From: a virus
Reading direction: 5' to 3' (one strand)
Virus record (IMG/VR): IMGVR_UViG_3300025141_000030
Length of the DNA stretch: 64,000 nucleotides
The translations under genes were made by a program, and so were the position numbers. The notes under the pieces were generated by a model. That model was not told the origin of the DNA, ran no database searches, and worked only from the letters and a program-made list of their open reading frames with translations. Each line of letters begins with the position of its first letter. The first letter of the stretch is position 1. Below are positions 1 through 64,000 of this stretch, one piece after another.

Positions 1-188
1 CGGATGGTGATGGGTGCTTGGTGGGTTCGCTAGATGGCACTGTCGTATCCGACGGAACGTCCAATACAGCATCATTTAATGGTGTCGCCCTCGCTGGAAC
101 GATATCAGGCGCTGAGCAGATGGTAATAAGAGTTAGCACTCATAAAAACTGGACGGGATACTTAACACGTATCACGATTGCGTATTAG
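1..188 (+). CDS. 3' end of an upstream gene (partial), probably virion structural
   Basis: Open frame from position 3 (DGDGCLVGSLDG...WTGYLTRITIAY) to TAG at 186-188, 9 nt before the next ATG. Confidence 0.6.
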   Translation, partial: DGDGCLVGSLDGTVVSDGTSNTASFNGVALAGTISGAEQMVIRVSTHKNWTGYLTRITIAY

Positions 189-197
189 GTGAATTAG

Positions 198-2792
198 ATG
201 GCTGGAAAGACAGATAGAACACAGCTTCAGTTCCTCTTTAAGAAGGCGCTAGGTTTTGCCAACACGTCTAACTTGTTCACTGAGAACGAGGAGACAATTC
301 CCTCCACGAATCAATTGTCCACGCAGACGATCTTTGGTGAGGACATTCCACGCGCTGTCAGTAGGACGCTTTACACTGTCCAGGACTCTACTGCTGAATA
401 CGTTATCCTAACGGCATCAGTCCTGGCAGGCACCACATATGATGCCAATGACACCGGCGGCGGGGGTGATGGCTCACAGTCGCCAGGTCCACACGCGTAC
501 GCCTTCCAGCTAGCTGGCGACTATCAGGCCAGTTCTAGCAATGCGAAGGCTGGCACATTTCCATTTGTGGACAGTCAGTATCTCTACCAGACATCCGGAA
601 CACTTCAGTTAATTGGCCCATCATTTTCAGGTAACTCTCCCAACCCTTATTTGATGAAACTTTATGAGGATGATGGTTCCGGAGGCATTGGCGATGAAAT
701 ATCACTGACAGATGAGATCGACTGGTTGGTGGACTATTATAACGGTGTCCTATTTGTGCAGGATTATGACAGCGGCCAGCTCCCGGCGTTTGCCAAGGCT
801 TTCATTTATACTGGAAATATGCTCAGCGCCTCCATTGGTGGTGGCGGTTCTGGTGACATAACTGGTGTGACCGCTGGCACCGGCCTGTCAGGTGGCGGGT
901 CGTCAGGTAATGTTACACTTTCAATCAACGACTCGACAGTTGCTACGCTGAGCGGATCTATTTTTTCAGGGGTTGCAAAGTTTAATTCTGGACTTAGCGG
1001 GTCATTAACCCGTCTAGTTGACGGCACATCATTCCTCGAGGCCGGCAGTAACGTTACGATCACATCAGCTTCCAACGGGCAGATAACCATTGCATCCACA
1101 GGTGGAGGAGGCGGAGGTGACATAACTGGAGTGGCAGCCGGTACTGGTCTGACGGGAGGTGGGACATCAGGTGACGTCACTCTGGCCGCAGACGACTCCG
1201 TCGTCGCCACGCTGACCGGCTCTCAGTTTACTGGCCAGGTCGGATTCCAGTCAAATGTCAGTGCCAGCGGCTCCTTTATAGCTTCAGGTGATTCCACTCT
1301 TTTAGGTCCGGTTTACCTATCAGGCTCTGTCTCTGACTTTACAGCCACGGGTTCCGCCAAGTTCAATGCAGGTTTAAGTGGCTCCTTGACGAGATTAGCA
1401 TCGGGACTGTCATTCCTTGAGGCCGGCACTAATGTGACTATTACCTCGGCTTCAAATGGATCAATAACTATATCAGCAGCCGGCTCAGGTGGCGGATCAT
1501 CCTCTGGAGTAGGATGGATTGGTCGAAGTTCAGGGCAGATAGACACTACTGGCTCTGTGGGAATAACCGGATCACTTCATGCGCTAGGAAGTAATATTTT
1601 CGGCTCATCACCGTCGAATTTTCATATCATTACGGGATCCGCCATACTGTCGGGAGCTCTCAGCATATCCGGAACACTGAGCATGTCAGGATCCATTATA
1701 CCAGCCAGCGCATCGGCATTTGACCTGGGCAGCGCTACATATCCTTGGAAAGAGCTTTACCTGGCCGGAAATTCCCTTCATCTCGGAGGACAGACAGTCA
1801 CGGCCGGTACTAACACTATATCTTATGGTGCTGGTGCAACTGAGAAGAAGTTTATTGTGGGCAATCTTGCCCTTTCTAGCTCTATTATTACTGGTGGCAA
1901 TAATGCCGATCTGCGCCTCATAGGTCCCAGTTTTTTTGGGGGCACCGCCAATGTGCTTATTCAAACGACTCGTGCACAAGTTTCAGGTGTCTTGGATGTC
2001 AAAAATGGAATATCAGGCTCTCTCACAAGACTGCCTACTGGCGCCTCATTTATCGAAGCAGGTGATAATGTAACGGTGACCTCGGCCTCTAACGGAGCAA
2101 TTACGATCGCCGCCGACGGAGGTGGCAGCGGTGATATAACAAACGCCAGTAATCTCGGGTCTGGAGAAGGCCTGTTTGCGCAGAAGACAAGCACAGTCTT
2201 GGACTTTAAGGGCCTGACAGTGGGATCTGGCCTCAATATATCCTCTAATACTACGACTGTCACCTTGACAACTAACTTTGACAGTCTTGCCAGGCAGAAG
2301 GGGACATACGAGGTGACCCAGTCACATGCCGCTAATACTCCGTTAGTTGTAGGTGCTGATTTTAGTGCTGCGGCCTATAACCCTAACCTAATTGATGTTT
2401 TCTTGAATGGCCAGCTTCTTGCGTCCGGCACCCAGGTGCAAGTTAGCGCAGGCACAGCTGATTACACGCTTTATGCAACAGACAGCGTAAAATTTGGATT
2501 TGTCCTAGATCGTGACGACACGGTCAACTCTATTATTATTAATAACAGTGCAGCTGGCGGCGGCTCGACTAGTCTAACACTTAATGAAACGCCTGCTGGC
2601 ACCGTTAACGGGGTGAATGACACATTCACACTTGGTACGACCCCCTCACCTTCTTCGAGCCTTATGTTATTTATAAACGGGCAATTAATTACGCAAAATG
2701 TCGACTATACTTTATCCACCGCCACAATAACATTTGTGGCCTCTGCCATCCCCATGAGTGGCGATGTGCTAGCGGCTACATACCAATATTAG
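198..2792 (+). CDS. Gly/Ser/Thr-rich virion structural / tail-fibre-like protein
   Basis: 864 aa; repeats GDITGVxAGTGLxGGGxSGxVTL (x2) and GxSGSLTRLxxGxSFxEAGxNVTxTSASNG (x3); C-terminal F(L/I)NGQL...DY beta modules typical of large-phage structural proteins. Confidence 0.75.
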   Translation: MAGKTDRTQLQFLFKKALGFANTSNLFTENEETIPSTNQLSTQTIFGEDIPRAVSRTLYTVQDSTAEYVILTASVLAGTTYDANDTGGGGDGSQSPGPHAYAFQLAGDYQASSSNAKAGTFPFVDSQYLYQTSGTLQLIGPSFSGNSPNPYLMKLYEDDGSGGIGDEISLTDEIDWLVDYYNGVLFVQDYDSGQLPAFAKAFIYTGNMLSASIGGGGSGDITGVTAGTGLSGGGSSGNVTLSINDSTVATLSGSIFSGVAKFNSGLSGSLTRLVDGTSFLEAGSNVTITSASNGQITIASTGGGGGGDITGVAAGTGLTGGGTSGDVTLAADDSVVATLTGSQFTGQVGFQSNVSASGSFIASGDSTLLGPVYLSGSVSDFTATGSAKFNAGLSGSLTRLASGLSFLEAGTNVTITSASNGSITISAAGSGGGSSSGVGWIGRSSGQIDTTGSVGITGSLHALGSNIFGSSPSNFHIITGSAILSGALSISGTLSMSGSIIPASASAFDLGSATYPWKELYLAGNSLHLGGQTVTAGTNTISYGAGATEKKFIVGNLALSSSIITGGNNADLRLIGPSFFGGTANVLIQTTRAQVSGVLDVKNGISGSLTRLPTGASFIEAGDNVTVTSASNGAITIAADGGGSGDITNASNLGSGEGLFAQKTSTVLDFKGLTVGSGLNISSNTTTVTLTTNFDSLARQKGTYEVTQSHAANTPLVVGADFSAAAYNPNLIDVFLNGQLLASGTQVQVSAGTADYTLYATDSVKFGFVLDRDDTVNSIIINNSAAGGGSTSLTLNETPAGTVNGVNDTFTLGTTPSPSSSLMLFINGQLITQNVDYTLSTATITFVASAIPMSGDVLAATYQY

Positions 2793-2815
2793 AAGAAGAA
2801 TTCTCTCTTTTTTAA

Positions 2816-2821
2816 TATTTA
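2816..2821 (+). promoter_or_regulatory. TANTTA putative late-promoter motif
   Basis: TATTTA about 24 nt upstream of ATG 2845; the motif recurs before many genes in this window. Confidence 0.4.
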
Positions 2822-2844
2822 ACATTGGATATCGAGAGCATGAA

Positions 2845-3069
2845 ATGAACAACACATTTGAGACGTCTGACCTAGCATTTGCAGCATTCCTGTGTATGCG
2901 GGGATTTCGCCTGACACAGGCAACGAGGGATCCCACTGGTCGCTTTAGGTTTGTTTTTGATGATCCCACTGCGTCCGCCGCTGGAATGCAGGCAGTTTTT
3001 CTAGCTTCAGAGTTTCCAATTTTCGATAATTTTGTCAAAATACTGAAGAAACGAATATATACTAATTGA
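2845..3069 (+). CDS. DUF5659-like small phage protein
   Basis: FETSDLAFAAFL...FxF motif recalled from DUF5659. Confidence 0.6.
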   Translation: MNNTFETSDLAFAAFLCMRGFRLTQATRDPTGRFRFVFDDPTASAAGMQAVFLASEFPIFDNFVKILKKRIYTN

Positions 3070-3179
3070 TGGCCTTTGCTATCTCGACGTTGAAGTTTTT
3101 TTATTCGTTCCGTCCTAAGTTTTTTGTAAAAGTCTTGTTTCCTTGTTGCGGTTTATGTACGGCTGTTTGTCTATTGTAG

Positions 3180-3185
3180 TATTTA
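3180..3185 (+). promoter_or_regulatory. TANTTA putative late-promoter motif
   Basis: TATTTA upstream of a strong RBS (AGGAGG) and ATG 3237. Confidence 0.4.
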
Positions 3186-3236
3186 AGTTCTTAGTTTTGC
3201 CATTAACGCTTAATAAACCTATAGGAGGAATAAAAA

Positions 3237-6200
3237 ATGGCTAATAAAACACAAATGAGGCTCCAGCAGCTCACCGGATCACTTATTGATCTGGCGTACT
3301 CAGGATCAAACTCAAGCGCAGCATCTGCGGCGGCTATCGTCGACACCGATCTCGGCGCTGTCCTGGGCCAGTTCGCTGGTGCCATCGGGCGTATTTCCGG
3401 TAAGAATAGCACCGGAACTAGCGCCTTTACCAATGTGACTGCGGGTCACTTTCACCAAAATTTACACGTTACAGGTGCACTTCTCGACTTTAACCAGGCC
3501 ACTGAAATTAAGACAGCTGCCGGTAATTTAACACTCGAATCCGCCGCTGACATCATCCTCGATGCCAAGGACGCTGACGTCAGCTTTAAGGATGACGGTA
3601 CTGCGTTTGTCAAGTTTACAAACAGCTCAGGCGACTGCGAGATTATAAACGGTTCTGCTGACGGAGACATTAAGTTTAAAGACGCCGGTGGTAACGAGGT
3701 CTTCCGAATGGACGGCGGTGAGGAGTCCCTCCTCATGGCATCCGGCAAGAAGCTAATGCTTGGTGCAGCAGAGGAGTATGTCTCCGGTGACGGCACCGAT
3801 ATCACGTTCGTGGTCGGAGCAGGCGGCGACATCAACCTTCCAGCTGACATCGGACTTACTTTCGGAGACGACGGTGAGAAGATTGAGGGCGACGGAACTA
3901 ACCTGGCGATCGCTTCTAGCGGTGAGCTTGACCTTACGGCTACTGGATTGATTGATATTAATGGTTCTGCGAACCTTGATGTTGATATTACAGGCACAGT
4001 CGCGATAGACGCTACCTCGACATTCTCTGTGGATGCAGTCGGAACTTCTAATGTTACAACCAATGGCGCACTGACACTTTCGGGATCGACTGGCATTAAT
4101 GTCTACTCCCATGGTGGCGATGTGGACATTGACTCAACAAACGGCGCGGTCGACCTAGTCGCGGGCACAACGGTCAGCATTGATGGAGCTTCTGGTATTA
4201 ATCTTGGAACCTCTGCTGATACCGCAATCGACGTCGACTCGTCGACCTTCGACCTCGATGCCTCTGGCGCAATCACAATTGATGCATCCGCAGCCGGTAT
4301 CTCTCTCGATGCTGCTGCTGCTTCTAACTTCAGTACTTCTGCTGGTGCACTAACACTTACTTCAGCTGCTGCGACCACCTGGTCGACTTCAGCCGGCGCG
4401 CTTGTGATAGATGGTGCTGCTGGTCTAACCCTGGACTCTGACGGTACTGATGCAGTCAATCTTGGTACTGAGGCTGTGGCAAAGACAATTACTATCGGCA
4501 ATGCTGCGTCGACTAAGGTCGATATCAATGCATTGGCACTCGATTTTGATTCGGCTGCTGCAACTGATATTCTGGCTGCGACAACTCTCACCGCGAAGGG
4601 TGCCACTGGTGCTTCTTTCGGTGATGACACTGGTACATGGGAATTTGATGGATCAGGTGCACTGTCTGAGACAGGAGTGACCACAGTTTCAATCACACCG
4701 TCAAGTACTTTTGACATTGACGCTGGTGGAGCTGTGACTATTGATGGATCTGCTATCACCATAGGCGCAGATGATTCTGGTGTCGCGATTGTCCTGGGTC
4801 ACGGAACGTCCGAAGTGAGTGTGATGGATAACCTGACCATTTACGGTGACCTAACAGTTAAGGGCACTGAGCACATAATTGACTCCGACCACCTCCGGGT
4901 TAAGGATCCACTTATTATTCTCGGTTCCGGCTCTCTCGGTATTAGCTCGATGGGTGCCATTGGTTTTGCCTCTGGTTCCAGCACTGCTAAACAGTCACTA
5001 ATCTTTGGTAACCTCGGGGTAACCGCGGCGAATACTTTCGCTGTTGCCAGGCAGGATATTCAGGATGGTGAGCTGGCTTCCAGTTCATTGGACTACAGCA
5101 ACCTGGTTAACTTCCGCGCGGCTAGGTTAGAGGCTGGCAACGGCAGTAACTTCCTGAACCTCGACGGTGGTAATCTTGGTGTTACATCCTCGGCCGATAT
5201 TCGCTTGAATGCTGGATCTGAGATCGTTCTCGATCCGAACGGTGGTACAGTTATATTCCAGCAAGCCGGGACGACCTCAGGACATATCTCTGCAGATGGT
5301 TCCGACCTCAAATTTGAGGATGCCAGCCAGACTGAGATATTCAGGCTTGATTCCGATCAGGACTCTCTCCTCATGGCCGGTAGTAATAAGCTCCAGTTTG
5401 CCGATTCCAATTCTTACATAAATCAAGATGGTACAGACCTTCAGCTTGTTACGACCACTGATATTAACCTTAAGCCTGCTGCTGACCTACTGGTCGACGC
5501 TGGTGGTGATGTCATTCTCGATGCTGGCGGTACAAATGTTGTCTTCAAGTCTGCTGGAAATCAGATGCTTGATATCACGTATGATGGCGGCGACGCTCTG
5601 TTCAAGGATGCAGACGGCACTGAGATCTTCCGAATCGATAAGTCTGCTGACTCACTACTGATGGCTTCTGGTAAAAAGATTGAGCTTGGCGATGCGAATA
5701 ACTCTTTGGTCTATGATGGGACTGATGTCATCATCGATGCCGCGAATGACATTCGGCTTGATGCTGGTGCCGGTGAGTGGCAATTCTATGAAGGTGGAGA
5801 AAGTAAGTTCCTTCTAAACAACAGCTCAGGCGATTTGATCCTGTCGCAGTCGACGGCTGCAAAGGACTTTATTTTTAATGTAAATCCTTCCGGTGGTAGT
5901 TCTACTGAGTACTTCCGGATCGCTTCCAGTAACGCTGAGGTTGTCGTCAATGAAGGCAGTTCCAACTCTATTGACTTCCGAGTTGAGACTGGTAACTATG
6001 CCAATGCATTATTTGTAGATGCTGCTCAAGACGCCATCGGTATGGGTTCTGTTGACGGCTCTTCAATGGCAAATACAAACGCGGTACTTAACATTAGCGC
6101 CTCATACCCAAGCGTTGGTGGGCTCCAGCTCAGCGGCGACGGTGGAGCTTCTGTCAGTCTAGGTGACTTCCTGCAGGTGGTCAGTGGAACTGCACAGACA

Positions 6201-7802
6201 GAGACGCTGGTTATTAATAATGAGGGCGCGTTGCAGATTGCATCTGCCATGGCTCTTAGCTTTAACGGTAGTACTAACACCATGAAGATTACCGCCAACA
6301 ACGGAAGTAACATGAACATTAACGCTCCCGGTGACATCGTCTTTAACGCCGGCGGTCTAAATGTCAGTCCTGAGAATTCAGCCATTTCACTCGGCGCTAC
6401 AGATGCTGAGTGGGCTAACGTCTATACAGGATTAACGGGTTCCCTCTTCCTGGGTATCACCCAGCAGCACTCCATTGCTGACGGCAATACTGGCCTCCTG
6501 ATCGACTCCTCGGAGGCGATTGAGATCAACTCGTCAGCTGGCCCGATCAAGATTGGTAGCGATGATATCGACCAGGACATCACCTTCGGTGCTCAGGGTG
6601 TGAGGACGATTACAGTCGGTAACGATGCCTCAACAAAGGTTGACGTTAATGCGTTAGCCATTGAGCTGGATTCTGCTGGAACAATTGTGACGAATTCTGT
6701 CACAACCACTGATATCGTTGCTGCTACTGCACTGACTTTAACTGCTGGTGCAGCTTCGACCTGGTCGACCTCTGCAGGCGATCTTACTATTGATGCTGCT
6801 GCGGCCTCTCTCGTTCTAGATAGCGGCGAGGCCTCCACGGCAGATTCAGTTCGGATTGTTGCGTCTCACGCGGCTGGCGGAATTGACATGGACTCCGGAA
6901 CTAGTGGTTACAACAACACCTCGACGGGTGCCTTACAGTTGACTTCGTCGGTGGCATTGCATGACGCCGGCATCGCGATTGTGGCTTCCGGCGAGGAGTC
7001 AGGCCTAGTGATTGAGGCTGCGGGCAATATTGAGGTCTATGTTGGCGGCAACACCGTCGACAGCGGCTACGGTGCTTTCGCAGTGCTGTCAGGTTCTGCT
7101 GTCGACAACTCCGACAACACATTCACATTGTTGACGGCCGAGCCTTCGACTACTCCTAACCAGGGTGTGATCGTCATGGGTCTGCTCGACGCGGAGGCCG
7201 TGACAGCAGCCGAGGGCGGAGGTAAGAACGGCTCGCTGCTGTTCGGTTCATCGTCGATGAACGGTTTTAGTGCTGTTGTTCGCTCTGCCGAAAATGGCTC
7301 TATGCTAAGGACCGGTGGTCAGCACCAGAGTCAGATACTGGCGATTTCCGGTTCTAAGCTTAGGTTTGCTGATGATTATGTCACGGGTTCTAACATGACG
7401 CTACCATACATGCAATTGGCAGACTCACGGGCAGAGTATAATAGCTTTGCTAGCAACTTTGGTGCTGCCAAGAGCCTAATCGGTGCTATTAATAGTAACG
7501 CCTCGGCGCAAAGTTCCGCATCGAAGGTCTCCGGATCTATTTCGGGTGTTGTGGCGGCGGGAACTGCTGTCGGCGGAGCCAATAAGGGCATGTCGACTGT
7601 TGACCTTTCGTCGCTTACTGATGAGAAGATTAGTAAGCAGGTTGACCTCTATGTTAATGGTCAGCTTTTAATGTCGGGTACCGAAGCACAGCGATCTGCT
7701 GGAAGTGCTGATTATCTCTGGTCCACTGTGGGAGCCTCTGGCGACTTCAAGCTCAGCTTTGCACTTGCCGCTGATGACGTGATTCAGGTGACTATCCGAT
7801 AA
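3237..7802 (+). CDS. large virion structural / tail-fibre-like protein
   Basis: 1521 aa Ala/Gly/Ser/Thr/Asp-rich; repeats FxDAxGxE(V/I)FRxDxxxDSLLMASGKK, TWSTSAG and STKVD(I/V)NAL; C-terminal YVNGQLLMSG...ADY module shared with 198..2792; AGGAGG RBS. Confidence 0.75.
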   Translation: MANKTQMRLQQLTGSLIDLAYSGSNSSAASAAAIVDTDLGAVLGQFAGAIGRISGKNSTGTSAFTNVTAGHFHQNLHVTGALLDFNQATEIKTAAGNLTLESAADIILDAKDADVSFKDDGTAFVKFTNSSGDCEIINGSADGDIKFKDAGGNEVFRMDGGEESLLMASGKKLMLGAAEEYVSGDGTDITFVVGAGGDINLPADIGLTFGDDGEKIEGDGTNLAIASSGELDLTATGLIDINGSANLDVDITGTVAIDATSTFSVDAVGTSNVTTNGALTLSGSTGINVYSHGGDVDIDSTNGAVDLVAGTTVSIDGASGINLGTSADTAIDVDSSTFDLDASGAITIDASAAGISLDAAAASNFSTSAGALTLTSAAATTWSTSAGALVIDGAAGLTLDSDGTDAVNLGTEAVAKTITIGNAASTKVDINALALDFDSAAATDILAATTLTAKGATGASFGDDTGTWEFDGSGALSETGVTTVSITPSSTFDIDAGGAVTIDGSAITIGADDSGVAIVLGHGTSEVSVMDNLTIYGDLTVKGTEHIIDSDHLRVKDPLIILGSGSLGISSMGAIGFASGSSTAKQSLIFGNLGVTAANTFAVARQDIQDGELASSSLDYSNLVNFRAARLEAGNGSNFLNLDGGNLGVTSSADIRLNAGSEIVLDPNGGTVIFQQAGTTSGHISADGSDLKFEDASQTEIFRLDSDQDSLLMAGSNKLQFADSNSYINQDGTDLQLVTTTDINLKPAADLLVDAGGDVILDAGGTNVVFKSAGNQMLDITYDGGDALFKDADGTEIFRIDKSADSLLMASGKKIELGDANNSLVYDGTDVIIDAANDIRLDAGAGEWQFYEGGESKFLLNNSSGDLILSQSTAAKDFIFNVNPSGGSSTEYFRIASSNAEVVVNEGSSNSIDFRVETGNYANALFVDAAQDAIGMGSVDGSSMANTNAVLNISASYPSVGGLQLSGDGGASVSLGDFLQVVSGTAQTETLVINNEGALQIASAMALSFNGSTNTMKITANNGSNMNINAPGDIVFNAGGLNVSPENSAISLGATDAEWANVYTGLTGSLFLGITQQHSIADGNTGLLIDSSEAIEINSSAGPIKIGSDDIDQDITFGAQGVRTITVGNDASTKVDVNALAIELDSAGTIVTNSVTTTDIVAATALTLTAGAASTWSTSAGDLTIDAAAASLVLDSGEASTADSVRIVASHAAGGIDMDSGTSGYNNTSTGALQLTSSVALHDAGIAIVASGEESGLVIEAAGNIEVYVGGNTVDSGYGAFAVLSGSAVDNSDNTFTLLTAEPSTTPNQGVIVMGLLDAEAVTAAEGGGKNGSLLFGSSSMNGFSAVVRSAENGSMLRTGGQHQSQILAISGSKLRFADDYVTGSNMTLPYMQLADSRAEYNSFASNFGAAKSLIGAINSNASAQSSASKVSGSISGVVAAGTAVGGANKGMSTVDLSSLTDEKISKQVDLYVNGQLLMSGTEAQRSAGSADYLWSTVGASGDFKLSFALAADDVIQVTIR

Positions 7803-7833
7803 TTCGGACTGTCATTACTGAGATATAAAAACT

Positions 7834-7870
7834 TGGCGGGTGGGACTTGTTCCCACCCGCCATTTTATTT
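7834..7870 (+). terminator. Rho-independent terminator
   Basis: Perfect 12-bp stem TGGCGGGTGGGA / TCCCACCCGCCA, loop CTTGT, followed by TTTTATTT, just after the 1521-aa gene. Confidence 0.85.
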
Positions 7871-7914
7871 ACCCTTAACGTGTTCTATATTATAATGCAT
7901 GGGTACTTATATTT

Positions 7915-8463
7915 GTGGAGGAACAGAGCAGAATGACTGAAGCATATGATGAAGAGATTTTAAAGCTTGAGGCCAAGATCGAGGGCTATGACACCCTTGA
8001 GTCAATATTAGGCTCGAAGATGCAGGACATAAAAATTGCAGGCCAGCTTAAGGATCAATATTATGCCCATTGCATGAAGATGGTAAGTAGCATAAGAAAT
8101 GATATGTCAGACGCAAAGAAGGCTGCTGTTTTGGCTGACACACCGAATGCAGCCGTTTCAGTTTTGTGCGACGCTTTTTCTAGGATAGAGGATATATTAT
8201 TGGAATACCTTAGGGAGCAGGCACAAAATGCGACTACTGATTCAGGAGCCCTTTCTCTTTTAAGGCCGCTTATTACATACTTAAATGAAACAACTGCAGG
8301 CGCTAACGAAAAAATAGAAGCGTACCAGAGAATGCTAGATGATCCTGCTCTCGCGGAGGAAGTTAAGATTCGTCGTACCATTGGCGCTCACCCGGAGAAG
8401 CTTAGAAATAAGCGCGCGTTTAAGGAAGTCAATAGCAGCGGTTCTAAGGATCCTGAAGAATGA
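7915..8463 (+). CDS. hypothetical helical protein (start may be ATG 7933)
   Basis: ORF with coiled-coil character; ATGA overlap with the next gene. Confidence 0.6.
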   Translation: MEEQSRMTEAYDEEILKLEAKIEGYDTLESILGSKMQDIKIAGQLKDQYYAHCMKMVSSIRNDMSDAKKAAVLADTPNAAVSVLCDAFSRIEDILLEYLREQAQNATTDSGALSLLRPLITYLNETTAGANEKIEAYQRMLDDPALAEEVKIRRTIGAHPEKLRNKRAFKEVNSSGSKDPEE

Positions 8464-8891
8464 GCATAAAACTTTTGAAGCAGGTAAACTTTGGTCAATC
8501 CCAAGGAGGCCTTTCCACTGTGGGTTTTACGTTAATTGACGGAGTTGGAGTCGCATCCGGTTCACGCTCCACCACAGGAGTTCATGAGGTTGGTACATCT
8601 ACTGGTATTTACGCGGCACAGATAACTTTCACAACTCAGTTTAGTGGCTCTATTTTATGGGATACTGGAAGTGGTGATCCAGCTTACGCTGCTGAGCAGT
8701 ACAATCCGACCGCAGAGAACATAGAGTTTATTAAGGATATCGAGGGAGGCCGATGGACTATTGATAGTGACACAAATCAGATGGTATTTTATAAGGCTGA
8801 TAATGTCACCGAGGTTGCCAGGTTTGACCTACAGGACTCAGCTGGCAGTGCTTCTGTAAGCGAGGTATTCTCACGACTGCGAGGCAGTTAA
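8460..8891 (+). CDS. hypothetical protein, probably virion-associated
   Basis: ORF in a tight operon; beta-rich, GRWxID...QMVFYxxDNxTEVARFDL motif. Confidence 0.6.
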   Translation: MSIKLLKQVNFGQSQGGLSTVGFTLIDGVGVASGSRSTTGVHEVGTSTGIYAAQITFTTQFSGSILWDTGSGDPAYAAEQYNPTAENIEFIKDIEGGRWTIDSDTNQMVFYKADNVTEVARFDLQDSAGSASVSEVFSRLRGS

Positions 8892-8892
8892 T

Positions 8893-9264
8893 TTGCCCGC
8901 AGTTTCTCCAATTGTCACTCGTGGTTTTTCTGCCAATCAACGAATTATTACGCGTGGATATGGTCCTGGATTTATTCCAGCCGTAGCCGAGGCTGTTCGT
9001 GCTACTTTTGGAGGGACTAAGCGCAAGTTAAAGGAGTATCATGAGGAGCTCCGAGAGTTTACGGTGACTGCTATGCTGATTGCCGTTAACGGAACAGATA
9101 TGCTTGATCCTAAGTCAGGCAAGGCATCCGGTGAAATAACTGACCTTGATGTCAAGATGACAGCCACCTTTAAGGCTATTAATAGGTTAGGTTACTTAAC
9201 TGAGCGCATAATTATAAATGCCTTTAGAGTTGTGCGAAGAGGTTTTAAGAAGATTGAGGATTAG
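8893..9264 (+). CDS. hypothetical protein
   Basis: ORF in operon; tandem I(V/I)TRG(F/Y) repeat at the N-terminus. Confidence 0.55.
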   Translation: MPAVSPIVTRGFSANQRIITRGYGPGFIPAVAEAVRATFGGTKRKLKEYHEELREFTVTAMLIAVNGTDMLDPKSGKASGEITDLDVKMTATFKAINRLGYLTERIIINAFRVVRRGFKKIED

Positions 9265-9266
9265 TT

Positions 9267-9782
9267 ATGGCCGATTTTGATGTTCACCTTGACGAAGAAA
9301 ATGAATTGAGGTTTAATATAACCACCGAGGGGACGGATGCCACTGCATCCATCAAAACCAGGATGGTCCTTGAGTCCAGTAAGATGGACTTTATGTTTCC
9401 AGGGACTTCCATTCCTGGAGGAGAGGTCACCGTCATTGTTCCAAGCTTGAAGGGTGTCTTAAACGAGGGCCTCTACAATACACGACTTGAGGTGCTTATT
9501 GATGACAGGATTTTTACTCCTTTGGAGCTGACGGCGAATTTTAAACAGTCGGTCAAAGTCGTTGCTGAGGCTGTTGTTACCCGAAGGCCTTCACACCCGA
9601 GTGTTCGTGCCAATGTCGTCCGTGTTAATCCTTCACAAAAGTCAAAGCCCGTTAAAAATTCCTTAACTGAATCACCAAATTTACCTAAAATAGGTAAGAA
9701 GGATAAGGCGAGTAATACTTCTGGCTCAAGGAATGAAGAGCTGCGTGATTTGTTACGCCGAGTAATCAAGAAACAAGGGTAA
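9267..9782 (+). CDS. hypothetical protein
   Basis: ORF with GAGG RBS, operon spacing. Confidence 0.6.
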   Translation: MADFDVHLDEENELRFNITTEGTDATASIKTRMVLESSKMDFMFPGTSIPGGEVTVIVPSLKGVLNEGLYNTRLEVLIDDRIFTPLELTANFKQSVKVVAEAVVTRRPSHPSVRANVVRVNPSQKSKPVKNSLTESPNLPKIGKKDKASNTSGSRNEELRDLLRRVIKKQG

Positions 9783-9784
9783 AA

Positions 9785-10021
9785 ATGATTGAGGCGGTAA
9801 TTTTGGTTTATGTACTGCTGTGCGCAGCACATGTTATGTGGCATGCATTAAGTGCCTCCCAGTCACATCAGCTTTCTAATTTGGCTCGTGGTAAAGAGTT
9901 GACACAATTTTATAACATAAGGGCTAGGCAGTCTCTTTCACATTTAAAATGGGCACCCCTCTGGCCAGTTCCCCTGCTTAGGGGATTGATTGCATTGCTA
10001 AAGTGGCACTTTTCAAGGTGA
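9785..10021 (+). CDS. small membrane protein
   Basis: Hydrophobic N-terminus and WAPLWP segment. Confidence 0.5.
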   Translation: MIEAVILVYVLLCAAHVMWHALSASQSHQLSNLARGKELTQFYNIRARQSLSHLKWAPLWPVPLLRGLIALLKWHFSR

Positions 10022-10028
10022 GTTTTGT

Positions 10029-10826
10029 GTGGCCTCTAAGTTTCGAAGTCAGCTTAAGCCAAACGATGATCGGCGCCTTAAGAAGCTAACATATCAGTTA
10101 AAGTTTTTACGTGAGGAATCTCTAGAAAGAAATGAGTTTCTTTCCCTGTACAGGTTAGAGCTTCGCGAAGCGCTATCAGAGTATCTTGCAGAGCTTGGAC
10201 TTATAGATTCTTCATCAAGCGATCCGGGTGATCCACCTGCACCACCCGATTCAGGAATAGTTCATGACGATAATTTTGATGTGCATCCTAAAGAAGAGGA
10301 TGGCTCGGAAGATGACGAGGAGTCTGAAGACCTCACAGAGCTAAAAAAACTTTATCGAAAAATTGTTACCTTCACACACCCAGACAAAGTGCAGCACATG
10401 ACTGATCTCACTACTGAGGAAAAGCTGGACAGGGCTCAGATATATCGCCAGGCCTGTGAGGCATTTGAGCTTAGAAGGATGGATGATCTCATTGAGCTGG
10501 CCGTGTACCTGGGAATTGACGTTGATATTCCAACGTCTGTTAAGATTGATAGAATTCAGAACCAGATAGATCGAATAACGACAGAGTTGGATTCGATGGC
10601 TAGCATGATCGAGTGGGTATGGGGAAATAACTTTGGTAATAACTTGGTTCGTGCGCGAATACTTGGAGCTGTGTGTCACCAGGTGGGAGTAGAACATCAG
10701 GATGATGAAAAGCTTATTGATTTTATAAGTCGATATGACAGTGAAGAGGCTCGAGCTAATCGCCGTAAAGTGGGTACCCGTCCTGAGAGGCGAGGTCATG
10801 GCGAGGCTCCGAAAAGACGTGAATGA
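10029..10826 (+). CDS. J-domain (DnaJ-like, class C) protein
   Basis: ELKKLYRKIVTFTHPDKV...YRQACEAF matches J-domain helix II, HPD motif and helix III. Confidence 0.7.
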   Translation: MASKFRSQLKPNDDRRLKKLTYQLKFLREESLERNEFLSLYRLELREALSEYLAELGLIDSSSSDPGDPPAPPDSGIVHDDNFDVHPKEEDGSEDDEESEDLTELKKLYRKIVTFTHPDKVQHMTDLTTEEKLDRAQIYRQACEAFELRRMDDLIELAVYLGIDVDIPTSVKIDRIQNQIDRITTELDSMASMIEWVWGNNFGNNLVRARILGAVCHQVGVEHQDDEKLIDFISRYDSEEARANRRKVGTRPERRGHGEAPKRRE

Positions 10827-10830
10827 TGCG

Positions 10831-10858
10831 TGTAAATCTAGCGTATTTTTGATAATAT
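10831..10858 (+). promoter_or_regulatory. TGTAAA-N16-TAATAT promoter-like motif
   Basis: Bipartite motif with fixed spacing, repeated before several replication/metabolic genes. Confidence 0.55.
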
Positions 10859-10864
10859 TAACTC

Positions 10865-13800
10865 ATGGCAATGACTAAAGAAATTTTCTCACGGATCCGG
10901 CCCCCCGACCGGTATGTATCACTTCACAACCACAGCACATTTAGTCCTTTCGACGGCCTAGGTGAACCCAAGGAACACATTGATTTTGTGCTTTCAAATG
11001 AGATGGATTCCTGGGCCCTTACGGATCACGGCAATGGTAACGGCCTGGCACACGCTCACGCCCATGCCAAGAGGCTTAAGTCAAAGGGTCGAAATTTTAG
11101 ACAGATCTACGGGGTCGAGTTTTACTTCGTGCCAGACTTAGCAGAGTGGCAACAGCAGTACAACACATATCGTCAGGAAAAGAAGCGACCTCCAGAGTCC
11201 GAAGACGCCGGTCACGTTGTTGAGGACGCCGATGAGACCAGGTCAAAGCGTTCGGCTACTGATTCCTTTAAGAAGAGATATCATGTTGCTGTGACCGCCT
11301 ATAACCACACAGGCCTCCAGAACCTATTCACGTTGGTCAAGAAGAGCTTTAAGTTTGGCTTCTATAGGTTTCCTCGTATTGACTTTAAGATGCTTAAGGA
11401 GCACTCCGAGGGCCTGACTGTGACGACTGCCTGCGTGGGCGGGTATCCCAGCGGCCTAATATATCAGAGTTTCCCCGATGTTGGATTTATGGACCTTAAG
11501 CCCGATCTTGTGGATGATCCTATTGTCATTCGAGAGATTATGGGGAGACTTGAGAACTGTGTCGATCGATTCGTGGACGCAGTCGGCCAGGAGAATTTCT
11601 TTCTAGAGCTTCAGATGAATAAGATGAACGCCCAGAACCTGACAAATCGGTGTCTGATTGACCTCTCCCAGAAGACGGGTGTTCCTCTTGTCGTCACAAG
11701 CGACGCCCATTATCCAGGTCCAGACTACTGGGAGGCCCGAGAGCTTTATCGTAAGTTACGACCAGGCATGCTGGATAAGGAGGGAGCCAATGTGCTACCT
11801 GCTCTTGAGGAGCTCCAGTCAGAACTATACCCGAAGAATGCCTCACAGATGTGGGAGGAGTACCAACGGCAGTATGCCGATAATGAATTCTACCAGGGCA
11901 CAGAGGAACTAGTCCGTGATGCTATTGAGCGGACTCATGACATGGCCTGGCAACGGTATGAGGAGGTCTGGTTCGACCAGTCAGTTAAGCTCCCATCTTT
12001 TGACAGTCCTGAAAAGTCTGCCTTTAACCAGCTCGTTGACTTGGTCAAGGAGGGCTTGAATCGCGAGGGCCTCTCTGATAACGAGGAGTACCTACAGCGA
12101 GCGTACATGGAACTGTCAGACATTAAGTTTTTGGGCTTTGAGAATTACTTCTTAACTCTTCAAAAGACACTGAAGGTTTCAGAGAACGGCACGCTCCCAG
12201 GTCCAGGCCGAGGCTCCGGTGCCGGATCCTTAGTCAACTATCTTTTAGACATCACGCATGTCGATCCCCTCAAGCACGATCTGCTGTGGGAGCGATTCTT
12301 GCATCGAAACAAGGCCGGCTGGCCTGATATTGACCTAGACATTGGCAATCGTGATGTGGTTATTGATGCCGCCAGGCAGCTGTTTGGTGATGATTCGGTC
12401 ATCCCAGTGTCGAATTTTAACACCCTAAAACTTAAGTCGCTGGTCAAGGATGTCTCTAAGTTCTATGGCATTCCGTTTCATGAGGTCAATGCCGTGACAG
12501 GACCGCTGGAATCCGAGGTCCAGAATAAGGCTCGCGATCCTAACATGGAGAAGTCAATGTTTGTGCTTCGACACGAGGACTGCATGAAGTACTCTTCCCG
12601 GTATCGTGAGTTCATGCAGGCATATCCACAGGTAGAGGAGAAGGTTGTTGACCTATTCATGCAGAATAGGTCCATCGGCCGCCATGCCGGTGGCGTGCTA
12701 ATTTGTCCTGAGCTCGAACGACACATGCCTGTTATCAAGGTTCGCGGAGAATTTCAGACATCCTGGTCAGAGGGTGTCAATATTCGTAACCTGGAGGAGA
12801 ACGGATTTTTAAAGTTTGACTTCCTAGGGCTCAAACAGATGAAGATGGTGGAGGACTGCATTAGGCAGATTGTAGCTAAGAACCTGGGCCGAGAACCTAG
12901 TTTTAGTGAGGTCAAGGCCTTCTATGATGAAAACCTCAACTGTAGGTACCACGAGCCGGAAGATGCCAGCGTGTTTAGCTATGTCTACCAGCAGGGGCGT
13001 TGGCCTGGAATCTTTCAGTTTACTTCGACAGGGGCCCGTAAGTTCTGCGTAGCCGCACAGCCAAAAAATATTACCGAGCTCGCCGCGATCACTGCTATCT
13101 ATCGGCCCGGCCCGCTCAAGGCCAACGTGCACATCAAGTATGTTAAGGCCAGGAGGGACCCAAGCTCAGTCGAGTTTGACCATCCGGTACTGAAGGATGT
13201 GCTAGGCCCAACCTACGGTTTTATCGTGTTTCAGGAGCAGTTCATGCTCCTGGCCCAGAAGCTCGCTGGTTTTACTCCAGGCGAGTCCGACAAGATGAGA
13301 AAGACCCTTGTCAAGAAGGACCTGACCTCCCTCGGTAAGAAGGTCACCGAGAAAGAGGAACTCCGCAAGAAGTTTGTTAGCGGCGCTGTCGAGGTTGGAA
13401 ATATGCCCCGTCGTGATGCCGAGAGCCTATTTGAGAAGATTGCGTTCTTCTCACTGTACGGCTTTAATAAATCACACGCCGTGGCGTATGCCATCGCCTC
13501 CTATTATGGAGCATGGCTGATGACACACTACGAACACGAGTGGCTTTCAACCTGCCTGCAGTCTGAGAATCACAACGTCAAGAAGCTTCCAGTCATGATT
13601 GCCGAGATTAAAAAGCTCGGATATAAGTTCGCCTCTGCTGATATTAACTTGTCAGGCCGAACGTGGACATACTCACTCGAGGCAAAGGCTCTCGTTCCAC
13701 CGCTTAGCTCATTCAAGGGTGTCGGTGATGCTGCCATGGGGGAGATCCTAGAGAATCGACCGTATCGAAATCTTGACGAGCTGCTTTATGACGAGACAGG

Positions 13801-14419
13801 AGCGTGGAAGCACTCCAAGATGAATAAGCGCTGCTTTGCAGCACTGACAAAGATGGAGGCGTTTGGGTCACTCGAGGAGTTTGATGCCGGTATCCTAAAT
13901 AACCATCGGCAGATGCACGACCTTATTATTGAAAATTACGATGTGTTAAAGAAGAATCGCTATGGGATGTCTATTCGAAAGGCGAGAAAGCTCGATGCAC
14001 CATCCCAGCTTCCTCCTCTGCTGGGTGCTGTTTCAAATATCGAAGACTGGACCCGCGTCGAGAAGATTTCAAATTTTGCCGAGATTGGTGGCTCCGTAAA
14101 CGAGGAGCTTGTTTTCCCAGCAGAGGTGATGGCAAAAATTGAGGAGTCTCAGCTTCCATCCCTTCCGAGTCTATCAGGAAACATTAGGAAAATTGCATGG
14201 GGATGCCTGCAGGATATTATCAAGAAGACGTCTAAGAACGGCAAGACATTTTACAGAATCAAGGTGATCGATCCGCAGAGCAACTACTGTTGGCTTAGGG
14301 TCTGGGGTGATATTCCCCCGGCCGCTGCACCTTACACTATTTGGATCTTTGACGTGTCTAATAACGAACAGTGGGGCGCCAGCACCAATTCATCTAAAAT
14401 GAGGCCTGTCGTTGTCTAA
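10865..14419 (+). CDS. dnaE: DNA polymerase III alpha subunit
   Basis: PHP domain (HNHS..DG, TDHG, GVEFY, DAHY), GRGSGAGSL, catalytic PDIDLD, KFDFLGL, YGFNKSHAVAY. Confidence 0.95.
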   Translation: MAMTKEIFSRIRPPDRYVSLHNHSTFSPFDGLGEPKEHIDFVLSNEMDSWALTDHGNGNGLAHAHAHAKRLKSKGRNFRQIYGVEFYFVPDLAEWQQQYNTYRQEKKRPPESEDAGHVVEDADETRSKRSATDSFKKRYHVAVTAYNHTGLQNLFTLVKKSFKFGFYRFPRIDFKMLKEHSEGLTVTTACVGGYPSGLIYQSFPDVGFMDLKPDLVDDPIVIREIMGRLENCVDRFVDAVGQENFFLELQMNKMNAQNLTNRCLIDLSQKTGVPLVVTSDAHYPGPDYWEARELYRKLRPGMLDKEGANVLPALEELQSELYPKNASQMWEEYQRQYADNEFYQGTEELVRDAIERTHDMAWQRYEEVWFDQSVKLPSFDSPEKSAFNQLVDLVKEGLNREGLSDNEEYLQRAYMELSDIKFLGFENYFLTLQKTLKVSENGTLPGPGRGSGAGSLVNYLLDITHVDPLKHDLLWERFLHRNKAGWPDIDLDIGNRDVVIDAARQLFGDDSVIPVSNFNTLKLKSLVKDVSKFYGIPFHEVNAVTGPLESEVQNKARDPNMEKSMFVLRHEDCMKYSSRYREFMQAYPQVEEKVVDLFMQNRSIGRHAGGVLICPELERHMPVIKVRGEFQTSWSEGVNIRNLEENGFLKFDFLGLKQMKMVEDCIRQIVAKNLGREPSFSEVKAFYDENLNCRYHEPEDASVFSYVYQQGRWPGIFQFTSTGARKFCVAAQPKNITELAAITAIYRPGPLKANVHIKYVKARRDPSSVEFDHPVLKDVLGPTYGFIVFQEQFMLLAQKLAGFTPGESDKMRKTLVKKDLTSLGKKVTEKEELRKKFVSGAVEVGNMPRRDAESLFEKIAFFSLYGFNKSHAVAYAIASYYGAWLMTHYEHEWLSTCLQSENHNVKKLPVMIAEIKKLGYKFASADINLSGRTWTYSLEAKALVPPLSSFKGVGDAAMGEILENRPYRNLDELLYDETGAWKHSKMNKRCFAALTKMEAFGSLEEFDAGILNNHRQMHDLIIENYDVLKKNRYGMSIRKARKLDAPSQLPPLLGAVSNIEDWTRVEKISNFAEIGGSVNEELVFPAEVMAKIEESQLPSLPSLSGNIRKIAWGCLQDIIKKTSKNGKTFYRIKVIDPQSNYCWLRVWGDIPPAAAPYTIWIFDVSNNEQWGASTNSSKMRPVVV

Positions 14420-14475
14420 TACAAATAACCAGTGCTATGTATGATAGTATATTAATCTGTCAGGAGGGTGTTTTT

Positions 14476-14676
14476 ATGAGAAGTTTTGATGAGGTAGTGT
14501 TTAGGTCTATTATGGAAACTATTGACGGTGTTCGAGATGATATTAATCTCGCCTCTGAGCCGGCAAAGAATGCTATTACTGTGGAAATTTTTGAGAGTGT
14601 CATGAGTGCTTGTAGCGATTTTTTAATCTCTTTTCGTGCTGACGGTGAAGAAGATGTGCTTATGCTAGGCGACTGA
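14476..14676 (+). CDS. hypothetical protein
   Basis: AGGAGG RBS before in-frame ATG 14476. Confidence 0.55.
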   Translation: MRSFDEVVFRSIMETIDGVRDDINLASEPAKNAITVEIFESVMSACSDFLISFRADGEEDVLMLGD

Positions 14677-14677
14677 T

Positions 14678-15247
14678 ATGAGCCCAAGAGCGAATCCTGA
14701 GCTGGTCATTTTTACGGGACCCATGTTTAGCTCGAAGACGACTAGGCTTTTAGACATCTTGGATAGGTCTACCTATCAGAAAAAGAAGTCAATTTTATTT
14801 AAGGCCAGCATGGACAATAGGTATTCTAGGTCCGCCGTCTGCACCCATTCGGGTGTTAAGATGGAGGGCATTGCTATTGATTCCGGATCTTCGCTGCTGG
14901 AATTCCTATCCCAGTCAGATGAGGTCTATGACACCATCGCCGTCGATGAGGCATTTATGATCGAGGGTGTGGCTGAGGTTCTTGTTTGGTTGTTTAAGAG
15001 GGGAGTTAACATTTATGTGTCATCGCTAGCACTTTCATATAGCGTTAGTGTTTTTGATGAGATGAGTGTTTTGTTACCGTGGGCAACAAGGGTTGAGGTC
15101 TGCACCGCAGTTTGTACAAAGTGTGGGAGTGACGCGTTTTATACCCATAAGAAATGTGACGATGGGAAAGTGATCGCCGTGGGCGGTGATGATATGTACG
15201 AGCCTAGGTGTTGGAAGCACCATCTTATTAGTGAGCAGGATGATTAA
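14678..15247 (+). CDS. tdk: thymidine kinase
   Basis: GPMFSSKTTRL P-loop, DNRY, VDEAFM, CxxC zinc site, GGDDMYEPRC. Confidence 0.92.
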   Translation: MSPRANPELVIFTGPMFSSKTTRLLDILDRSTYQKKKSILFKASMDNRYSRSAVCTHSGVKMEGIAIDSGSSLLEFLSQSDEVYDTIAVDEAFMIEGVAEVLVWLFKRGVNIYVSSLALSYSVSVFDEMSVLLPWATRVEVCTAVCTKCGSDAFYTHKKCDDGKVIAVGGDDMYEPRCWKHHLISEQDD

Positions 15248-15258
15248 CAGGAATTAGT

Positions 15259-16200
15259 ATGATTGAACCTACAAGCGTAAATTGCGTGATTTATCATGCC
15301 GACTGTACCGATGGTTTTGGTGCGGCATACGCTGCATGGAAGCAGCTCGGCAACAGGGCTGAATATCACCCCTGTAAGCACGGGTCTGCTCCACCGAACG
15401 TGAAGGACAAGGTAGTCGCGATTCTGGATTTCTCATTTGACAATGAGACTACCAAGAAGATGATTGTAGATGCCACTGACCTGATCGTGATTGATCATCA
15501 CAAGTCTGCGATGGTAGAACTACACGATATTACTAATACGCACTTTGACATGGCGAAGTCCGGTGCGATGCTGTCATGGGATTTTTTCCATCCAGGCAAG
15601 GAGTCACCAAAGTTTATCCAGTATATCCAGGACCGTGACCTCTGGAAGTGGGAGCTTCCGTACTCCAAGGAGTTTAGCGCAGCATTTGACATGGTGCCCT
15701 TCGAGTTCGAGGAGTTTGAGAAGTTTGAGGACGACTCTGTCTTCGATGACGCCGTTAAGCGAGGATCCTATATTCTTGCGTACTCTAAGACTGTTGTCAA
15801 GAAGGTGTGTGACAAGGCCTCATCTAGGAAGTTTGATGGCATGGATGTCATGGTTGTAAATTCCTCTCACTGGATGTCAGAGATTGGTGCTAGGCTGGCC
15901 CCTGACTGCGACTTCGCGATGATCTGGTATTATGACCATGAGGATAAGTTTATTAAGGTCAGCCTGCGATCTTTTCATGACAAGATTGATGTGTCTGAAA
16001 TATCCAAGAAGTTTGGGGGAGGCGGCCATCGAAAGGCCGCGGGCTTCCAGCTTCCAGGTAATGCCATCGTTGATGACCTATTTGACAAGAGGACAACAAG
16101 TGGACGACGAAAGAAAAAAACAGCTACGCCAAAGAATTCAGGAGGCGGGTCAAAGGCTGGAGGGAAAGCTCCCACCAAGTCCGATGCATCCAAGGGGTAG
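15259..16200 (+). CDS. DHH/DHHA1 family phosphoesterase
   Basis: YHADCTDG, IDHH, DRDLW, SLRS and GGGGHRKAAGF motifs. Confidence 0.88.
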   Translation: MIEPTSVNCVIYHADCTDGFGAAYAAWKQLGNRAEYHPCKHGSAPPNVKDKVVAILDFSFDNETTKKMIVDATDLIVIDHHKSAMVELHDITNTHFDMAKSGAMLSWDFFHPGKESPKFIQYIQDRDLWKWELPYSKEFSAAFDMVPFEFEEFEKFEDDSVFDDAVKRGSYILAYSKTVVKKVCDKASSRKFDGMDVMVVNSSHWMSEIGARLAPDCDFAMIWYYDHEDKFIKVSLRSFHDKIDVSEISKKFGGGGHRKAAGFQLPGNAIVDDLFDKRTTSGRRKKKTATPKNSGGGSKAGGKAPTKSDASKG

Positions 16201-16327
16201 GAATCCTTACGCCCATATCGCAAAGGTGATAAAGGGTGTCCTGGGCATGTCATACACAGAGGCTCCCAACGAGCTGTACGATGATGTCATGGGAATAATT
16301 GAGCACTGCGAGCGGAATCCATTCTAG
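16100..16327 (+). CDS. small phage protein overlapping the 3' end of the DHH gene
   Basis: AGAGGA RBS then GTG 16100; LPPSPMHPRGRNPYAHIA...SY motif that I recall from marine phage small proteins. Confidence 0.6.
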   Translation: MDDERKKQLRQRIQEAGQRLEGKLPPSPMHPRGRNPYAHIAKVIKGVLGMSYTEAPNELYDDVMGIIEHCERNPF

Positions 16328-16335
16328 GACTTGCT

Positions 16336-16524
16336 GTGGAAATAATGATTGTAGTACTTTGTATCGCCGCCGCATTCTACGCCTGGAGTCGATCGAGAAT
16401 GTCGACGCATCTCCTGAGGTTTCAAATTTATGTCCTGTCAAAGAGTATAACAGAATCCCTTCACCGCACTGAAGAGAATTGTCGACAGATGGAGGGTAAT
16501 AATGAGCCGCCCGACATGGGATGA
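16336..16524 (+). CDS. small membrane protein
   Basis: N-terminal hydrophobic helix; AGGA RBS. Confidence 0.4.
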   Translation: MEIMIVVLCIAAAFYAWSRSRMSTHLLRFQIYVLSKSITESLHRTEENCRQMEGNNEPPDMG

Positions 16525-16924
16525 GATCTGGATGGGCGTTGCGATGATAATCGCCCGAAGGTCGGTCGATCCAAGGAATAAGGTGGGCGCCGTCATTGTC
16601 AACCATGACGGTACACAGGTTCTCTCCGTGGGATATAATGGTGATTATAAGGGAGGGCCTAATATTGTAGAGTCTCACGATCCCGGGGAGTCAGGCATGA
16701 TACACGCCGAGATTAATGCGCTCATTAAGCTGGACTACAACTATCCTCAGGACAAGGTGATGTACCTGACACTGTCTCCATGTCGAATGTGTGCCAAGTC
16801 CATTGTTAACGCTGGAATTGGTGAGGTGGTCTACAGTCAGGAGTATCGAGACACCTCAGGAGTGGACATACTTCAGGCCGCTGGGATAAAAGTCAGGAAG
16901 TTCCCTTCGGATAACAATATTTAA
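16502..16924 (+). CDS. dCMP deaminase
   Basis: RPTWDE, KVGAVIV, GYNG, HAEINA and SPCRMC zinc motifs. Confidence 0.92.
   Translation: MSRPTWDEIWMGVAMIIARRSVDPRNKVGAVIVNHDGTQVLSVGYNGDYKGGPNIVESHDPGESGMIHAEINALIKLDYNYPQDKVMYLTLSPCRMCAKSIVNAGIGEVVYSQEYRDTSGVDILQAAGIKVRKFPSDNNI
16918..16923 (+). promoter_or_regulatory. TANTTA putative late-promoter motif
   Basis: TATTTA upstream of ATG 16960, heading a cluster of leader-bearing genes. Confidence 0.45.
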
Positions 16925-16959
16925 TTGGTGTACCTTTGTATTGGTTAGGGATGTGAAAT

Positions 16960-18228
16960 ATGACTAGAAAAACTTACGTTCAGCAAATGTGCGAGATGGT
17001 TGAGGGGCTTTATCCCGAATCCGACGTTCTCGCTCTTAATGAGCGCCGCCTCGGGCCGTTTTTGTTTGAGGCTTCTGCTGCGGAGATCAGGGACCAGGCG
17101 AAGGAGCTCCGCGATGAAGTCGCTGTTACTCGTGAGAGGCTCGACAAGACTGTCGCTCTGATGCCTGATTCTATGGGCTATACACGAAATTTCTTTGAAA
17201 AGGTGATAGCAGGAATGCCCAGCGCCTCGAAGATTGCCAATCAGATGGCCGGCGGCGATATGGATGAGATGAAGGCCACCGTCGCGTTGGTGGGTACGCA
17301 GCTTGCCAATGTCGACGCGATTGAGAGTGTTTTTAGGGCCGGTGCAAACGAGCTGAATACTGTGCTCGATACCCTTCCGTCCTGGTCCTCCGCTGGCGCT
17401 AACGAGACTATTAAACAGCTTATAGATGGCGATGATGAGCTGGAGGAAAAGAATTTTGAGAGCGTCTTTCAGAGGAACTGGCGTCCCGCATCCCAGGATG
17501 CTGGTTTTTTAAAGAGCGCCACTCGTGCTATTAGTCGGTGGTTTAGTAGCGATAAGCTTATGACCTGGGCTGGACTGGATCCCAAGCGTGTCTTTCCTGA
17601 AATGATAGCACTCAAGAAGGAAGACTTTGAGAGCCTCATTGAGGGACTGCCTGCTGAACGTGAGTCTGTTGGGGCTGACGACGAGGAAGTTATCGTGTCA
17701 GCGGCCGAGGAGACGACAGAGGCACCCGGCGGCGCTGACGACGCCGGTGAAGCTGAAGGTGGTGAAGCTGAAGGTGGTGAAACTGAAGGTGGTGAAGCTG
17801 AAGGTGGTGAAGCTGAAGGTGGTGAAGCTGAAGGCGGAGAGGAAGGCACCGGAGACGAGGCCGATCCCGAGGATGTGGATGCACCTGGATCGACGCCTGA
17901 GCTAAAGATTAGAAAGAACTCGAGGGAGGCGATGGGTCGTGCTAAGGCTAGGATTGAAAAGCTTCGTACCGCTATTGCTGCCTATGAGACCAGTCTCGAT
18001 TCACCTGCCCGAACTACCGCGGCCAGAGAAGCCCGTGAGGAACTACGTGTGGCTATCGCCGATATTATCGACAGTCTTGCCGGCCAGGACGTGGTCTCCG
18101 AGGGTCGAATGGATGACAGGGAGCTGCTTGGACTTGCCAAGGACATCGTGGCCGAGTCAACGAGCGCTGGAATTACTCGACAGGTGGACGACTACAGGCG
18201 CTGGCGCCAACTTGCCGGCATGGTGTAG
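16960..18228 (+). CDS. acidic hypothetical protein, possible head/core protein
   Basis: LxE motifs near the N-terminus, (GEAEG)n tract, C-terminal RRWRQLAG motif. Confidence 0.6.
   Translation: MTRKTYVQQMCEMVEGLYPESDVLALNERRLGPFLFEASAAEIRDQAKELRDEVAVTRERLDKTVALMPDSMGYTRNFFEKVIAGMPSASKIANQMAGGDMDEMKATVALVGTQLANVDAIESVFRAGANELNTVLDTLPSWSSAGANETIKQLIDGDDELEEKNFESVFQRNWRPASQDAGFLKSATRAISRWFSSDKLMTWAGLDPKRVFPEMIALKKEDFESLIEGLPAERESVGADDEEVIVSAAEETTEAPGGADDAGEAEGGEAEGGETEGGEAEGGEAEGGEAEGGEEGTGDEADPEDVDAPGSTPELKIRKNSREAMGRAKARIEKLRTAIAAYETSLDSPARTTAAREAREELRVAIADIIDSLAGQDVVSEGRMDDRELLGLAKDIVAESTSAGITRQVDDYRRWRQLAGMV
17746..17835 (+). repeat. 15-bp tandem repeat GGTGAAGCTGAAGGT x6 (encodes GEAEG)
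   Basis: Six consecutive units, two with single substitutions. Confidence 0.95.
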
Positions 18229-18230
18229 CC

Positions 18231-18509
18231 GTGGGCAAGCTGACCGATAGCGAGATTATTGGTCTCATCCGCGAGGAGTACCAGAAGAAGGTGCGAGAGG
18301 TCGTGGATGAACTGGACTCTTTTATCAAGCTGGGAGCATCGGGCGATGTCAATATCCTCAGTCCAGGCCTGAAGATTAGAGATCGCGATGCCGGCCTGCT
18401 TTATACAATAGAACTCGTTCGTCCCGACGGCTGTCAGGTGGTCAGTGCCGTCGGCGTTGAGTTCTTTATCAAGAACGACGAACTTCGAGACAGGTATATA
18501 CTCGACTAG
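18231..18509 (+). CDS. hypothetical protein with conserved leader
   Basis: MGKLTDSEIIGLIREE. Confidence 0.6.
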   Translation: MGKLTDSEIIGLIREEYQKKVREVVDELDSFIKLGASGDVNILSPGLKIRDRDAGLLYTIELVRPDGCQVVSAVGVEFFIKNDELRDRYILD

Positions 18510-18518
18510 GGAGCTGCT

Positions 18519-19214
18519 ATGGATTATAAGGATATCACTAAAAATATACGTGAGTCGATGGGACTCCCCAATGACGAGGCTGAGAAGGAAACGCTTACCG
18601 AGGCTTTTGTAGCCCAGCCTAAGAAGTTCGATCTCGGCACCGAGAAGCTCAGTCAAAAGACGAAGACAGCACACCTGGAGCTCTATAACAACTATATATC
18701 GTGCTTCAATCGCACCTCAGCTGAACTGGATGGGGTTTCACGCGACGACGCTAACTCATCGTGCTCCCTTTTTAGGGACATCAAGCTGGCCGAACAGTTT
18801 AACATGGGCGCAGTCTACTTGCACGAACTTTACTTTGCCAATATCGCCTCTCACGCCTCGGAGCTGTCCATGGACTCCCTCACCTATATGCGACTTGCTC
18901 GCGACTGGGGATCGTTCGACCTGTGGCAGCGGGATTTTATCGCCTGCGCCATGTCAGCTCGTTCCGGCTGGGCAGTCTGCTGCTACAACACATACATCCA
19001 GGGCTATGTCAACGTTATAGTCGACGGCCACACTGGAAACGTGCCGATGGGATGCATTCCAGTTATTGTGATGGACATGTGGGAGCATGCCTACTACAAG
19101 GACTACCTCAATAATAAGAAGCAGTACCTCTATAACATGATGAGTGAGCTCAACTGGGACGTTATCGAGAATCGAGTCAAGCGCGCCGAGCGGATGGCGC
19201 AGGTTGCGAGGTGA
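18519..19214 (+). CDS. Fe/Mn superoxide dismutase family protein
   Basis: AHLELY, LHELYF, WGSFDLW, SGWA and DMWEHAYY motifs; N-terminal extension ending LTEA. Confidence 0.85.
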   Translation: MDYKDITKNIRESMGLPNDEAEKETLTEAFVAQPKKFDLGTEKLSQKTKTAHLELYNNYISCFNRTSAELDGVSRDDANSSCSLFRDIKLAEQFNMGAVYLHELYFANIASHASELSMDSLTYMRLARDWGSFDLWQRDFIACAMSARSGWAVCCYNTYIQGYVNVIVDGHTGNVPMGCIPVIVMDMWEHAYYKDYLNNKKQYLYNMMSELNWDVIENRVKRAERMAQVAR

Positions 19215-19218
19215 CACC

Positions 19219-19947
19219 GTGTCTGAGGACCTCTTAAGGGAGTACATCACAGAGTCACTCTCTGAGGCGGGAATCATTTCTACCCTTGCTAAAGGTGTGG
19301 CAGCGACGGGAAAGGCTGTGAAACAGGGCCAGCGTGTCGGAAATTTATTGTTCCAGCATGATTTTATGGGAGCCTTCGAGGCTTGGCTACCACCTGAGCT
19401 AAAGGACAAGTTAATTAAGCTGAGCTCCAAGGAGTTTTCCCAGGAGGACATAGGGGCCAGACGAAGGGAATTCGACAGGACTACTACTGATCTCGAGGCT
19501 GAGGTCTTGAAAAGACGGGATAAATTGAAAACCGTCGACCCGGCTGATGACGAGGCTAGGAAGAAGATTGAGCTTCAAATATCCCAGTTAAATGATGCGA
19601 TAAGTGCGCTGCAGGACCAGAAGGATGCGCTAGTAGTAACTCCCTCTCGAGGCCTTGCGTCCAAGCTCACGCATCGCATAGCTCGTGATATTAAAGGTGT
19701 GAATATAGATTCCGAGACATCTGGAATAAGGCAGGCGCTAGGTAAGCACTATAAAAAACTGGGGGTTAGTAACGACAAGGAAGGATTTTTGAAAGCCTTA
19801 ATGATGCCGCCAACCAGTGAAGTCAGGGACTTTTATATCGAAGTCGCCAAGAGCTATCACGGCATCCAGAAGATACAGATCGAGACAGGCGATCTTGCAA
19901 GATTGCAGGACAAGCTTGCTGTTGCAGTTGCAGCGGCGAGGAAATAG
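19219..19947 (+). CDS. hypothetical protein with leader-like N-terminus
   Basis: GAGGTG RBS then GTG 19219; SEDLLREYITESLSE. Confidence 0.6.
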   Translation: MSEDLLREYITESLSEAGIISTLAKGVAATGKAVKQGQRVGNLLFQHDFMGAFEAWLPPELKDKLIKLSSKEFSQEDIGARRREFDRTTTDLEAEVLKRRDKLKTVDPADDEARKKIELQISQLNDAISALQDQKDALVVTPSRGLASKLTHRIARDIKGVNIDSETSGIRQALGKHYKKLGVSNDKEGFLKALMMPPTSEVRDFYIEVAKSYHGIQKIQIETGDLARLQDKLAVAVAAARK

Positions 19948-19977
19948 TTATAACATGATTTATCGGTGGAGTCAGTG

Positions 19978-20541
19978 ATGAAATTATCCAGAGAGTTTTT
20001 AAGAAGGCTAATTGTCGAGGAGGCCCTGAAGCCGCAGGATGATGCAGCTGTCAAGGAGCCCATGGGGCTTTCATCCGATTCCCTCGACGACCAGATCGAT
20101 GCCCTGTTTATTAAGTACGAGAATCAGGCAATCGGATCCGTATCCGAGTCTAGGTCACTTAGGTCAGAGCTACCCCACCTGTTTGAGCAGGAGGGTGGCG
20201 AGGAGGAGGAATCCGAGATAAGCGGCGGTGACTCTGAGATCGTGGGCAGTGAGGAAATGACTGCCGAGGAGCCCGCCGAGGAGCGCCAGCCGCCCCTTAA
20301 CATCGACAACTTCGCCGGGTCTGTCGCCAGATTGATAATGAACTACGACAGCCTCTTGGATCCCGTGACTGTCATCCTTAATCGAGCAATGAACTTTTTG
20401 GACAACCGGTATGAAAAGAGCGTTGCTGACAATTTTACAGAGATAATGGCGCAGCAGTATGGTATGGAGCTGAATCCTATCGATGACACGCAGCCACCTC
20501 CGGCCGCTGCCGGAGCAGGATCGACGCCTGCTGGAGCATAA
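19978..20541 (+). CDS. acidic hypothetical protein with conserved leader
   Basis: GGAG RBS; MKLSREFLRRLIVEE; TAGTTA at 19945. Confidence 0.65.
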   Translation: MKLSREFLRRLIVEEALKPQDDAAVKEPMGLSSDSLDDQIDALFIKYENQAIGSVSESRSLRSELPHLFEQEGGEEEESEISGGDSEIVGSEEMTAEEPAEERQPPLNIDNFAGSVARLIMNYDSLLDPVTVILNRAMNFLDNRYEKSVADNFTEIMAQQYGMELNPIDDTQPPPAAAGAGSTPAGA

Positions 20542-20545
20542 CTTC

Positions 20546-20821
20546 ATGGACCTGGATCACAGGAAGAGCGTGCATATTAAGCTGCTGACTGACACGCATG
20601 CTAACTTTCGGATCGCATCATTTAAGCTTAAGCTTTCCATGCAGGAAATGTTTGAGGAGTTTGCCCAGCGAGTGATTGCTGAGGACCCTAAGGTAATGCG
20701 CATACTTCAGGACCTTGCTGATCGCAAGAAGAAAAAATTAGTTAAAAAGTTATCGAAGAGTGACGCGAGCACAATTCTTGATATAATTGACTCGGAGAGT
20801 CCATTTTCACAGGATTTATAG
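20546..20821 (+). CDS. hypothetical protein, possible ribbon-helix-helix DNA-binding protein
   Basis: KSVHIKL beta strand followed by two helices (THANFRIAS..LSMQEMFEEF). Confidence 0.45.
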   Translation: MDLDHRKSVHIKLLTDTHANFRIASFKLKLSMQEMFEEFAQRVIAEDPKVMRILQDLADRKKKKLVKKLSKSDASTILDIIDSESPFSQDL

Positions 20822-20825
20822 CGCT

Positions 20826-21107
20826 ATGCTTAAGGCAATAATAGAGGGTTCAATTAGGGCCCGACTGGCAGACATATATGAGAAGCTGGCACTTACATCT
20901 AGGGGAATTGCAGATCTCAGTGAGAAACTGATGGACCTAATAGATCATGTTTCTGAGAATCGCAAGTCGATCAATGTGTTAATTGAGATGCACACCCAGA
21001 TGATGCAGGCCGTTATGGAGGAGGAAGAGCGTTCAGCTAAAAGGGGCGTTCCCACTTTAATGGACCTGCTTGGCGCGCCTGTTGATGATGATGATATGCC
21101 AAACTAG
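20826..21107 (+). CDS. hypothetical coiled-coil protein
   Basis: In-frame ATG 4 nt after the previous stop. Confidence 0.5.
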   Translation: MLKAIIEGSIRARLADIYEKLALTSRGIADLSEKLMDLIDHVSENRKSINVLIEMHTQMMQAVMEEEERSAKRGVPTLMDLLGAPVDDDDMPN

Positions 21108-21116
21108 GAGAAAATT

Positions 21117-21305
21117 ATGAAAAAAGGATGGATGGATATAATTGTAGAGAAGCTAATAAGTCGCAAGCTGCTGACATTCGCGACAGCAACCGGCCTACTG
21201 GCATTCTCTGACCTTGACAGCGAGACGTGGGGGATGATTGCAGTCGTCTATATTGGATCGCAGGCCGCAGTCGATATTGTCAAGGCCTACCGGGAAAGTG
21301 GCTAA
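21117..21305 (+). CDS. putative holin
   Basis: 62 aa, two hydrophobic segments, KLISRKL motif seen in small phage holins; AGGAG RBS. Confidence 0.5.
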   Translation: MKKGWMDIIVEKLISRKLLTFATATGLLAFSDLDSETWGMIAVVYIGSQAAVDIVKAYRESG

Positions 21306-21712
21306 TGCTGACGCTGGTGGGACTCAAGAAGGCCTGGTCGTGGCTTAAGGCACACTGGTACTGGCCTGTCATTGCCACACTGGGTATTGTCACCCTTGTC
21401 GTTACCAGAAAGCCACCTACGTGGGTTTTTGAGATGATGAAAAAGAATCGTGAGTTCATGGATGAGGAACATGCCGCTATAGACCGTGCTGAGGCCGACG
21501 CCGCTGAGGCTAAGTTTGCCGCCGAGGATAGGTTCAACGAGGTGGTGGAGGAGATTGAGAAGAATCATACTGATCGCAAGGCAGAGCTGGACAAGAAGAA
21601 GGAACGGGAGATACGCAGGATTATCAAGGACACCAAGAACGATCCGACAGCCATCACCAACGAGATTGCCGAGAGGTTCGGTTTCACCGTCATCCTTCCG
21701 GAGGAGTCATGA
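21305..21712 (+). CDS. membrane-anchored coiled-coil protein (i-spanin-like)
   Basis: TAATG coupling to the holin; N-terminal TM helix followed by a charged coiled coil. Confidence 0.45.
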   Translation: MLTLVGLKKAWSWLKAHWYWPVIATLGIVTLVVTRKPPTWVFEMMKKNREFMDEEHAAIDRAEADAAEAKFAAEDRFNEVVEEIEKNHTDRKAELDKKKEREIRRIIKDTKNDPTAITNEIAERFGFTVILPEES

Positions 21713-22185
21713 GGAAGATCATCGCCTCCATGTGCATCGGCCTGATGTGCTTTATTTCACTGCCGACCTACGCGCTGGCCGACGACGATGTCGGAGAGGC
21801 CGTCGCGCCGCTTAACAAGAACCAACGCGCTCCATTTACAGGCACGTTGTTCAGCACCGAGGCTGCCGCCCGACTGTTGATCGACGCTGAGTTTAACTTG
21901 GAGGTTGCCCAGCTTGAGACGGATCGACAGCTTCTCATTCAGGCCGCACAGTTTCAACTGGAGATAGATCGGCGTGATGTGGACATCCTAATGTGGGAGA
22001 CTAAGTACGTCGATGTCCTGTCTATCCGTGACCAGCAGGTGACATACCTGGAGGACAGGCTGGAGAAGCTGGCTCGCCCTGACCACAAGGAGCTGATATT
22101 CATCGGAGGGGTGGCATCAGGTATTGTGGTGGTCCTTTTAACTGCGCTGGCTGTTAACGGAATAAATAATCAGCTGGCACAATGA
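21709..22185 (+). CDS. exported coiled-coil protein with C-terminal TM (spanin-like)
   Basis: Signal peptide, LNKNQRAPFTGTL motif, coiled coil, C-terminal hydrophobic helix. Confidence 0.45.
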   Translation: MRKIIASMCIGLMCFISLPTYALADDDVGEAVAPLNKNQRAPFTGTLFSTEAAARLLIDAEFNLEVAQLETDRQLLIQAAQFQLEIDRRDVDILMWETKYVDVLSIRDQQVTYLEDRLEKLARPDHKELIFIGGVASGIVVVLLTALAVNGINNQLAQ

Positions 22186-22197
22186 TCAGCTAGATAA

Positions 22198-22203
22198 TAT
22201 TTA
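22198..22203 (+). promoter_or_regulatory. TANTTA putative late-promoter motif
   Basis: TATTTA upstream of AGGAG RBS and ATG 22225. Confidence 0.45.
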
Positions 22204-22224
22204 TCTGGTGTGCTAGGAGTAGAC

Positions 22225-23874
22225 ATGAATTACAAACAGCTTAGGAGGGTCCTGAGAGAACGTCTGGACGCCCCCGGATCGCAAGGCGATGATGACCAAA
22301 GGCCTGAGGAGGAGCATCATCCTGTGGCCGTCCAGGAGCTTCCTGTGCAGGACCTGCCCGTTAACGTGGCCGACCTGACTGGCGAGGAGCTAGTCGCGCC
22401 TCCTGTCAATGACGCCGAGTTCCTACCAGGGAACCTACAGCAGCTGCAGCAGGCCGCTAGCGTTTTGGTCCAGCAGGTGCCCCCGCTTCAGATCCAGGAC
22501 TTCTATCACCGCCTCCGACGACTGATCGGAACTGTCATCCGCCAGCAGAATATGGCGGGCGAGAATGACGCCGAGCTCTCCCAGGAGCCGGGCGTCGGTC
22601 AGTCCATCGAGAGGGCCGACAATCCTGACGAGCCTGATTCCGCCGAGTCCGCCACTCCTGAGGTCTCCGAGGCGGCGAAGAGGATCCGCCGAGTGGTTCG
22701 CCAACAGGTGACAGAGCACAGGGTTAGGAAGGCTGTTAGACAGGTGCTTGTGGAACAATCGTCCCAGCAGGAGATCTTAGACGGGTTTAATCGAGAAGGC
22801 TTAGATTATAGGGATCCTTGGAATGATTTTCGAATGATGAATCCATGGATAATAAGACGCCTTAGCGAGAAGCCGATGGAAGAGATTCAGGCCATGCACG
22901 CTGAGTTTGAGTCAGCCGATGACTCGAGAGCAGACGATATTGTTAGAGATGTTCAGCGTGCCTATCTGCCTGGAGCTATTGGTGCTTTAAGAAAGCTAGG
23001 CCCACCTTTCTGGACTGACGCACATGAGGCCGCATATAAGGGAAGCAAGGATAGGGCAGCTACTGGCAAGACTGGCTCTGAGTCTGAACTATTAAAGAAG
23101 ATTTCTGAGCAGCTTAAGGCCGAGGGCGTTAAAATGGGCGTTAGCGCAATTAGGAATGTTTTGGGCAGGTTTAATGAGAATTTAGGAATTAGATACTTTT
23201 TTGACAACAAAGGTGTGGTTATTCCCGAGAAGAAGAGCACATATGAAAAACTCTTACCTCTACTTGTAATGAGCTTTAATCAATTATTTAGGACAGGTGT
23301 GAAGTCCTTTGTTTTTACGTCGCTTTATAATGGAGATCTTAGCGTTGAGCCCTATCAGGATAAGTCCCAGTCCCAAAATGAGATGGTTTTAAGGGAATTA
23401 TATGACGCCTTTGGCTTGGAGTTTATGGATAATGAAAGCTTCGCTGAGCTGTCTAAAAGAATTTTTTCCGAGGTGCTTTTGGGTGGGTTTGAAGATGTGA
23501 AACTTAAGCCCGGCGCAGGTGGTTATGTAGGTCTTCCGTCTGCTACTGATAAGTCACGAAGAGCTGAATATGAAACCGAATTTGGTGCGGAGAATGTCCC
23601 CGCAAAACAAAGTGAATACACCAAGCTTGAAGAGGAAAATCCAGAGATAATACTTAGAAATGCCAAGAAAATTAATGTCAGACTAAAGGAGTTTGAGGAT
23701 GATGTCTCCCGCCTACTCAGGACGTTTACAAAGGATGCTGCCGATGGATACATTAAGCAGACTGAGGACGTTGTTGAGACATTTGAGGGAAATGAAATGG
23801 CTAGAGAAGTTCTTGAAACCGTGGGACAGGCATTTAAAAAACACCAAAAACACGCTGAGAAATTGAAGAAATAG
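22225..23874 (+). CDS. large hypothetical protein with leader motif
   Basis: MNYKQLRRVLRE; similar internal helices RIRRVVRQQVTE and RVRKAVRQVLVE. Confidence 0.65.
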   Translation: MNYKQLRRVLRERLDAPGSQGDDDQRPEEEHHPVAVQELPVQDLPVNVADLTGEELVAPPVNDAEFLPGNLQQLQQAASVLVQQVPPLQIQDFYHRLRRLIGTVIRQQNMAGENDAELSQEPGVGQSIERADNPDEPDSAESATPEVSEAAKRIRRVVRQQVTEHRVRKAVRQVLVEQSSQQEILDGFNREGLDYRDPWNDFRMMNPWIIRRLSEKPMEEIQAMHAEFESADDSRADDIVRDVQRAYLPGAIGALRKLGPPFWTDAHEAAYKGSKDRAATGKTGSESELLKKISEQLKAEGVKMGVSAIRNVLGRFNENLGIRYFFDNKGVVIPEKKSTYEKLLPLLVMSFNQLFRTGVKSFVFTSLYNGDLSVEPYQDKSQSQNEMVLRELYDAFGLEFMDNESFAELSKRIFSEVLLGGFEDVKLKPGAGGYVGLPSATDKSRRAEYETEFGAENVPAKQSEYTKLEEENPEIILRNAKKINVRLKEFEDDVSRLLRTFTKDAADGYIKQTEDVVETFEGNEMAREVLETVGQAFKKHQKHAEKLKK

Positions 23875-23965
23875 TTTTGGTATTTTACCTCTACTAAATA
23901 TACACGGTTATTTAATCTCCTTCCTATTTAATATAGGGTCTTAAGTCCCCCGACGGGAGGGATCT

Positions 23966-24910
23966 GTGAGGAGAGTTGTAAGTTTAGTTGTTTGTCTCTT
24001 GGTTGTTGTCTTTGCTGGAAGCTGCTCTGACTATACGATCTCAAGCGTTCGGCCTGACCCGGTAGTTATAATTCAGAATGACTATCCGGATGTTGATGTC
24101 TGGGTGGACTCATTCTTCCAGCCTAACCCTGTCAACGGTGTGGACATTGTCTGGGTCATTGACACATCCGGCTCCATGACGCAGCATGACCAGCGACTTC
24201 TTGCGGGCATTGAGGCAATGATGAATGCGCTGCCCCCTTCGGGCTGGCGCCTTAACATGATCTCGGCATCTCCCCCCAACGTTCTTAATGAACAGCAGTT
24301 TCCGCTGGTGCCTGGTGACACCGTGGTGCAGGCCACTGACATGTACGCTCACATGACCGTGGGCCACCGTGAGGCCGGCCTAGAGGCTATAATGGAGTAC
24401 ATTAACAACAACATCTACTCCTATACTTGGATGCGTCCTGATGCAGCCCTGCTGGTCGTGTTCGTCTCTGATGAGGAGGACCAGAGTAATCTTTTGGTTC
24501 CCGACTTTAACCAGTGGTACGCCTTTCAGCGTCCCAACGTATTTCTGGCATCAATTGTCAACTTAGCGCCTGCTGAGTCCCTCTGTAACCAGCGTCCCTA
24601 TGATACCGGGGATCGATACATGGACGCAACTAATGCTTTCAACGGCACTATCGTTGATATCTGCTCGGACGACTGGTCGCCTGGCGTTGTTGATGCCAGC
24701 GTTCAGATACAACCCTATGAGTTCTGGGACCTTTCCCACGCTCCTGTTGCAGATACAGTCAGGGTATTTTTTGATAGAGTACTAATAGAAACGGACTGGA
24801 GTTATGACTCTTCGCTGAATAGGGTGATATTTAGTGTATTGCCTCCACCCGGTGTTTTGGTGGAGATTGGCTACGTTCTTGACCAGCAAGAAGAGCCTGA
24901 AGAGGAGTAG
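23966..24910 (+). CDS. VWA-domain lipoprotein
   Basis: Lipobox-like AGSC, MIDAS motif DIVWVIDTSGSM, VFVSDEED. Confidence 0.8.
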   Translation: MRRVVSLVVCLLVVVFAGSCSDYTISSVRPDPVVIIQNDYPDVDVWVDSFFQPNPVNGVDIVWVIDTSGSMTQHDQRLLAGIEAMMNALPPSGWRLNMISASPPNVLNEQQFPLVPGDTVVQATDMYAHMTVGHREAGLEAIMEYINNNIYSYTWMRPDAALLVVFVSDEEDQSNLLVPDFNQWYAFQRPNVFLASIVNLAPAESLCNQRPYDTGDRYMDATNAFNGTIVDICSDDWSPGVVDASVQIQPYEFWDLSHAPVADTVRVFFDRVLIETDWSYDSSLNRVIFSVLPPPGVLVEIGYVLDQQEEPEEE

Positions 24911-24918
24911 GAAGTCAC

Positions 24919-25320
24919 ATGAAACTTAATGAGATTTTTGGCGTACGCTCAATGAAGGAATCGTTTGGACGAGGTAACTCTTACGTCCCTCCCCTTATAA
25001 GGGAGTTTGCAGGCGAACCTGAACCTGAGGAGGACCCAGGCCTTAAGGGAGATGAGTGGAATATGCTCCATGATCCCAATCGCCTAGTTCGGCAGTTTGA
25101 TTTTGATGATGCCAGTATTATGAGGCGTTTTGTGACTGAAGTACTGAGTTTTCAGGAGGATGCTAATCACCACGGCTCACTGTTGATTGAGAATGATTCC
25201 ATCCGCGTAGAGGTGTGGACACATGATGTGAATGATGTTACTGAGCTGGATCGTGAATATGCCGCTGAGCTTTCTGATATCTACGGAGATGTGATGGGGA
25301 CTTACAGTAATGTCGGATGA
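24919..25320 (+). CDS. pterin-4a-carbinolamine dehydratase family protein
   Basis: W...LxRxFxF, NHHG, VWTHDVNDVTELD; N-terminal extension. Confidence 0.75.
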   Translation: MKLNEIFGVRSMKESFGRGNSYVPPLIREFAGEPEPEEDPGLKGDEWNMLHDPNRLVRQFDFDDASIMRRFVTEVLSFQEDANHHGSLLIENDSIRVEVWTHDVNDVTELDREYAAELSDIYGDVMGTYSNVG

Positions 25321-25720
25321 CATTCCACACACCCAGGAGACATTTTTTGTCAGTGAATCGATAGCTAGCGAAATTGATATGAATCAGTTCGCCTCCGGCG
25401 ATGAAGATACTCTCACAGCTGCCGTCCTATCAGCTGAAATTTTTTTAGAGTCTGGCGAGTCGTTTAAGCTTGGTGTGACATCCTGCTCCACTTCTACCGG
25501 CGAGTCGTTTGGTATTGTGGCCAGCGTGGACTCGCCTCGTGTCCTGTCGCTGCTAATAGGACAGCACATAACTTCCATCGCGCTGATCCTTTCTGATGAG
25601 TTAGTATTTGACGTGGATGTTGATGACATGAAGAGGACCATAGAAGTCCAGGCAACTGGAGGACAGTATTTTCTTGTTGCACTTAATTTTGAAAAGAAGA
25701 ACCTAATTATAAAAGGTTAA
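25310..25720 (+). CDS. hypothetical protein
   Basis: ORF in operon. Confidence 0.5.
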   Translation: MSDDIPHTQETFFVSESIASEIDMNQFASGDEDTLTAAVLSAEIFLESGESFKLGVTSCSTSTGESFGIVASVDSPRVLSLLIGQHITSIALILSDELVFDVDVDDMKRTIEVQATGGQYFLVALNFEKKNLIIKG

Positions 25721-25731
25721 GGAGTATTAAA

Positions 25732-25941
25732 ATGAAAGACGACTTTGTAAGTGATGAGGCCAAGCAGGTTCAGGATCTTGGCTGGGATAAATTTATGGAT
25801 GATATTGTTAAGCGTGAGGTTGATGCTTCTGAGGCACATCGCAGATACGTTGATGCTCACCAGGATCATCCTACTAGGAAGCTTGATCGTAGAATTCGTG
25901 AGACCCCTCACAATAGGACCCGGTACATTAGGAAGAAGTAA
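25732..25941 (+). CDS. hypothetical protein
   Basis: AAGGAG RBS; TAATTA at 25704. Confidence 0.55.
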   Translation: MKDDFVSDEAKQVQDLGWDKFMDDIVKREVDASEAHRRYVDAHQDHPTRKLDRRIRETPHNRTRYIRKK

Positions 25942-26672
25942 TGTCTAATAAGATTACTGCATTAATAGATCGGCTGGTGCGTAGCGCCTTGACCGAGGCT
26001 GAGTCATCCACCGGCGTCAGGATTAAAACTGAACGGAATCTTGCAAATGAGATTGCCCTGTCTCTGGATGAGCAGGAGGAAGAGGAAGAAGAGGCAGCCG
26101 AGGAGGAAACAGAGGCTCCTCCTGCTGATGACCCCGAGCCGGTCGGCGATATTTTAGACACTGAGGAGACTGCCGAGGAAGAGACAGGTGGCGGTGAAGA
26201 GGCATCTGCTGAGGTCGATGTCGAGGTAACAGACGATTCCGAGCCTGATGCGTCATCTAAGCCTAAGAGGAAGATGTCGCCCCCGAAAGTGGCGACAGGC
26301 ACCTCATACAAGGATTTTAAGCATAATTTTAATATAATCAGGTCTGCCCGCGCGATTAGTAAGCCCGTTAACGGTGAGAAGATGATTACCAAGACGGGAG
26401 TCAGGCTTCGTAATTATTTTGAGGGACTGACAGGTGCTGAAAAACAGGCACTTCAGAGGTTTATGGTGGGCCTTGCGCAGGTACTTGTGGTTGGAAAGCC
26501 TGCCGCGGATGCCACACGCCCAGACATTAAGAAGACAGAGCCAGAGGCCGTCGACGTTAAGGTGATTGAGCCCGAGCAGACTGACGTTGAAATTGGGGAG
26601 AATCCTCCTGTACGTGTTGTGGGATCTAAATTAGAGGGCATGATGAGATCTAAGAGGAAGCTTTTTACTTAG
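25941..26672 (+). CDS. acidic hypothetical protein, leader-like N-terminus
   Basis: ITALIDRLVRSALTE; Glu-rich tract. Confidence 0.6.
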   Translation: MSNKITALIDRLVRSALTEAESSTGVRIKTERNLANEIALSLDEQEEEEEEAAEEETEAPPADDPEPVGDILDTEETAEEETGGGEEASAEVDVEVTDDSEPDASSKPKRKMSPPKVATGTSYKDFKHNFNIIRSARAISKPVNGEKMITKTGVRLRNYFEGLTGAEKQALQRFMVGLAQVLVVGKPAADATRPDIKKTEPEAVDVKVIEPEQTDVEIGENPPVRVVGSKLEGMMRSKRKLFT

Positions 26673-26711
26673 GCCTTATACAAGTACATGCGGCATGTGG
26701 TACCCTATAAC

Positions 26712-26924
26712 ATGCAAGTTAAAAATTACGAAACATTGAAAATTCCAGTCCGGGGCGGCAATAATCTAGAGGTTTCAATAACCGAAGAGTTCAAGGCCAA
26801 GGTCCGCCAGGCTATGTCCCTTAAAGAGAATGAGGATATTACTGACGATCAGATCGTTAATTTTATCTACTCTTCCTTTAAAAATGCTATTGACAAGGAG
26901 AGCCTGAGCCATGGGAAGGAATAA
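26712..26924 (+). CDS. hypothetical protein
   Basis: ORF; in-frame ATG 26712. Confidence 0.5.
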   Translation: MQVKNYETLKIPVRGGNNLEVSITEEFKAKVRQAMSLKENEDITDDQIVNFIYSSFKNAIDKESLSHGKE

Positions 26925-27144
26925 CAGCCAGTGGCGTCGAGAGCAGCGGAATGAAGAGGCACTTGAAAGACAGGCACTCTATGACAAGTTATCATTGCAA
27001 CAGAAGATTGAGCAGCTGGACAAGACGTTTGGCGTGGGAAAAGGCGCTACGCGTCAGCGCGCTCGACTGACATCACTGATAGAGTCCCCGCCACCATCGA
27101 AAAAAACCAAAAAGGGCGGCAAGAAAAAAGGGCGGAACAAGTAG
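26911..27144 (+). CDS. small basic hypothetical protein
   Basis: AAGGAG RBS; Lys/Arg-rich. Confidence 0.55.
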   Translation: MGRNNSQWRREQRNEEALERQALYDKLSLQQKIEQLDKTFGVGKGATRQRARLTSLIESPPPSKKTKKGGKKKGRNK

Positions 27145-27147
27145 GCT

Positions 27148-27987
27148 CTACTCTGTTCCGAACCGCTGTAGGATATCTCGTTCTATTACTCTTCGACACA
27201 CTGGTCGTTCGCTTTCTAGGCGGCATGCCTGCAGGAGGACACGATGTAGGTCGATGGTGCTTGCGGGTGATGCATAGATAAGGTCCTCTTGTGCCTGCGG
27301 CATCACAAATACCTCCACATCAACTCCCCATAAAATGGCGACTAGCTGCGCTCTCTCATTAAACAGGCACGATCCTGAAGATCCAAACCACCCGTATGTG
27401 TGAACTAATATTGCGCTCCTATTAGCACGTGAATCGATTGTCTCAAATCCCGCGATCTTCCCCTGGAATGTCAGCATATCATGCTGACTTGGAAAGCCAG
27501 TGTAGGTTAAAATATCGCCTGCCTGCGGCGGTTCATTTTGAATGTTTAGGACTAGCGGTGTCCTGCTACTTAATCGTTGATGTGTCAACATAATAGCTAT
27601 ATCATTTTGAGGGTCAGCATAAATTAGTTTAGATTCAACGCTTTCGTTATCTTTGCCCATTATTATAATTTGGTTAGGGTCCATGTCATCTACAACATGC
27701 AGTGCTGTGATTATTAGCTTGAATCCCTTGTAAGTAAAGAAAGTTCCAGACCCGTGCCCTTGTCGACTTGGACTTGTGACCTTGACCGCTGCATTTCTTA
27801 CTCGTCTTTCTACTAGCGTTTGCAGCGATATGGTGACATTTTCCACTCCGCTCTCTGAAAAAAGCTCGTTTATTTTATCGGTCTCTGGTGAGATGTCGCT
27901 TATGTTTTGTGTGCTTAGCGAATTACAGCTTAATAATATTGTTGAAACAAGTGCAAGCGATAGGTGTAAAATGAACTTATAAAACAT
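27148..27987 (-). CDS. trypsin-like serine protease, lipoprotein signal
   Basis: GSG, TALHVV (His), DIAI (Asp), GSSGS (Ser) triad motifs; LLSC lipobox; TATTTA on the minus strand at 28006-28011. Confidence 0.85.
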   Translation of the reverse strand: MFYKFILHLSLALVSTILLSCNSLSTQNISDISPETDKINELFSESGVENVTISLQTLVERRVRNAAVKVTSPSRQGHGSGTFFTYKGFKLIITALHVVDDMDPNQIIIMGKDNESVESKLIYADPQNDIAIMLTHQRLSSRTPLVLNIQNEPPQAGDILTYTGFPSQHDMLTFQGKIAGFETIDSRANRSAILVHTYGWFGSSGSCLFNERAQLVAILWGVDVEVFVMPQAQEDLIYASPASTIDLHRVLLQACRLESERPVCRRVIERDILQRFGTE

Positions 27988-28052
27988 TGAAAAATCCCTT
28001 GCATATAAATATGACGATTTTAATAACAGGGATGAAATTAGGAGAATAAGCG

Positions 28053-28283
28053 TTGAGTCAGGACCAGAAGTTAGTTAAGGAGCTCTTAGGAAAACTTGAG
28101 ACGATCGAGAACGAGGTGACCCTTTTGAGGGATGATCGAAAGACGGTGATTGAAGAGTATAAGGAAAAATTAGACGTGAAGGCGTTTCGTGCCGCCATGA
28201 GGATCTTGAAGATTCGCCAGCAGGCAGATAACGACTTTGTGATAGATGAGATGCTAGATGCCATGGAGGGTAACAATGGATAA
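28053..28283 (+). CDS. GapR/DUF2312 (T4 DsbA-like) dsDNA-binding protein
   Basis: LExIExE...L.DD.K....E.K...DVKAFR..M.I.K pattern; AGGAG RBS. Confidence 0.6.
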   Translation: MSQDQKLVKELLGKLETIENEVTLLRDDRKTVIEEYKEKLDVKAFRAAMRILKIRQQADNDFVIDEMLDAMEGNNG

Positions 28284-28641
28284 TAAGAGTGGATGGGTCC
28301 CTGAGATTTTGTACGAGCAGGATGAGGGAGGCCTCTCCTCTAAGATTCCCTTTGTTCAGGTGCCTGATGGTGAGGAAATGCCAAACATGCTTTTTGTTTT
28401 TGAGTCCCGCGAGACAGGAGAAGTCGAACCGGGCCCAGAGGGTGAAGAGATTCCTGTCGTAGAGCTGGACCTGCACCAGTATGCTGATATGAGCGTCCTT
28501 AAGGAGAAGCTGACATTTATCGAGTATGACAATGTTAGGTTTGCACTCGGCCTTGAGTCTTTTAAGACTGCGTCCATCAAGGGACGTGAAATTACGAGTA
28601 ACATTCGGGTTAATATAGAAGAGGAAAATTTAGGGGAATAG
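28276..28641 (+). CDS. hypothetical protein
   Basis: GGAGG RBS before ATG 28276. Confidence 0.6.
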   Translation: MDNKSGWVPEILYEQDEGGLSSKIPFVQVPDGEEMPNMLFVFESRETGEVEPGPEGEEIPVVELDLHQYADMSVLKEKLTFIEYDNVRFALGLESFKTASIKGREITSNIRVNIEEENLGE

Positions 28642-28673
28642 CGACGACGTTAGCAATATTTATTTAAGACGTC

Positions 28674-29177
28674 ATGACGGCTTTTACCAAAACAATGCTA
28701 GAGCACCTCGCTGGCCTATCCGACCCGCAGGATCGATTTACTCTGGAGGAGGAACGCCAGGAGTGTGTTTTTTATCCAGCTGAAGAGCCTGAGGATGAGA
28801 TAACCCGTCGACGCCTTCACCGCGCCACACATCAGAAGATGGAACGCATGGCTGAGGATCGCGCGATGGGTCAAGTGAGTCGTCAACGTGTTCCGATGTA
28901 TAGTCCCAATGCCGGTGTCAGGGCTCCCCAGTCTTACCTGACTGACCCCCAATTCGATGATCCTATCCCCACAGGACATACACTTCGTGATATATTTTTA
29001 ACGCCAGATGATGAACTCGAAGCTGAGGCTGAGGCTCCTCCAGAGGAATTTGAGGAGGAGTCTGAGACGCCGACCGACACCGTAAACTCCTACGGGTATG
29101 GCCATGGCCGACAGTCAGGACGCCGTCCTGGATTTGGTGCCAGATCAGCCGGATACATTACTAATAATTCTGAGTAG
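28674..29177 (+). CDS. hypothetical protein
   Basis: ORF preceded by TATTTA motifs (28657-28666). Confidence 0.5.
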   Translation: MTAFTKTMLEHLAGLSDPQDRFTLEEERQECVFYPAEEPEDEITRRRLHRATHQKMERMAEDRAMGQVSRQRVPMYSPNAGVRAPQSYLTDPQFDDPIPTGHTLRDIFLTPDDELEAEAEAPPEEFEEESETPTDTVNSYGYGHGRQSGRRPGFGARSAGYITNNSE

Positions 29178-29200
29178 AATTTATTAAATTAGGAGGAAAT

Positions 29201-29374
29201 ATGAAACTTCACGATTCTGTCGTTGAGGCTATAATGCGCATTGTGGATATTTACGGAGGACACCGAGAGGAAATTAAGCTCCGACAGGAGATTGAGAAGA
29301 TAGACTTGACTGTGTACGAGCAAAAAAATCCGCCCCACGCTAGGTTTTTAGTTGAGTCAAAGAATATTAAGTGA
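29201..29374 (+). CDS. small hypothetical protein (57 aa, below the ORF-track cutoff)
   Basis: AGGAGG RBS; MKLHDSVVEAIMRIVDIYGG...ESKNIK. Confidence 0.6.
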   Translation: MKLHDSVVEAIMRIVDIYGGHREEIKLRQEIEKIDLTVYEQKNPPHARFLVESKNIK

Positions 29375-29388
29375 CCTTTGACATCTCG

Positions 29389-29416
29389 TGTACACATGAT
29401 TGTTTTAGGATAATAT
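29389..29416 (+). promoter_or_regulatory. TGTACA-N16-TAATAT promoter-like motif
   Basis: Same bipartite motif, upstream of the 29435-exonuclease-groEL run. Confidence 0.55.
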
Positions 29417-29434
29417 AGAGGTATGGAGTGAGTC

Positions 29435-29926
29435 ATGGTTAAATATGAAGTAGGGCAGGTTCTATTTATTCTGGCTGGTGCAAGTCGGGGTGTTGTTCCG
29501 GTCCGTATCTGTGAGGAGATTAAGAGAAAATCCCTTACTGAAACGACTACTGATTATCTTGTAAATTTTCCTGGCCGAGAAGAACCGGTAAATTTAAAGC
29601 AGGCCGACAAGCACGTGTTTGTTAGCGAACTCGAAGCCAAGAAATACATGATGAATAATGCTGAGTTGGCCGTTGATAACTTATTAAAGAAGGCCGTTGT
29701 TGTCGCTAAGAAGACTTTTGACTATAGTCGCAATGTGGCCGAGCCATCGCCACCATCCCCTAAGGAAAATACCGCACCAGACTTGATGGAGAGTATAATG
29801 ACAGGCGAGGAGGACGCAACCCCGGCCGAAATAGAGGTCAATGGTACCGAGATGCTTCTCGAGGACGGCGTGACCGCAAGGATTCACCTCCCGCCAGAGT
29901 TTCAGGACCTTATAGGGTCGGGCTGA
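29435..29926 (+). CDS. hypothetical protein
   Basis: YEVGQVLF N-terminus; GGAG RBS. Confidence 0.6.
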   Translation: MVKYEVGQVLFILAGASRGVVPVRICEEIKRKSLTETTTDYLVNFPGREEPVNLKQADKHVFVSELEAKKYMMNNAELAVDNLLKKAVVVAKKTFDYSRNVAEPSPPSPKENTAPDLMESIMTGEEDATPAEIEVNGTEMLLEDGVTARIHLPPEFQDLIGSG

Positions 29927-29931
29927 CAGGC

Positions 29932-30738
29932 ATGAGGGTTTTAATTCTTGACGGCTATAACCTTCTTCATCGTGCCTACCACGGAAATCGATTTGGCCAG
30001 TTCCATACAGTCTTTAATTTCTTTAGGTCTTTACGACCAGTAGTCGAGAAGTTTAATCCGGATCGCGCATACTTCGTTCTTGAGGGCTACCCCGTAGGGA
30101 ATGTCCAGGCGCTGCCTAGCTATAAGGCTAATAGGGGTACAGCATCCGATATATTTAATGAACATAAACACGTATGTCTCAGTTTGCTTACAACGCACTT
30201 TCCTATTGAAGTGGTAAGGCATCCTAATTTTGAGGCCGACGATGTCGTCGGCGCGCTCGTAAGGCATTGGCACCCCGGCGATGATGTTACGGTGGTGTCT
30301 AGTGACACTGATTTTATTCAGCTTCTTAATGAGTTTAGCTCAGTTCAGCTTTATGATCCGATTCGAAAGAAATTTGCGGAGACACCTGACTATGATTATG
30401 TTATGTGGAAGGCGCTCCGTGGCGACTCGGCCGATTCAATTCCAGGTATTCCTGGCGTTGGAGACAAGACAGCAACAAAGATGATCCATGATCCTACATT
30501 AATGGAGTCGAAACTGTCTAAGGATGATAATCGCCAGGTTTTTGAAAGAAATTTGAAATTAATTAAGTTCGATACGCTCGATGGTGAGATGGAGAGCCTG
30601 GAAGTCTCTGCACCCTCTGAGTCGTGGGAAGATGTTAGGTCAGTTTTTGCGGAATTTGAGTTCAATTCAATTGTCAATGACAAGAGCTGGAATAAGTTTA
30701 CAGAGACTTTTGAAAATCTTTGGACCGAGCTTAGTTAA
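29932..30738 (+). CDS. 5'-3' exonuclease (PolI N-terminal / T4 RNase H-like)
   Basis: ILDGYNLLHR, YKANR, EADD, SSDTDFIQ, GDSADSIPGIPGVGDKTA (H3TH). Confidence 0.92.
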   Translation: MRVLILDGYNLLHRAYHGNRFGQFHTVFNFFRSLRPVVEKFNPDRAYFVLEGYPVGNVQALPSYKANRGTASDIFNEHKHVCLSLLTTHFPIEVVRHPNFEADDVVGALVRHWHPGDDVTVVSSDTDFIQLLNEFSSVQLYDPIRKKFAETPDYDYVMWKALRGDSADSIPGIPGVGDKTATKMIHDPTLMESKLSKDDNRQVFERNLKLIKFDTLDGEMESLEVSAPSESWEDVRSVFAEFEFNSIVNDKSWNKFTETFENLWTELS

Positions 30739-30768
30739 CAGCTCATCGTTTTCTATTAAAATTAGATT

Positions 30769-30966
30769 ATGATTATCAAAAATAAAAACGACCTATCTAA
30801 CAATGATATTGCCACACTTCGAGAGAACGGCCTCCTCATGCAAAATGAGACGGCCATTGTTGAAGGTGATCTTCTTGTTGCCGTGAATGTTGTAACACAG
30901 CGTCGTCGTGTCCTGGTGGTGGACGGCTTGATTCTAGAATGCAAGCGAACGCTGCTTAGGGACTAA
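30769..30966 (+). CDS. hypothetical protein
   Basis: Small ORF abutting groEL. Confidence 0.55.
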   Translation: MIIKNKNDLSNNDIATLRENGLLMQNETAIVEGDLLVAVNVVTQRRRVLVVDGLILECKRTLLRD

Positions 30967-32571
<1,605 letters not shown>

Positions 32572-32577
32572 TACTTA
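32572..32577 (+). promoter_or_regulatory. TANTTA putative late-promoter motif
   Basis: TACTTA immediately after groEL, upstream of ATG 32601. Confidence 0.4.
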
Positions 32578-32600
32578 TATGGAGTAATTCGGTGGGTTAA

Positions 32601-32870
32601 ATGTCAGTATTAAGAAATTTTATCTTTAGAACTATTAATGAGGCCGCTAAGGTGGAGGTGAAGGCGAAGTCTGCCTCGTTGACCGGCCTACAATCAGATT
32701 TAGAAGTTGCGCTGCCTAATCTAAAGGCGCGAGGCTATATTCAGTCTCACGGTAAAATTAAGAATGTTTCGCCTGGTAAGTCCAGGGTTAGTGTAAAGTA
32801 CACAGGATCTAAGGGCACTCTTGTCGACAATATCATTAATTTTTATGGTCAGTTTATAAAGGTTACATAG
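32601..32870 (+). CDS. hypothetical protein, leader-like N-terminus
   Basis: MSVLRNFIFRTINE. Confidence 0.55.
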   Translation: MSVLRNFIFRTINEAAKVEVKAKSASLTGLQSDLEVALPNLKARGYIQSHGKIKNVSPGKSRVSVKYTGSKGTLVDNIINFYGQFIKVT

Positions 32871-32871
32871 A

Positions 32872-33489
32872 GTGAGCCTCCGCGATGTAGTACTGCTGGT
32901 CTTAGAGGAATACAGCGCATCTCCTGTTAATTTTAACGTTGATGCTGATGCTGGCCTTGACGATGTCGGTGAGCCCAATATCGATATAAGGATTCGAATC
33001 GATGGCGATTTTGATCGTGATGCCCTCGAGGCAGAGCTTTATGAGACGATTGTCCATGAGATGACACACCTCGGCCAGGACAGCCTGGAAAAAGTTGGGC
33101 AGTCTTGTGGCCTAGATTATTTTGCCTGCTTTACCGAGAGTGAGGCATTCGCCTCAGGTCTCCTGGCCCGGGCCGTCCGGGCACATAGGAGCTTACCGGA
33201 TGTGATTGATGACTACCTTCAAGCTCAGGTTACAGCCGACAGATTAAATGCTGAAAATGTGGCTACAGTTAAAGACACATGGCTGAAACAGGCTTCACGA
33301 TTAGTACCTGAAATTGAACGTGAGAAACAAGTGTATGCGGCCCATGCCGTTCCAGAAATTTTAAAAACTATTGATGCTAATGCCTCCACGACAGAGCCAC
33401 TCGTGTATCATGGATATCCTTATATCGCCGATGTTGATGAAACAGATATTTTTACTATTGCATATGCTGTGAACTATTCTGCCAGTTAA
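32872..33489 (+). CDS. HEXXH zinc-metallopeptidase-like protein, leader-like N-terminus
   Basis: IVHEMTHLGQ followed by ESEAF; MSLRDVVLLVLEE. Confidence 0.6.
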   Translation: MSLRDVVLLVLEEYSASPVNFNVDADAGLDDVGEPNIDIRIRIDGDFDRDALEAELYETIVHEMTHLGQDSLEKVGQSCGLDYFACFTESEAFASGLLARAVRAHRSLPDVIDDYLQAQVTADRLNAENVATVKDTWLKQASRLVPEIEREKQVYAAHAVPEILKTIDANASTTEPLVYHGYPYIADVDETDIFTIAYAVNYSAS

Positions 33490-33535
33490 CAAATTCTTCT
33501 TTTCTCCATATTTATAATCAGTAGGAGGAATTATA

Positions 33536-33727
33536 GTGAGGTGGTGGCCCATAGCGCCCATTACTCCCACCAAGCGCCCAGGTAATGAGCGCCAGCAAAT
33601 TCCTTTGCCTATTCCCGGTCCGTACATAGAGCCACGACGTGACCCAATACACGATGAGGTATACGATCAAAAAAGTGAACGGGAATCGGAGGTGCCTAAG
33701 CGAGGCGTCATAATCATAGACATGTAG
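33536..33727 (+). CDS. small Pro-rich hypothetical protein
   Basis: AGGAGG RBS; TATTTA at 33509; ends RGVIIIDM. Confidence 0.55.
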   Translation: MRWWPIAPITPTKRPGNERQQIPLPIPGPYIEPRRDPIHDEVYDQKSERESEVPKRGVIIIDM

Positions 33728-33733
33728 GAAATA

Positions 33734-34093
33734 ATGACAGATCAGGCTGCTTTAAAGGCACGGATTGATCGCTTAAGTCAATTTAATTTAGGCGTATCAC
33801 TTACAATTTTATTACTCTTAAACGTTATAGATGCATTTTTTACAATTATTTTTGTAGACGCTCTCGGCCTTCAGGAGGCTAATCCAATCGTGGCCCCACT
33901 TTTTTTATGGGGTCCGATGACATTCTTAGTGTGGAAGTTAGCAACGGTGGCTTTTTGTTGCGTAATTATTTATGCTTCTTGGATAAAAAATCGCAAAGAG
34001 TGGGTACAGAAATTTGTTAATATTTTACTGATTATATATGGCATTTTAGTGTTAACACACGCTGGGGTATTCATTAAAATTTTATTATCGTGA
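33734..34093 (+). CDS. DUF5658-like membrane protein
   Basis: LNVIDAFFT...GLQEANP...K motif with TM helices. Confidence 0.65.
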   Translation: MTDQAALKARIDRLSQFNLGVSLTILLLLNVIDAFFTIIFVDALGLQEANPIVAPLFLWGPMTFLVWKLATVAFCCVIIYASWIKNRKEWVQKFVNILLIIYGILVLTHAGVFIKILLS

Positions 34094-34230
34094 TATATTT
34101 GAATGATGTTTGCCAGTTTCTTTTAATTGTATTGTTGGGGCATTTTGCACCATCACCGAAAGGCTAGCGTTAATTTTTCGGGAGTCTATCCAATTTTCGA
34201 TCGAATATTTTTTACACACGAGGATTATGC

Positions 34231-34392
34231 ATGAAAAGAATTCTTAGAATAGTTTATCTTGCTTCTGCTATTATGGGAGTGCTTGGCGGTATTCTTGCAA
34301 TTTTAACGGACGACACATCAGAGTTTTTTGCCTGGTTTACGGCGGTGGCCATGGCCGGTGCAGGTTTTATTCGTGAGACAGATGAAGAATAA
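34231..34392 (+). CDS. small two-TM membrane protein (53 aa)
   Basis: GAGGA RBS; MKRILRIVYLASAIMGVLGGILAIL...FFAWFTAVAMAGAGFIRETDEE. Confidence 0.5.
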   Translation: MKRILRIVYLASAIMGVLGGILAILTDDTSEFFAWFTAVAMAGAGFIRETDEE

Positions 34393-34464
34393 AATGGTGT
34401 ACATACCGTGCTCTAATGATTATTATTAGCTTATAATTGATGTCGTGTTAGGAGACGGTCAAAA

Positions 34465-34644
34465 ATGGATAATGAATCAATAAAAATGTTAGCTGAGCTT
34501 AGGAAGCACGTTGTGCAACGTTATGAAAAGCTTGACAAAGAGAATCCTGCAGCAGTTATGAAGGAAAATGATTGTGCGCTTGAGCTTGAGACTGTTATTA
34601 AGAGTCTCGATGATTTGATGCGACCTTACGTTAAGTTCGTGTAA
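34465..34644 (+). CDS. small hypothetical protein (59 aa)
   Basis: AGGAG RBS; MDNESIKMLAELRKHVV...RPYVKFV; TGTACA-N17-TATTAT at 34398-34426. Confidence 0.55.
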   Translation: MDNESIKMLAELRKHVVQRYEKLDKENPAAVMKENDCALELETVIKSLDDLMRPYVKFV

Positions 34645-34676
34645 TGTAGCTGCCCACATGTTATTATCAATATAAC

Positions 34677-34874
34677 ATGCTGGCCTTTAGAGTTTTACTA
34701 TGTTTTTTGTTCCCACCCTTTGCCATAGCTGACAAGGGGTGCGGGACATCTTTAATTGTTATTTTTATGACATTTGCCTGCTGGCCTATTGCGGTGATTA
34801 TTGCATTTACCGTTTGCATGTCTGAAGAGATTAAAGGCTTTCTTGATGAAAGTCGCGCGTGTAACGTGAAATGA
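34677..34874 (+). CDS. YqaE/Pmp3 (UPF0057) family membrane protein
   Basis: RVLLCFLFPPFAIADKGCG...WP pattern. Confidence 0.7.
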   Translation: MLAFRVLLCFLFPPFAIADKGCGTSLIVIFMTFACWPIAVIIAFTVCMSEEIKGFLDESRACNVK

Positions 34875-34887
34875 CAAATGGTATATT
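34860..34887 (+). promoter_or_regulatory. TGTAAC-N16-TATATT promoter-like motif upstream of the sigma gene
   Basis: Same bipartite motif with extended -10 TG. Confidence 0.55.
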
Positions 34888-34906
34888 ATATCAGTAAGGA
34901 GAAAAA

Positions 34907-35689
34907 ATGGCATCTACACTACAGCCTTATTTTAAGGAACTGTCTAAAAACAAGCTTTTAACCAAGGAGCAGGAGATTGAACTGTCGAAAAAGATCGAGA
35001 TAGGAGATTCTTTTTCGAGGAATAAGATGATTGAGTCGAATCTTCGACTAGTCATTTCAATTGCTAAAAAGTACCAAAACCGCGGTGCGTCCCTCGAGGA
35101 CTTAATTCAGGAGGGTAATATCGGCCTGATGAAAGCAGTCGACAAGTTTGACTGGCGTCGAGGGTGCAGGTTTAGCACTTACGGCTGTTGGTGGATCCGA
35201 CAGTCTATTACTCGACACCTGGAGGATGTTGGCAGGACCATTCGTGTGCCAGGGCACGTTACAGGACTATACATCAAGATTAAGCGCCTGACCGAGGAGT
35301 ATGAGGACGAGTTTGGACACAAGCCTACGAATCCCGAAATTGCCGAAATTTTAGGTGTGACCGAGAGTCAGGTTGACAATGTGATGAAGACTAATGTCTG
35401 CACTGTGTCGATCGATGCTGTCTTTCCAAATAGCGAGGACGCTTCCAATGATATGCACAGGCGACTTCACGATGACAGCGCCCCTATGCCGGACGAGATC
35501 CTTGAGCAGGAGCAGTTGCTAGATCAGGTCAGGGGTGTGCTACACACTTTGGACAGCAAGGAAGAGAAGATTATCAGGCTTCGTTTTGGCATTGCCGAAG
35601 AATTAACTTCCGATTCCCCAGAATTTGCGATTACTAAAGATGAAATGCGCCGTATCTTAAATAGTGCCGCGGCACCCGTGGAGAAATAA
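34907..35689 (+). CDS. sigma70-family RNA polymerase sigma factor (regions 1.2-4.1; region 4.2 absent)
   Basis: [62 protein letters not shown]; no TLxE(V/I)G...TRERIRQ after it. Confidence 0.9.
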
Positions 35690-35691
35690 AA

Positions 35692-36183
35692 ATGAGTGAT
35701 ACAATAATTTCTGAGCTAACGCCACCCAAGAGCTTTGCCTACTATAATGGACGAATTATTAGGGGAAGATATCCCGATACCGCAGCTGTTAAGTTTATTA
35801 CTAAGCTGGGTGTGAGGAAATTCGTTAGCTTAGGTGTCGGTTTTCCTGGTATTCCTGAGCGTAACCTTGGTAAGGTCAATAAAATTGAGCTGACCCACTA
35901 TCCTATGTCAATTGGTGATTATGCTGAAACTGGCCCTCACGTTGAGAAGCAGCTTACTGATGTCATTAATTACATTCTGGTAAAGAACTCTGGTTCGAAG
36001 ATTTATATCTACGACGATGATGGCTTTACCATGGTCGGTGTTGTCTGCGCAATTCTTAGAAGGATTGAGGGCTGGGATACAATGTCGGCCATCGCTGAGT
36101 GTGCCAGATTTTTTCCAGGGGGCAATTTCGATATTGATACTGCCCGAATGATTACAAATTTTGATATCGCCGAGTGGCGTTAA
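35692..36183 (+). CDS. tyrosine/dual-specificity phosphatase-fold protein (Siw14-like) with degenerate active site
   Basis: RGxYP, LGVRKFVSL, ...GVVCAILRRIEGW..E..RF; YDDDGFTMVG stands where HCxxGxxRTG is expected. Confidence 0.6.
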   Translation: MSDTIISELTPPKSFAYYNGRIIRGRYPDTAAVKFITKLGVRKFVSLGVGFPGIPERNLGKVNKIELTHYPMSIGDYAETGPHVEKQLTDVINYILVKNSGSKIYIYDDDGFTMVGVVCAILRRIEGWDTMSAIAECARFFPGGNFDIDTARMITNFDIAEWR

Positions 36184-36204
36184 ATTAAGGAAGTTAATAT
36201 TTAT

Positions 36205-36486
36205 ATGAGTATGCCAAAAGGATATGTTGTTGAAGGTGGATATGCCACCGTGTCTAAGGAGTACCAGGGCCATGATTATCGAACCATTTCAGAGATCATG
36301 TCAGCTGACGGATATAAAATGAACCATGCCACAGCCAGGAATAAGTTCCTGCAGGTGATGGCGAAGTTTGCCAAGAAGATCTGCGATGAGAATGGCATTG
36401 ACGGCGACCCCAGCGCAATTGCTAGAAACCCCCAGTTTCAGGCGGGAATCTGCGAGATTATGCAGGGTCTGGATGTCAATAGGTAG
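36205..36486 (+). CDS. small HTH protein resembling sigma region 4.2
   Basis: GHDYRTISEIM...MNHATARNKFLQVMAKF resembles GxSYxEIAxxLGxSxxTVRxxxxRALxKL. Confidence 0.55.
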   Translation: MSMPKGYVVEGGYATVSKEYQGHDYRTISEIMSADGYKMNHATARNKFLQVMAKFAKKICDENGIDGDPSAIARNPQFQAGICEIMQGLDVNR

Positions 36487-36491
36487 GAAAA

Positions 36492-36851
36492 TTGGAAATA
36501 GACTCCATTGCGCTTGAAGAAGTTTTTAATGAAATTGATTCGATAGGCATCAATGCGCACTTTTATGCTGCGCTGGAGGATCCTGATGAGGCTGCCAAGA
36601 TTATCCTGGACGCTTTAACACAGATAGTTAATATTCATATTTATGCATCATATGATCCAAGTTTTGAAGTTGGCGATAGCGAAAATTTTTATGAGATTAT
36701 TCACTTAAACATGACCAACGAGTTAGGTGATAATACTTTGGAGGCGCTACACAGCTGGATTGATGATGTCGTAATGAACTTGGCTGTGGGCGCGCTATGT
36801 TTGGATAGGTTTGTCGAGGGTCGCAATGAAGACAGGATGTTAGATGAGTAA
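36492..36851 (+). CDS. hypothetical protein
   Basis: ORF in operon. Confidence 0.5.
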   Translation: MEIDSIALEEVFNEIDSIGINAHFYAALEDPDEAAKIILDALTQIVNIHIYASYDPSFEVGDSENFYEIIHLNMTNELGDNTLEALHSWIDDVVMNLAVGALCLDRFVEGRNEDRMLDE

Positions 36852-37044
36852 GCACAGGCATCATTATCATCATCATGATAAATTTGATGTGGATATTATT
36901 CGTCGACCTAGTCGTGAGAACAAGAGGTCGATGATTAGCGGCGATAAATTCCCCAACCCCCAGGCGGTGGCCACTATGAATGACATACCCCTCGAGGCGC
37001 TGTTTAATTTTGACGACCTAAGAGTCGAGGAGGAAGAATGTTAA
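36844..37044 (+). CDS. hypothetical protein with His-rich N-terminus
   Basis: MSKHRHHYHHHD. Confidence 0.45.
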   Translation: MSKHRHHYHHHDKFDVDIIRRPSRENKRSMISGDKFPNPQAVATMNDIPLEALFNFDDLRVEEEEC

Positions 37045-37481
37045 GTTGGAATTATTTTTGTCGAAGAAAGCGATTGAACGTAGATGCGTGGCTTGATGCG
37101 AACGGGCTGACCACCTACGCCGCGCTTCGTAAGCATCTCCTCGGCCTTGGTGTGGAACCTCCGTCGTTTGAAGATTCACCTGTCCAGAACGAAGCGCCCC
37201 CACCAGTTGTTAAAAAGTACGACCCGCGCCTAGACCCTGGTCTTCTGCGTCCTGATCCCCTCCCGTCTCGAAAGCCTCCTGAGGTGCCCGTGAGCCCTCC
37301 GACCCCAGATCCCCTCCCAGCTGCTAAACTTAAGGCGACTTCGCCTAAGCCTAAAAAGCCTAAGTCTGCGGTTAAGAAAACTGCAACTAGCGTTTCAAAA
37401 ACTAAAAAAACAAGCGCTAAGCGATCAACGGCCGCCAAGAAGGCGACGGGCACCAGTGCGACTACTAAGAAGACATCTTGA
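37038..37481 (+). CDS. hypothetical protein with Pro-rich linker and Lys/Ala/Thr-rich (histone H1-like) tail
   Basis: PKPKKPKSAVKKTATSVSKTKKTSAKRSTAAKK. Confidence 0.55.
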   Translation: MLSWNYFCRRKRLNVDAWLDANGLTTYAALRKHLLGLGVEPPSFEDSPVQNEAPPPVVKKYDPRLDPGLLRPDPLPSRKPPEVPVSPPTPDPLPAAKLKATSPKPKKPKSAVKKTATSVSKTKKTSAKRSTAAKKATGTSATTKKTS

Positions 37482-37662
37482 TGAAGTAGGCATGACCTAT
37501 GTCACGCACCTGCTGGGAGCGCTTAGGTTTTCTGTTTTGTCTGCCACCGCTGCATGTCTGTTGCTGATTCACGCATTTTTCCCATTTCTTTTCGTTTCAA
37601 CCGGCTCGACAATAATTAAAAATATTAAAAACGAGATGGTTCACAATGACAGCAACACATGA
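37456..37662 (+). CDS. DUF6356-like small membrane protein
   Basis: HLxxVGMTYxxH...LLIHAFFPFLFxxTGS. Confidence 0.6.
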   Translation: MRLLRRHLDEVGMTYVTHLLGALRFSVLSATAACLLLIHAFFPFLFVSTGSTIIKNIKNEMVHNDSNT

Positions 37663-38488
37663 CACCTGCTCCATGGGTACACCTGTAGTCTTATTCGATG
37701 TTGATGGTACTCTGACCGAGCATCGTCGTGAGCTCAAGCCTCACGTCCTTAAGGCGCTCTTGGAGCTTTCCGAACTAGCCACCATTGGTTTGGTGACCGG
37801 CAGTCCCTTGTCACTTATTGAGGAGCAGATGACATCATTTTTTAGCGCGCAACATGCATCAGTCGCAGAAAATGTTGATATTTTTCCTTGCAATGGTACG
37901 CAGCATTTTTACTGGGAAGCCAGTGACTCTAAGTTTATTTGTTCGTCGAAGTGCTCTATGCGTTCTAAGCTTGGAGAATCACACTTCAGAAAGTTAATTT
38001 TAGTCACGCAAGAGCTTCAGCAGCACTTTATTGAGGATTTTGCACTTCCACTCGACATTCCAGTATGTGGAAATTTTGTGGATTATCGTGGGTCGTTGCT
38101 TAACTGGTGCCCTATCGGCAGAGCTGCAAACTTCGATGATCGAAAGAAGTTCATTGAGCATGATATGTCCTTAGCTATTAGGCAGCAGCTGATGAAAAAG
38201 TTTTTAGATTTAACGGCCGTCGTCCCCGGAATTGCAGTCAATTATGGGGGCCAGACTAGCTTTGACATCTTTCCAGTTGGGTGGGATAAAACTTTCTGCC
38301 TGGGAAGTTATGGGGACTCTGCTGTCTGGTTTGTAGGAGATCGATGTGAGCCAGGAGGTAATGACTATGAGATCTTCGAGGTGGTGAATAAGCACGGTCG
38401 CGCCTTTCAGACAAGCTCGCCTGCTGAGACTGTCAAGATAATAAAGAATATTTTGGTGCCACAAATCACAGATTTTCTTTTGAAGTGA
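37646..38488 (+). CDS. phosphomannomutase, eukaryote-type HAD-IIB
   Basis: LFDVDGTLT, RGSLLNWCPIGR, GGQTSFDIFPVGWDKTFCL, FVGDRCEPGGNDYEI. Confidence 0.85.
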   Translation: MTATHDTCSMGTPVVLFDVDGTLTEHRRELKPHVLKALLELSELATIGLVTGSPLSLIEEQMTSFFSAQHASVAENVDIFPCNGTQHFYWEASDSKFICSSKCSMRSKLGESHFRKLILVTQELQQHFIEDFALPLDIPVCGNFVDYRGSLLNWCPIGRAANFDDRKKFIEHDMSLAIRQQLMKKFLDLTAVVPGIAVNYGGQTSFDIFPVGWDKTFCLGSYGDSAVWFVGDRCEPGGNDYEIFEVVNKHGRAFQTSSPAETVKIIKNILVPQITDFLLK

Positions 38489-38513
38489 TGCGATTAATTC
38501 ATCCGATTACTGA

Positions 38514-38519
38514 TATTTA
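38514..38519 (+). promoter_or_regulatory. TANTTA putative late-promoter motif
   Basis: TATTTA in the short intergenic gap. Confidence 0.4.
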
Positions 38520-38529
38520 ATCTATACGG

Positions 38530-38907
38530 GTGGGCCCTACAATGAGACGAAATTTATTTGAGGAGAGACAGACAAAAGAGACTGAGCTTAAACTGATAGA
38601 GTTTGGCGTCACTTTGGAACTCTCCAAAAAGATTAATATTTCTAACGTCTTGACGGCGATTAGAATTGCCCAGGGTGTTGCAACTGCGACGCAGCTCGAC
38701 CCGGCTGTGAAGTCACCAGGTGGTCGCCGCGTTTTGCTCTTGAACATTCGCTATGTGCCGGATGTGGGTGTGCCTGTCGATCAGGTGCATGAGCTGGCCG
38801 ATACTCTCAAACTTAAGGGAATCTATTCTATACGAATTGACACTCGTGAAAATGCCCCCGTATTTAAAAAAGGTGGCAAGAAATTCGTTATATCAGGACC
38901 CGGCTAA
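38530..38907 (+). CDS. hypothetical protein
   Basis: ORF; LTAIRIAQGVAT motif. Confidence 0.55.
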   Translation: MGPTMRRNLFEERQTKETELKLIEFGVTLELSKKINISNVLTAIRIAQGVATATQLDPAVKSPGGRRVLLLNIRYVPDVGVPVDQVHELADTLKLKGIYSIRIDTRENAPVFKKGGKKFVISGPG

Positions 38908-39978
38908 ATGGAAATTACCCTCGACAGCCTACAGGTTCATGGCGAACTCGATCCCGAGCTGTGGGATAATTTTAAACTTAAGCCAGGAATAAGAAAGGCA
39001 CTGCTTCGAATAGCGGCCGAGTTTCTTATTTCACTTGGGACTGAGGTGGAGCTGAGTGACGTGACCGTCACGGGCAGTCTCGCTAATTTTAACTACACAC
39101 CTGCCAGCGATATCGACCTTCATATTATCTTTGACTACACGGCTATCGCTGAGGACGTCGACGTTGTCAAGGAGATGTTGGCTGCCAAGCGAACGCTGTG
39201 GAACCTTAAGCATGGCATAACTGTTAAGGAGCATGAGGTTGAAGTGTATCCCCAGGATTCTACCGAGCCTCATCACTCTACGGGTGTCTATAGCCTGATA
39301 AGGGATGACTGGGTCACCCGACCTCGTCCTAGCTCCCCGGCTGTTGACACGACAGCAGTATCCCAGAAAGCTCGAGCAGCAGCACGTTTTATTGACGACA
39401 TTCTCATGATGGATGATCGAATGATGTTTATCCCTATGATTAGAGAAAAGCTCACGACAATGAGAAAGTCAGGTTTGGATTCTGCTGGTGAATACTCGGT
39501 GGAAAATTTAGTGTTTAAAATCTTAAGGCGTCATGGCTACTTGGATAAGCTGGCCGAAGCAGAGCTTCACGATCGCGATGTTTCATTGTCTTTGGCACAG
39601 GAAGGAAATATAATGAAAGTATCAAAGTCTATCTTTGCAGAAATTTTAAGGGAGGAATTTGGAGAGCTGGAAAATCCGCGCCACCGCGGAGGCTCCCATG
39701 AGAGATCCCAGGCCGGCGACTTTGAGCCCCCTGATGACCTCCTCTTAGGCGGCGATGACGCTGATGAATGTGATGAGGGGTGTGGGTGTGGGCAACACGT
39801 TCCAGCGCACGACAACCACATGGTCTTGACCGCCTCAGAGGAGATTAACTCCCTGGCCTCAAAAATAGCTGATGCCTCTGCATCACGATCTGACTTGCCA
39901 GATTGGGTGGATTTTAAGCTTTCTAGTTCCCTGACTCACCTTCGCGATATTTACCTCTATTTGAAAGGAAGCGACTGA
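38908..39978 (+). CDS. Pol-beta superfamily nucleotidyltransferase fused to a leader-bearing C-terminal module
   Basis: TGSLANFNY..SDIDLH, VEVY, GEYSVENLVFK; internal AAGGA RBS + ATG 39613 MKVSKSIFAEILREE; terminal LPDWVDFKL motif. Confidence 0.75.
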   Translation: MEITLDSLQVHGELDPELWDNFKLKPGIRKALLRIAAEFLISLGTEVELSDVTVTGSLANFNYTPASDIDLHIIFDYTAIAEDVDVVKEMLAAKRTLWNLKHGITVKEHEVEVYPQDSTEPHHSTGVYSLIRDDWVTRPRPSSPAVDTTAVSQKARAAARFIDDILMMDDRMMFIPMIREKLTTMRKSGLDSAGEYSVENLVFKILRRHGYLDKLAEAELHDRDVSLSLAQEGNIMKVSKSIFAEILREEFGELENPRHRGGSHERSQAGDFEPPDDLLLGGDDADECDEGCGCGQHVPAHDNHMVLTASEEINSLASKIADASASRSDLPDWVDFKLSSSLTHLRDIYLYLKGSD

Positions 39979-40229
39979 TGCATGAAAAGAAGCACACCAA
40001 AAAAGTGGTAATCGAAGGAAAAAAGGAAGGCAAGAAAATTACGACTGCCAGGAGAGTGATTAATCCACGCCGTCGTATTGAAGATGTTCCGATGCCTGGT
40101 ACGGATGAGGAGTGGGACCAGTATTTCACTGATCACCAATATGGGTATGGGGCCGATTTAAAGAAGCATGCCCTAGATTATGCGACCGATGTCAGGCCCC
40201 TGGGTCCGTGGTTTGAAAGGCTTCCGTAG
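39978..40229 (+). CDS. hypothetical protein
   Basis: TGATG coupling; AAGGA RBS. Confidence 0.5.
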   Translation: MHEKKHTKKVVIEGKKEGKKITTARRVINPRRRIEDVPMPGTDEEWDQYFTDHQYGYGADLKKHALDYATDVRPLGPWFERLP

Positions 40230-40262
40230 TTTGTAATTTACGATATTAATTGACCTGCACAA

Positions 40263-40278
40263 TCCTATTTAATATAGG
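40263..40278 (+). promoter_or_regulatory. TCCTATTTAATATAGG element (identical copy at 23922-23937), containing TANTTA
   Basis: Exact 16-nt match at two intergenic sites; CCTAT/ATAGG inverted arms. Confidence 0.5.
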
Positions 40279-40280
40279 CA

Positions 40281-40727
40281 ATGATTATGAGAATAAGGCG
40301 ATCGACATTTAAGAAGATACTCCAGGAAGAGCTGGGATCCGCCGTGGTTAAGGGGACGGACGGCGGCCTCGGTGAGCAGGTCACGTTTGCAGAGTACACA
40401 TCCCAGAATTTTGATATATGCCCGGGTGCCGTTAAGGCTTTTGTTAGGCTTAAGGACTTGGTTTCCGAACAGGACGAAGTTGCGGTTGCGGAGGATGCCA
40501 TGGAATCTGTCGATGATCTTTTAGGGATTGAAAAGGATGCGCTTGCTAAGGGGTTCGCCACAGAGGATGAGTTTGATCAGATTCTCAATTTAGCCGGCCA
40601 TGCCCGCGTAAAGATTGGGCAACTCGGCGCCTTGATGGGAAAAAGTGTCGCCCAGGACTTTTCCTTTATTAACCAGCATATTATGACTGTTGCAAAAATG
40701 TTAGAGGGTAGACAAGATGAAGATTAA
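40281..40727 (+). CDS. hypothetical protein with conserved leader
   Basis: MRIRRSTFKKILQEEL; NFDICPGA motif. Confidence 0.6.
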   Translation: MIMRIRRSTFKKILQEELGSAVVKGTDGGLGEQVTFAEYTSQNFDICPGAVKAFVRLKDLVSEQDEVAVAEDAMESVDDLLGIEKDALAKGFATEDEFDQILNLAGHARVKIGQLGALMGKSVAQDFSFINQHIMTVAKMLEGRQDED

Positions 40728-41241
40728 CAGAGACAACTTGCGAAATTTAATTGCAAACACAATATCTGAAGAAGTTGGCACCCCCTCTTTTCCGTTAGAT
40801 CCGAACAAGGACGGGAACTTAACCCCAATGGAACTTTTTCATCACTTCGATCTCGACGGTGATGGCCAGGTTTCTGTGCAGGATTACGAAGAGCACGTGC
40901 GATGGCACTGTAAAAACGATGATGGCTTTCAGCAGGAAATGACAATCGAGCAGACGGTGCCGCTCCACCTGGCCGACTCCTCTATTCATGGCACTGGTGT
41001 CTTCGCTACCGATGACATACCAGCAGGAACTAACTTGGGTATTTCTCACATAGCTGCAGGTGATGGGTTTATTCCTACTAACCTTGGTGCCTTTCACAAT
41101 CACAGCGCTGAGCCTAATGCCGGGAATGCCCTACGCCGCGGCGTTCGAAGGATTTTTGCGTTGACTGACATACCAGCTGGGACTGAAATAACCGTGGATT
41201 ATGTCCAGCAACCCGACCTCGAGCAGCCGGATAATTTTTAA
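40717..41241 (+). CDS. leader + EF-hand pair + SET domain protein
   Basis: DPNKDGNLTPME and DLDGDGQVSVQD EF loops; SSIHGTGVFA, NHSAEPNA, DIPAGTEITVDY SET motifs. Confidence 0.8.
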   Translation: MKINRDNLRNLIANTISEEVGTPSFPLDPNKDGNLTPMELFHHFDLDGDGQVSVQDYEEHVRWHCKNDDGFQQEMTIEQTVPLHLADSSIHGTGVFATDDIPAGTNLGISHIAAGDGFIPTNLGAFHNHSAEPNAGNALRRGVRRIFALTDIPAGTEITVDYVQQPDLEQPDNF

Positions 41242-41249
41242 AATATAGC

Positions 41250-41277
41250 TGTAAAGTCGTACGCCAGATGTTATATT
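41250..41277 (+). promoter_or_regulatory. TGTAAA-N16-TATATT promoter-like motif
   Basis: Heads the tightly coupled 41288-50381 gene run. Confidence 0.55.
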
Positions 41278-41287
41278 AGACAGGCTG

Positions 41288-42925
41288 GTGAAAATGACTG
41301 TAAATTACGATAAATTTTTTCCCTATGAGTCAATTAGGGAATCCCAGCGTACTGCCATTGAGCGTACGCTTTCTGCTTTTAATGCGGGTAAGCGTTTTGT
41401 AATTGTTGAGGGGGGCACCGGCGTCGGAAAGTCGGCAATCGGTGTGACTGTAGCGCGTTATTTTGATAGTTTTACAACACTCCCAGCGGAGGGGTACAAG
41501 CGTGGCGCTTATTTTGTGACGACCCAAAAGCTCCTTCAGGACCAGTACACCTCTGATTTCGGTATACCATCCGGAGTGATGACGTCTATTAAGTCATCCA
41601 CTAACTATCAGTGCAAGTTTCACAAGACGAACAGTTGTTCAGAATCGCAGTCAGCATTAAGGACGGAGCCTCGAGACAGTAAATTCTTCAAGACGTGCAC
41701 TAAGTCATGCCGCTATAAGCTTGCCAAGAAGGATTTTTTGAATTCTGCCGAGTCGGTTACAAATTTTCCTTACATGCTGACTGAAGCGAACTATTCGGGA
41801 AAAATTGTGCCTCGAGAATTGCTAGTTGTCGATGAGGCACACAATGCCGAGTCGGAGCTAAGCAAGTTTGTGGAAGTCACCGTCTCTGAGAGGTTTTGCC
41901 GACAGATGCTTGACATTCCCTGGCCTCGAAAGACCACGCAGTTCCAGGCATTTAAGTGGATCAGGGACGTCTATTTTCCAAAGATCAAGCGACAGCGGGA
42001 CCATGTCGAGAAGATGATTGACCGATTCTCAGACTTGGAAAAGACGATGAAGGAGTTCGGAAAGATCGCCCGCGAGTTCGACCTCCTTAGGGGCCACTGC
42101 GGGAGGCTTGAGACTTTTCTTAGTGTCTATGATGCCGACAACTGGGTCTTTGAAAATGTTGCCGCCTTTGGTAGGTCGAAGAGAAAGATGACATTTAGGG
42201 CGATTGATATTGCCCCCTTTGCCGATGCCTATCTCCTTAGGCTGGGAGAGCGTGTGCTGCTGATGAGCGCTACGATCCTTGACAAGGAGGCGTTCTGTCG
42301 ATCCCTTGGGATCCGTCAGCCGGATGCCGAATTTATCAGCATTCCGTCTCCGTTTCCCATCGACCACCGCCCGGTCTTTTCGTTAGGTGTTGGGAGTATG
42401 AACAAGAGCAATATCGAGTCCTCCTTGCCTAAATTGACAGCCACGATCCAGGAGATTTTAAACCAACATAAGGGCGAGAAGGGGATTATTCACACCCACA
42501 CATTTCGTATCGCCAAGGCAATTAAATTCGGAATTAAAGGCTCAGCCAGCAAGCGACTTCTAATCCACACATCAGATGATCGCGAGGAGGTCCTGAGGCA
42601 TCACCTGAGCTCCCCTGAGCCTACCGTCCTATTATCACCATCTATGACTGAAGGGGTTGACCTCAAGGGCGACCTGAGTCGCTTCCAGGTGGTCTGCAAG
42701 GTGCCTTACCCCTACTACGGGGATCCCCTGGTGAGAAAGCGAATGAACAAGTGGTCATGGTGGTACCCACTGCAAACAGCCAAGACGCTGATCCAGGCAT
42801 CGGGTCGAAGTATTCGTGACGCTAATGACTACGCCGTTACCTACATTCTCGACGCAGACTGGATATCATTCTTTGGTCGATCCGGTCGTTTCTTTCCTGC
42901 GGACTTTAAGGAAAGGCTTCAGTGA
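41288..42925 (+). CDS. DinG/XPD-like superfamily 2 helicase
   Basis: RESQ Q-motif, GTGVGKS, DEAH, MSAT, EGVD, KVPYP, QASGRSIR. Confidence 0.88.
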   Translation: MKMTVNYDKFFPYESIRESQRTAIERTLSAFNAGKRFVIVEGGTGVGKSAIGVTVARYFDSFTTLPAEGYKRGAYFVTTQKLLQDQYTSDFGIPSGVMTSIKSSTNYQCKFHKTNSCSESQSALRTEPRDSKFFKTCTKSCRYKLAKKDFLNSAESVTNFPYMLTEANYSGKIVPRELLVVDEAHNAESELSKFVEVTVSERFCRQMLDIPWPRKTTQFQAFKWIRDVYFPKIKRQRDHVEKMIDRFSDLEKTMKEFGKIAREFDLLRGHCGRLETFLSVYDADNWVFENVAAFGRSKRKMTFRAIDIAPFADAYLLRLGERVLLMSATILDKEAFCRSLGIRQPDAEFISIPSPFPIDHRPVFSLGVGSMNKSNIESSLPKLTATIQEILNQHKGEKGIIHTHTFRIAKAIKFGIKGSASKRLLIHTSDDREEVLRHHLSSPEPTVLLSPSMTEGVDLKGDLSRFQVVCKVPYPYYGDPLVRKRMNKWSWWYPLQTAKTLIQASGRSIRDANDYAVTYILDADWISFFGRSGRFFPADFKERLQ

Positions 42926-43656
42926 GAATTATTCCTATTAGTGACCTTCATGTTGACAAGATGAGGCCAGGGACGTTGGAGGAGATGATCGAGGCCATTC
43001 CCGGCGATATTGATGTGCTAGTTGTCGCCGGAGATGTGAGTGATTCTGCAGGAAGAGTCCCGTCTCTTTTTCAGGCGCTGTGTGGGCGATTTAAAGATGT
43101 CATTTATGTCCTGGGTAATCACGAGTATTACCACAACTCAGTTGAGGATTTACGCGGTATAATGAGCGGACTGGTCGATACATACACTAATCTTCACTGG
43201 CTGGATAATAGCACCGTAACTTTGGGTGGCGTTAGGTTTGTTGGGTCCACGCTTTGGTTCCCATTTCAGGAAGCGAACAAGGCATACGAGCGACCTATGA
43301 GTGATTTTGGTCAAATTCCAGAATTTCGTGAGTGGGTGTATCAGGAGAATCGAAAGGCGCGGGATTTTTTACAGGATACGATCAGGTCAGATGATGTGGT
43401 GATTACTCACTTCTTGCCAAGCGATCGATCTGTGGCACACCAGTACATGGCATCGCCATTTAACAGGTTTTTTGTGTGCTCAATGGATAGCCTGATTGAG
43501 GAGGTGCAGCCTCGATACTGGATTCACGGCCACACCCACTCTGCCTGCCTCTATAAAATTAATAAAACGAGTGTGGTGTGTAACCCTTTTGGGTATGAAA
43601 TAATAGATGAGGTTAGCGGTTTTTGTCCGTGGTTGATCCTGGAGATTGAAGTATGA
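42922..43656 (+). CDS. calcineurin-like metallophosphoesterase
   Basis: SDLH, AGD, GNHEYY, THFLP, HGHTH. Confidence 0.88.
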   Translation: MRIIPISDLHVDKMRPGTLEEMIEAIPGDIDVLVVAGDVSDSAGRVPSLFQALCGRFKDVIYVLGNHEYYHNSVEDLRGIMSGLVDTYTNLHWLDNSTVTLGGVRFVGSTLWFPFQEANKAYERPMSDFGQIPEFREWVYQENRKARDFLQDTIRSDDVVITHFLPSDRSVAHQYMASPFNRFFVCSMDSLIEEVQPRYWIHGHTHSACLYKINKTSVVCNPFGYEIIDEVSGFCPWLILEIEV

Positions 43657-44660
43657 TAAGTGCAATTTGTTTCGACGATGTTTTACTGGTACCACAAATG
43701 TCCACAATTAAATCTAGGGCAGAGATTGATATTGGGTCTAGCTTGGATAGCAATATTCGACTTGATATTCCCATAATTTCTAGCCCTATGGACACTATTA
43801 GTACATCACCAATGGCCTCGGCCATGGACAGCCTGGGCGGTATGTCAATTATTCATCGCTATAATTCAATAGACACCCAGTGTCGACATGTTGAGTGCCT
43901 GCCAGCCGATCTTGCCGTTGGAGCAGCTGTTGGTGTCAGTGGTGATTATATTGAGCGGGCTACCGCGCTTTATGATGCCGGCGCCCGAATTCTATGTGTG
44001 GACATTGCCCATGGTCACCACATCCTTATGAAGAAGGCACTTATTTCTTTGCGTGAAATTTTTGGCGATGTGGTGCATCTAATGGCAGGCAATGTAGCCA
44101 CGCTGGAAGGATTTAATGACCTTGCTGATTGGGGAGCCGATTCTATTCGGGTGGGAATAGGAGGCGGAAGCATATGCTCCACCCGCACACAGACAGGCCA
44201 TGGTATGCCAACGCTAGAGTCGATTATGAGGTGTGCTCAGTCAGATCGAAATGTAACACTAATTGCTGATGGCGGCCTTAGGACATCAGGGGATATTGTA
44301 AAGGCCTTGGCGGCTGGTGCTGACTTTGTCATGCTGGGATCCATGCTCGCTGGAACAGAGGAGTCCCCTGGTGAAATGATTGTTGTGAACGGGGAGGCAC
44401 GAAAGGTCTATCGTGGAATGGCGAGTAAGGACGCGCAGATTGATTGGCGTGGCCACACTGCATCGATCGAGGGGGTCTCTTCCACTGTTCCTTATCGTGG
44501 GAGTGTTCGAGGTCGTATTGATGAGATCTGCACCGGGATACGTAGCGGCCTGTCATACGCAGGGGCTCGGAACATTTCAGAATTGCAGGCGAAGGCCCAG
44601 TTTATGAATCAGTCCTCCTCAGGAACGAGGGAGGGGCTTACCCACATTAATTTGCGATGA
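43653..44660 (+). CDS. GMP reductase / IMP dehydrogenase family (no CBS domains)
   Basis: [40 protein letters not shown]. Confidence 0.88.
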
Positions 44661-44920
44661 ACAAGCGGTGGAAAGTCTATATAGTTTGTTGTGCTGACAA
44701 CTCGCTGTACACAGGTATTACGGTGGATCTTGACAGAAGGTTGAAGGCCCACAATTCAGGTCGCGGCTCTAAATATACACGCAGCAGAAGGCCGGTGACT
44801 TTAGTTTATGTGGGGCCTGTTGTCGAGCAAGGTGATGCCTTGAGGGAGGAAAAGAGAATTAAATCTTTAACTAGGGCTCAAAAATTAATGATAATAAAGG
44901 AATATTCCGAGGAGGAATAA
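44657..44920 (+). CDS. stand-alone GIY-YIG nuclease (UPF0213-like)
   Basis: VYIV..DNSLYTGIT..RRLKAHN.G.GSKYTRSRRPV..ALREE..IK. Confidence 0.85.
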   Translation: MNKRWKVYIVCCADNSLYTGITVDLDRRLKAHNSGRGSKYTRSRRPVTLVYVGPVVEQGDALREEKRIKSLTRAQKLMIIKEYSEEE

Positions 44921-45852
44921 TGGCAATTGATAAGCACTTTTATAACGAAGCATCCGCTGCGAAGCTCAGCTGGGATCCCTCTTGGTTTGGTGAGGAAGAG
45001 TTTGGAGAAGAGCTGATAAAGGCAGTTAAAAAGTTTCAGCGGTCTCACGGCCTCACTGCTGACGGGCTAGTTGGACCAGTAACATATCGACGTATCTGGA
45101 CCGATCGAGAGGCAAACATTAGCGCTACATCTGCCGGGCCATCTGGCAGGCTGATGAGGGTTTCTTCCAATAATCACATTGTGCACAATGGCAATCTTTA
45201 TCCTATTGACTGGGATGCCGTTGTGCTGTGGGATGAGGCTGATGGACTGACCACGAAGGAGGGTCAGTACTACTCTTACGCTGGAAAGCCCGATCGAAAG
45301 CCAACACTTTTTGTCAATCATTGGGACGTTTGTTTATCATCCAAGTCCTGCGCTAAGGTGCTTGCACAGCGCGGCATATCAATTCATTTTTGTATTGATA
45401 ATGATGGCACCATTTATCAGCTTTTAGATACCCAGCACGGCGCCTGGCATGCCGGAGGTCGTTCTTGGAATCAATCGAGTATCGGTGTGGAGATTAGTAA
45501 CGCGTACTATCTTAAGTACCAACAGAACTATGTGAAGATGGGATTTGATGAGCGACCGCTTGTTGAGGGAGCCACATGCCATGGTCAAAATATGAAGCCG
45601 TTTACAGACTTTTATCCAGTTCAGCTGGAGGCGCTAAAGGCGCTTTGGGTCGCCGTTCACAATGCAGTTGGCATTCCGCTTGAGTGCCCAACTGATGATG
45701 ATGGCAAGCTTGTGACAACAGTAGATGCAGATAGCATTAATAATAAATTTGAAGGTTTCGTTAACCATTACAATCTTACACGTAAAAAGATTGACTGCGC
45801 AGGCCTTGACCTAGTTGGTTTGCTGCAGCAGGCCAAGGCAATGAAAGGATGA
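44920..45852 (+). CDS. endolysin: peptidoglycan-binding domain + N-acetylmuramoyl-L-alanine amidase
   Basis: AVKKFQRSHGLTADGLVGPVT; SIHFCID.DG.IYQ, AWHAG, SIGVEI, H...KID. Confidence 0.85.
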   Translation: MAIDKHFYNEASAAKLSWDPSWFGEEEFGEELIKAVKKFQRSHGLTADGLVGPVTYRRIWTDREANISATSAGPSGRLMRVSSNNHIVHNGNLYPIDWDAVVLWDEADGLTTKEGQYYSYAGKPDRKPTLFVNHWDVCLSSKSCAKVLAQRGISIHFCIDNDGTIYQLLDTQHGAWHAGGRSWNQSSIGVEISNAYYLKYQQNYVKMGFDERPLVEGATCHGQNMKPFTDFYPVQLEALKALWVAVHNAVGIPLECPTDDDGKLVTTVDADSINNKFEGFVNHYNLTRKKIDCAGLDLVGLLQQAKAMKG

Positions 45853-45853
45853 T

Positions 45854-47425
45854 ATGATTACAGTAACAGGGGATAATGTTTATCCAGAAATTTTAACACG
45901 AGAGGCGTTGGTCTTTCTTGAGTCGCTGCATACTATGTTCATGCCTATTAGAAATGAGCACCTTACCACCCGTGCTGAACTAGCGCAGCATCGCAGGACC
46001 ACAGGATCGGGCCTAGATTTTCCATTTGTTACTGCAGGTGTTCGATCAGCCGACTGGAAGTGCGCCCCCATCCCACCAGACCTCCGCGACCGCCGTGTCG
46101 AGATTACCGGTCCCACTGATCGAAAGATGGTTATAAATGCCTTAAATTCAGGAGCCAAGGTATTCATGGCGGACTTTGAGGACTCTTTGTCACCTACGTG
46201 GAGCAATGTCATGGAGGGCCAGGTTAATTTACGTGATGCCGTTAGGGAGACTATCACATATGAGCATCCTACCAAAGGAACGTACAAGCTGCAGGACTCG
46301 CCTGCCGTTTTAATGGCCCGTCCTCGAGGCCTCCACCTGTTAGAGGAAAATATCTGCGTTGACGATGAGCCGATGTCGGCCAGCCTTGTTGACTTCGGGC
46401 TTTACTTTTTTCATAACACACAGGCCTTAATTGAAAAAGATTCTGGTCCGTATTTTTACCTACCTAAGCTTGAATCGGCCGGCGAGGCTAATCTATGGAA
46501 CTGCATATTTGAGTATGCTCAGGACTACCTGGGTGTTCCCCGAGGAACTATTCGGGCGACCGTGTTGATTGAGACGCTTCCAGCTGCCTTCGAGATGGAG
46601 GAAATTTTATATGCTCTGCGCGATCACTCTGCTGGTCTTAACTGCGGCCGCTGGGATTACATCTTCAGCTATATAAAGACCGTCGGCCATGACCCAAGGT
46701 ATATCTTGCCGGATCGATCTCAGGTGACAATGACGTCTCCCTTTATGGACGCTTACGTTCGTAAGCTTATTGACACCTGCCACCGTCGCGGAGTGCATGC
46801 CATGGGAGGCATGGCAGCTCAGATTCCTATTAAGAACGATCCCCAGGCTAATAGGTTGGCTTTGGAGGCTGTGAGTCGTGACAAGTCTCGCGAGGTTAAC
46901 ATGGGCCATGATGGGACATGGGTCGCTCATCCTGCGCTGGTTTCGCTAGCCACAGAGATTTTTGACTCGGCGATGCCCTCTCCTAACCAGATAAGCGTAC
47001 CCACAGCTGCAGACATTATTGCTGTGTCAGCTTCTGACTTGGTTTCACCAGCTACGGGTACCTCTACTCGCGAGGGATTAATTAAGAACATTGACATTGC
47101 ATTGCGATATATAGAATCGTGGCTGCGAGGAGCCGGGTGTGTTCCGCTTTATAACATGATGGAAGACGCAGCTACAGCCGAGATATCCCGAGCCCAGATC
47201 TGGCAGTGGGTATATCATGGATTGACGCTGGATTCTGGTGAGCTAGTCACAATGAAACTTGTCAATGATTACATTGCTGATATTGTTGGTAAAATTCAAA
47301 ATGAGCATAAAAACTTTTTAGAAAGCAGGATCGAGGATGCAGCCTGGATTCTTCGGGAGACTACCCTTGCTAGTGAGATGACTCCCTTTTTAACACTTGA
47401 AGCATATGAAATGCTGGAGAACTGA
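45854..47425 (+). CDS. aceB: malate synthase A
   Basis: RRVEITGP, MADFEDS, RPRGLHL, YLPKLE, LNCGRWDYIFS, DGTWVAHP, MEDAATAEISRAQ. Confidence 0.96.
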   Translation: MITVTGDNVYPEILTREALVFLESLHTMFMPIRNEHLTTRAELAQHRRTTGSGLDFPFVTAGVRSADWKCAPIPPDLRDRRVEITGPTDRKMVINALNSGAKVFMADFEDSLSPTWSNVMEGQVNLRDAVRETITYEHPTKGTYKLQDSPAVLMARPRGLHLLEENICVDDEPMSASLVDFGLYFFHNTQALIEKDSGPYFYLPKLESAGEANLWNCIFEYAQDYLGVPRGTIRATVLIETLPAAFEMEEILYALRDHSAGLNCGRWDYIFSYIKTVGHDPRYILPDRSQVTMTSPFMDAYVRKLIDTCHRRGVHAMGGMAAQIPIKNDPQANRLALEAVSRDKSREVNMGHDGTWVAHPALVSLATEIFDSAMPSPNQISVPTAADIIAVSASDLVSPATGTSTREGLIKNIDIALRYIESWLRGAGCVPLYNMMEDAATAEISRAQIWQWVYHGLTLDSGELVTMKLVNDYIADIVGKIQNEHKNFLESRIEDAAWILRETTLASEMTPFLTLEAYEMLEN

Positions 47426-47432
47426 CTAAGAA

Positions 47433-48677
47433 ATGACTGACAGATGGAACGGGATTAAAAGGGATTACACGGAGGAGGATGTAAATCGCCTGCGTGGAAG
47501 CATTAGGGTTGAGCACACTCTTGCTCGAAGGGGTGCCATACGCCTTTGGCAGGCGATGACATCAGGTGCGACTGTTCGTGCCTTAGGAGCCCTGACTGGT
47601 AATCAGGCTGTTCAGCAGGTGCGCGCCGGCCTTGGAGGTGTTTATGTTAGCGGGTGGCAGGTTGCTGCTGACAATAATCTTTCTGGTCACATGTACCCGG
47701 ATCAGAGTCTTTATCCTGCCAACAGCGTTCCTAACCTTGTCAAGAAAATAAATCAAGCGCTGCAGCGTGCTGATCAGGTCGAGAGCTCGGAAGGCGAAGT
47801 AAGTCGAGATTGGTTTGCCCCTATCGTCGCTGATGCCGAAGCAGGCTTTGGCGGACCGCTCAATGCCTTTGAGATGATGAAGGGCATGATCGAGGCCGGA
47901 GCTGCCGGCGTTCACTTTGAGGATCAGCTAAGCTCTGAAAAGAAGTGCGGCCACCTCGGCGGCAAGGTGCTAGTTCCAACATCCCATTTTATTCGCACCC
48001 TGAAGGCTGCCCGCCTTGCTGCTGATGTCATGGACGTCCCGTCCGTTTTAATTGCGCGCACTGATGCCAACAGCGCCAAGCTTTTGACTTCCGACGTGGA
48101 TGAGAGGGATCGCCGATTTATTACGAGAAGTGGAGGCACCCTTGATCGGACTCCGGAAGGATTTTATAGGATAACAGGCGGACTAGATGTGGCGATCGCA
48201 CGTGGCCTAGCCTACGCGCCGTATGCTGACATGATCTGGTGTGAAACATCAACACCCAGTATAGAAGAGGCACGCCAATTTGCTAGCGCAATTCATGAAA
48301 GATTCCCCGGGAAGATGTTGGCATACAACTGCTCGCCTTCATTTAACTGGTCAAAACACCTGAAAGCCCCTGAGATTCGTACATTCCAGGATCAGCTTGC
48401 TGAAATGGGATACATGTTTCAGTTCGTGACATTGGCTGGGTTTCATTCCCTTAACATGGGAATGTTTGAGCTGGCCAGAAATTATGAGAGCACTGGGATG
48501 AAGGCATATTCAGAACTTCAAAATCATGAGTTCAATCAGGCGCATCTCGGCTACACGGCCGTTAAGCACCAGCGCGAGGTTGGGACTGGTTACTTTGATG
48601 ATGTCTCTAACGTGATATCAGGAGGCACATCTTCTACTACTGCTATGGCTGAATCTACTGAGTCGGAGCAATTCTGA
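47433..48677 (+). CDS. aceA: isocitrate lyase
   Basis: [61 protein letters not shown]. Confidence 0.97.
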
Positions 48678-48686
48678 GAGTGTATA

Positions 48687-50381
48687 ATGCAACACAATTC
48701 GAGGCCTTTTGATGTTCGTTATTTAACGAACCCACCACAGGTCGAGCTAAGGTCGCTGGCCCTTGATCACACTCCTTGTGTTTTTGAGACAGCCTACGGC
48801 AATATTATGAAGGTGAGCCGGAATAAGGCTCGAATGGCTAAGTATACCTACGTCATAGATAGCTTAGATAATTCCTATCTTTATTCACACCAGGTCATGG
48901 AGCGCCCTCAAGCTGACGCTCTTATTGATAGGCAGCGCCAGTATATCGAGGCCCGTGGTGAGCTGATCGATATCCGGGGCTCTTTGGGGGTAGGTTCGAG
49001 AGCTGTGCCGGTGCAGTGGCTTTACACACTCGAGGCTGCCAACATTGCGGGCATGCAGGCACATATGACATTCTTGGATAGCAGCGCTGCTCCTGATCCT
49101 ACATTTCAGATAATTTATACGCCAGGCCTCCAGCTTGAAGATATGCCAGGTGGCCAAGTCATATTGGTGGATTTGGCAAATTACATCACGTACATCATCG
49201 GGCCCGATTATTTTGGTGAGTCTAAGAAGGCAGCACTGCGTATGCTCAATGACTACGTTTATGAGAGAGGTGGCCTTGTGCTTCATGCAGGTGCTAAGCT
49301 TGTAGAAAAGGATGGTGAGCGCATGACAATGACAATCATGGGCTTATCTGGCACTGGGAAGACGACGACAACATTTTCACGCCAGGGTGATTTAACGCAG
49401 CCAATTCAGGACGATATGGTCGCGATCTGGCCCGAGGGAGAGATGTCAGTTACAGAGTCCGGGTGTTTTGCCAAGACATTTGGACTGACTCGATCAGCTG
49501 AGCCAGTTATTTATGATGGCACTTTAGATCCATCGGCTTGGGTAGAAAATACTTTTATTGACGAAGTCGGCCGGTTTGATTTTCACAAGACAGCTATGAA
49601 TAAGTTTGATGTCCATCGCTTTAGGGCCGTCTTAAATTTAACCGGTTTTGACGATGATAAAATCGAGGCATTTCTTTCTGGTGAGATAGATCGAGAGTGT
49701 GTAGTCGATAATACAGGTGTGCTTGAGGATGGGTGGGAATTTATTGATTGGACTCAAAACGGTCGGTCTGTTATACCCATGTCGGTCATCGAGAATGTAG
49801 CTGACCTTACCAATATTCCCAGCGTCTCCAGCATGGGTATTTTAAACAGAGATGAAGGCACCGATGCCGGCACCCCAGGCATTGTAAGGTTTTCAAGTCC
49901 GGATCAGGCAGCAGCCTATTTTATGTTGGGGGAGACCACGAAGACCTCGGCAGCCGGTAAGGAAGTGGGCAAGACACGGTCTCCCTTCACACAGCCGTTT
50001 TTTCCCCGATCTTTCGGCCTTCAAGCTAGCAGGTTTTCTGAGCTGGTGGCATCGATGCCGTCTACGAGCTTGTGGATGATGAACACGGGATATGTAGGAT
50101 CCAATATTAAGGTGAAGATTCGTCACTCCTCAGCTATGCTGGAGGCGCTTTTGGCGGGCAATATTGCCTGGAAGACCGATCCTGATTTTGGCTATGACAT
50201 TGTGGACATAGATTCCCCGGCTAATGTCGACCTCCTCGCCACCGTCCCGGCTGAGATATTAAATCCCACCCTCGCTATTGAGGAAGAGATATACCGGGAC
50301 TGGGTTGAACGAATGAAAAAAGATCGCCGTGAGTTTCTACGATCTCATAATGTCGCCGCGACTATTATTAATACAATTTAA
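48687..50381 (+). CDS. pckA: phosphoenolpyruvate carboxykinase (ATP-type, divergent)
   Basis: YFGESKK, LHAG, GLSGTGKTT, QDD, ExGCFAK, NGR, NTG motifs. Confidence 0.85.
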   Translation: MQHNSRPFDVRYLTNPPQVELRSLALDHTPCVFETAYGNIMKVSRNKARMAKYTYVIDSLDNSYLYSHQVMERPQADALIDRQRQYIEARGELIDIRGSLGVGSRAVPVQWLYTLEAANIAGMQAHMTFLDSSAAPDPTFQIIYTPGLQLEDMPGGQVILVDLANYITYIIGPDYFGESKKAALRMLNDYVYERGGLVLHAGAKLVEKDGERMTMTIMGLSGTGKTTTTFSRQGDLTQPIQDDMVAIWPEGEMSVTESGCFAKTFGLTRSAEPVIYDGTLDPSAWVENTFIDEVGRFDFHKTAMNKFDVHRFRAVLNLTGFDDDKIEAFLSGEIDRECVVDNTGVLEDGWEFIDWTQNGRSVIPMSVIENVADLTNIPSVSSMGILNRDEGTDAGTPGIVRFSSPDQAAAYFMLGETTKTSAAGKEVGKTRSPFTQPFFPRSFGLQASRFSELVASMPSTSLWMMNTGYVGSNIKVKIRHSSAMLEALLAGNIAWKTDPDFGYDIVDIDSPANVDLLATVPAEILNPTLAIEEEIYRDWVERMKKDRREFLRSHNVAATIINTI

Positions 50382-50384
50382 ACC

Positions 50385-50412
50385 TGTACATCTTATAAAC
50401 TGTGATTAAATT
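50385..50412 (+). promoter_or_regulatory. TGTACA-N16-TAAATT promoter-like motif upstream of dnaK
   Basis: Same bipartite motif and spacing. Confidence 0.5.
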
Positions 50413-50442
50413 AAGGCAGTTACGTTGAAAGGATGGACCAAT

Positions 50443-52302
50443 ATGTCTAATAAGGTAATTGGAATTGATTTGGGCACCACAAACTCTTGTGTTGCTGTTA
50501 TGGAGTCCGCAGGACCCGTAGTTATTACGAACGAAGAGGGGTCGAGAACGACTCCTTCTGTCATTGCATATACGAAGGGCGGAGAGCGCCTCGTCGGCCA
50601 GCCTGCCCGTAGGCAGGCTGTTACTAACCCGAGCAATACAATTTCCTCAGTCAAGAGATTTATGGGGCAGAAGTTTAAGGATGCCAAGTCGGAAGCGACA
50701 ACAGTCCCCTATGATATTGCATCTGGTAAGGGTGGAGCGTGTGTAATTAAGGTAAACAACAAAAAGCTTACCCCTCCTGAGATAAGCGCGCAGGTTATAG
50801 TCAAGCTGAAAAGAGCAGCTGAGGAGTACCTAGGCAGCGAGATAACGCAGGCCGTGGTCACAGTTCCTGCTTACTTCAACGATGCCCAGCGCCAGGCCAC
50901 CAAGGACGCCGGCAAGATCGCTGGCCTGGAAATTAAGCGCATCATCAACGAGCCGACTGCCGCTGCGCTGGCGTATGGCATGGACAAGGGATCTGACCAG
51001 ACAGTCGTGGTGTATGATCTTGGAGGCGGTACTTTTGATGTCTCCGTCTTGGAAATCGGCGACGGTGTGGTGGAGGTGCTCGCTACTAATGGGGACACTC
51101 ACTTGGGCGGCGATGATTTTGATAACACGATTATTGAGTGGATTTTAAGCGAGTTTAAGAAGGACACAGGGATTGACGTGTCCGGCGATAAGATGGTGCT
51201 GCAGCGAGTTAAGGAAGCTGCAGAGAAGGCGAAGATCGAGCTTTCTAGCACGCAGCAGACTGATATTAACCTGCCCTTTCTTACGGCAGACGCCACAGGT
51301 CCCAAGCACCTGCAGCTTACTTTGACCCGATCTAAGTTTGATCAACTGACTTCAAAGATAGTAAAGAGGACAATGACACCTGTCAAGAGTGCGCTGAAGG
51401 ACTCTAAGTTAACCGTTGACTCTATCGATGAGGTAATTTTGGTGGGGGGTTCTACTAGGATTCCGGCTATCCGCAATGCTGTCGAGAAATACTTCGACAA
51501 GGAGGCGAATAGGTCAGTTAATCCCGATGAGGTGGTGGCGCTTGGCGCCGCCGTCCAGGGTGGCGTTTTTACAGGGGAGGTCAAGGACGTCCTCCTGCTG
51601 GATGTCACCCCTCTCTCACTTGGTATCGAGACGCTAGGTGGGGTCATGACAAAACTGATCGATCGCAACACGACGATACCGTGTGAAAAGAGCGAGACAT
51701 TTAGCACAGCTGCAGACAACCAGTCTGCAGTTGAGATTCATGTTCTCCAGGGAGAGAGGCAGTTTTCCAATGACAACAAGACCCTTGGCAGATTTAATCT
51801 AACGGGGCTTCCCCCTGCTCCTCGAGGCATACCACAGATTGAGGTGACTTTTGGGATTGACGCTGATGGTATTGTAAATGTCTCGGCTAAGGACAAGGCG
51901 ACTGGCACTGAACAGTCGATTAGGATCGAGGGCACCGGCTCGCTAAGTGACAGCGATATAGATCAGCTTGTGAAGGATGCGGAGCTCCATGCAGATGAGG
52001 ACCAGCAGAGGCGTGAAAGGATTGAGGAGCGTAATAAGTTGGACTCTTTAATTCATGGCTTCGCCGCGGTGGTGACTGACCAGGGTGACAAGGTTGATCC
52101 GGAAGCCCTGGAGGCCGCCAACGCAGCCCTTACTGCAGCTAGGGAAGTGCTAGAATCTGATGGAGATTTTGCCGCTGCTAACGCCGACCTCCAGGCTGCA
52201 TCGTCTGCTTTCGCATCATTGCTTTATCAGGCGCAGCCTGAGCCTGAGCAGGAGGATGTGATTGATGCAGACTTCGAGGAGGAAGCACCTAAAAATGATT
52301 AG
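50443..52302 (+). CDS. dnaK: Hsp70 chaperone DnaK
   Basis: [53 protein letters not shown]. Confidence 0.97.
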
Positions 52303-52525
52303 GGTGTTTTTGACTGTTTTTACGTGTGTGTTTTTAACGAGCTGCGCACATTGGTCATATCCAGTGAGGGGTGAGTGCCCCACGGAGCATCCGATAAAGG
52401 GTAATGTAGATTCGATGTATTATCATTCGCCTGCGGATACGTATTATTATAGGACATGGGCTGAGTTTTGCTTTGAGAGTTCAAGCATAGCACGAAATCA
52501 CGGTTATAAGAGAACTCCACGATAA
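52295..52525 (+). CDS. small lipoprotein with IKGN...YH...CF...GY domain
   Basis: LTSC lipobox; IKGNxxSxxYHxP...EFCFxSxxxAxxxGY. Confidence 0.6.
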
Positions 52526-52553
52526 ATAAGCGCAGCTGGGAGGTGCCGGGTAA

Positions 52554-53255
52554 ATGAAAAGGATCATTATATCCGACACTCATCTTGGGAGCAGCTTCTA
52601 TCAGTCCACCGATTTACTTGAATTTCTTTCAACACAGGAAATGGACCAGCTTATATTGGCGGGGGATATCATTGATTTTATTAAGGTGCCCGTTCTTACG
52701 CACAACTGCGCGAAAATTTTAGAGGCTATAAGTCAAAAAGCTGACGTAATTTACATCATTGGAAACCATGATGAGTCGCTGGCAAACTGGATTGGCAAGG
52801 ATATCTTTGGGGTCAGTTTCGTCAGGGCTGTTGAGTTTATTGACGGAGGTAGGAGTTTTCGGGTCGAGCACGGTGATAGGTTTAATACCGGACCCTTACA
52901 TGCCGCAGCCTTTATAAAGGTAGTCTCTGTAATTCAAGATATTTTGGAGAGGTGGTTTAATATTGACCTGACATCGTGGTGGGTCCGACGCCAGCTTAGA
53001 AAACATAAGCTTCGAAGTGTGAGCGCAATTCTTAATGTGAACAATGACGTCGATGTGTTTATAATGGGACATACACATATTCCCGAAGCTGTTATCTGGG
53101 TTCACCCTGATCAGTCTATTAAGACATACGTGAATTCTGGGGACTGGGTAACGCATCGGACATATGTTGAGATCGATGATGGAAAGGTTAGGCTTAGGGA
53201 ATTTAACCCTCAAAAGGCCCTAGTAAATGAGAATAATTCCCAGCCAGGCGATTGA
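52554..53255 (+). CDS. metallophosphoesterase, LpxH (UDP-2,3-diacylglucosamine hydrolase)-like
   Basis: SDTHLG, GDIID, GNHD, HGD, GHTH, NSGDW. Confidence 0.8.
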   Translation: MKRIIISDTHLGSSFYQSTDLLEFLSTQEMDQLILAGDIIDFIKVPVLTHNCAKILEAISQKADVIYIIGNHDESLANWIGKDIFGVSFVRAVEFIDGGRSFRVEHGDRFNTGPLHAAAFIKVVSVIQDILERWFNIDLTSWWVRRQLRKHKLRSVSAILNVNNDVDVFIMGHTHIPEAVIWVHPDQSIKTYVNSGDWVTHRTYVEIDDGKVRLREFNPQKALVNENNSQPGD

Positions 53256-53454
53256 ACTCGAATACCACGCAGTTAAGTACACTTTTCGTATTGTGTCAGT
53301 TGTTAGTGTCGATGACGGCTTTGATGTGGTCGTAGGCATCGACAACGACTTTAAGAATGTGTTTAAGGGGACTGAGGGGCTTGCCCGTTGGAGCCATCGT
53401 AGATTTGAAAAGTTTATAGTTGGTTCGTTGGAGAAGTTTTTAGATGACGATTAA
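53227..53454 (+). CDS. hypothetical protein
   Basis: ORF in operon. Confidence 0.45.
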   Translation: MRIIPSQAIELEYHAVKYTFRIVSVVSVDDGFDVVVGIDNDFKNVFKGTEGLARWSHRRFEKFIVGSLEKFLDDD

Positions 53455-53471
53455 GATTGTGAAGGTTTAAC

Positions 53472-54002
53472 ATGTTTAGGCGGCATAGGCGAGACTACCC
53501 CCAGTACTTTTTATCTGCCAAGGTGGAGGTGAGGCCATCCGAGGTGCATGGAGTCGGGGTATTTGCCAAGGCAAAGATCGAGGCACATGAGCTGATAGAG
53601 GGCGCCCCTGTTATATTGTTTCATACTGACACCAAGGACGTGCTTCGGGAAGCCTACAGCAGCGATCACGTTTTAATGGATTATCCCTTCACGTGGTCAT
53701 CGTCACAGCTGGCTTTCTCTTTGGGCTACGGCGGCATCTATAATCACTCTACGTATAATCCCAATGCAACCTGGCAGGTTAATGAGAAGCTAACTACACT
53801 GGATTTTTATAGTCGACATGTCATTGAGCCTGACACAGAAATTGTTACGCGATATATTTCTCTTCGTCGATGTGAAGATGGAGACTTGTGGTTCGAGGAT
53901 CCTGCTGTTGAGCCTAAGCTGGGCAACCTTTATTCTGAGCCAGAGGCGATAAGCAAGGCTAACTTTTTTGATTTTATAACTAAGGGACCAACAAAGAAAT
54001 GA
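53472..54002 (+). CDS. SET domain protein
   Basis: SEVHGVGVFA, GYGGIYNHS..PNA, IEPDTEIVTRY. Confidence 0.8.
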   Translation: MFRRHRRDYPQYFLSAKVEVRPSEVHGVGVFAKAKIEAHELIEGAPVILFHTDTKDVLREAYSSDHVLMDYPFTWSSSQLAFSLGYGGIYNHSTYNPNATWQVNEKLTTLDFYSRHVIEPDTEIVTRYISLRRCEDGDLWFEDPAVEPKLGNLYSEPEAISKANFFDFITKGPTKK

Positions 54003-54289
54003 CAGAGAAGGTAGCAAAGGACCTCGCACTTGCGGAGTTACATAAGTATGCATCAGGGGTAGTGGGGAATCCTTTTGGAACTAGATTTTATGCGGATGGC
54101 ATGGGACTCCATCTCCAGCTTGTCGTGGAACGCATTGATGACGATGTTGATGATTTAGATCTCTGGACACTTTTTACTGAGATGAAATGGATGGGATGGC
54201 GTTTTGTGATACTGCGTTGCCCACCAGGAACTGCCGAAGATATCTGCAGGGACTTAAGCAAAAGAAAGGCAGGCGATGATGACCACTAG
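53999..54289 (+). CDS. hypothetical protein
   Basis: ORF coupled by ATGA overlap. Confidence 0.5.
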   Translation: MTEKVAKDLALAELHKYASGVVGNPFGTRFYADGMGLHLQLVVERIDDDVDDLDLWTLFTEMKWMGWRFVILRCPPGTAEDICRDLSKRKAGDDDH

Positions 54290-54986
54290 CAAGCGAGTCC
54301 AGGATATTTTAGCTGATAACCCTTGGCGTGCCCACCGACACAATCCATTTATTTTGGATGCCGATGTGGATCGCATAGTGCGATATAATGAGACAGTCAC
54401 TGAGCAGTTTCAGCTGCGTGTAGACGTTCCTCCCGAGCCTATCCATGGCAATCCCCTTCATGCTAATGTCGTCGTGCTGATGTTGAATCCTGGATTTCAT
54501 GACGATGACGTTGTGTATGCTGCCGATCCGGAATACTGTGAGCAGCTGGCATGCGAGATGTCTATGGTCCAGGGTCCTGGTGACTATCCCTTTGTTCCTC
54601 TGGATCCGCGATGGCGACAGACACCCACTGGATCTTGGTGGAGGAAGGTCCTGTCGCGACTGATCGCACATGCCGGCGAGCAGCAGGTCGCCGAACGTTT
54701 TGCGGTGCTGGAGTGGTACCCATATCACTCACGTAGCTTTCGCTATAAGTCACACCTATTACGCCTCAGCGAAGCGACGGCCTTTAACCAGAGTGTGGCT
54801 GCCGCCTGCGTGAACGATCCTGATAAGACAGTCATCTGCATGAGGGGCCACGACCTGTGGACCATGGGGTGTAAGTTTGACGCCTACGAACTGCCCCGGC
54901 CGGTAAATCCGCGGTGTGCATCCCTGACTCCTGGGAATTTGGGTGATGAGCTTTTTGAAGACATCCTTGGTAAGATGACACTGTAG
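54276..54986 (+). CDS. uracil-DNA-glycosylase-superfamily-like protein
   Basis: PEPIHGNP..ANVVVLMLNPG and LEWYPYHS motifs. Confidence 0.5.
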   Translation: MMTTSKRVQDILADNPWRAHRHNPFILDADVDRIVRYNETVTEQFQLRVDVPPEPIHGNPLHANVVVLMLNPGFHDDDVVYAADPEYCEQLACEMSMVQGPGDYPFVPLDPRWRQTPTGSWWRKVLSRLIAHAGEQQVAERFAVLEWYPYHSRSFRYKSHLLRLSEATAFNQSVAAACVNDPDKTVICMRGHDLWTMGCKFDAYELPRPVNPRCASLTPGNLGDELFEDILGKMTL

Positions 54987-55031
54987 TTAAATTTTTAACT
55001 TTCCCCTACATATTATTATGGGGGAACAACA

Positions 55032-55625
55032 GTGCGTTACTTTCTTGTCCTAATCTTAGCTTTGTTTGTAGGCTGTTCACCAGTCAATGCGACTGACCCG
55101 GAACCTGTCGAGCCTGAACCCGCACCCGAGCCTGAACCTGATCCGATGCCCTGGGTGACCTGGGAGGAGTGCGGTGGCTCAGAGGGTGACCATGCCTGTA
55201 ATGTGGTGCTCCAGGACCAGAACGGCGACGAGTTTAACCTGTACGAGCAGTTCGGCTCCATCATTGTCCTGGACTTCTCGACGATGTGGTGCGGCCCCTG
55301 TAACCAGGCGGGCATGCATTCCCAGGACGTCCAGGACCAGTATCGGGACCAGGGAGTCGTTTACGTCACGGTGCTGATAGAGAATGGGCAGGGCATCCCT
55401 CCCACACTCGCCGATATTCAGGACTGGGTCGACGCCTTCGACGTCACCGATTCTCCAGTCCTTGTCGGCGATCGGACACTGCTTCAGAGTGGTGGCGGCC
55501 CGTGGCCCCTGCAGTCCTGGCCGACGTTCTATTATATAGACAGGGAGATGGTGATTCGGGACATAGACCGCGGCTATAACGGCCAGGAGGTTATCTACTC
55601 CATCGAGTGGATGCTGTCACTGTAG
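55032..55625 (+). CDS. TlpA/redoxin-like thioredoxin-fold lipoprotein
   Basis: FVGC lipobox, PE linker, DFSTMWCGPC, WPTFYYID. Confidence 0.82.
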   Translation: MRYFLVLILALFVGCSPVNATDPEPVEPEPAPEPEPDPMPWVTWEECGGSEGDHACNVVLQDQNGDEFNLYEQFGSIIVLDFSTMWCGPCNQAGMHSQDVQDQYRDQGVVYVTVLIENGQGIPPTLADIQDWVDAFDVTDSPVLVGDRTLLQSGGGPWPLQSWPTFYYIDREMVIRDIDRGYNGQEVIYSIEWMLSL

Positions 55626-55680
55626 TGTGATTCTCTATATATTAGTTGCGTGCGCGTTGTATAATTGGCTACACCCTCAA

Positions 55681-55686
55681 TAATTA
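55681..55686 (+). promoter_or_regulatory. TANTTA putative late-promoter motif
   Basis: TAATTA heading the 55713-59974 cluster of leader-bearing genes. Confidence 0.45.
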
Positions 55687-55712
55687 TAGTTTGAACACTA
55701 GGAGTGCATTCA

Positions 55713-56150
55713 ATGAAAATAACAGCAAAGTACCTAAGGTCGATCATCCGCGAGGAAGTTGTTCACCTTATAAGCGAGGATCGACAATTTAGTGACGCGC
55801 AGAAAAAGGCTCGCGAACTGGCGATGAATCTGCGACGTGTTGAGGATCTACTTGCACTCGGGCAAGGCAAACAGGACCTTCAAGTTCTTCGTAGTGATAT
55901 GGACCAGTGGAGCGCGAAGCTCGCTTTAAGTGGTGCTGACCAGGCTCTATTTAGTCCGGCTCTGGAGAATGGTAATGCGGATACAATTTCTGCTGTTTTA
56001 GAGCCATTACATGATGCCCTTCGCCTGGCCAGCGGCGAGCGTGTCGATCATCCACATGCCCCCGAGTCGGTGCGAGCCGCAGTTCCACCTGGCCAAGAAC
56101 GCCCTGAGTATGTGCCAGGACCGAGCCAAGGGTTCATTGGTGGTAGGTAG
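55713..56150 (+). CDS. hypothetical protein with conserved leader
   Basis: AGGAG RBS; MKITAKYLRSIIREE. Confidence 0.65.
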   Translation: MKITAKYLRSIIREEVVHLISEDRQFSDAQKKARELAMNLRRVEDLLALGQGKQDLQVLRSDMDQWSAKLALSGADQALFSPALENGNADTISAVLEPLHDALRLASGERVDHPHAPESVRAAVPPGQERPEYVPGPSQGFIGGR

Positions 56151-56156
56151 AACATT

Positions 56157-56729
56157 ATGAAACTGACACCCAAACACTTACGACAGATGATTCGAGAGGA
56201 GCTATCGACAGTCCTGGTCGAGGCCTCCGTTCCCCACTCACCACTGCCGGAGGACCTCCGGTACTCGGGATGGTCCCCTGGGGAGACCACTGATTATTGG
56301 CAGCGCCTTTACAATGTGCAGGATGGTGTTTTCACCAGCAAGGAGGGCGATCGGATTCCCAGTCACCAACCACCATCGCCGGTGGTCAAGTTTGTAGTCA
56401 CAGATACAAGTGAGGACTTCGGTGCAGGTAAGACGTGGAACCTGGTGGTGTCGGGTGGCCACCGCCGGACTGAAGCGCGCCCAGCCGAGGGGGATCGCCC
56501 CGAGAAAAAGAGTGTCGAGTTGATGCCCTTGGTTGGAAACATAACGAATGCGATGGGTACTGACCCCCGAGCCCCAGACTCCTACCAGGGATACCTAGTT
56601 CGCAGGGGGATTCCTGCGAACGAACTGGCCAATGCAGTCAAGGACATGCAGGCGCTGCTAAGCCAGCATCGCAAACCCAGGTGGCTTACAGATATCCGTC
56701 CTGATGTGGATACGAGTGGTATCGAGTAA
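56157..56729 (+). CDS. hypothetical protein with conserved leader
   Basis: MKLTPKHLRQMIREE. Confidence 0.65.
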   Translation: MKLTPKHLRQMIREELSTVLVEASVPHSPLPEDLRYSGWSPGETTDYWQRLYNVQDGVFTSKEGDRIPSHQPPSPVVKFVVTDTSEDFGAGKTWNLVVSGGHRRTEARPAEGDRPEKKSVELMPLVGNITNAMGTDPRAPDSYQGYLVRRGIPANELANAVKDMQALLSQHRKPRWLTDIRPDVDTSGIE

Positions 56730-56995
56730 TGACACTGTCCTCAGACCAGGCTTGGAAGGTCTTCACCACACTGCTGGCGGTGCTGGTGGTGCCCCTGGCC
56801 GGCTGGGTCTGGAGCATGAACGTCGAGGTGGCCCAGCTCCGCAATGACCTGGGTGACCTGGAGGGGATCGTGGCAGACATCGACCGCCAGGTCGAGGAGC
56901 AGGAGGAGGCTTCCCGGACGTTGATCGGGGTCGAGAAGGACGTTGAGCACATTAGGGAGATCCTTGACAGGATCGAGATACTGGTGACCCGATGA
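56729..56995 (+). CDS. membrane-anchored coiled-coil protein
   Basis: N-terminal TM followed by heptads; TAATG coupling. Confidence 0.55.
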   Translation: MTLSSDQAWKVFTTLLAVLVVPLAGWVWSMNVEVAQLRNDLGDLEGIVADIDRQVEEQEEASRTLIGVEKDVEHIREILDRIEILVTR

Positions 56996-57225
56996 AGATG
57001 CTGACCATCGGGCTGGCTGTCGCCTACCTGGGACTGCTGGGGATGTCGTCGACCGCGCTGACGGACCTGTCGGATATCCAACGTGACGCCCTGGCACTGG
57101 AGCTCTACCTCCAGGACCGACATGACCACACGGAACACTGTCCGGAGCTGGCGTGGGAACAGCCGAAGCTGGGCACCTACAAGGAGGAGCTGCGGTCGCA
57201 GCTACCGGAGGAGTGTAAGGCATGA
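56992..57225 (+). CDS. small exported/membrane protein
   Basis: Hydrophobic N-terminus; ATGA overlaps. Confidence 0.5.
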   Translation: MKMLTIGLAVAYLGLLGMSSTALTDLSDIQRDALALELYLQDRHDHTEHCPELAWEQPKLGTYKEELRSQLPEECKA

Positions 57226-57419
57226 AAGTTGACTTTCCATACGGCCCGGGAGATATCATCCTGACAGGTCGGTTCAAGAACAAGCGGACAGTCGTCCGAG
57301 AGATCGGGGAGGACGAGTACGGCCACCCGACTGTCAACGGCAAGCCTGCATTGAACTTTAAGATAGAGAAACTGCTACCCAAGGACATGTGGAGCAGGAA
57401 GTCAAGGGAAACGAAATGA
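57222..57419 (+). CDS. small hypothetical protein (GRFKNK...PTVNGK domain)
   Basis: GGAGGAG RBS; GDIILTGRFKNK...DEYGHPTVNGK. Confidence 0.6.
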   Translation: MKVDFPYGPGDIILTGRFKNKRTVVREIGEDEYGHPTVNGKPALNFKIEKLLPKDMWSRKSRETK

Positions 57420-57781
57420 GGCTTACAAAGGGAAAACTTAGAAGGATCATTCGAGAAACCATGCAACCTCTCATGGATCCCCTCTTTAACATGAGAGAGA
57501 TGTGCAAGGAATTCACTCTTCTTGAGGATCACCTGAACCAGCCGGATATGCAGTGCCACGATTGTATTAACAAGCATCTGATGAAGTGCGAGGCTCTGGC
57601 TGAAGAGGCGTTATCACTTGATAACCAAAACCAATATCCGTTCATTAAGGCAATCCCTAATATGATTCGAGGGTGGCATAAACATGTTCTTGATGGTGGG
57701 CCTCTTAAAGACCTCGCGTCAGCAATTCGTTCAGTCCGGAAAGAGTTAACACCACTCGTAGCGGGGAGATTTGAAACATGA
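57416..57781 (+). CDS. leader-bearing protein with CxDCxxKH motif
   Basis: MRLTKGKLRRIIRE; DPLFNMRE..K...LLEDHL...CHDCINKH...EALAEEA. Confidence 0.65.
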   Translation: MRLTKGKLRRIIRETMQPLMDPLFNMREMCKEFTLLEDHLNQPDMQCHDCINKHLMKCEALAEEALSLDNQNQYPFIKAIPNMIRGWHKHVLDGGPLKDLASAIRSVRKELTPLVAGRFET

Positions 57782-58071
57782 GACTGGCACCAGGACAGCT
57801 TAGGCAGATCATCCGTGAGGAGATCCATACCATCACCGAGCAGGGATGGCGGGGCGGATTGGCATTGCGACAGGAGCCAACCACATCCTTTAAGTTGCCC
57901 AAGGCTAACGATCCAGCGATGGACATTGCGGGCCAGGTTAATGAGCTGATAGGCGCTGGATACTCTCCAGCTGATGCCATTAATGCGGTTGCATCGACCC
58001 CCGGCTGGTCGGTTACTTCGGTTAGCACGGCCTGGGAAACATACAAAGATACACAGGAAGATACAGGATGA
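57778..58071 (+). CDS. hypothetical protein with conserved leader
   Basis: MRLAPGQLRQIIREE. Confidence 0.65.
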   Translation: MRLAPGQLRQIIREEIHTITEQGWRGGLALRQEPTTSFKLPKANDPAMDIAGQVNELIGAGYSPADAINAVASTPGWSVTSVSTAWETYKDTQEDTG

Positions 58072-58673
58072 AAATATCAACAGCAAAACTTAAACAGCTT
58101 ATCCGGGAGGAACTGGAGAGTGTCGTCGCGGAGTCCCAGAGCCCCGGCGCTGATGAGGGATCGGCTGAACCTAAGGACAGCAGCTACGATCAGTGGGAAA
58201 AAAAGAAGATAGAGACGATTACATCCCACGCCCCGGTGGGACATGTGACACCTGCTCAGATAGAGCAGGCCTCCCTGGATGGGATCGCCGCTCTGGCGAC
58301 CCGCAAACGGGGGAATACCCTGTTATCTGACTTCCTTCAACAGAATCCCAACGCCCAGATACCTATCATTCGACCCTACTCCCTGGACACTGTCGGTACC
58401 GCCATGGCTATCGAGATTCATGGGCTTAAAATACCCTCTCCGGAGGGATTTCGTAGTTATGCCCTGATGGCCAGCAGGTTCGATCCCACTATCGATTTCA
58501 CCCTACTTTCATTTACCCCTGGTATTAATGGCTACAGTGGTTCCGGTGTGGTCAACCTGTCCGCCGAAAGTGATGTGGAGGAGGATATCGAGGTGGAGGT
58601 GCAGGAAGACCTGGCTGGCGCTGAGGAGTATGAACAGTTTAAGCGTGCCCACAGCGTTGAAGCGCTAGGCTAG
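58068..58673 (+). CDS. hypothetical protein with conserved leader
   Basis: MKISTAKLKQLIREE. Confidence 0.65.
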   Translation: MKISTAKLKQLIREELESVVAESQSPGADEGSAEPKDSSYDQWEKKKIETITSHAPVGHVTPAQIEQASLDGIAALATRKRGNTLLSDFLQQNPNAQIPIIRPYSLDTVGTAMAIEIHGLKIPSPEGFRSYALMASRFDPTIDFTLLSFTPGINGYSGSGVVNLSAESDVEEDIEVEVQEDLAGAEEYEQFKRAHSVEALG

Positions 58674-58684
58674 GAGATCTAGAC

Positions 58685-58987
58685 ATGAAAATATCAGCAG
58701 AGACACTTAAGCGGCTTATCAAGGAGGAGCTCTTCTACCGGGAGTTCCACCGCGAAGGTGATGAACTAAATGAGACTAGCATTCCTCCGGGCGCTAGTTC
58801 ACATGACAAATTACTTAATGCTCTATACAACGTGCTGTATGAATACTGGACTGATGATGCAATACCAGGCCGGTCTTCATTTAAACAGTTAGGCATGGGG
58901 CATCAGAATGAGCTGGTGAATGACGTTCTCTACTCGTTGCCGGCCATTTATAACAAGTATGCTGTCGACGACGACGACGAGGAGTAG
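58685..58987 (+). CDS. hypothetical protein with conserved leader
   Basis: AGGAG RBS; MKISAETLKRLIKEE. Confidence 0.65.
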   Translation: MKISAETLKRLIKEELFYREFHREGDELNETSIPPGASSHDKLLNALYNVLYEYWTDDAIPGRSSFKQLGMGHQNELVNDVLYSLPAIYNKYAVDDDDEE

Positions 58988-58993
58988 CACAAT

Positions 58994-59974
58994 ATGCGTC
59001 TTGGCAGGCACCAGCTTCAGGATCTCATAAGGGACGTCCTCCTGGAGGAGTGCCTGTTGCGAGAGTCATCCGCCCAGGACCAGACCAAGGCTGCCTATAA
59101 GGCCATCTTCATGGCCGGCTGTCCGGCCGCTGGAAAGGGTACTGTCAAGGATGTCATTATCCAGGCCTTTCCTTTCGCATCGAGTATCTTTAAGGATGTC
59201 AACGTGGACACTATGTACGAGTTCCTGCTTAAGAAGCATAAGGTAGGCCTTCAGGATCCGGCGACGTCCCGTGCTACTACACCATATCCTGAAGGGCATC
59301 CGCTTGCAGATATAATTGACGTGGTCCCAGCGGAGGAGACTGAGGCCTTTAGAGCCGAACGCTCTAGTTATCGCTCCGCAGCTGCCAAGCACATGGGGAG
59401 GGCGAAAGCAGCTGTGACTGGCGGTGCCCACGGGATGAATCCCGAGCACCTCGGTCTGGATCCTTCCGAGTATTCCGGTCCGAAAAAGCGCAAGGAGTCG
59501 GCTACGAGCAGGTTGGAGGACTTTGTTAATAACGGCCTAGGCGTGATCATCGATGGTACTGCAGCTAATTTTGACAGGGTGGTTCGTGAGAAACAGCTGC
59601 TCGAGGACATGGGATATAGGACCATGATGATAGTGGTCAAGGTTCCGCCTGAGGAGGCTGTCGGACGTAACATCGGCCGGGGTGAGAAGGACCGCAGGAG
59701 CATTGGTCATGACGTGCTATACAGGCAGTGTCTTCAGCTGGTCGGCGGCGTCGATCCAAATGATCCGGAAGGCGAGCCCATCGTCGGCGTCCTTAATAAG
59801 TACCGGCCGGTTTTTGGGGAGGACAATTTTATTGAGATTGACAACACTCTTCCTACCTCCGAGACTGTGACTCCGGAGGTGAAGAGCAAGGTCTCGAAGT
59901 TCCTTTCGCAGCCGCTGTCTTCGATTGCCCAGGAGCGTGAGGACCTAAAGCTCAAGGCCAAGCAGCGTTCCTGA
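58994..59974 (+). CDS. P-loop kinase (zeta-toxin/AAA_33-like) with conserved leader
   Basis: AIFMAGCPAAGKG Walker A, IIDGT, GYxTMMIxV, RN..R; MRLGRHQLQDLIRDVLLEE. Confidence 0.75.
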   Translation: MRLGRHQLQDLIRDVLLEECLLRESSAQDQTKAAYKAIFMAGCPAAGKGTVKDVIIQAFPFASSIFKDVNVDTMYEFLLKKHKVGLQDPATSRATTPYPEGHPLADIIDVVPAEETEAFRAERSSYRSAAAKHMGRAKAAVTGGAHGMNPEHLGLDPSEYSGPKKRKESATSRLEDFVNNGLGVIIDGTAANFDRVVREKQLLEDMGYRTMMIVVKVPPEEAVGRNIGRGEKDRRSIGHDVLYRQCLQLVGGVDPNDPEGEPIVGVLNKYRPVFGEDNFIEIDNTLPTSETVTPEVKSKVSKFLSQPLSSIAQEREDLKLKAKQRS

Positions 59975-60016
59975 TTTTCTGCTAATACTTTTGACTGGCT
60001 CCTCTGTATAGTCTAA

Positions 60017-60229
60017 TTGCTAGGAGTTTCTAAAGTGTTCGATGTGGCTGCCGAGACCGCCCTGTGGTTGACCGTCCTACTGCTGCCCCTCAAGATGTGG
60101 GCAGCCTGGGAGGCTGCCAAACGGGATCAGCTCGGCTGGTTCGTCTGCTTCTTCCTGGTCAGTCTCTTTGGTATTCCGGAGGCTGTCTATCTAATCTGGT
60201 TTCGAAAGGATCGACGCTGCAGGTGGTGA
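60017..60229 (+). CDS. DUF5652-like membrane protein
   Basis: LKxWAAWxAAKRxQxGWF...FGIPExxYL. Confidence 0.6.
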   Translation: MLGVSKVFDVAAETALWLTVLLLPLKMWAAWEAAKRDQLGWFVCFFLVSLFGIPEAVYLIWFRKDRRCRW

Positions 60230-60477
60230 GTGATCGTACTCCAGTCCTGGACCTCCACGGTTTGCGTCACGATCAGGTGGAGCATGAGGTTTATCATTTC
60301 TTACACGAGAATAATGATAACATGCCCTGTAAGATTATCGTTGGCATGTCGGATCGAATGCGAAAACTTGTCGGTGAGATCCTGGAGGAACTGGCATTGC
60401 ACTGTCACGACGAGAGATTTCAGAATCCGGGATGCCTGGTGATTTATAAGACTAATTGGTGGAGCACAATGAGATGA
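60226..60477 (+). CDS. Smr/MutS2 domain protein
   Basis: LDLHG, IIVG and NPG motifs; GTGA overlap with the previous stop. Confidence 0.7.
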   Translation: MSDRTPVLDLHGLRHDQVEHEVYHFLHENNDNMPCKIIVGMSDRMRKLVGEILEELALHCHDERFQNPGCLVIYKTNWWSTMR

Positions 60478-60695
60478 AAATTGATCTTGGAAATTTTTTT
60501 TGGTTCGCTCTTTTGGCGTTATTTATGGCACTTGTTCTCTGGGGAAGTGCGCAGACTGCCAAGAGGAGCGATGTCTGTTACCAGGCCTGCTTTCCTTATG
60601 TTGGACAGGTCATTGATAAAAAGTGCCACTGCGCTTACTCAGATCGCGAGTGGACGTTGTATGCCCCTCCTTCTTCTGGTCCTGCCGTTCAGTAG
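60474..60695 (+). CDS. small membrane protein with Cys cluster
   Basis: TM helix followed by CYQAC...CHC. Confidence 0.5.
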   Translation: MKIDLGNFFWFALLALFMALVLWGSAQTAKRSDVCYQACFPYVGQVIDKKCHCAYSDREWTLYAPPSSGPAVQ

Positions 60696-60724
60696 GAACC
60701 TATGTATATTAAAGGAGACGCTCA

Positions 60725-60991
60725 GTGTCACAAGATGAGTCGATGATCGTCTTGGTGGTTTGTGGTGGCCTTATACTCTGCACCTTCTCATTTACGTCTT
60801 ACATTATTTCTAGGCAGCAGCGGAAGATAAACACCCTTATCAGTCAGGTTAGGCAGATGCAATTCAAGTTCCAGCTGTGGGATAGCCTCCTGTACGACAA
60901 CGACCCGGTTTCTCCGCCTCCTTTGGAGGAGCCTAAAAAGCACACCCGTCGGGACAATGTGGTGTATTTGACACCGCCCGACGAGGAGTGA
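60725..60991 (+). CDS. membrane-anchored hypothetical protein
   Basis: AAGGAG RBS; TM, coiled coil, DNVVYL tail. Confidence 0.55.
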   Translation: MSQDESMIVLVVCGGLILCTFSFTSYIISRQQRKINTLISQVRQMQFKFQLWDSLLYDNDPVSPPPLEEPKKHTRRDNVVYLTPPDEE

Positions 60992-60993
60992 GC

Positions 60994-61785
60994 TTACGCT
61001 GGCTTCTGTGCGCGGAAATAAATCCAGTGGGTGTGAATTTTAGCTTCTGGGGTCGTGAAAGCCTTTGATAGCGAGTGGCTAAAGTTCTTGAAGCCGACGG
61101 TATCCACCAGGTCATTTTTAAGGTCGTCAGCATTTTCAATGCTGACGTCACATCGTCCGTTCGTTTGCCGCACACTCCAGGCGTTTTCATGGTACATTTT
61201 TGTTTTTGACTTAGAGTTGCTGTCTAGTCCGTAACCCATTTGAAGTGATATCCACCCCCCTGGCTTGAGGACCCGAAAAAATTCTTTGAAGTAACCTAGT
61301 CGAAGCACGTGGATCGGTATGTGCTGGAGGACTATAGTGCTGTAGACCATGTCGTACGTTTCGTTATTGATCGGGTCTAGGTTTGTTCCGTTACACTGGT
61401 AGAGATTAATCGCCTGATCGTCCCTGAAATTTTCCTGGTTTACCTCGATCCATTTTTCTGCATTTTCTAGATTACGAGGCGCGATGTCGACGCCGTCAAT
61501 GCTCTTAAACTGTCGACACAGTTTTACAATGTTCCTGCCAGGACCGCATCCAAAGTCTAGCATTTTCATAGTCGCCGTGTTGAACCCCTCCAGCATAACA
61601 TCATATTCTTCCGCGTTATTATGCTCCTTGAACATTCCCACCACAGGATTTTTGTTCTTAAGGCTCCACTGGGCTGCTCTTCCTTGATACTGCTTATACT
61701 GCATCTTAGTGTAGCCGGCCGCACCCGCGCGTCCTAGGACGCGCGGGTGCCGGTGATCGTCAAGATTATGAATAATAACTTTCAT
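60994..61785 (-). CDS. class I SAM-dependent methyltransferase
   Basis: LDFGCGPGR, GVDI, YDMVYSTIVLQH, RVLKPGG. Confidence 0.85.
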   Translation of the reverse strand: MKVIIHNLDDHRHPRVLGRAGAAGYTKMQYKQYQGRAAQWSLKNKNPVVGMFKEHNNAEEYDVMLEGFNTATMKMLDFGCGPGRNIVKLCRQFKSIDGVDIAPRNLENAEKWIEVNQENFRDDQAINLYQCNGTNLDPINNETYDMVYSTIVLQHIPIHVLRLGYFKEFFRVLKPGGWISLQMGYGLDSNSKSKTKMYHENAWSVRQTNGRCDVSIENADDLKNDLVDTVGFKNFSHSLSKAFTTPEAKIHTHWIYFRAQKPA

Positions 61786-61786
61786 T

Positions 61787-62125
61787 TTAATATATCTTTT
61801 CTTGTTTTAAAAATAACGATGGAAGGAGATGGCATCGAAATGTTTGGCATACTTCTCCGTTAATTAACACTTCATATATATCATAAATTGCCCATTTGTA
61901 TTTTACGCAAATCGCCGCGGGCCGCCCCATTTTTTTTATAATAGTTGCTACATCACCCTCTTGAACTTTAATTTTAGCCCCGAAGTAATCGTTGCAACTC
62001 GGCCACGTGCCTAGTCTAATTCGTTCATAAAAGATTTTTTGGTGGTGATAATTCCCGAATGTTGAGAAATCAACCCCGTCAAGTAAGTCAGCATTAAATG
62101 TGATGGAAACAAGCTGCCCTGGCAT
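61787..62125 (-). CDS. hypothetical protein
   Basis: Likely start MPGQLV; abuts the methyltransferase gene. Confidence 0.45.
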   Translation of the reverse strand: MPGQLVSITFNADLLDGVDFSTFGNYHHQKIFYERIRLGTWPSCNDYFGAKIKVQEGDVATIIKKMGRPAAICVKYKWAIYDIYEVLINGEVCQTFRCHLLPSLFLKQEKIY

Positions 62126-62178
62126 AAGATATGATCTAATCGCACGATTTCCATCCATACAAATAATTATAGAAAGAT

Positions 62179-62748
62179 ATGTTTTCAAAAATTCTTTTAG
62201 CCGGATTGCTTATTCCGCTGACCGTGGCAATCCCAGCGAGCACCTCTATAGACGTGCAGCGAACGGTGGGCGACCCACTGGGAACCTGGCACACAGCACC
62301 GACGGTTGAGATCTGCGACGGAGCTCCTATATCAGGCACTGAGGTGATGGCGGCGGTAGATGAGTGGCGTGACCTGGGTTATCCTATTGTTGATATTGTG
62401 ACTGAGTCGTATGACAGTCCTTGTAAGACCGGCAATGTTGGTGGGTATATTATAATTGAACTAGATGAGAGCGTTCCTAATCCTCGGACTTACCTGATGG
62501 TCGTTGAGGGTGTTATTGCGTGGGCAAAGATAAAACTTCCTGGGCCTATTAAGCCACGCGTTATTGAGCATGAACTGGGGCATGCAGTTGGCTGGAACCA
62601 CAATGATATGCCGGGGCACATAATGAATGGAAGCTATGATCGAGGTGGTGACAGCTATCGTGACCTTCGCGTCGGTCCTAGGTACCGTCCACCTCCTAGG
62701 TCCTTTCCTGGTGCTAGAGGCCCCAGGCGGGGCACCGGCCGGGACTAG
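62179..62748 (+). CDS. exported matrixin-like zinc metalloprotease
   Basis: Signal peptide; HELGHAVGWNH and Met-turn HIM; TAATTA at 62164. Confidence 0.8.
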   Translation: MFSKILLAGLLIPLTVAIPASTSIDVQRTVGDPLGTWHTAPTVEICDGAPISGTEVMAAVDEWRDLGYPIVDIVTESYDSPCKTGNVGGYIIIELDESVPNPRTYLMVVEGVIAWAKIKLPGPIKPRVIEHELGHAVGWNHNDMPGHIMNGSYDRGGDSYRDLRVGPRYRPPPRSFPGARGPRRGTGRD

Positions 62749-62780
62749 TTAGTGCTCAGAGCGTCCGTTATGATTTATGA

Positions 62781-64000
62781 TTACGTGGTATAAATATCTG
62801 CGTTGTCCATAACGGGTCGAACCTGCATGATCATAGCAGGATAATTGGCCCCGCAAATAATGCGATTAGTATCGCCATCAGAGTAACGTCGCGTGAATAA
62901 ATACCAAGTGTAGCTCGTACCGGCGGTAAGTCCGTCGGCATATATGGTAAAATTATGTACCTCATCATCCGCTTCGTCGGGATACCAGTAAATCTTTTCA
63001 GCCCCCACAATTGAAGCATCCGTCTTTGAAATATTCGCCGATGTAGAAGTGGAAAGCGCGAAATAAACATATGGGCCCGCGCCGCTGGTACTAGTATCAT
63101 CAACATATACCTGGACATCTACCAGCACTTTCCCACTTGGTGGTGCCGTGAAGGTGACGGCTGGGTCAGTAGTAGAAGTATGCCCGCCGTCCCAATCTAT
63201 CTTGTAAAGATTATCAGTATCATTAGTAATAGTAAAAATAGAATACGAAGAAGGATTTAAAATCTGTTGTGCCAAATACGGACTGAAGATCGTGGTTGCT
63301 CCATCTCCTAGGGTGTTATAGATATTGCCCGATACCTGGAGATCCCCGCTAATAACAGTAACCCCGTAATTGCCCTTACCCCCCACGGTACCAGAAATAA
63401 AGAAAGACGTATCTGGGTTGTTCTGTGCTGCTGTAGCGGCCGTAAACCCGAACGCCGTCACTGACCCCTGCTCGGATCCGCTAATCTGAAAATAGGTAGA
63501 ATGATTGTCCGCTACTTCAATGGCCAGCCCGTTAAACTCAGAACCAGAGACGGACAACCGGGCGTTCGGCTCGGATGTACCAATACCCACCAAGTCATTG
63601 GCTGCGTCGGTGCGAATAAGATTGGCTTCATTTTCTCCTTTTACTTGCACATCAATATCTAACGACCCATAATTTAGCATCAGCTTATCAGTGGAAGCTT
63701 CCTGGCACTTTATGAACCCCCTGCCTCCGGCATAAAGAACGATCTCATCATCGGTGAATTGAATATAGGTGTTGTCGTCGTCATTGTGGAAGATGTATTG
63801 GTCAATGCTGACGCTGCCCTCAACAACTAGGTTGCCGGTGCCTGGGTCTGTCTGTGTCGTGCCAATTCTACAGGAGTCAAGGCTAGCAAAATCATCAACA
63901 AACAGATCATCACTTACACGGATGTCACCATTTACGTCCAGGGTGTATAGTGGGGGATTGGACTCTCCTCCGGAGGAACCGGTATTAATCATAACCCAGG
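62781..64000 (-). CDS. tail-fibre-like / virion structural protein (5' partial)
   Basis: VGIGTSEPNARLSV-type repeats, LDVNGDI, TFTAPPSGKV C-terminal domain; frame open to the window edge. Confidence 0.65.
   Translation of the reverse strand, partial: WVMINTGSSGGESNPPLYTLDVNGDIRVSDDLFVDDFASLDSCRIGTTQTDPGTGNLVVEGSVSIDQYIFHNDDDNTYIQFTDDEIVLYAGGRGFIKCQEASTDKLMLNYGSLDIDVQVKGENEANLIRTDAANDLVGIGTSEPNARLSVSGSEFNGLAIEVADNHSTYFQISGSEQGSVTAFGFTAATAAQNNPDTSFFISGTVGGKGNYGVTVISGDLQVSGNIYNTLGDGATTIFSPYLAQQILNPSSYSIFTITNDTDNLYKIDWDGGHTSTTDPAVTFTAPPSGKVLVDVQVYVDDTSTSGAGPYVYFALSTSTSANISKTDASIVGAEKIYWYPDEADDEVHNFTIYADGLTAGTSYTWYLFTRRYSDGDTNRIICGANYPAMIMQVRPVMDNADIYTT

Follow-up and report, generated by a model that had tools for sequence, protein, structure and literature searches.

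What does a short peptide do at the N-termini of proteins that have unrelated bodies? A sequence-only reading of the window, the whole 64,000-nucleotide stretch of viral DNA analysed here, had placed one amphipathic leader on 13 or more proteins and regarded it as a tag that loads a varied payload into the phage head. We examined this leader in the window, in its closest relative, the syntenic G001, and in metagenomic viral contigs.

The leader and its carriers

All 13 starts listed in the sequence-only reading were present at their coordinates. A strict motif, M-[KR]-[ILV]-x4-[LFIM]-[RKQA]-x-[LIMV]-[ILV]-x-E-[ET], was run on the six-frame translation of the window and gave nine matches (starts at 19978, 39613, 40287, 55713, 56157, 57416, 57778, 58068 and 58685), compared with none in 200 codon shuffles. 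The pattern common to these nine ORFs was M-[KR]-[ILV]-x4-[LF]-x2-[LIM]-[IL]-x-E-E. The motif sat at the first Met of the ORF in eight of the nine matches, the exception being 39613, which lies inside the 356-aa ORF 38908-39978.

An independent HMM was built on 303 metagenomic leader instances; its top score over 20 shuffles was 10.0. Scanning with a leader HMM, as had been proposed, yielded 19-30 bits for six window ORFs and identified them as clear members of a metagenomic family of 4,702 protein clusters. These six ORFs form the main array, 55713-58987:

55713..56150, plus strand: leader ORF of 145 aa with an orphan body, first of the main array (HMM 19.3 bits)
56157..56729, plus strand: leader ORF of 190 aa with an orphan body (HMM 30.4 bits)
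57416..57781, plus strand: leader ORF of 121 aa (HMM 21.5 bits)
57778..58071, plus strand: leader ORF of 97 aa (HMM 19.3 bits)
58068..58673, plus strand: leader ORF of 201 aa (HMM 29.2 bits)
58685..58987, plus strand: leader ORF of 100 aa (HMM 20.5 bits)

Four further ORFs (19978, 39613, 40287 and 18231) scored only 3-6 bits, which is noise level; they match the local pattern, are kept in G001 and appear to be divergent members. Shortened or altered leaders may be present at 22225, 40717 and 58994, where the N-termini are kept in G001 and have no significance standing alone:

19978..20541, plus strand: divergent leader ORF, a 187-aa acidic orphan (strict motif; HMM 6.2 bits)
39613..39978, plus strand: leader with a 121-aa tail, nested in frame in ORF 38908-39978 (strict motif at residue 236)
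40287..40727, plus strand: divergent leader ORF of 146 aa (strict motif; HMM 3.9 bits)
18231..18509, plus strand: possible leader variant of 92 aa with a GTG start (only the L-I-R-E-E part matches; 3.4 bits)
22225..23874, plus strand: possible shortened leader on a 549-aa orphan protein (N-terminus kept in G001)
40717..41241, plus strand: possible leader variant on a 174-aa EF-hand and SET-domain protein (N-terminus compared with G001)
58994..59974, plus strand: possible leader variant on a 326-aa P-loop kinase, Zeta_toxin / AAA_33-like (Pfam matches)

The number of carriers was therefore smaller than claimed, with nine strict matches, six of them clear by HMM; the five "weaker versions" that had been added to the count (18519, 19219, 25941, 32601 and 32872) had no statistical support as this leader. 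Judged from sequence, this uncultured marine jumbo phage has a leader peptide of 16-22 residues on some ten small proteins that are otherwise unrelated, and the leader is very common among ocean T4-like phages. The leader model gave no significant match in cultured phages (the nearest ones, T4 and two cyanophages): the nearest showed two marginal matches (E 0.002 and 0.06), the other three phages none. A literature search found neither a paper nor an experiment on this leader.

The protein bodies behind the leader were unrelated, as had been proposed: they did not resemble one another, and most were without a match in Pfam. A Pfam domain was absent from 144 of the 150 top members of the family. 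All six clear members in the window were orphan proteins. For the 56157 protein, Pfam and PHROG searches found no match and the AF2 single-sequence model was unusable (pLDDT 37). The payload named in the sequence-only reading held in part: the kinase, the EF-hand/SET protein and the tail of the nucleotidyltransferase ORF carry divergent versions only, and the SOD and the peptidase have no supported leader.

Among the divergent and possible members, the leader of 19978 was kept in the G001 ortholog, the N-terminus of 18231 was conserved there through V-V-D-E, and the G001 ortholog of 40287 had a more canonical leader ending W-L-A-E. The 39613 start has its own Shine-Dalgarno sequence, and its nesting was repeated in G001 with no stop, a strong Shine-Dalgarno sequence and an ATG; the N-terminal part of the enclosing ORF gave weak nucleotidyltransferase Pfam matches. 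The first 18 aa of the 22225 protein were near-identical to G001, with the single substitution N2D, and the stretch after them diverged; Pfam and PHROG searches with this protein found no match, and its Atlas structure model was of low confidence. The 40717 protein matched Pfam SET at 2.9e-10, with EF-hand matches under the gathering cut-off, and its N-terminus ends T-I-S-E-E in the window and V-I-N-E-E in G001. In the 58994 kinase the N-terminal V-L-L-E-E-C-L-L-R-E was conserved in G001. Another AAA_33 kinase, encoded in L050, carries a canonical leader and adjoins the protease there; it has no pairwise similarity to the 58994 kinase.

Selection on the peptide and recombination at leader DNA

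Comparison of the main array with G001 revealed three cassette-level differences, with breakpoints in or at leader DNA. The 55713 cassette was wholly missing from G001, and the junction was the leader start. At 57416, identity was 90% across the upstream DNA and on through nucleotide 35 of the leader, and the body was unrelated. The 16-aa leader of 58068 was 100% identical in G001, where it is fused to the body of the next gene; a body was therefore deleted between two leaders. At 58685 the first 30 aa were conserved and the bodies diverged after them. The ortholog of 56157 kept leader residues 1-22, and that of 57778 was conserved over its full length. Arrays of 6-7 leader ORFs were also seen in genomes G003 and G033.

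These breakpoints raise the alternative that conservation is chiefly at the DNA level, with a recombination or translation-start element marking cassettes and a peptide without function; the T4 ipII and ipIII starts, identical over 30 of 30 nt, are in keeping with it. However, synonymous Leu, Arg, Ile and Glu codons differ between leader copies, so selection acts on the leader peptide, and the amino-acid profile is kept in 4,702 clusters diverging from one another by over 50%. In multi-module proteins, 38% of internal leader copies lack Met and keep the peptide; the element is therefore a peptide and not a translation-start element. We consider the DNA-level explanation highly improbable. The leader is a portable N-terminal peptide motif under selection at the protein level, and recombination takes place at its coding DNA. 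Turnover of the bodies may be fast because leader-coding DNA serves as a homologous recombination site at which whole cassettes are swapped, deleted and inserted.

Information content in the leader dropped to background past residues 22-23. Of 294 leader instances, 99% had a hydrophobic-x-E triplet ending at residue 14; a second triplet ended at residue 22 (41%), 21 (14%) or 18 (11%); the total near residue 22 was about 66%, compared with a background of about 2% at residues 24-59. The further (L/I/V)xE noted earlier after the leader was thus borne out. Glu14 was followed by Glu in 93% of instances, whereas Ala or Ser comes next at known T4 sites. In multi-module proteins a hydrophobic-x-E precedes each module. 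T4 gp23 Glu65 falls in an invariant alignment column, where marine capsid proteins have V-I-K-E, V-L-K-E or L-L-K-E; the I-I-K-E of the leader resembles this capsid maturation site and has the same form.

The description of the leader as amphipathic failed: its helical hydrophobic moment was not above that of shuffled sequences. The profile was 40-50% charged, and hydrophobic runs never exceeded two residues. A Sec/Tat signal peptide or membrane anchor was rejected: the stretch of some 10 or more hydrophobic residues behind a short basic N-region, which either would need, is absent. Other ORFs of the same loci carried a second, unrelated leader class, M-K-x-L-F-E-N-W-R-x-F-L-N-E, which also ends in hydrophobic-x-E.

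Phage lineage, head modules and a shared upstream motif

The leader-bearing viral contigs are T4-like. Peptidase_S77, the gp21-type prohead protease, was found in 22 of 30 leader-bearing IMG/VR contigs and in all six that were at least 90% complete. Of five jumbo phages related to the window (DnaE identity 60-68%), four had S77 and all had 1-12 leader ORFs; a gp23-type capsid was present in relatives (Gp23 Pfam match 6e-72). The association between leader and S77 protease may simply mirror common ancestry within one phage lineage.

Protease and head-module context was read in the relatives' contigs. Within head modules, leader ORFs occupied the gap between terminase and portal, the place after the portal and those directly before or after the protease, and an array of seven followed the gp23-type capsid gene. 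The median distance from leader ORF to protease was 13 kb (17 of 22 within 17 kb). The conserved core protein after the protease showed weak similarity to the leader (hhalign P 0.009, probability 4.5%). In the window, the leader genes sit among replication, chaperone and metabolic genes, outside the head module. An equal occurrence on replication enzymes had been named as speaking against packaging; none of the window's 11 identified replication, metabolic or chaperone enzymes (DnaE, and ten by Pfam) carried the leader. Tubulin was found in five of ten leader-rich genomes.

A promoter-like motif preceded several leader genes:

55680..55687, plus strand: promoter-like motif ATAnTTA[AGT] (ATAATTAT), 26 nt upstream of 55713, before the main leader array

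Similar copies were ATAGTTAT, 27 nt upstream of leader ORF 19978, and ATATTTAT, 21 nt upstream of ORF 22225; copies other than that at 55680 lay before leader genes or their operons at 16917, 19944, 22197 and 38513. Twelve of the 20 plus-strand copies in the window were 5-60 nt upstream of gene starts (expected 1.5); among these starts were 19978, 22225, 55713 and those of two operons containing leader ORFs. In genomes G033 and G035 the motif was upstream of capsid genes, scaffold genes and leader ORFs. In G033, a relative of the window, it stood 17-22 nt before the capsid (MCP) gene, the scaffold gene and three leader ORFs; for a fourth ORF, which is leader-like, the distance was 31 nt. Replication and metabolic genes had a different upstream motif.

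A predicted prohead-targeting role

Association with the protease lineage, location in head modules, an upstream motif shared with capsid genes and likeness to a cleavage site suggest that the leader is probably a prohead-targeting propeptide like the T4 CTS, removed by the prohead protease. During prohead assembly, residues 1 to about 12 (M-K-I-T-K-x-Q-L-K-Q-I-I) would attach to one of the scaffolding-core components, so that any protein carrying the leader would be enclosed. The gp21-type (S77) protease would then cut behind the Glu of one of two candidate sites within the leader, or of both: I-[KR]-E, with its Glu at residue 14, and a hydrophobic-x-E whose Glu lies near residue 22. Cleavage would release the variable bodies, mostly orphan proteins and a few enzymes, within the capsid, and we infer that they are present in virions. 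Their ejection into the host, where they would serve as effectors or in anti-defence, would be one step beyond packaging.

Under one alternative, the leader would bring accessory scaffold or core proteins, like T4 gp67, gp68 and gp22, into the prohead; these would help to build or size the large capsid and then be degraded and expelled, with no host delivery. Leader ORFs do occupy the places of T4 gp67 and gp68, between portal, protease and scaffold; the N-terminus of the small conserved protein that follows the protease resembles the leader, multi-module proteins, in which every module comes after a hydrophobic-x-E, have the look of substrates for cutting up, and acidity or predicted disorder is seen in several bodies. 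However, presence or absence of cassettes, body swaps and thousands of orphan bodies fit dispensable arms-race genes better, and enzyme bodies (kinase, SET, nucleotidyltransferase tail) are poorly suited to a scaffold role. We regard this explanation as unlikely. Unlikely, too, is an N-terminal helix unrelated to the capsid, which would dock or oligomerise on a common partner in the host cell such as a phage chaperone, a polymerase, a membrane site or a cytoskeletal element. It would suit one peptide conserved over thousands of proteins, internal copies without Met, the surroundings of the leader genes in the window and a tubulin gene within about 1-8 kb of a leader ORF in five genomes. Yet half of the leader-rich genomes lack tubulin, whereas all near-complete ones have the S77 protease, and a docking helix leaves unexplained the sharp end of conservation at hydrophobic-x-Glu, the likeness to the capsid maturation site, the head-module position and the motif common to capsid and scaffold genes.

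Were the leader a head-loading tag, the proteins that a major group of uncultured marine phages packages, and probably injects, could be recognised by a simple rule on sequence. No fewer than 4,700 protein clusters, nearly all of unknown function, would become candidates for host takeover or anti-defence, and the CTS principle of T4 would be general and evolvable, with different leaders following the same logic. Effector-cassette exchange among such phages would be explained, and new tags would be available to load foreign proteins into phage capsids. More tentatively, uncultured T4-like ocean phages, including jumbo phages, might run modular cargo loading on a very large scale, drawing on two or more leader classes that can replace one another and on thousands of families of orphan cargo. 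Part of the cargo might be multi-module polyproteins cut by the prohead protease into separate effectors in the capsid, and cargo might be rewired by recombination at leader DNA. Such phages might then hold a large, unexplored stock of proteins injected for host takeover and anti-defence, and a natural set of packaging tags.

Encapsulin cargo-loading peptides are likewise short portable tags, directing diverse enzymes into an HK97-fold shell; they are C-terminal and uncleaved, belong to a bacterial nanocompartment and involve no delivery to another cell. Inner-body and ejection propeptides of phiKZ, 201phi2-1 and SPN3US are cut after Glu by gp175 or gp245, which are related to gp21; their three-residue motif is S/A-x-E with redundant sites, and many proteins are loaded in these jumbo heads (PMC9026906). 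The window's lineage differs from them in its T4-type head module. To our knowledge, propeptides of the phiKZ type are long and protein-specific, not one portable common leader.

T4 gp21 cuts after L/I-x-E (PMC9026906), and the internal-protein loci of T-even phages encode diverse proteins with only a CTS in common (PMC3012670). We verified the T4 CTS, M-K-T-Y-Q-E-F-I-A-E, at ipII and ipIII; gp22, gp24, IPII and IPIII of T4 begin with similar short peptides ending in hydrophobic-x-E. Like the CTS, the leader is a short N-terminal peptide on unrelated, fast-evolving proteins that ends in hydrophobic-x-Glu, and it occurs in hypervariable cassette loci; relatives of the window have a gp21-family (S77) protease and a gp23-type capsid. 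The likeness is in general form only (an M-K start, a hydrophobic pair, x, E): the leader model had no match in the T4 genome and the leader no sequence similarity to the CTS. The leader also differs in its length of 16-22 residues against 10, in the nesting of two candidate cut sites, with Glu next to the first, in its internal repeats in multi-module proteins, in the second leader class of the same loci and in its presence on at least thousands of predicted cargo families in uncultured marine phages. T4 internal proteins are basic, whereas many leader-protein bodies are acidic. Cassette shuffling at the leader loci matches that at the internal-protein loci of T-even phages.

Leader copies in the window

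Unrelated small proteins of the window share an N-terminal leader of 16-22 residues. We scanned the window in six frames with a strict leader pattern, M-[KR]-[ILV]-x4-[LFIM]-[RKQA]-x-[LIMV]-[ILV]-x-E-[ET], using 200 codon shuffles as control. The pattern gave nine matches in the window and none in the shuffles, and its C-terminal half alone gave seven, every one at ORF residues 8-15. Leader copies encode Leu, Arg, Ile and Glu with different synonymous codons, so the conserved object is the peptide. The window was also searched with a leader HMM trained on outside sequences only (303 metagenomic instances; shuffle maximum 10.0 bits). All 13 starts listed in the sequence-only reading lie at the positions given there.

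Supported and candidate leader starts in the window
55713, 56157, 57416, 57778, 58068 and 58685: leader scoring 19-30 bits
19978, 39613, 40287 and 18231: HMM score at noise level
22225, 40717 and 58994: shortened or altered leader versions

The N-termini of all these ORFs were conserved in the syntenic relative. The sequence-only reading had counted 13 or more leader proteins: six are certain, three probable and four possible. Five further "weaker versions" found no support as leaders of this type, and a hydrophobic-moment test did not support the description of this leader as amphipathic.

Several individual ORFs showed unusual layouts. A 356-aa ORF at 38908-39978, with weak nucleotidyltransferase matches in its N-terminal part, contains an in-frame internal leader at 39613, preceded by a strong Shine-Dalgarno sequence and ATG with no intervening stop. 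The syntenic relative retains this layout, an indication that the ORF gives two products or is a maintained fusion. Two separate SET-domain proteins are present, one without a leader (53472-54002) and one with a leader variant and an EF-hand (40717-41241). A 205-aa ORF at 32872-33489, whose N-terminus is not a supported leader, carries an H-E-x-x-H motif (H-E-M-T-H) that is kept in the relative and is a possible zinc metallopeptidase.

Nearly all of the window, which comes from a large uncultured phage, is coding DNA on the plus strand. It encodes a DnaE-type polymerase, and Pfam matches were to thymidine kinase, a DHHA1 protein, GroEL, sigma-70, helicase, IMPDH/GMP reductase, malate synthase, isocitrate lyase, PEP carboxykinase, Hsp70, 5'-3' exonuclease, a trypsin-like peptidase, pterin dehydratase and an AhpC-like protein. 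PHROG matches for the large 5' fibre-like ORFs were only marginal, and a 422-aa ORF (16960-18228) had no relative in cultured phages and none in IMG/VR in a close search. A 40-mer of the window had no exact match in either the viral or the metagenome contig sets. Structure models of ORF 56157 (AF2, single sequence, pLDDT 37.5) and ORF 22225 (Atlas, pLDDT 0.39, no look-alike found) were unusable. Five body-only matches (L003-L007) were rejected as spurious, the frames they hit being ORFs of 41-45 aa.

The leader family and its likeness to prohead cleavage sites

Outside the window, the leader profile matched 4,702 clusters (50% identity representatives, E <=0.001) among 1.84 billion proteins. 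These proteins are unnamed and come from marine metagenomes; 144 of the top 150 had no Pfam domain. The canonical leader is M-K-I-T-K-S-Q-L-K-Q-I-I-K-E-E-L. Information content was high at residues 1-16, showed a second peak at Glu22 and fell to background from residue 24. A hydrophobic-x-Glu triplet ended at residue 14 in 99% of instances, against a background of about 2%. The further triplet noted in the sequence-only reading was borne out: it ended at residue 22 in 41% of instances, at residue 21 in 14% and at residue 18 in 11%.

The best-scoring proteins (among P0001-P0150, the metagenomic leader proteins) carried two to four leader copies. Met was absent from 38% of the internal copies, so these are true repeated modules, and a Glu lay 1-4 residues ahead of most of them. 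Multi-module proteins may be polyproteins that the prohead protease cleaves.

The T4 prohead protease gp21 cuts after L/I-x-E (PMC9026906). In the internal protein IPIII, the first 10 residues suffice for head targeting; the N-terminal part targets, and residues 8 and 10 govern processing (PMC9026906). T4 ipII and ipIII both start M-K-T-Y-Q-E-F-I-A-E, and T4 gp22 and gp24 have N-terminal peptides of the same form. In T4 gp23 the cut falls after L-T-E, at residue 65. In our alignment of capsid-protein N-termini this Glu65 column was invariant and aligned with V-I-K-E, V-L-K-E or L-L-K-E in marine phages, with Ala or Ser as the next residue. The leader's I-I-[KR]-E has the same form as this marine capsid site, with the caveat that in 93% of instances leader Glu14 was itself followed by Glu. 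The second site, near residue 22, more often had Gly, Ala or Ser next and coincides with the end of conservation; for these reasons it may be the main cut.

A literature search found the motif strings in no paper, and no description of such a leader or of a capsid targeting sequence (CTS) in marine T4-like phages. A tblastn search with leader proteins found no leader match among 50,697 records of cultured phages, which is weak evidence of absence because short motifs fall below the reach of BLAST at that database size. Cyanophage matches to leader-protein bodies were weak and uninformative.

Leader ORFs in the head modules of related viruses

At least 600 stretches in IMG/VR matched the leader. 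Peptidase_S77, the gp21 protease family, was encoded in 22 of 30 leader-bearing contigs, including all six at >=90% completeness; the eight without it were fragments (<=50% complete). Complete genomes of 186-195 kb had 6-11 leader ORFs each (E up to 1). The closest relative of the window was a 66-kb contig, syntenic across the whole window, with a 90% identical DnaE. Contigs of 318 and 257 kb are among the more distant jumbo relatives, in which DnaE is 60-68% identical; S77 was found in four of five jumbo relatives tested and 1-12 leader ORFs in all five. The nearest cultured phages, whose portal is ~43% identical, gave two marginal leader matches (E 0.002 and 0.06), and T4 and two cyanomyoviruses gave none; no match in any of them was significant.

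Leader ORFs in these relatives are part of the head module.

Leader ORFs and head genes in the relatives
L050: leader ORFs before terminase and after portal; leader-kinase fusion directly before protease
L067: 302-aa leader ORF directly after protease
L109: leader ORF immediately before protease
L101: leader ORF two genes before protease
G035: leader ORF between terminase and portal
G033: array of seven leader ORFs directly after gp23-type capsid gene

The median distance from a retrieved leader ORF to the protease gene was 13 kb (<=17 kb in 17 of 22), a figure qualified by near-duplicate contigs and by the limit that short contigs put on the distance; for contigs of >=145 kb it was <=17 kb in five of eight. 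The leader-kinase of L050 and the window kinase had no pairwise similarity.

A conserved 130-190-aa protein lies 3' of the protease gene, next to it or separated from it by one or two ORFs (alignment A3).

Small core protein after the protease
L106:2046-2465
L110:2032-2421
L137:2418-2969
and their homologues

Its N-terminus is leader-like, and a G-V-D-I-S motif is conserved close to its C-terminus. Aligned with the leader by hhalign, it fell in the expected register but weakly (P 0.009, probability 4.5%), and it was not similar to T4 gp67 or gp68. Pfam and PHROGs gave nothing for this protein, for a 264-280-aa head-module protein, for the scaffold or for the cargo bodies.

A second, unrelated leader class, M-K-x-L-F-E-N-W-R-x-F-L-N-E, occurs in these arrays and head modules on different ORFs; it also ends hydrophobic-x-Glu and is strongly amphipathic. 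It had 41 matches in the loci analysed (L117, L116, L107-L109, L076 and others) and none in the window. In the jumbo relative G034 the S77 match was split in two inside a single 573-aa open frame (G034:C1:88475-89962), and the G035 portal ORF (L142:3474-6803) was 1,109 aa long against ~650 aa elsewhere; both head genes could contain intein-like or other insertions.

In five IMG/VR genomes (G005-G009) a tubulin-family gene lay within ~1-8 kb of the leader-ORF arrays and about 10-17 kb away from the protease gene. Tubulin was present in only five of ten leader genomes, and tubulin- or nucleus-linked targeting was therefore rejected as a general role.

In G033 the motif ATAnTTA[AGT] preceded the scaffold and capsid genes by 17-20 nt and four leader ORFs by 21-31 nt; in G035 it stood before two leader ORFs and one structural ORF. 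On the plus strand of the window, 12 of 20 copies lay 5-60 nt upstream of gene starts (1.5 expected), among them the copies before 19978, 22225 and 55713, before the fibre-like gene at 198 and before the operons starting at 16960 and 38530. The pattern is suggestive of co-expression of leader and head genes from a putative promoter class. DnaE, helicase, Hsp70 and sigma genes had TGTAMN-N15-17-TAWWWT instead, a putative promoter class distinct from ATAnTTA.

TGTAMN-N15-17-TAWWWT in the window (seven copies, 1.2 expected)
10831, 29389, 34398, 34640, 34860, 41250 and 50385: each ahead of a replication, chaperone or sigma gene or of a small gene nearby

Readings of the leader and exchange of cassettes

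The most economical reading of these sequences is that the leader is a CTS-like propeptide that directs its protein to the prohead and is processed by the S77 protease, and we consider this probable. Because the sequence-similarity test to the T4 CTS was negative, we do not place the leader in the T4 CTS family; it would be a new CTS-like variant. Delivery of the leader-protein bodies into the host as effectors is plausible; it lies one inference further and we hold it tentatively. The two main alternatives are both unlikely: a shared docking helix in a role unrelated to the capsid, which does not account for the head-module positions, and a mark of accessory core or scaffold proteins that are degraded, for which the leader-like N-terminus of the small core protein speaks. 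A purely DNA-level or translation-start element was rejected on the synonymous variation and the Met-less internal copies, and is very unlikely.

At the DNA level the window and its close relative (G001) differ in three cassettes. The 55713 cassette is absent from the relative, and the junction falls in leader nt 1-12. At 57416 the upstream DNA and 35 nt of leader are shared with the relative (90% identity), and the bodies are unrelated. In the relative a deletion removes the body of 58068 and fuses a hybrid leader to that of 58685. The pattern is as at T-even internal-protein loci, which hold diverse proteins with only the CTS conserved (PMC3012670).

Follow-up and report, generated by a model that had tools for sequence, protein, structure and literature searches.

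The DNA analysed here (the window, 64,000 nucleotides of IMG/VR virus record IMGVR_UViG_3300025141_000030) carries three neighbouring genes, aceB, aceA and a pckA-like gene, with the predicted products malate synthase (MS), isocitrate lyase (ICL) and a PEP carboxykinase (PEPCK) family protein (Table 1). An earlier reading made from the letters alone (the sequence-only reading) had described three intact adjoining genes, and plus-strand open reading frames were found at exactly those positions, with gaps of 7 nt (47426–47432) between aceB and aceA and of 9 nt (48678–48686) between aceA and pckA. The catalytic motifs that it listed as retained were all located (GRWDY at residue 265 and EDAAT at residue 437 of MS, KKCGH at 170 of ICL and GLSGTGKTT at 219 of PEPCK), and the phage endolysin that it placed at the flank corresponds to a protein with Amidase_2 and PG_binding_1 domains matching PHROG endolysin and amidase families, whose stop codon ends one base ahead of the aceB start. 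The trio and the amidase belong to a longer co-directional string in the order helicase, metallophosphoesterase, IMPDH/GMP-reductase-like gene, GIY-YIG, amidase, aceB, aceA, pckA and dnaK. No terminator-like sites were found between the genes of this string and promoter-like sites within it were no more frequent than chance; it is probably a single transcription unit. As read from its sequence, the phage encodes an apparently active MS of the A type, an ICL and an ATP-type PEPCK homologue, adjacent and in the same direction.

Table 1. Features of the aceB-aceA-pckA locus and its surroundings in the window.
Feature	Coordinates	Strand	Length and basis
aceB, malate synthase A	45854..47425	+	523 aa; TIGR01344, three Pfam MS domains
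aceA, isocitrate lyase	47433..48677	+	414 aa; NF011645
pckA-like, divergent ATP-type PEP carboxykinase family protein	48687..50381	+	564 aa; Pfam PEPCK_ATP
Endolysin-like protein, Amidase_2 + PG_binding_1	44920..45852	+	Pfam; PHROG endolysin and amidase families
Phosphomannomutase (PMM), eukaryotic-type HAD; possible downstream partner	37646..38488	+	PF03332 at 2e-38
Co-directional gene string, tightly packed	41288..52302	+	Gene overlaps or gaps of at most 43 nt

The AceB protein scored 739.5 bits against the NCBIfam malate synthase A model TIGR01344 (cut-off 594.5), has the full Pfam architecture of MS_N, MS_TIM-barrel and MS_C (2.7e-111) and shares 53% identity with E. coli AceB. Residues R156, E240, D268 and D438 align with R166, E250, D278 and D447 of the E. 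coli enzyme, in which Asp447 is the catalytic base and Glu250 and Asp278 are Mg ligands (3CUZ). By its curated equivalog score, domain architecture and catalytic residues the gene is identified as malate synthase A. The AceA protein, which has 62% identity with E. coli AceA, is likewise identified as isocitrate lyase by equivalog score (727 bits against NF011645 of NCBIfam, cut-off 562; 586.9 against TIGR01346, cut-off 275.9; Pfam ICL at 1.4e-105) and by its active site, in which the loop K170-K171-C172-G173-H174 includes the catalytic Cys and all 20 of the E. coli active-site positions checked are identical. The sequence-only reading had named inactive enzymes as a finding that would count against it; every catalytic residue compared with E. 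coli is kept across the trio. It had also looked to gene phylogenies for phage-specific clades, and each of the three genes did fall in a phage-dominated clade: that of MS takes in 26 of the 27 viral sequences, and that of ICL, with 87 rows, includes 23 of the 25 viral sequences and lacks any named cellular member.

The DNA bearing the trio is phage DNA and not a chimera. Contamination of viral bins typically involves metabolic genes like these, and several GenBank records labelled as phage with aceA or pck matches are plainly host DNA, so that a misjoined host fragment, or a contig of cellular origin taken for phage, had to be weighed. The junctions of the trio, however, recur in at least five independent assemblies (JGI 3300002514, ENA ERZ27249081 and ERZ27249063, Logan SRR5251701 and NCBI GCA_002998485.1, with identical proteins and 99.8–100% DNA identity) and in three diverged, syntenic relatives. 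The genes are flanked by the endolysin-like gene, a helicase (phrog_2488) and DnaK (phrog_22485), and a 128,404-bp contig containing the window encodes a tail sheath, a tail tube (phrog_4542, 1e-34), a baseplate hub, T4 baseplate genes, a gp32-like SSB, RecA, DnaB, RNR and ThyX, which bears out the earlier description of the trio as embedded among phage genes; the longest contig found for this phage is 141 kb, and genes for terminase and the gp23 capsid protein occur on related aceBA contigs. Composition also matches the phage: GC content of the trio (0.48–0.51, about 49%) and its codon usage (cosine 0.94–0.95) are like the remainder of the window, whereas the nearest cellular PEPCK genes have a GC content of 0.63–0.69, 15–20 points higher. 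Together with the phage-dominated clades of all three genes, these data strongly disfavour an artefact, which we regard as highly improbable. The trio is a true auxiliary metabolic cluster that has long resided in its phage, a large uncultured marine myovirus whose tail and replication genes are T4-like and which was found in the oxygen-deficient-zone water column of the Eastern Tropical North Pacific. Other genes of the phage include those for stress and proteostasis (SOD-like, peroxiredoxin, DnaK and GroEL), and the window is rich in genes for nucleotide metabolism (thymidine kinase and an IMPDH-like gene); RNR, ThyX and, immediately before the window, a small glutamine synthetase lie upstream on the 128-kb contig.

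The third gene had been called pckA, a name that holds only in part. Membership of the PEPCK family, the P-loop and the catalytic residues stood, but the predicted protein is a divergent member of that family and not canonical PckA. It matched Pfam PEPCK_ATP (PF01293) with 161.6 bits (gathering threshold 26.5; E 3.6e-47) but fell below all NCBIfam PEPCK cut-offs, the best being NF006821 (277 bits against 369), with 93 bits against 590 for TIGR00224. Because of these scores we file the protein as a separate-branch PEPCK-family member and not as a PckA equivalog. Cellular members of the same branch are likewise below the NCBIfam cut-offs; together with the phage proteins they reach 250–285 bits against NF006821, far under the equivalog models. 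In the tree, 12 phage PEPCKs are monophyletic (support 100) on a long stem and group with this cellular branch, although the tree leaves their placement relative to its cellular members unsettled. The branch occurs mainly in Myxococcota, and also in Planctomycetota, Gemmatimonadota and WOR-3 MAGs, where its members are annotated 'phosphoenolpyruvate carboxykinase (ATP)'. The phage proteins and those of the cellular branch share 57–63% identity, a length class and an internal insertion, although the phage proteins are 15–40 residues shorter and form their own clade.

A different substrate or phosphate donor for this PEPCK-fold branch, which would make the cluster aceBA plus an unknown kinase or carboxylase, is suggested by the sub-cut-off NF006821 scores of phage and cellular relatives alike, by only 27% identity to E. 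coli Pck, by some 50 residues inserted after the kinase core and ahead of the R333 region, and by an altered adenine pocket (R449, I450 and T455 replaced by K, V and S). The residues that bind metal, phosphate and OAA/PEP are nevertheless all conserved, as is the P-loop GLSGTGKTT; R65, Y207, K212, K213, H232, S250, K254, T255, D268, D269, K288, E297 and R333 of E. coli Pck are kept without exception. The AF2 model (pLDDT 87.5, pTM 0.88) matched ATP-PEPCKs of Thermus, E. coli and T. cruzi best in the PDB (E 1e-34, TM 0.75–0.86), those of Thermus and E. coli over their full length with TM 0.75–0.85, and the ATP-type enzymes of Actinobacillus and Anaerobiospirillum were also among its structural matches. 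We found no characterised member of the branch; it does, however, supply the sole PEPCK_ATP gene in all five large Myxococcota genomes checked, in which no GTP-type PEPCK was found, and its being their only PEPCK lends indirect support to PEPCK activity. A second aceBA phage, moreover, took up a canonical PEPCK instead. A function other than PEPCK appears unlikely.

The order amidase-aceB-aceA-pckA is common to three related viral loci, L002 (a 66-kb record, estimated 27% complete), L031 (a 165-kb contig) and L039, with PEPCK identity down to 70%; between these relatives synonymous sites are saturated while the proteins are 70–88% identical. Contiguous aceB-aceA-pckA was seen in four contexts, all in a small phage clade, and the window-type PEPCK was found on only one IMG/VR contig and in about 11 protein clusters. 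An amidase homologue adjoins aceBA, 5' or 3', in nine IMG/VR loci. A PMM homologue lies directly beside aceB-aceA in eight other IMG/VR loci whose sequence extends far enough, and a ninth (L005) has a partial PMM match at the contig end; in the window PMM is 7 kb from aceB and not adjacent. PEPCK was not found on most other aceBA contigs, most of which are fragments. The second aceBA phage, G002 (201 kb), has an unrelated canonical PEPCK 16 kb from its aceBA, with intact catalytic residues and phage-like GC content. Canonical PEPCK was further found on at least 80 IMG/VR contigs, in the huge phage LR756504.1 and in giant-virus MAGs, and since ICL was absent from nine of the large canonical-PEPCK viral contigs tested, PEPCK does not depend on the shunt. 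These canonical viral PEPCKs resemble the window protein in being virus-borne with intact catalytic residues, G002 having aceBA as well, but they are of the PckA type, only 25–28% identical to it, independently acquired and in no case contiguous with aceBA. We tentatively consider that marine phages may twice have joined a PEPCK to the viral glyoxylate shunt independently, once as a Myxococcota-type gene in the operon and once as canonical PckA at a distance of 16 kb; a viral path leading from acetyl-CoA to PEP would in that case be under positive selection. The cluster would then also be the first virus-borne module across the boundary between the TCA cycle and gluconeogenesis, and would offer a way into the function of a PEPCK branch that is widespread.

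In comparison with E. coli, the cluster has the same three predicted activities and keeps all catalytic residues of MS and ICL. Unlike in E. coli, aceK and iclR are absent, the trio is contiguous, whereas bacterial pckA is normally unlinked to aceBA, and the phage PEPCK comes from another branch. Among viruses, aceA and aceB have been described from viromes of the Pacific Ocean (Hurwitz et al. 2013, PMC4053976), and an aceBA operon from the complete 179-kb marine viral genome TARA_ERS478052_N000008 (Nishimura et al. 2017, PMC5332604). Like the phage studied here, the latter is large and marine; its structural genes are T4-like, its malate synthase A is followed directly by isocitrate lyase, and it shares with the window a eukaryotic-type PMM and a zeta-toxin-like kinase; its gene table, however, has no carboxykinase, whereas in the window a gap of 9 nt separates aceA from the PEPCK-family gene behind it, and the amidase sits 5' of aceB. 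Huge phages were reported to carry 98 ICL genes and 22 for MS, the two being neighbours in 20 genomes, and also glutamine synthetase (preprint 10.1101/2025.02.27.640493); the phage studied here is likewise large, with MS beside ICL and a glutamine synthetase on the same contig, although the main text of that preprint does not mention a carboxykinase. The MS and ICL of the window share phage-dominated clades with other IMG/VR aceBA contigs, and pckA has been listed as an auxiliary metabolic gene in trench viromes (PMC12448302). The aceBA pair of marine and huge phages is accordingly already published, and novelty is limited to the unusual PEPCK attached to it: a contiguous aceB-aceA-pckA kept in a small phage clade, a PEPCK from a divergent uncharacterised branch and, in G002, a canonical PEPCK near aceBA. 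The view that a three-step module is unusual in a phage holds for the contiguous trio, which is rare, but the surprise is smaller than it implied, because the glyoxylate shunt of phages is already in the literature and many predicted viral contigs have PEPCK by itself.

Our preferred explanation, to which we assign a probability of roughly 0.55, is a long-resident phage cluster through which C4 acids from the shunt are withdrawn as PEP to supply sugar phosphates. In the infected cell, ICL and MS would divert isocitrate and acetyl-CoA to succinate and malate, bypassing both CO2-losing steps of the TCA cycle; host malate dehydrogenase (with succinate dehydrogenase and fumarase) would yield oxaloacetate, which the phage PEPCK would decarboxylate and phosphorylate to PEP. 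C2 units (fatty acids, acetate, storage lipids) would in this way reach PEP under the control of the phage, and gluconeogenesis could then provide the hexose and pentose phosphates from which nucleotides and glycans are made. Against this, the PEPCK reaction is reversible; its textbook role alongside aceBA is cataplerotic, for example in growth on acetate. The proposed direction towards sugar phosphates is based on the phage's own PMM, which is directly beside aceBA in related phages. The sequence-only reading had also sent the carbon to sugar phosphates and nucleotides; the PMM neighbour favours this, but the same genes would fit two other uses.

The main rival is catabolic. ICL, MS and PEPCK together define the PEP-glyoxylate cycle, which in E. 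coli takes over from the TCA cycle at low substrate uptake (PMC3094070), and the joint presence of the three enzymes that this cycle requires is predicted in the window, the phage set matching the cycle known from E. coli. A slow, carbon-limited or TCA-impaired host would then oxidise carbon completely to CO2 for NADH and ATP without using isocitrate and 2-oxoglutarate dehydrogenases. Hurwitz et al. (PMC4053976) proposed that viral aceAB serves the energy supply in deep, nutrient-limited water, and the oxygen-deficient habitat and the SOD-like, peroxiredoxin, DnaK and GroEL genes of the phage are consistent with it. The phage has, however, no gene that would lead PEP back to acetyl-CoA, the neighbour that related phages keep beside aceBA encodes a sugar-phosphate mutase, hinting at anabolism, and the cycle has been demonstrated in E. 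coli only; we consider this use a lesser but real possibility. PEPCK could also work as a carboxylating enzyme (PEP + CO2 + ADP to oxaloacetate + ATP), the direction that the ATP-type enzyme takes in the succinate-producing anaerobes Actinobacillus and Anaerobiospirillum, topping up oxaloacetate for citrate and for aspartate and pyrimidines under low oxygen, with the shunt saving that carbon. The enzymes of these two genera among the structural matches, the oxygen-deficient water and the plentiful nucleotide genes (thymidine kinase and IMPDH-like, with ThyX and RNR upstream) are in keeping with this, but a second anaplerotic enzyme would be redundant because the shunt is already anaplerotic, and the cataplerotic textbook role also speaks against it, so that we think it improbable.

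In phages aceBA has so far been read as an energy device or an aid to lysogen growth. If carbon is withdrawn as PEP for sugar phosphates, the contiguous and conserved pckA marks the exit point of shunt carbon, a vague idea of reprogramming becomes a testable pathway of three clonable genes for which standard E. coli mutants exist, and more phage genes can be counted among those that influence central carbon flow where ocean water is deficient in oxygen. The divergent PEPCK branch is flagged here as the only PEPCK of the five large Myxococcota genomes checked and as lying outside the curated models.

Examination of the ORF listing bore out the three adjacent genes noticed in the sequence-only reading (aceB, aceA and a pckA-like gene), with intergenic gaps of 7 nt (aceB/aceA) and 9 nt (aceA/pckA-like), and a motif check recovered every catalytic motif quoted for them. 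Pfam assigned the products to malate synthase (MS; three domains, 2.7e-111), isocitrate lyase (ICL; 1.4e-105) and PEPCK_ATP (3.6e-47), while PHROGs v4 held no family for any of the three enzymes. MS and ICL exceeded their NCBIfam equivalog cut-offs (TIGR01344, 739.5 against 594.5; NF011645, 727 against 562). With the E. coli K-12 sequences as reference for all three proteins, alignment showed 53% identity for MS, with R166, E250, D278 and D447 retained, and 62% for ICL, with the KKCGH loop and 20 of 20 checked active-site positions retained.

Coordinates of the cluster and of other features discussed in the text (window positions unless preceded by the handle of a related contig)
Feature	Position	Strand	Basis or context
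Giant ORFs	198-2792; 3237-7802; L032:3488-9991; L036:2416-6534, 6813-9992, 10291-13269		864-2167 aa
Fe/Mn superoxide dismutase C-terminal domain protein	18519-19214		
GroEL	30967-32571		
Phosphomannomutase (PMM), eukaryotic-type	37646-38488		PF03332, 2e-38
SET-domain protein	40717-41241		
IMPDH/GMP-reductase-family protein, 335 aa	43653-44660		
Amidase	44920-45852		Directly upstream of aceB; Pfam; PHROG endolysin families
aceB, malate synthase A, 523 aa	45854-47425	+	ORF listing and Pfam
aceA, isocitrate lyase, 414 aa	47433-48677	+	ORF listing and Pfam
pckA-like, PEPCK_ATP-family, 564 aa	48687-50381	+	ORF listing and Pfam
DnaK	50425-52302		
ArfC-family ORF	52262-52525		Directly after dnaK
SET-domain protein	53472-54002		
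AhpC/TSA peroxiredoxin	55032-55625		
Minus-strand ORF	56741-57577	-	
Zeta-toxin/AAA_33-like kinase	58994-59974		

Our comparisons agreed with the earlier placement of these genes in a phage rather than in a chimeric host insertion. Exact-protein look-up found the same gene string in JGI sample 3300002514, two ENA assemblies, a Logan run and NCBI GCA_002998485.1 (described in a preprint as co-assembled from metagenomes of the ETNP oxygen-deficient zone, 60-300 m), and BLASTN of the window DNA to four of these assemblies gave 99.8-100% identity across 8-19 kb. The upstream region, read gene by gene along ENA contig k141_440360 (128,404 bp), which includes the window, encodes glutamine synthetase, ThyX, nucleoside deoxyribosyltransferase, Fpg, ClpP, RNR, DnaB, RecA, a gp32-like SSB, PolA and three unannotated giant ORFs. 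On the structural side, this contig encodes a tail sheath of 1013 aa and a baseplate protein of T4 type, and its PHROGs matches confirm a tail tube (1e-34), a baseplate hub and the SSB; within the window lie DnaE, thymidine kinase, a DHH phosphoesterase, GroEL, a sigma factor, a helicase and DnaK. The trio has a GC content of 0.48-0.51, with GC3 and codon usage indistinguishable from the remaining window genes, against 63-69% GC in the closest cellular PEPCK genes; on these grounds the cluster is not chimeric and was not recently inserted from a host. Chimera and host contamination are further excluded by the junctions shared among independent assemblies, the syntenic relatives and the phage-like composition, and an artefact can be regarded as effectively excluded. 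A provirus island was likewise rejected, as the window contains no tRNA, its annotated ORFs include no integrase, and composition does not change at the cluster. GenBank 'phage' matches to aceA and pck (Salmonella, Escherichia, Listeria and Staphylococcus records) were put aside as likely host DNA, being short unannotated fragments or Salmonella chromosomal contigs within a phage collection. Extension in the downstream direction reached nothing but short contigs. Two independent assemblies (L027, L028) terminate at window ~56600-57700, adjoining the region's only minus-strand ORF, which may mark a variable or repetitive site.

The gene preceding aceB, taken for an endolysin in the sequence-only reading, does carry Amidase_2 and PG_binding_1 domains and a PHROG endolysin match, and a homologue adjoins aceBA, before or after, in 9 IMG/VR loci across diverged phages. 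Between the helicase and dnaK no two neighbouring genes are more than 43 nt apart, and a promoter/terminator scan found no terminator-like sites between genes of the trio's string and promoter-like sites at chance level. The three intact enzymes are encoded contiguously, in what is probably a single transcription unit. The IMPDH/GMP-reductase-like gene, in which no CBS domain was detected and which falls under all NCBIfam equivalog cut-offs, keeps its place upstream of the cluster in every close relative; it also adjoins a canonical PEPCK in loci L092-L094. Small SET-domain proteins (one a weak match) are encoded on either side of the metabolic string, and both genes are conserved in the diverged trio-bearing relatives L031 and L039.

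The third protein is the most divergent, being only 27% identical to E. coli Pck and scoring below the best PEPCK model (NF006821, 277 bits against a cut-off of 369), as do the cellular members of its branch. It retains R65, Y207, K212, K213, H232, S250, K254, T255, D268, D269, K288, E297 and R333, with conservative substitutions in the adenine pocket, and its AlphaFold model (52 homologues as input, pLDDT 87.5) superposes along its whole length on the Thermus, E. coli and T. cruzi ATP-PEPCKs (E ~1e-34, TM 0.75-0.86). In five Myxococcota genomes (6.4-8.7 Mb) the branch gene is the sole PEPCK_ATP match and no GTP-type PEPCK was found, which suggests that the branch is probably a working PEPCK; a divergent branch with a non-PEPCK function, to which the low identity and sub-threshold score might be fitted, is the less probable reading. 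Within IMG/VR the window-type PEPCK occurs only on contig L002, which is 66 kb long and shares synteny with window 35.7-59 kb, and a 5.8-billion-protein collection yielded ten close cluster relatives (69-76% identity, 564-568 aa), below which identity steps to 57-63% (575-617 aa; Myxococcota, Planctomycetota, Gemmatimonadota and WOR-3 MAGs). The cluster ranking next, P0016, is surrounded by ordinary bacterial genes. The 12 phage sequences form one clade (support 100) on a long stem, and the order amidase-aceB-aceA-pckA is kept in every context checked: the window, L031 (a 165-kb contig), L002 and L039 (70% identity). In a dN/dS comparison, synonymous sites are saturated among the phage relatives and the proteins are still 70-88% identical, a pattern that indicates purifying selection in a qualitative sense only. 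The 70%-PEPCK relative (BOPT01004612.1) also encodes a TubZ-like tubulin (L039:15687-16820), as in some jumbo phages.

The shunt pair is more widespread. Malate synthases 51-70% identical to that of the window occur on 25 IMG/VR contigs, and ICL follows directly in 23 of the 24 with a full-length match (the exception, L010, stops 82 bases past malate synthase); three of the larger aceBA contigs (102-201 kb) encode a gp23 capsid protein and large terminase. FastTree placed 26 of 27 viral MS sequences in a single clade, with a sister group that includes Myxococcota, and 23 of 25 viral ICL sequences in an 87-row clade without a named cellular member, its sister group including Myxococcota and Planctomycetota; contig L020 represents a separate acquisition. 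As to a donor lineage, the cellular groups nearest to all three genes are rich in Myxococcota, in FastTree topologies of moderate support. Myxococcota are not named as the present host, since a phage GC of 49% against 63-70% in those bacteria argues against it. Phage C48C1 (OQ984149.1; Kyanoviridae, complete, 156 kb) carries a lone isocitrate lyase at 44175-45416 (L001:11995-13236), annotated as a hypothetical protein and 54% identical to the window ICL.

Together, ICL and MS would convert isocitrate and acetyl-CoA to succinate and malate, host dehydrogenases would supply oxaloacetate, and the phage PEPCK would draw this off as PEP. We favour a gluconeogenic fate for the PEP, at slightly better than even odds (about 0.55), given that PEPCK classically plays this part alongside aceBA and that the wider phage clade retains a hexose-phosphate mutase next to the pair. 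PMM directly adjoins aceB-aceA in eight IMG/VR loci (L004, L006, L011, L012, L013, L015, L022, L023), is partially matched in L005, where that contig ends, and lies 7 kb upstream of aceB in the window; no mention of this link was found in the published accounts of viral aceBA consulted. The main rival is a PEP-glyoxylate cycle serving respiration, which in slowly fed E. coli employs exactly these three enzymes (PMC3094070); a PEPCK running in the carboxylating direction, away from the classical role, ranks behind it.

Viral aceA and aceB are known from Pacific viromes (PMC4053976), and an aceBA operon from a marine virus whose complete genome spans 179 kb (PMC5332604); the gene table of that genome lists PMM, which the window also has, but no carboxykinase. 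A 2025 huge-phage preprint reports 98 ICL and 22 MS genes with PEPCK unmentioned, and trench viromes list pckA as an AMG (PMC12448302); no relevant report of pckA jointly with aceA or aceB in a virus was found in the literature searched. The module regarded as unusual in the sequence-only reading is a real, conserved and contiguous phage auxiliary metabolic cluster, of which the shunt pair in phages and a lone PEPCK on viral contigs were already known; what is new is the joining of a divergent PEPCK to the pair as a contiguous trio, plus an independent counterpart in a second aceBA phage lineage.

This lineage, G002 (IMGVR_UViG_3300020477_000013; 201 kb, 73% complete, T4-like, with gp23 and terminase), has aceBA at ~182.2-184.9 kb and, 16 kb apart, a canonical PEPCK at 164496-165785 (L089:8434-9900; 572 bits) that shares 43% identity with E. 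coli Pck and 28% with the window protein, with every catalytic residue intact and phage-like GC. Here the shunt has been paired with PEPCK a second time, independently. General co-occurrence was not supported: canonical PEPCK is present on at least 80 IMG/VR contigs, giant-virus bins among them, nine large viral contigs have PEPCK but no ICL (completeness 91% or higher in three), and PEPCK was not seen in 12 other aceBA records (5-57% complete). An unannotated canonical PEPCK (708 bits) lies at 555718-557199 (L088:5629-7203) of LR756504.1, a 636-kb 'uncultured phage' huge-phage genome in whose record ICL was not found.

The wider gene content of k141_440360 shows a phage with a broad metabolic and repair load, its upstream set (L032:290-1306, 1356-2288; L034) including a small glutamine synthetase (338 aa) and an HhH-GPD glycosylase besides the enzymes already listed. 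GroEL and DnaK are full-length and exceed NCBIfam equivalog cut-offs, and with the small ArfC-family ORF and the upstream ClpP they form an unusually complete proteostasis set. The superoxide dismutase-domain protein and peroxiredoxin add oxidative-stress genes to this phage of oxygen-deficient water. Six giant ORFs, without an above-threshold Pfam or PHROG match, sit between tail genes and replication genes. The window also encodes a zeta-toxin/AAA_33-like kinase, and the aceBA phage TARA_ERS478052_N000008 has likewise been noted for a zeta-toxin homologue.
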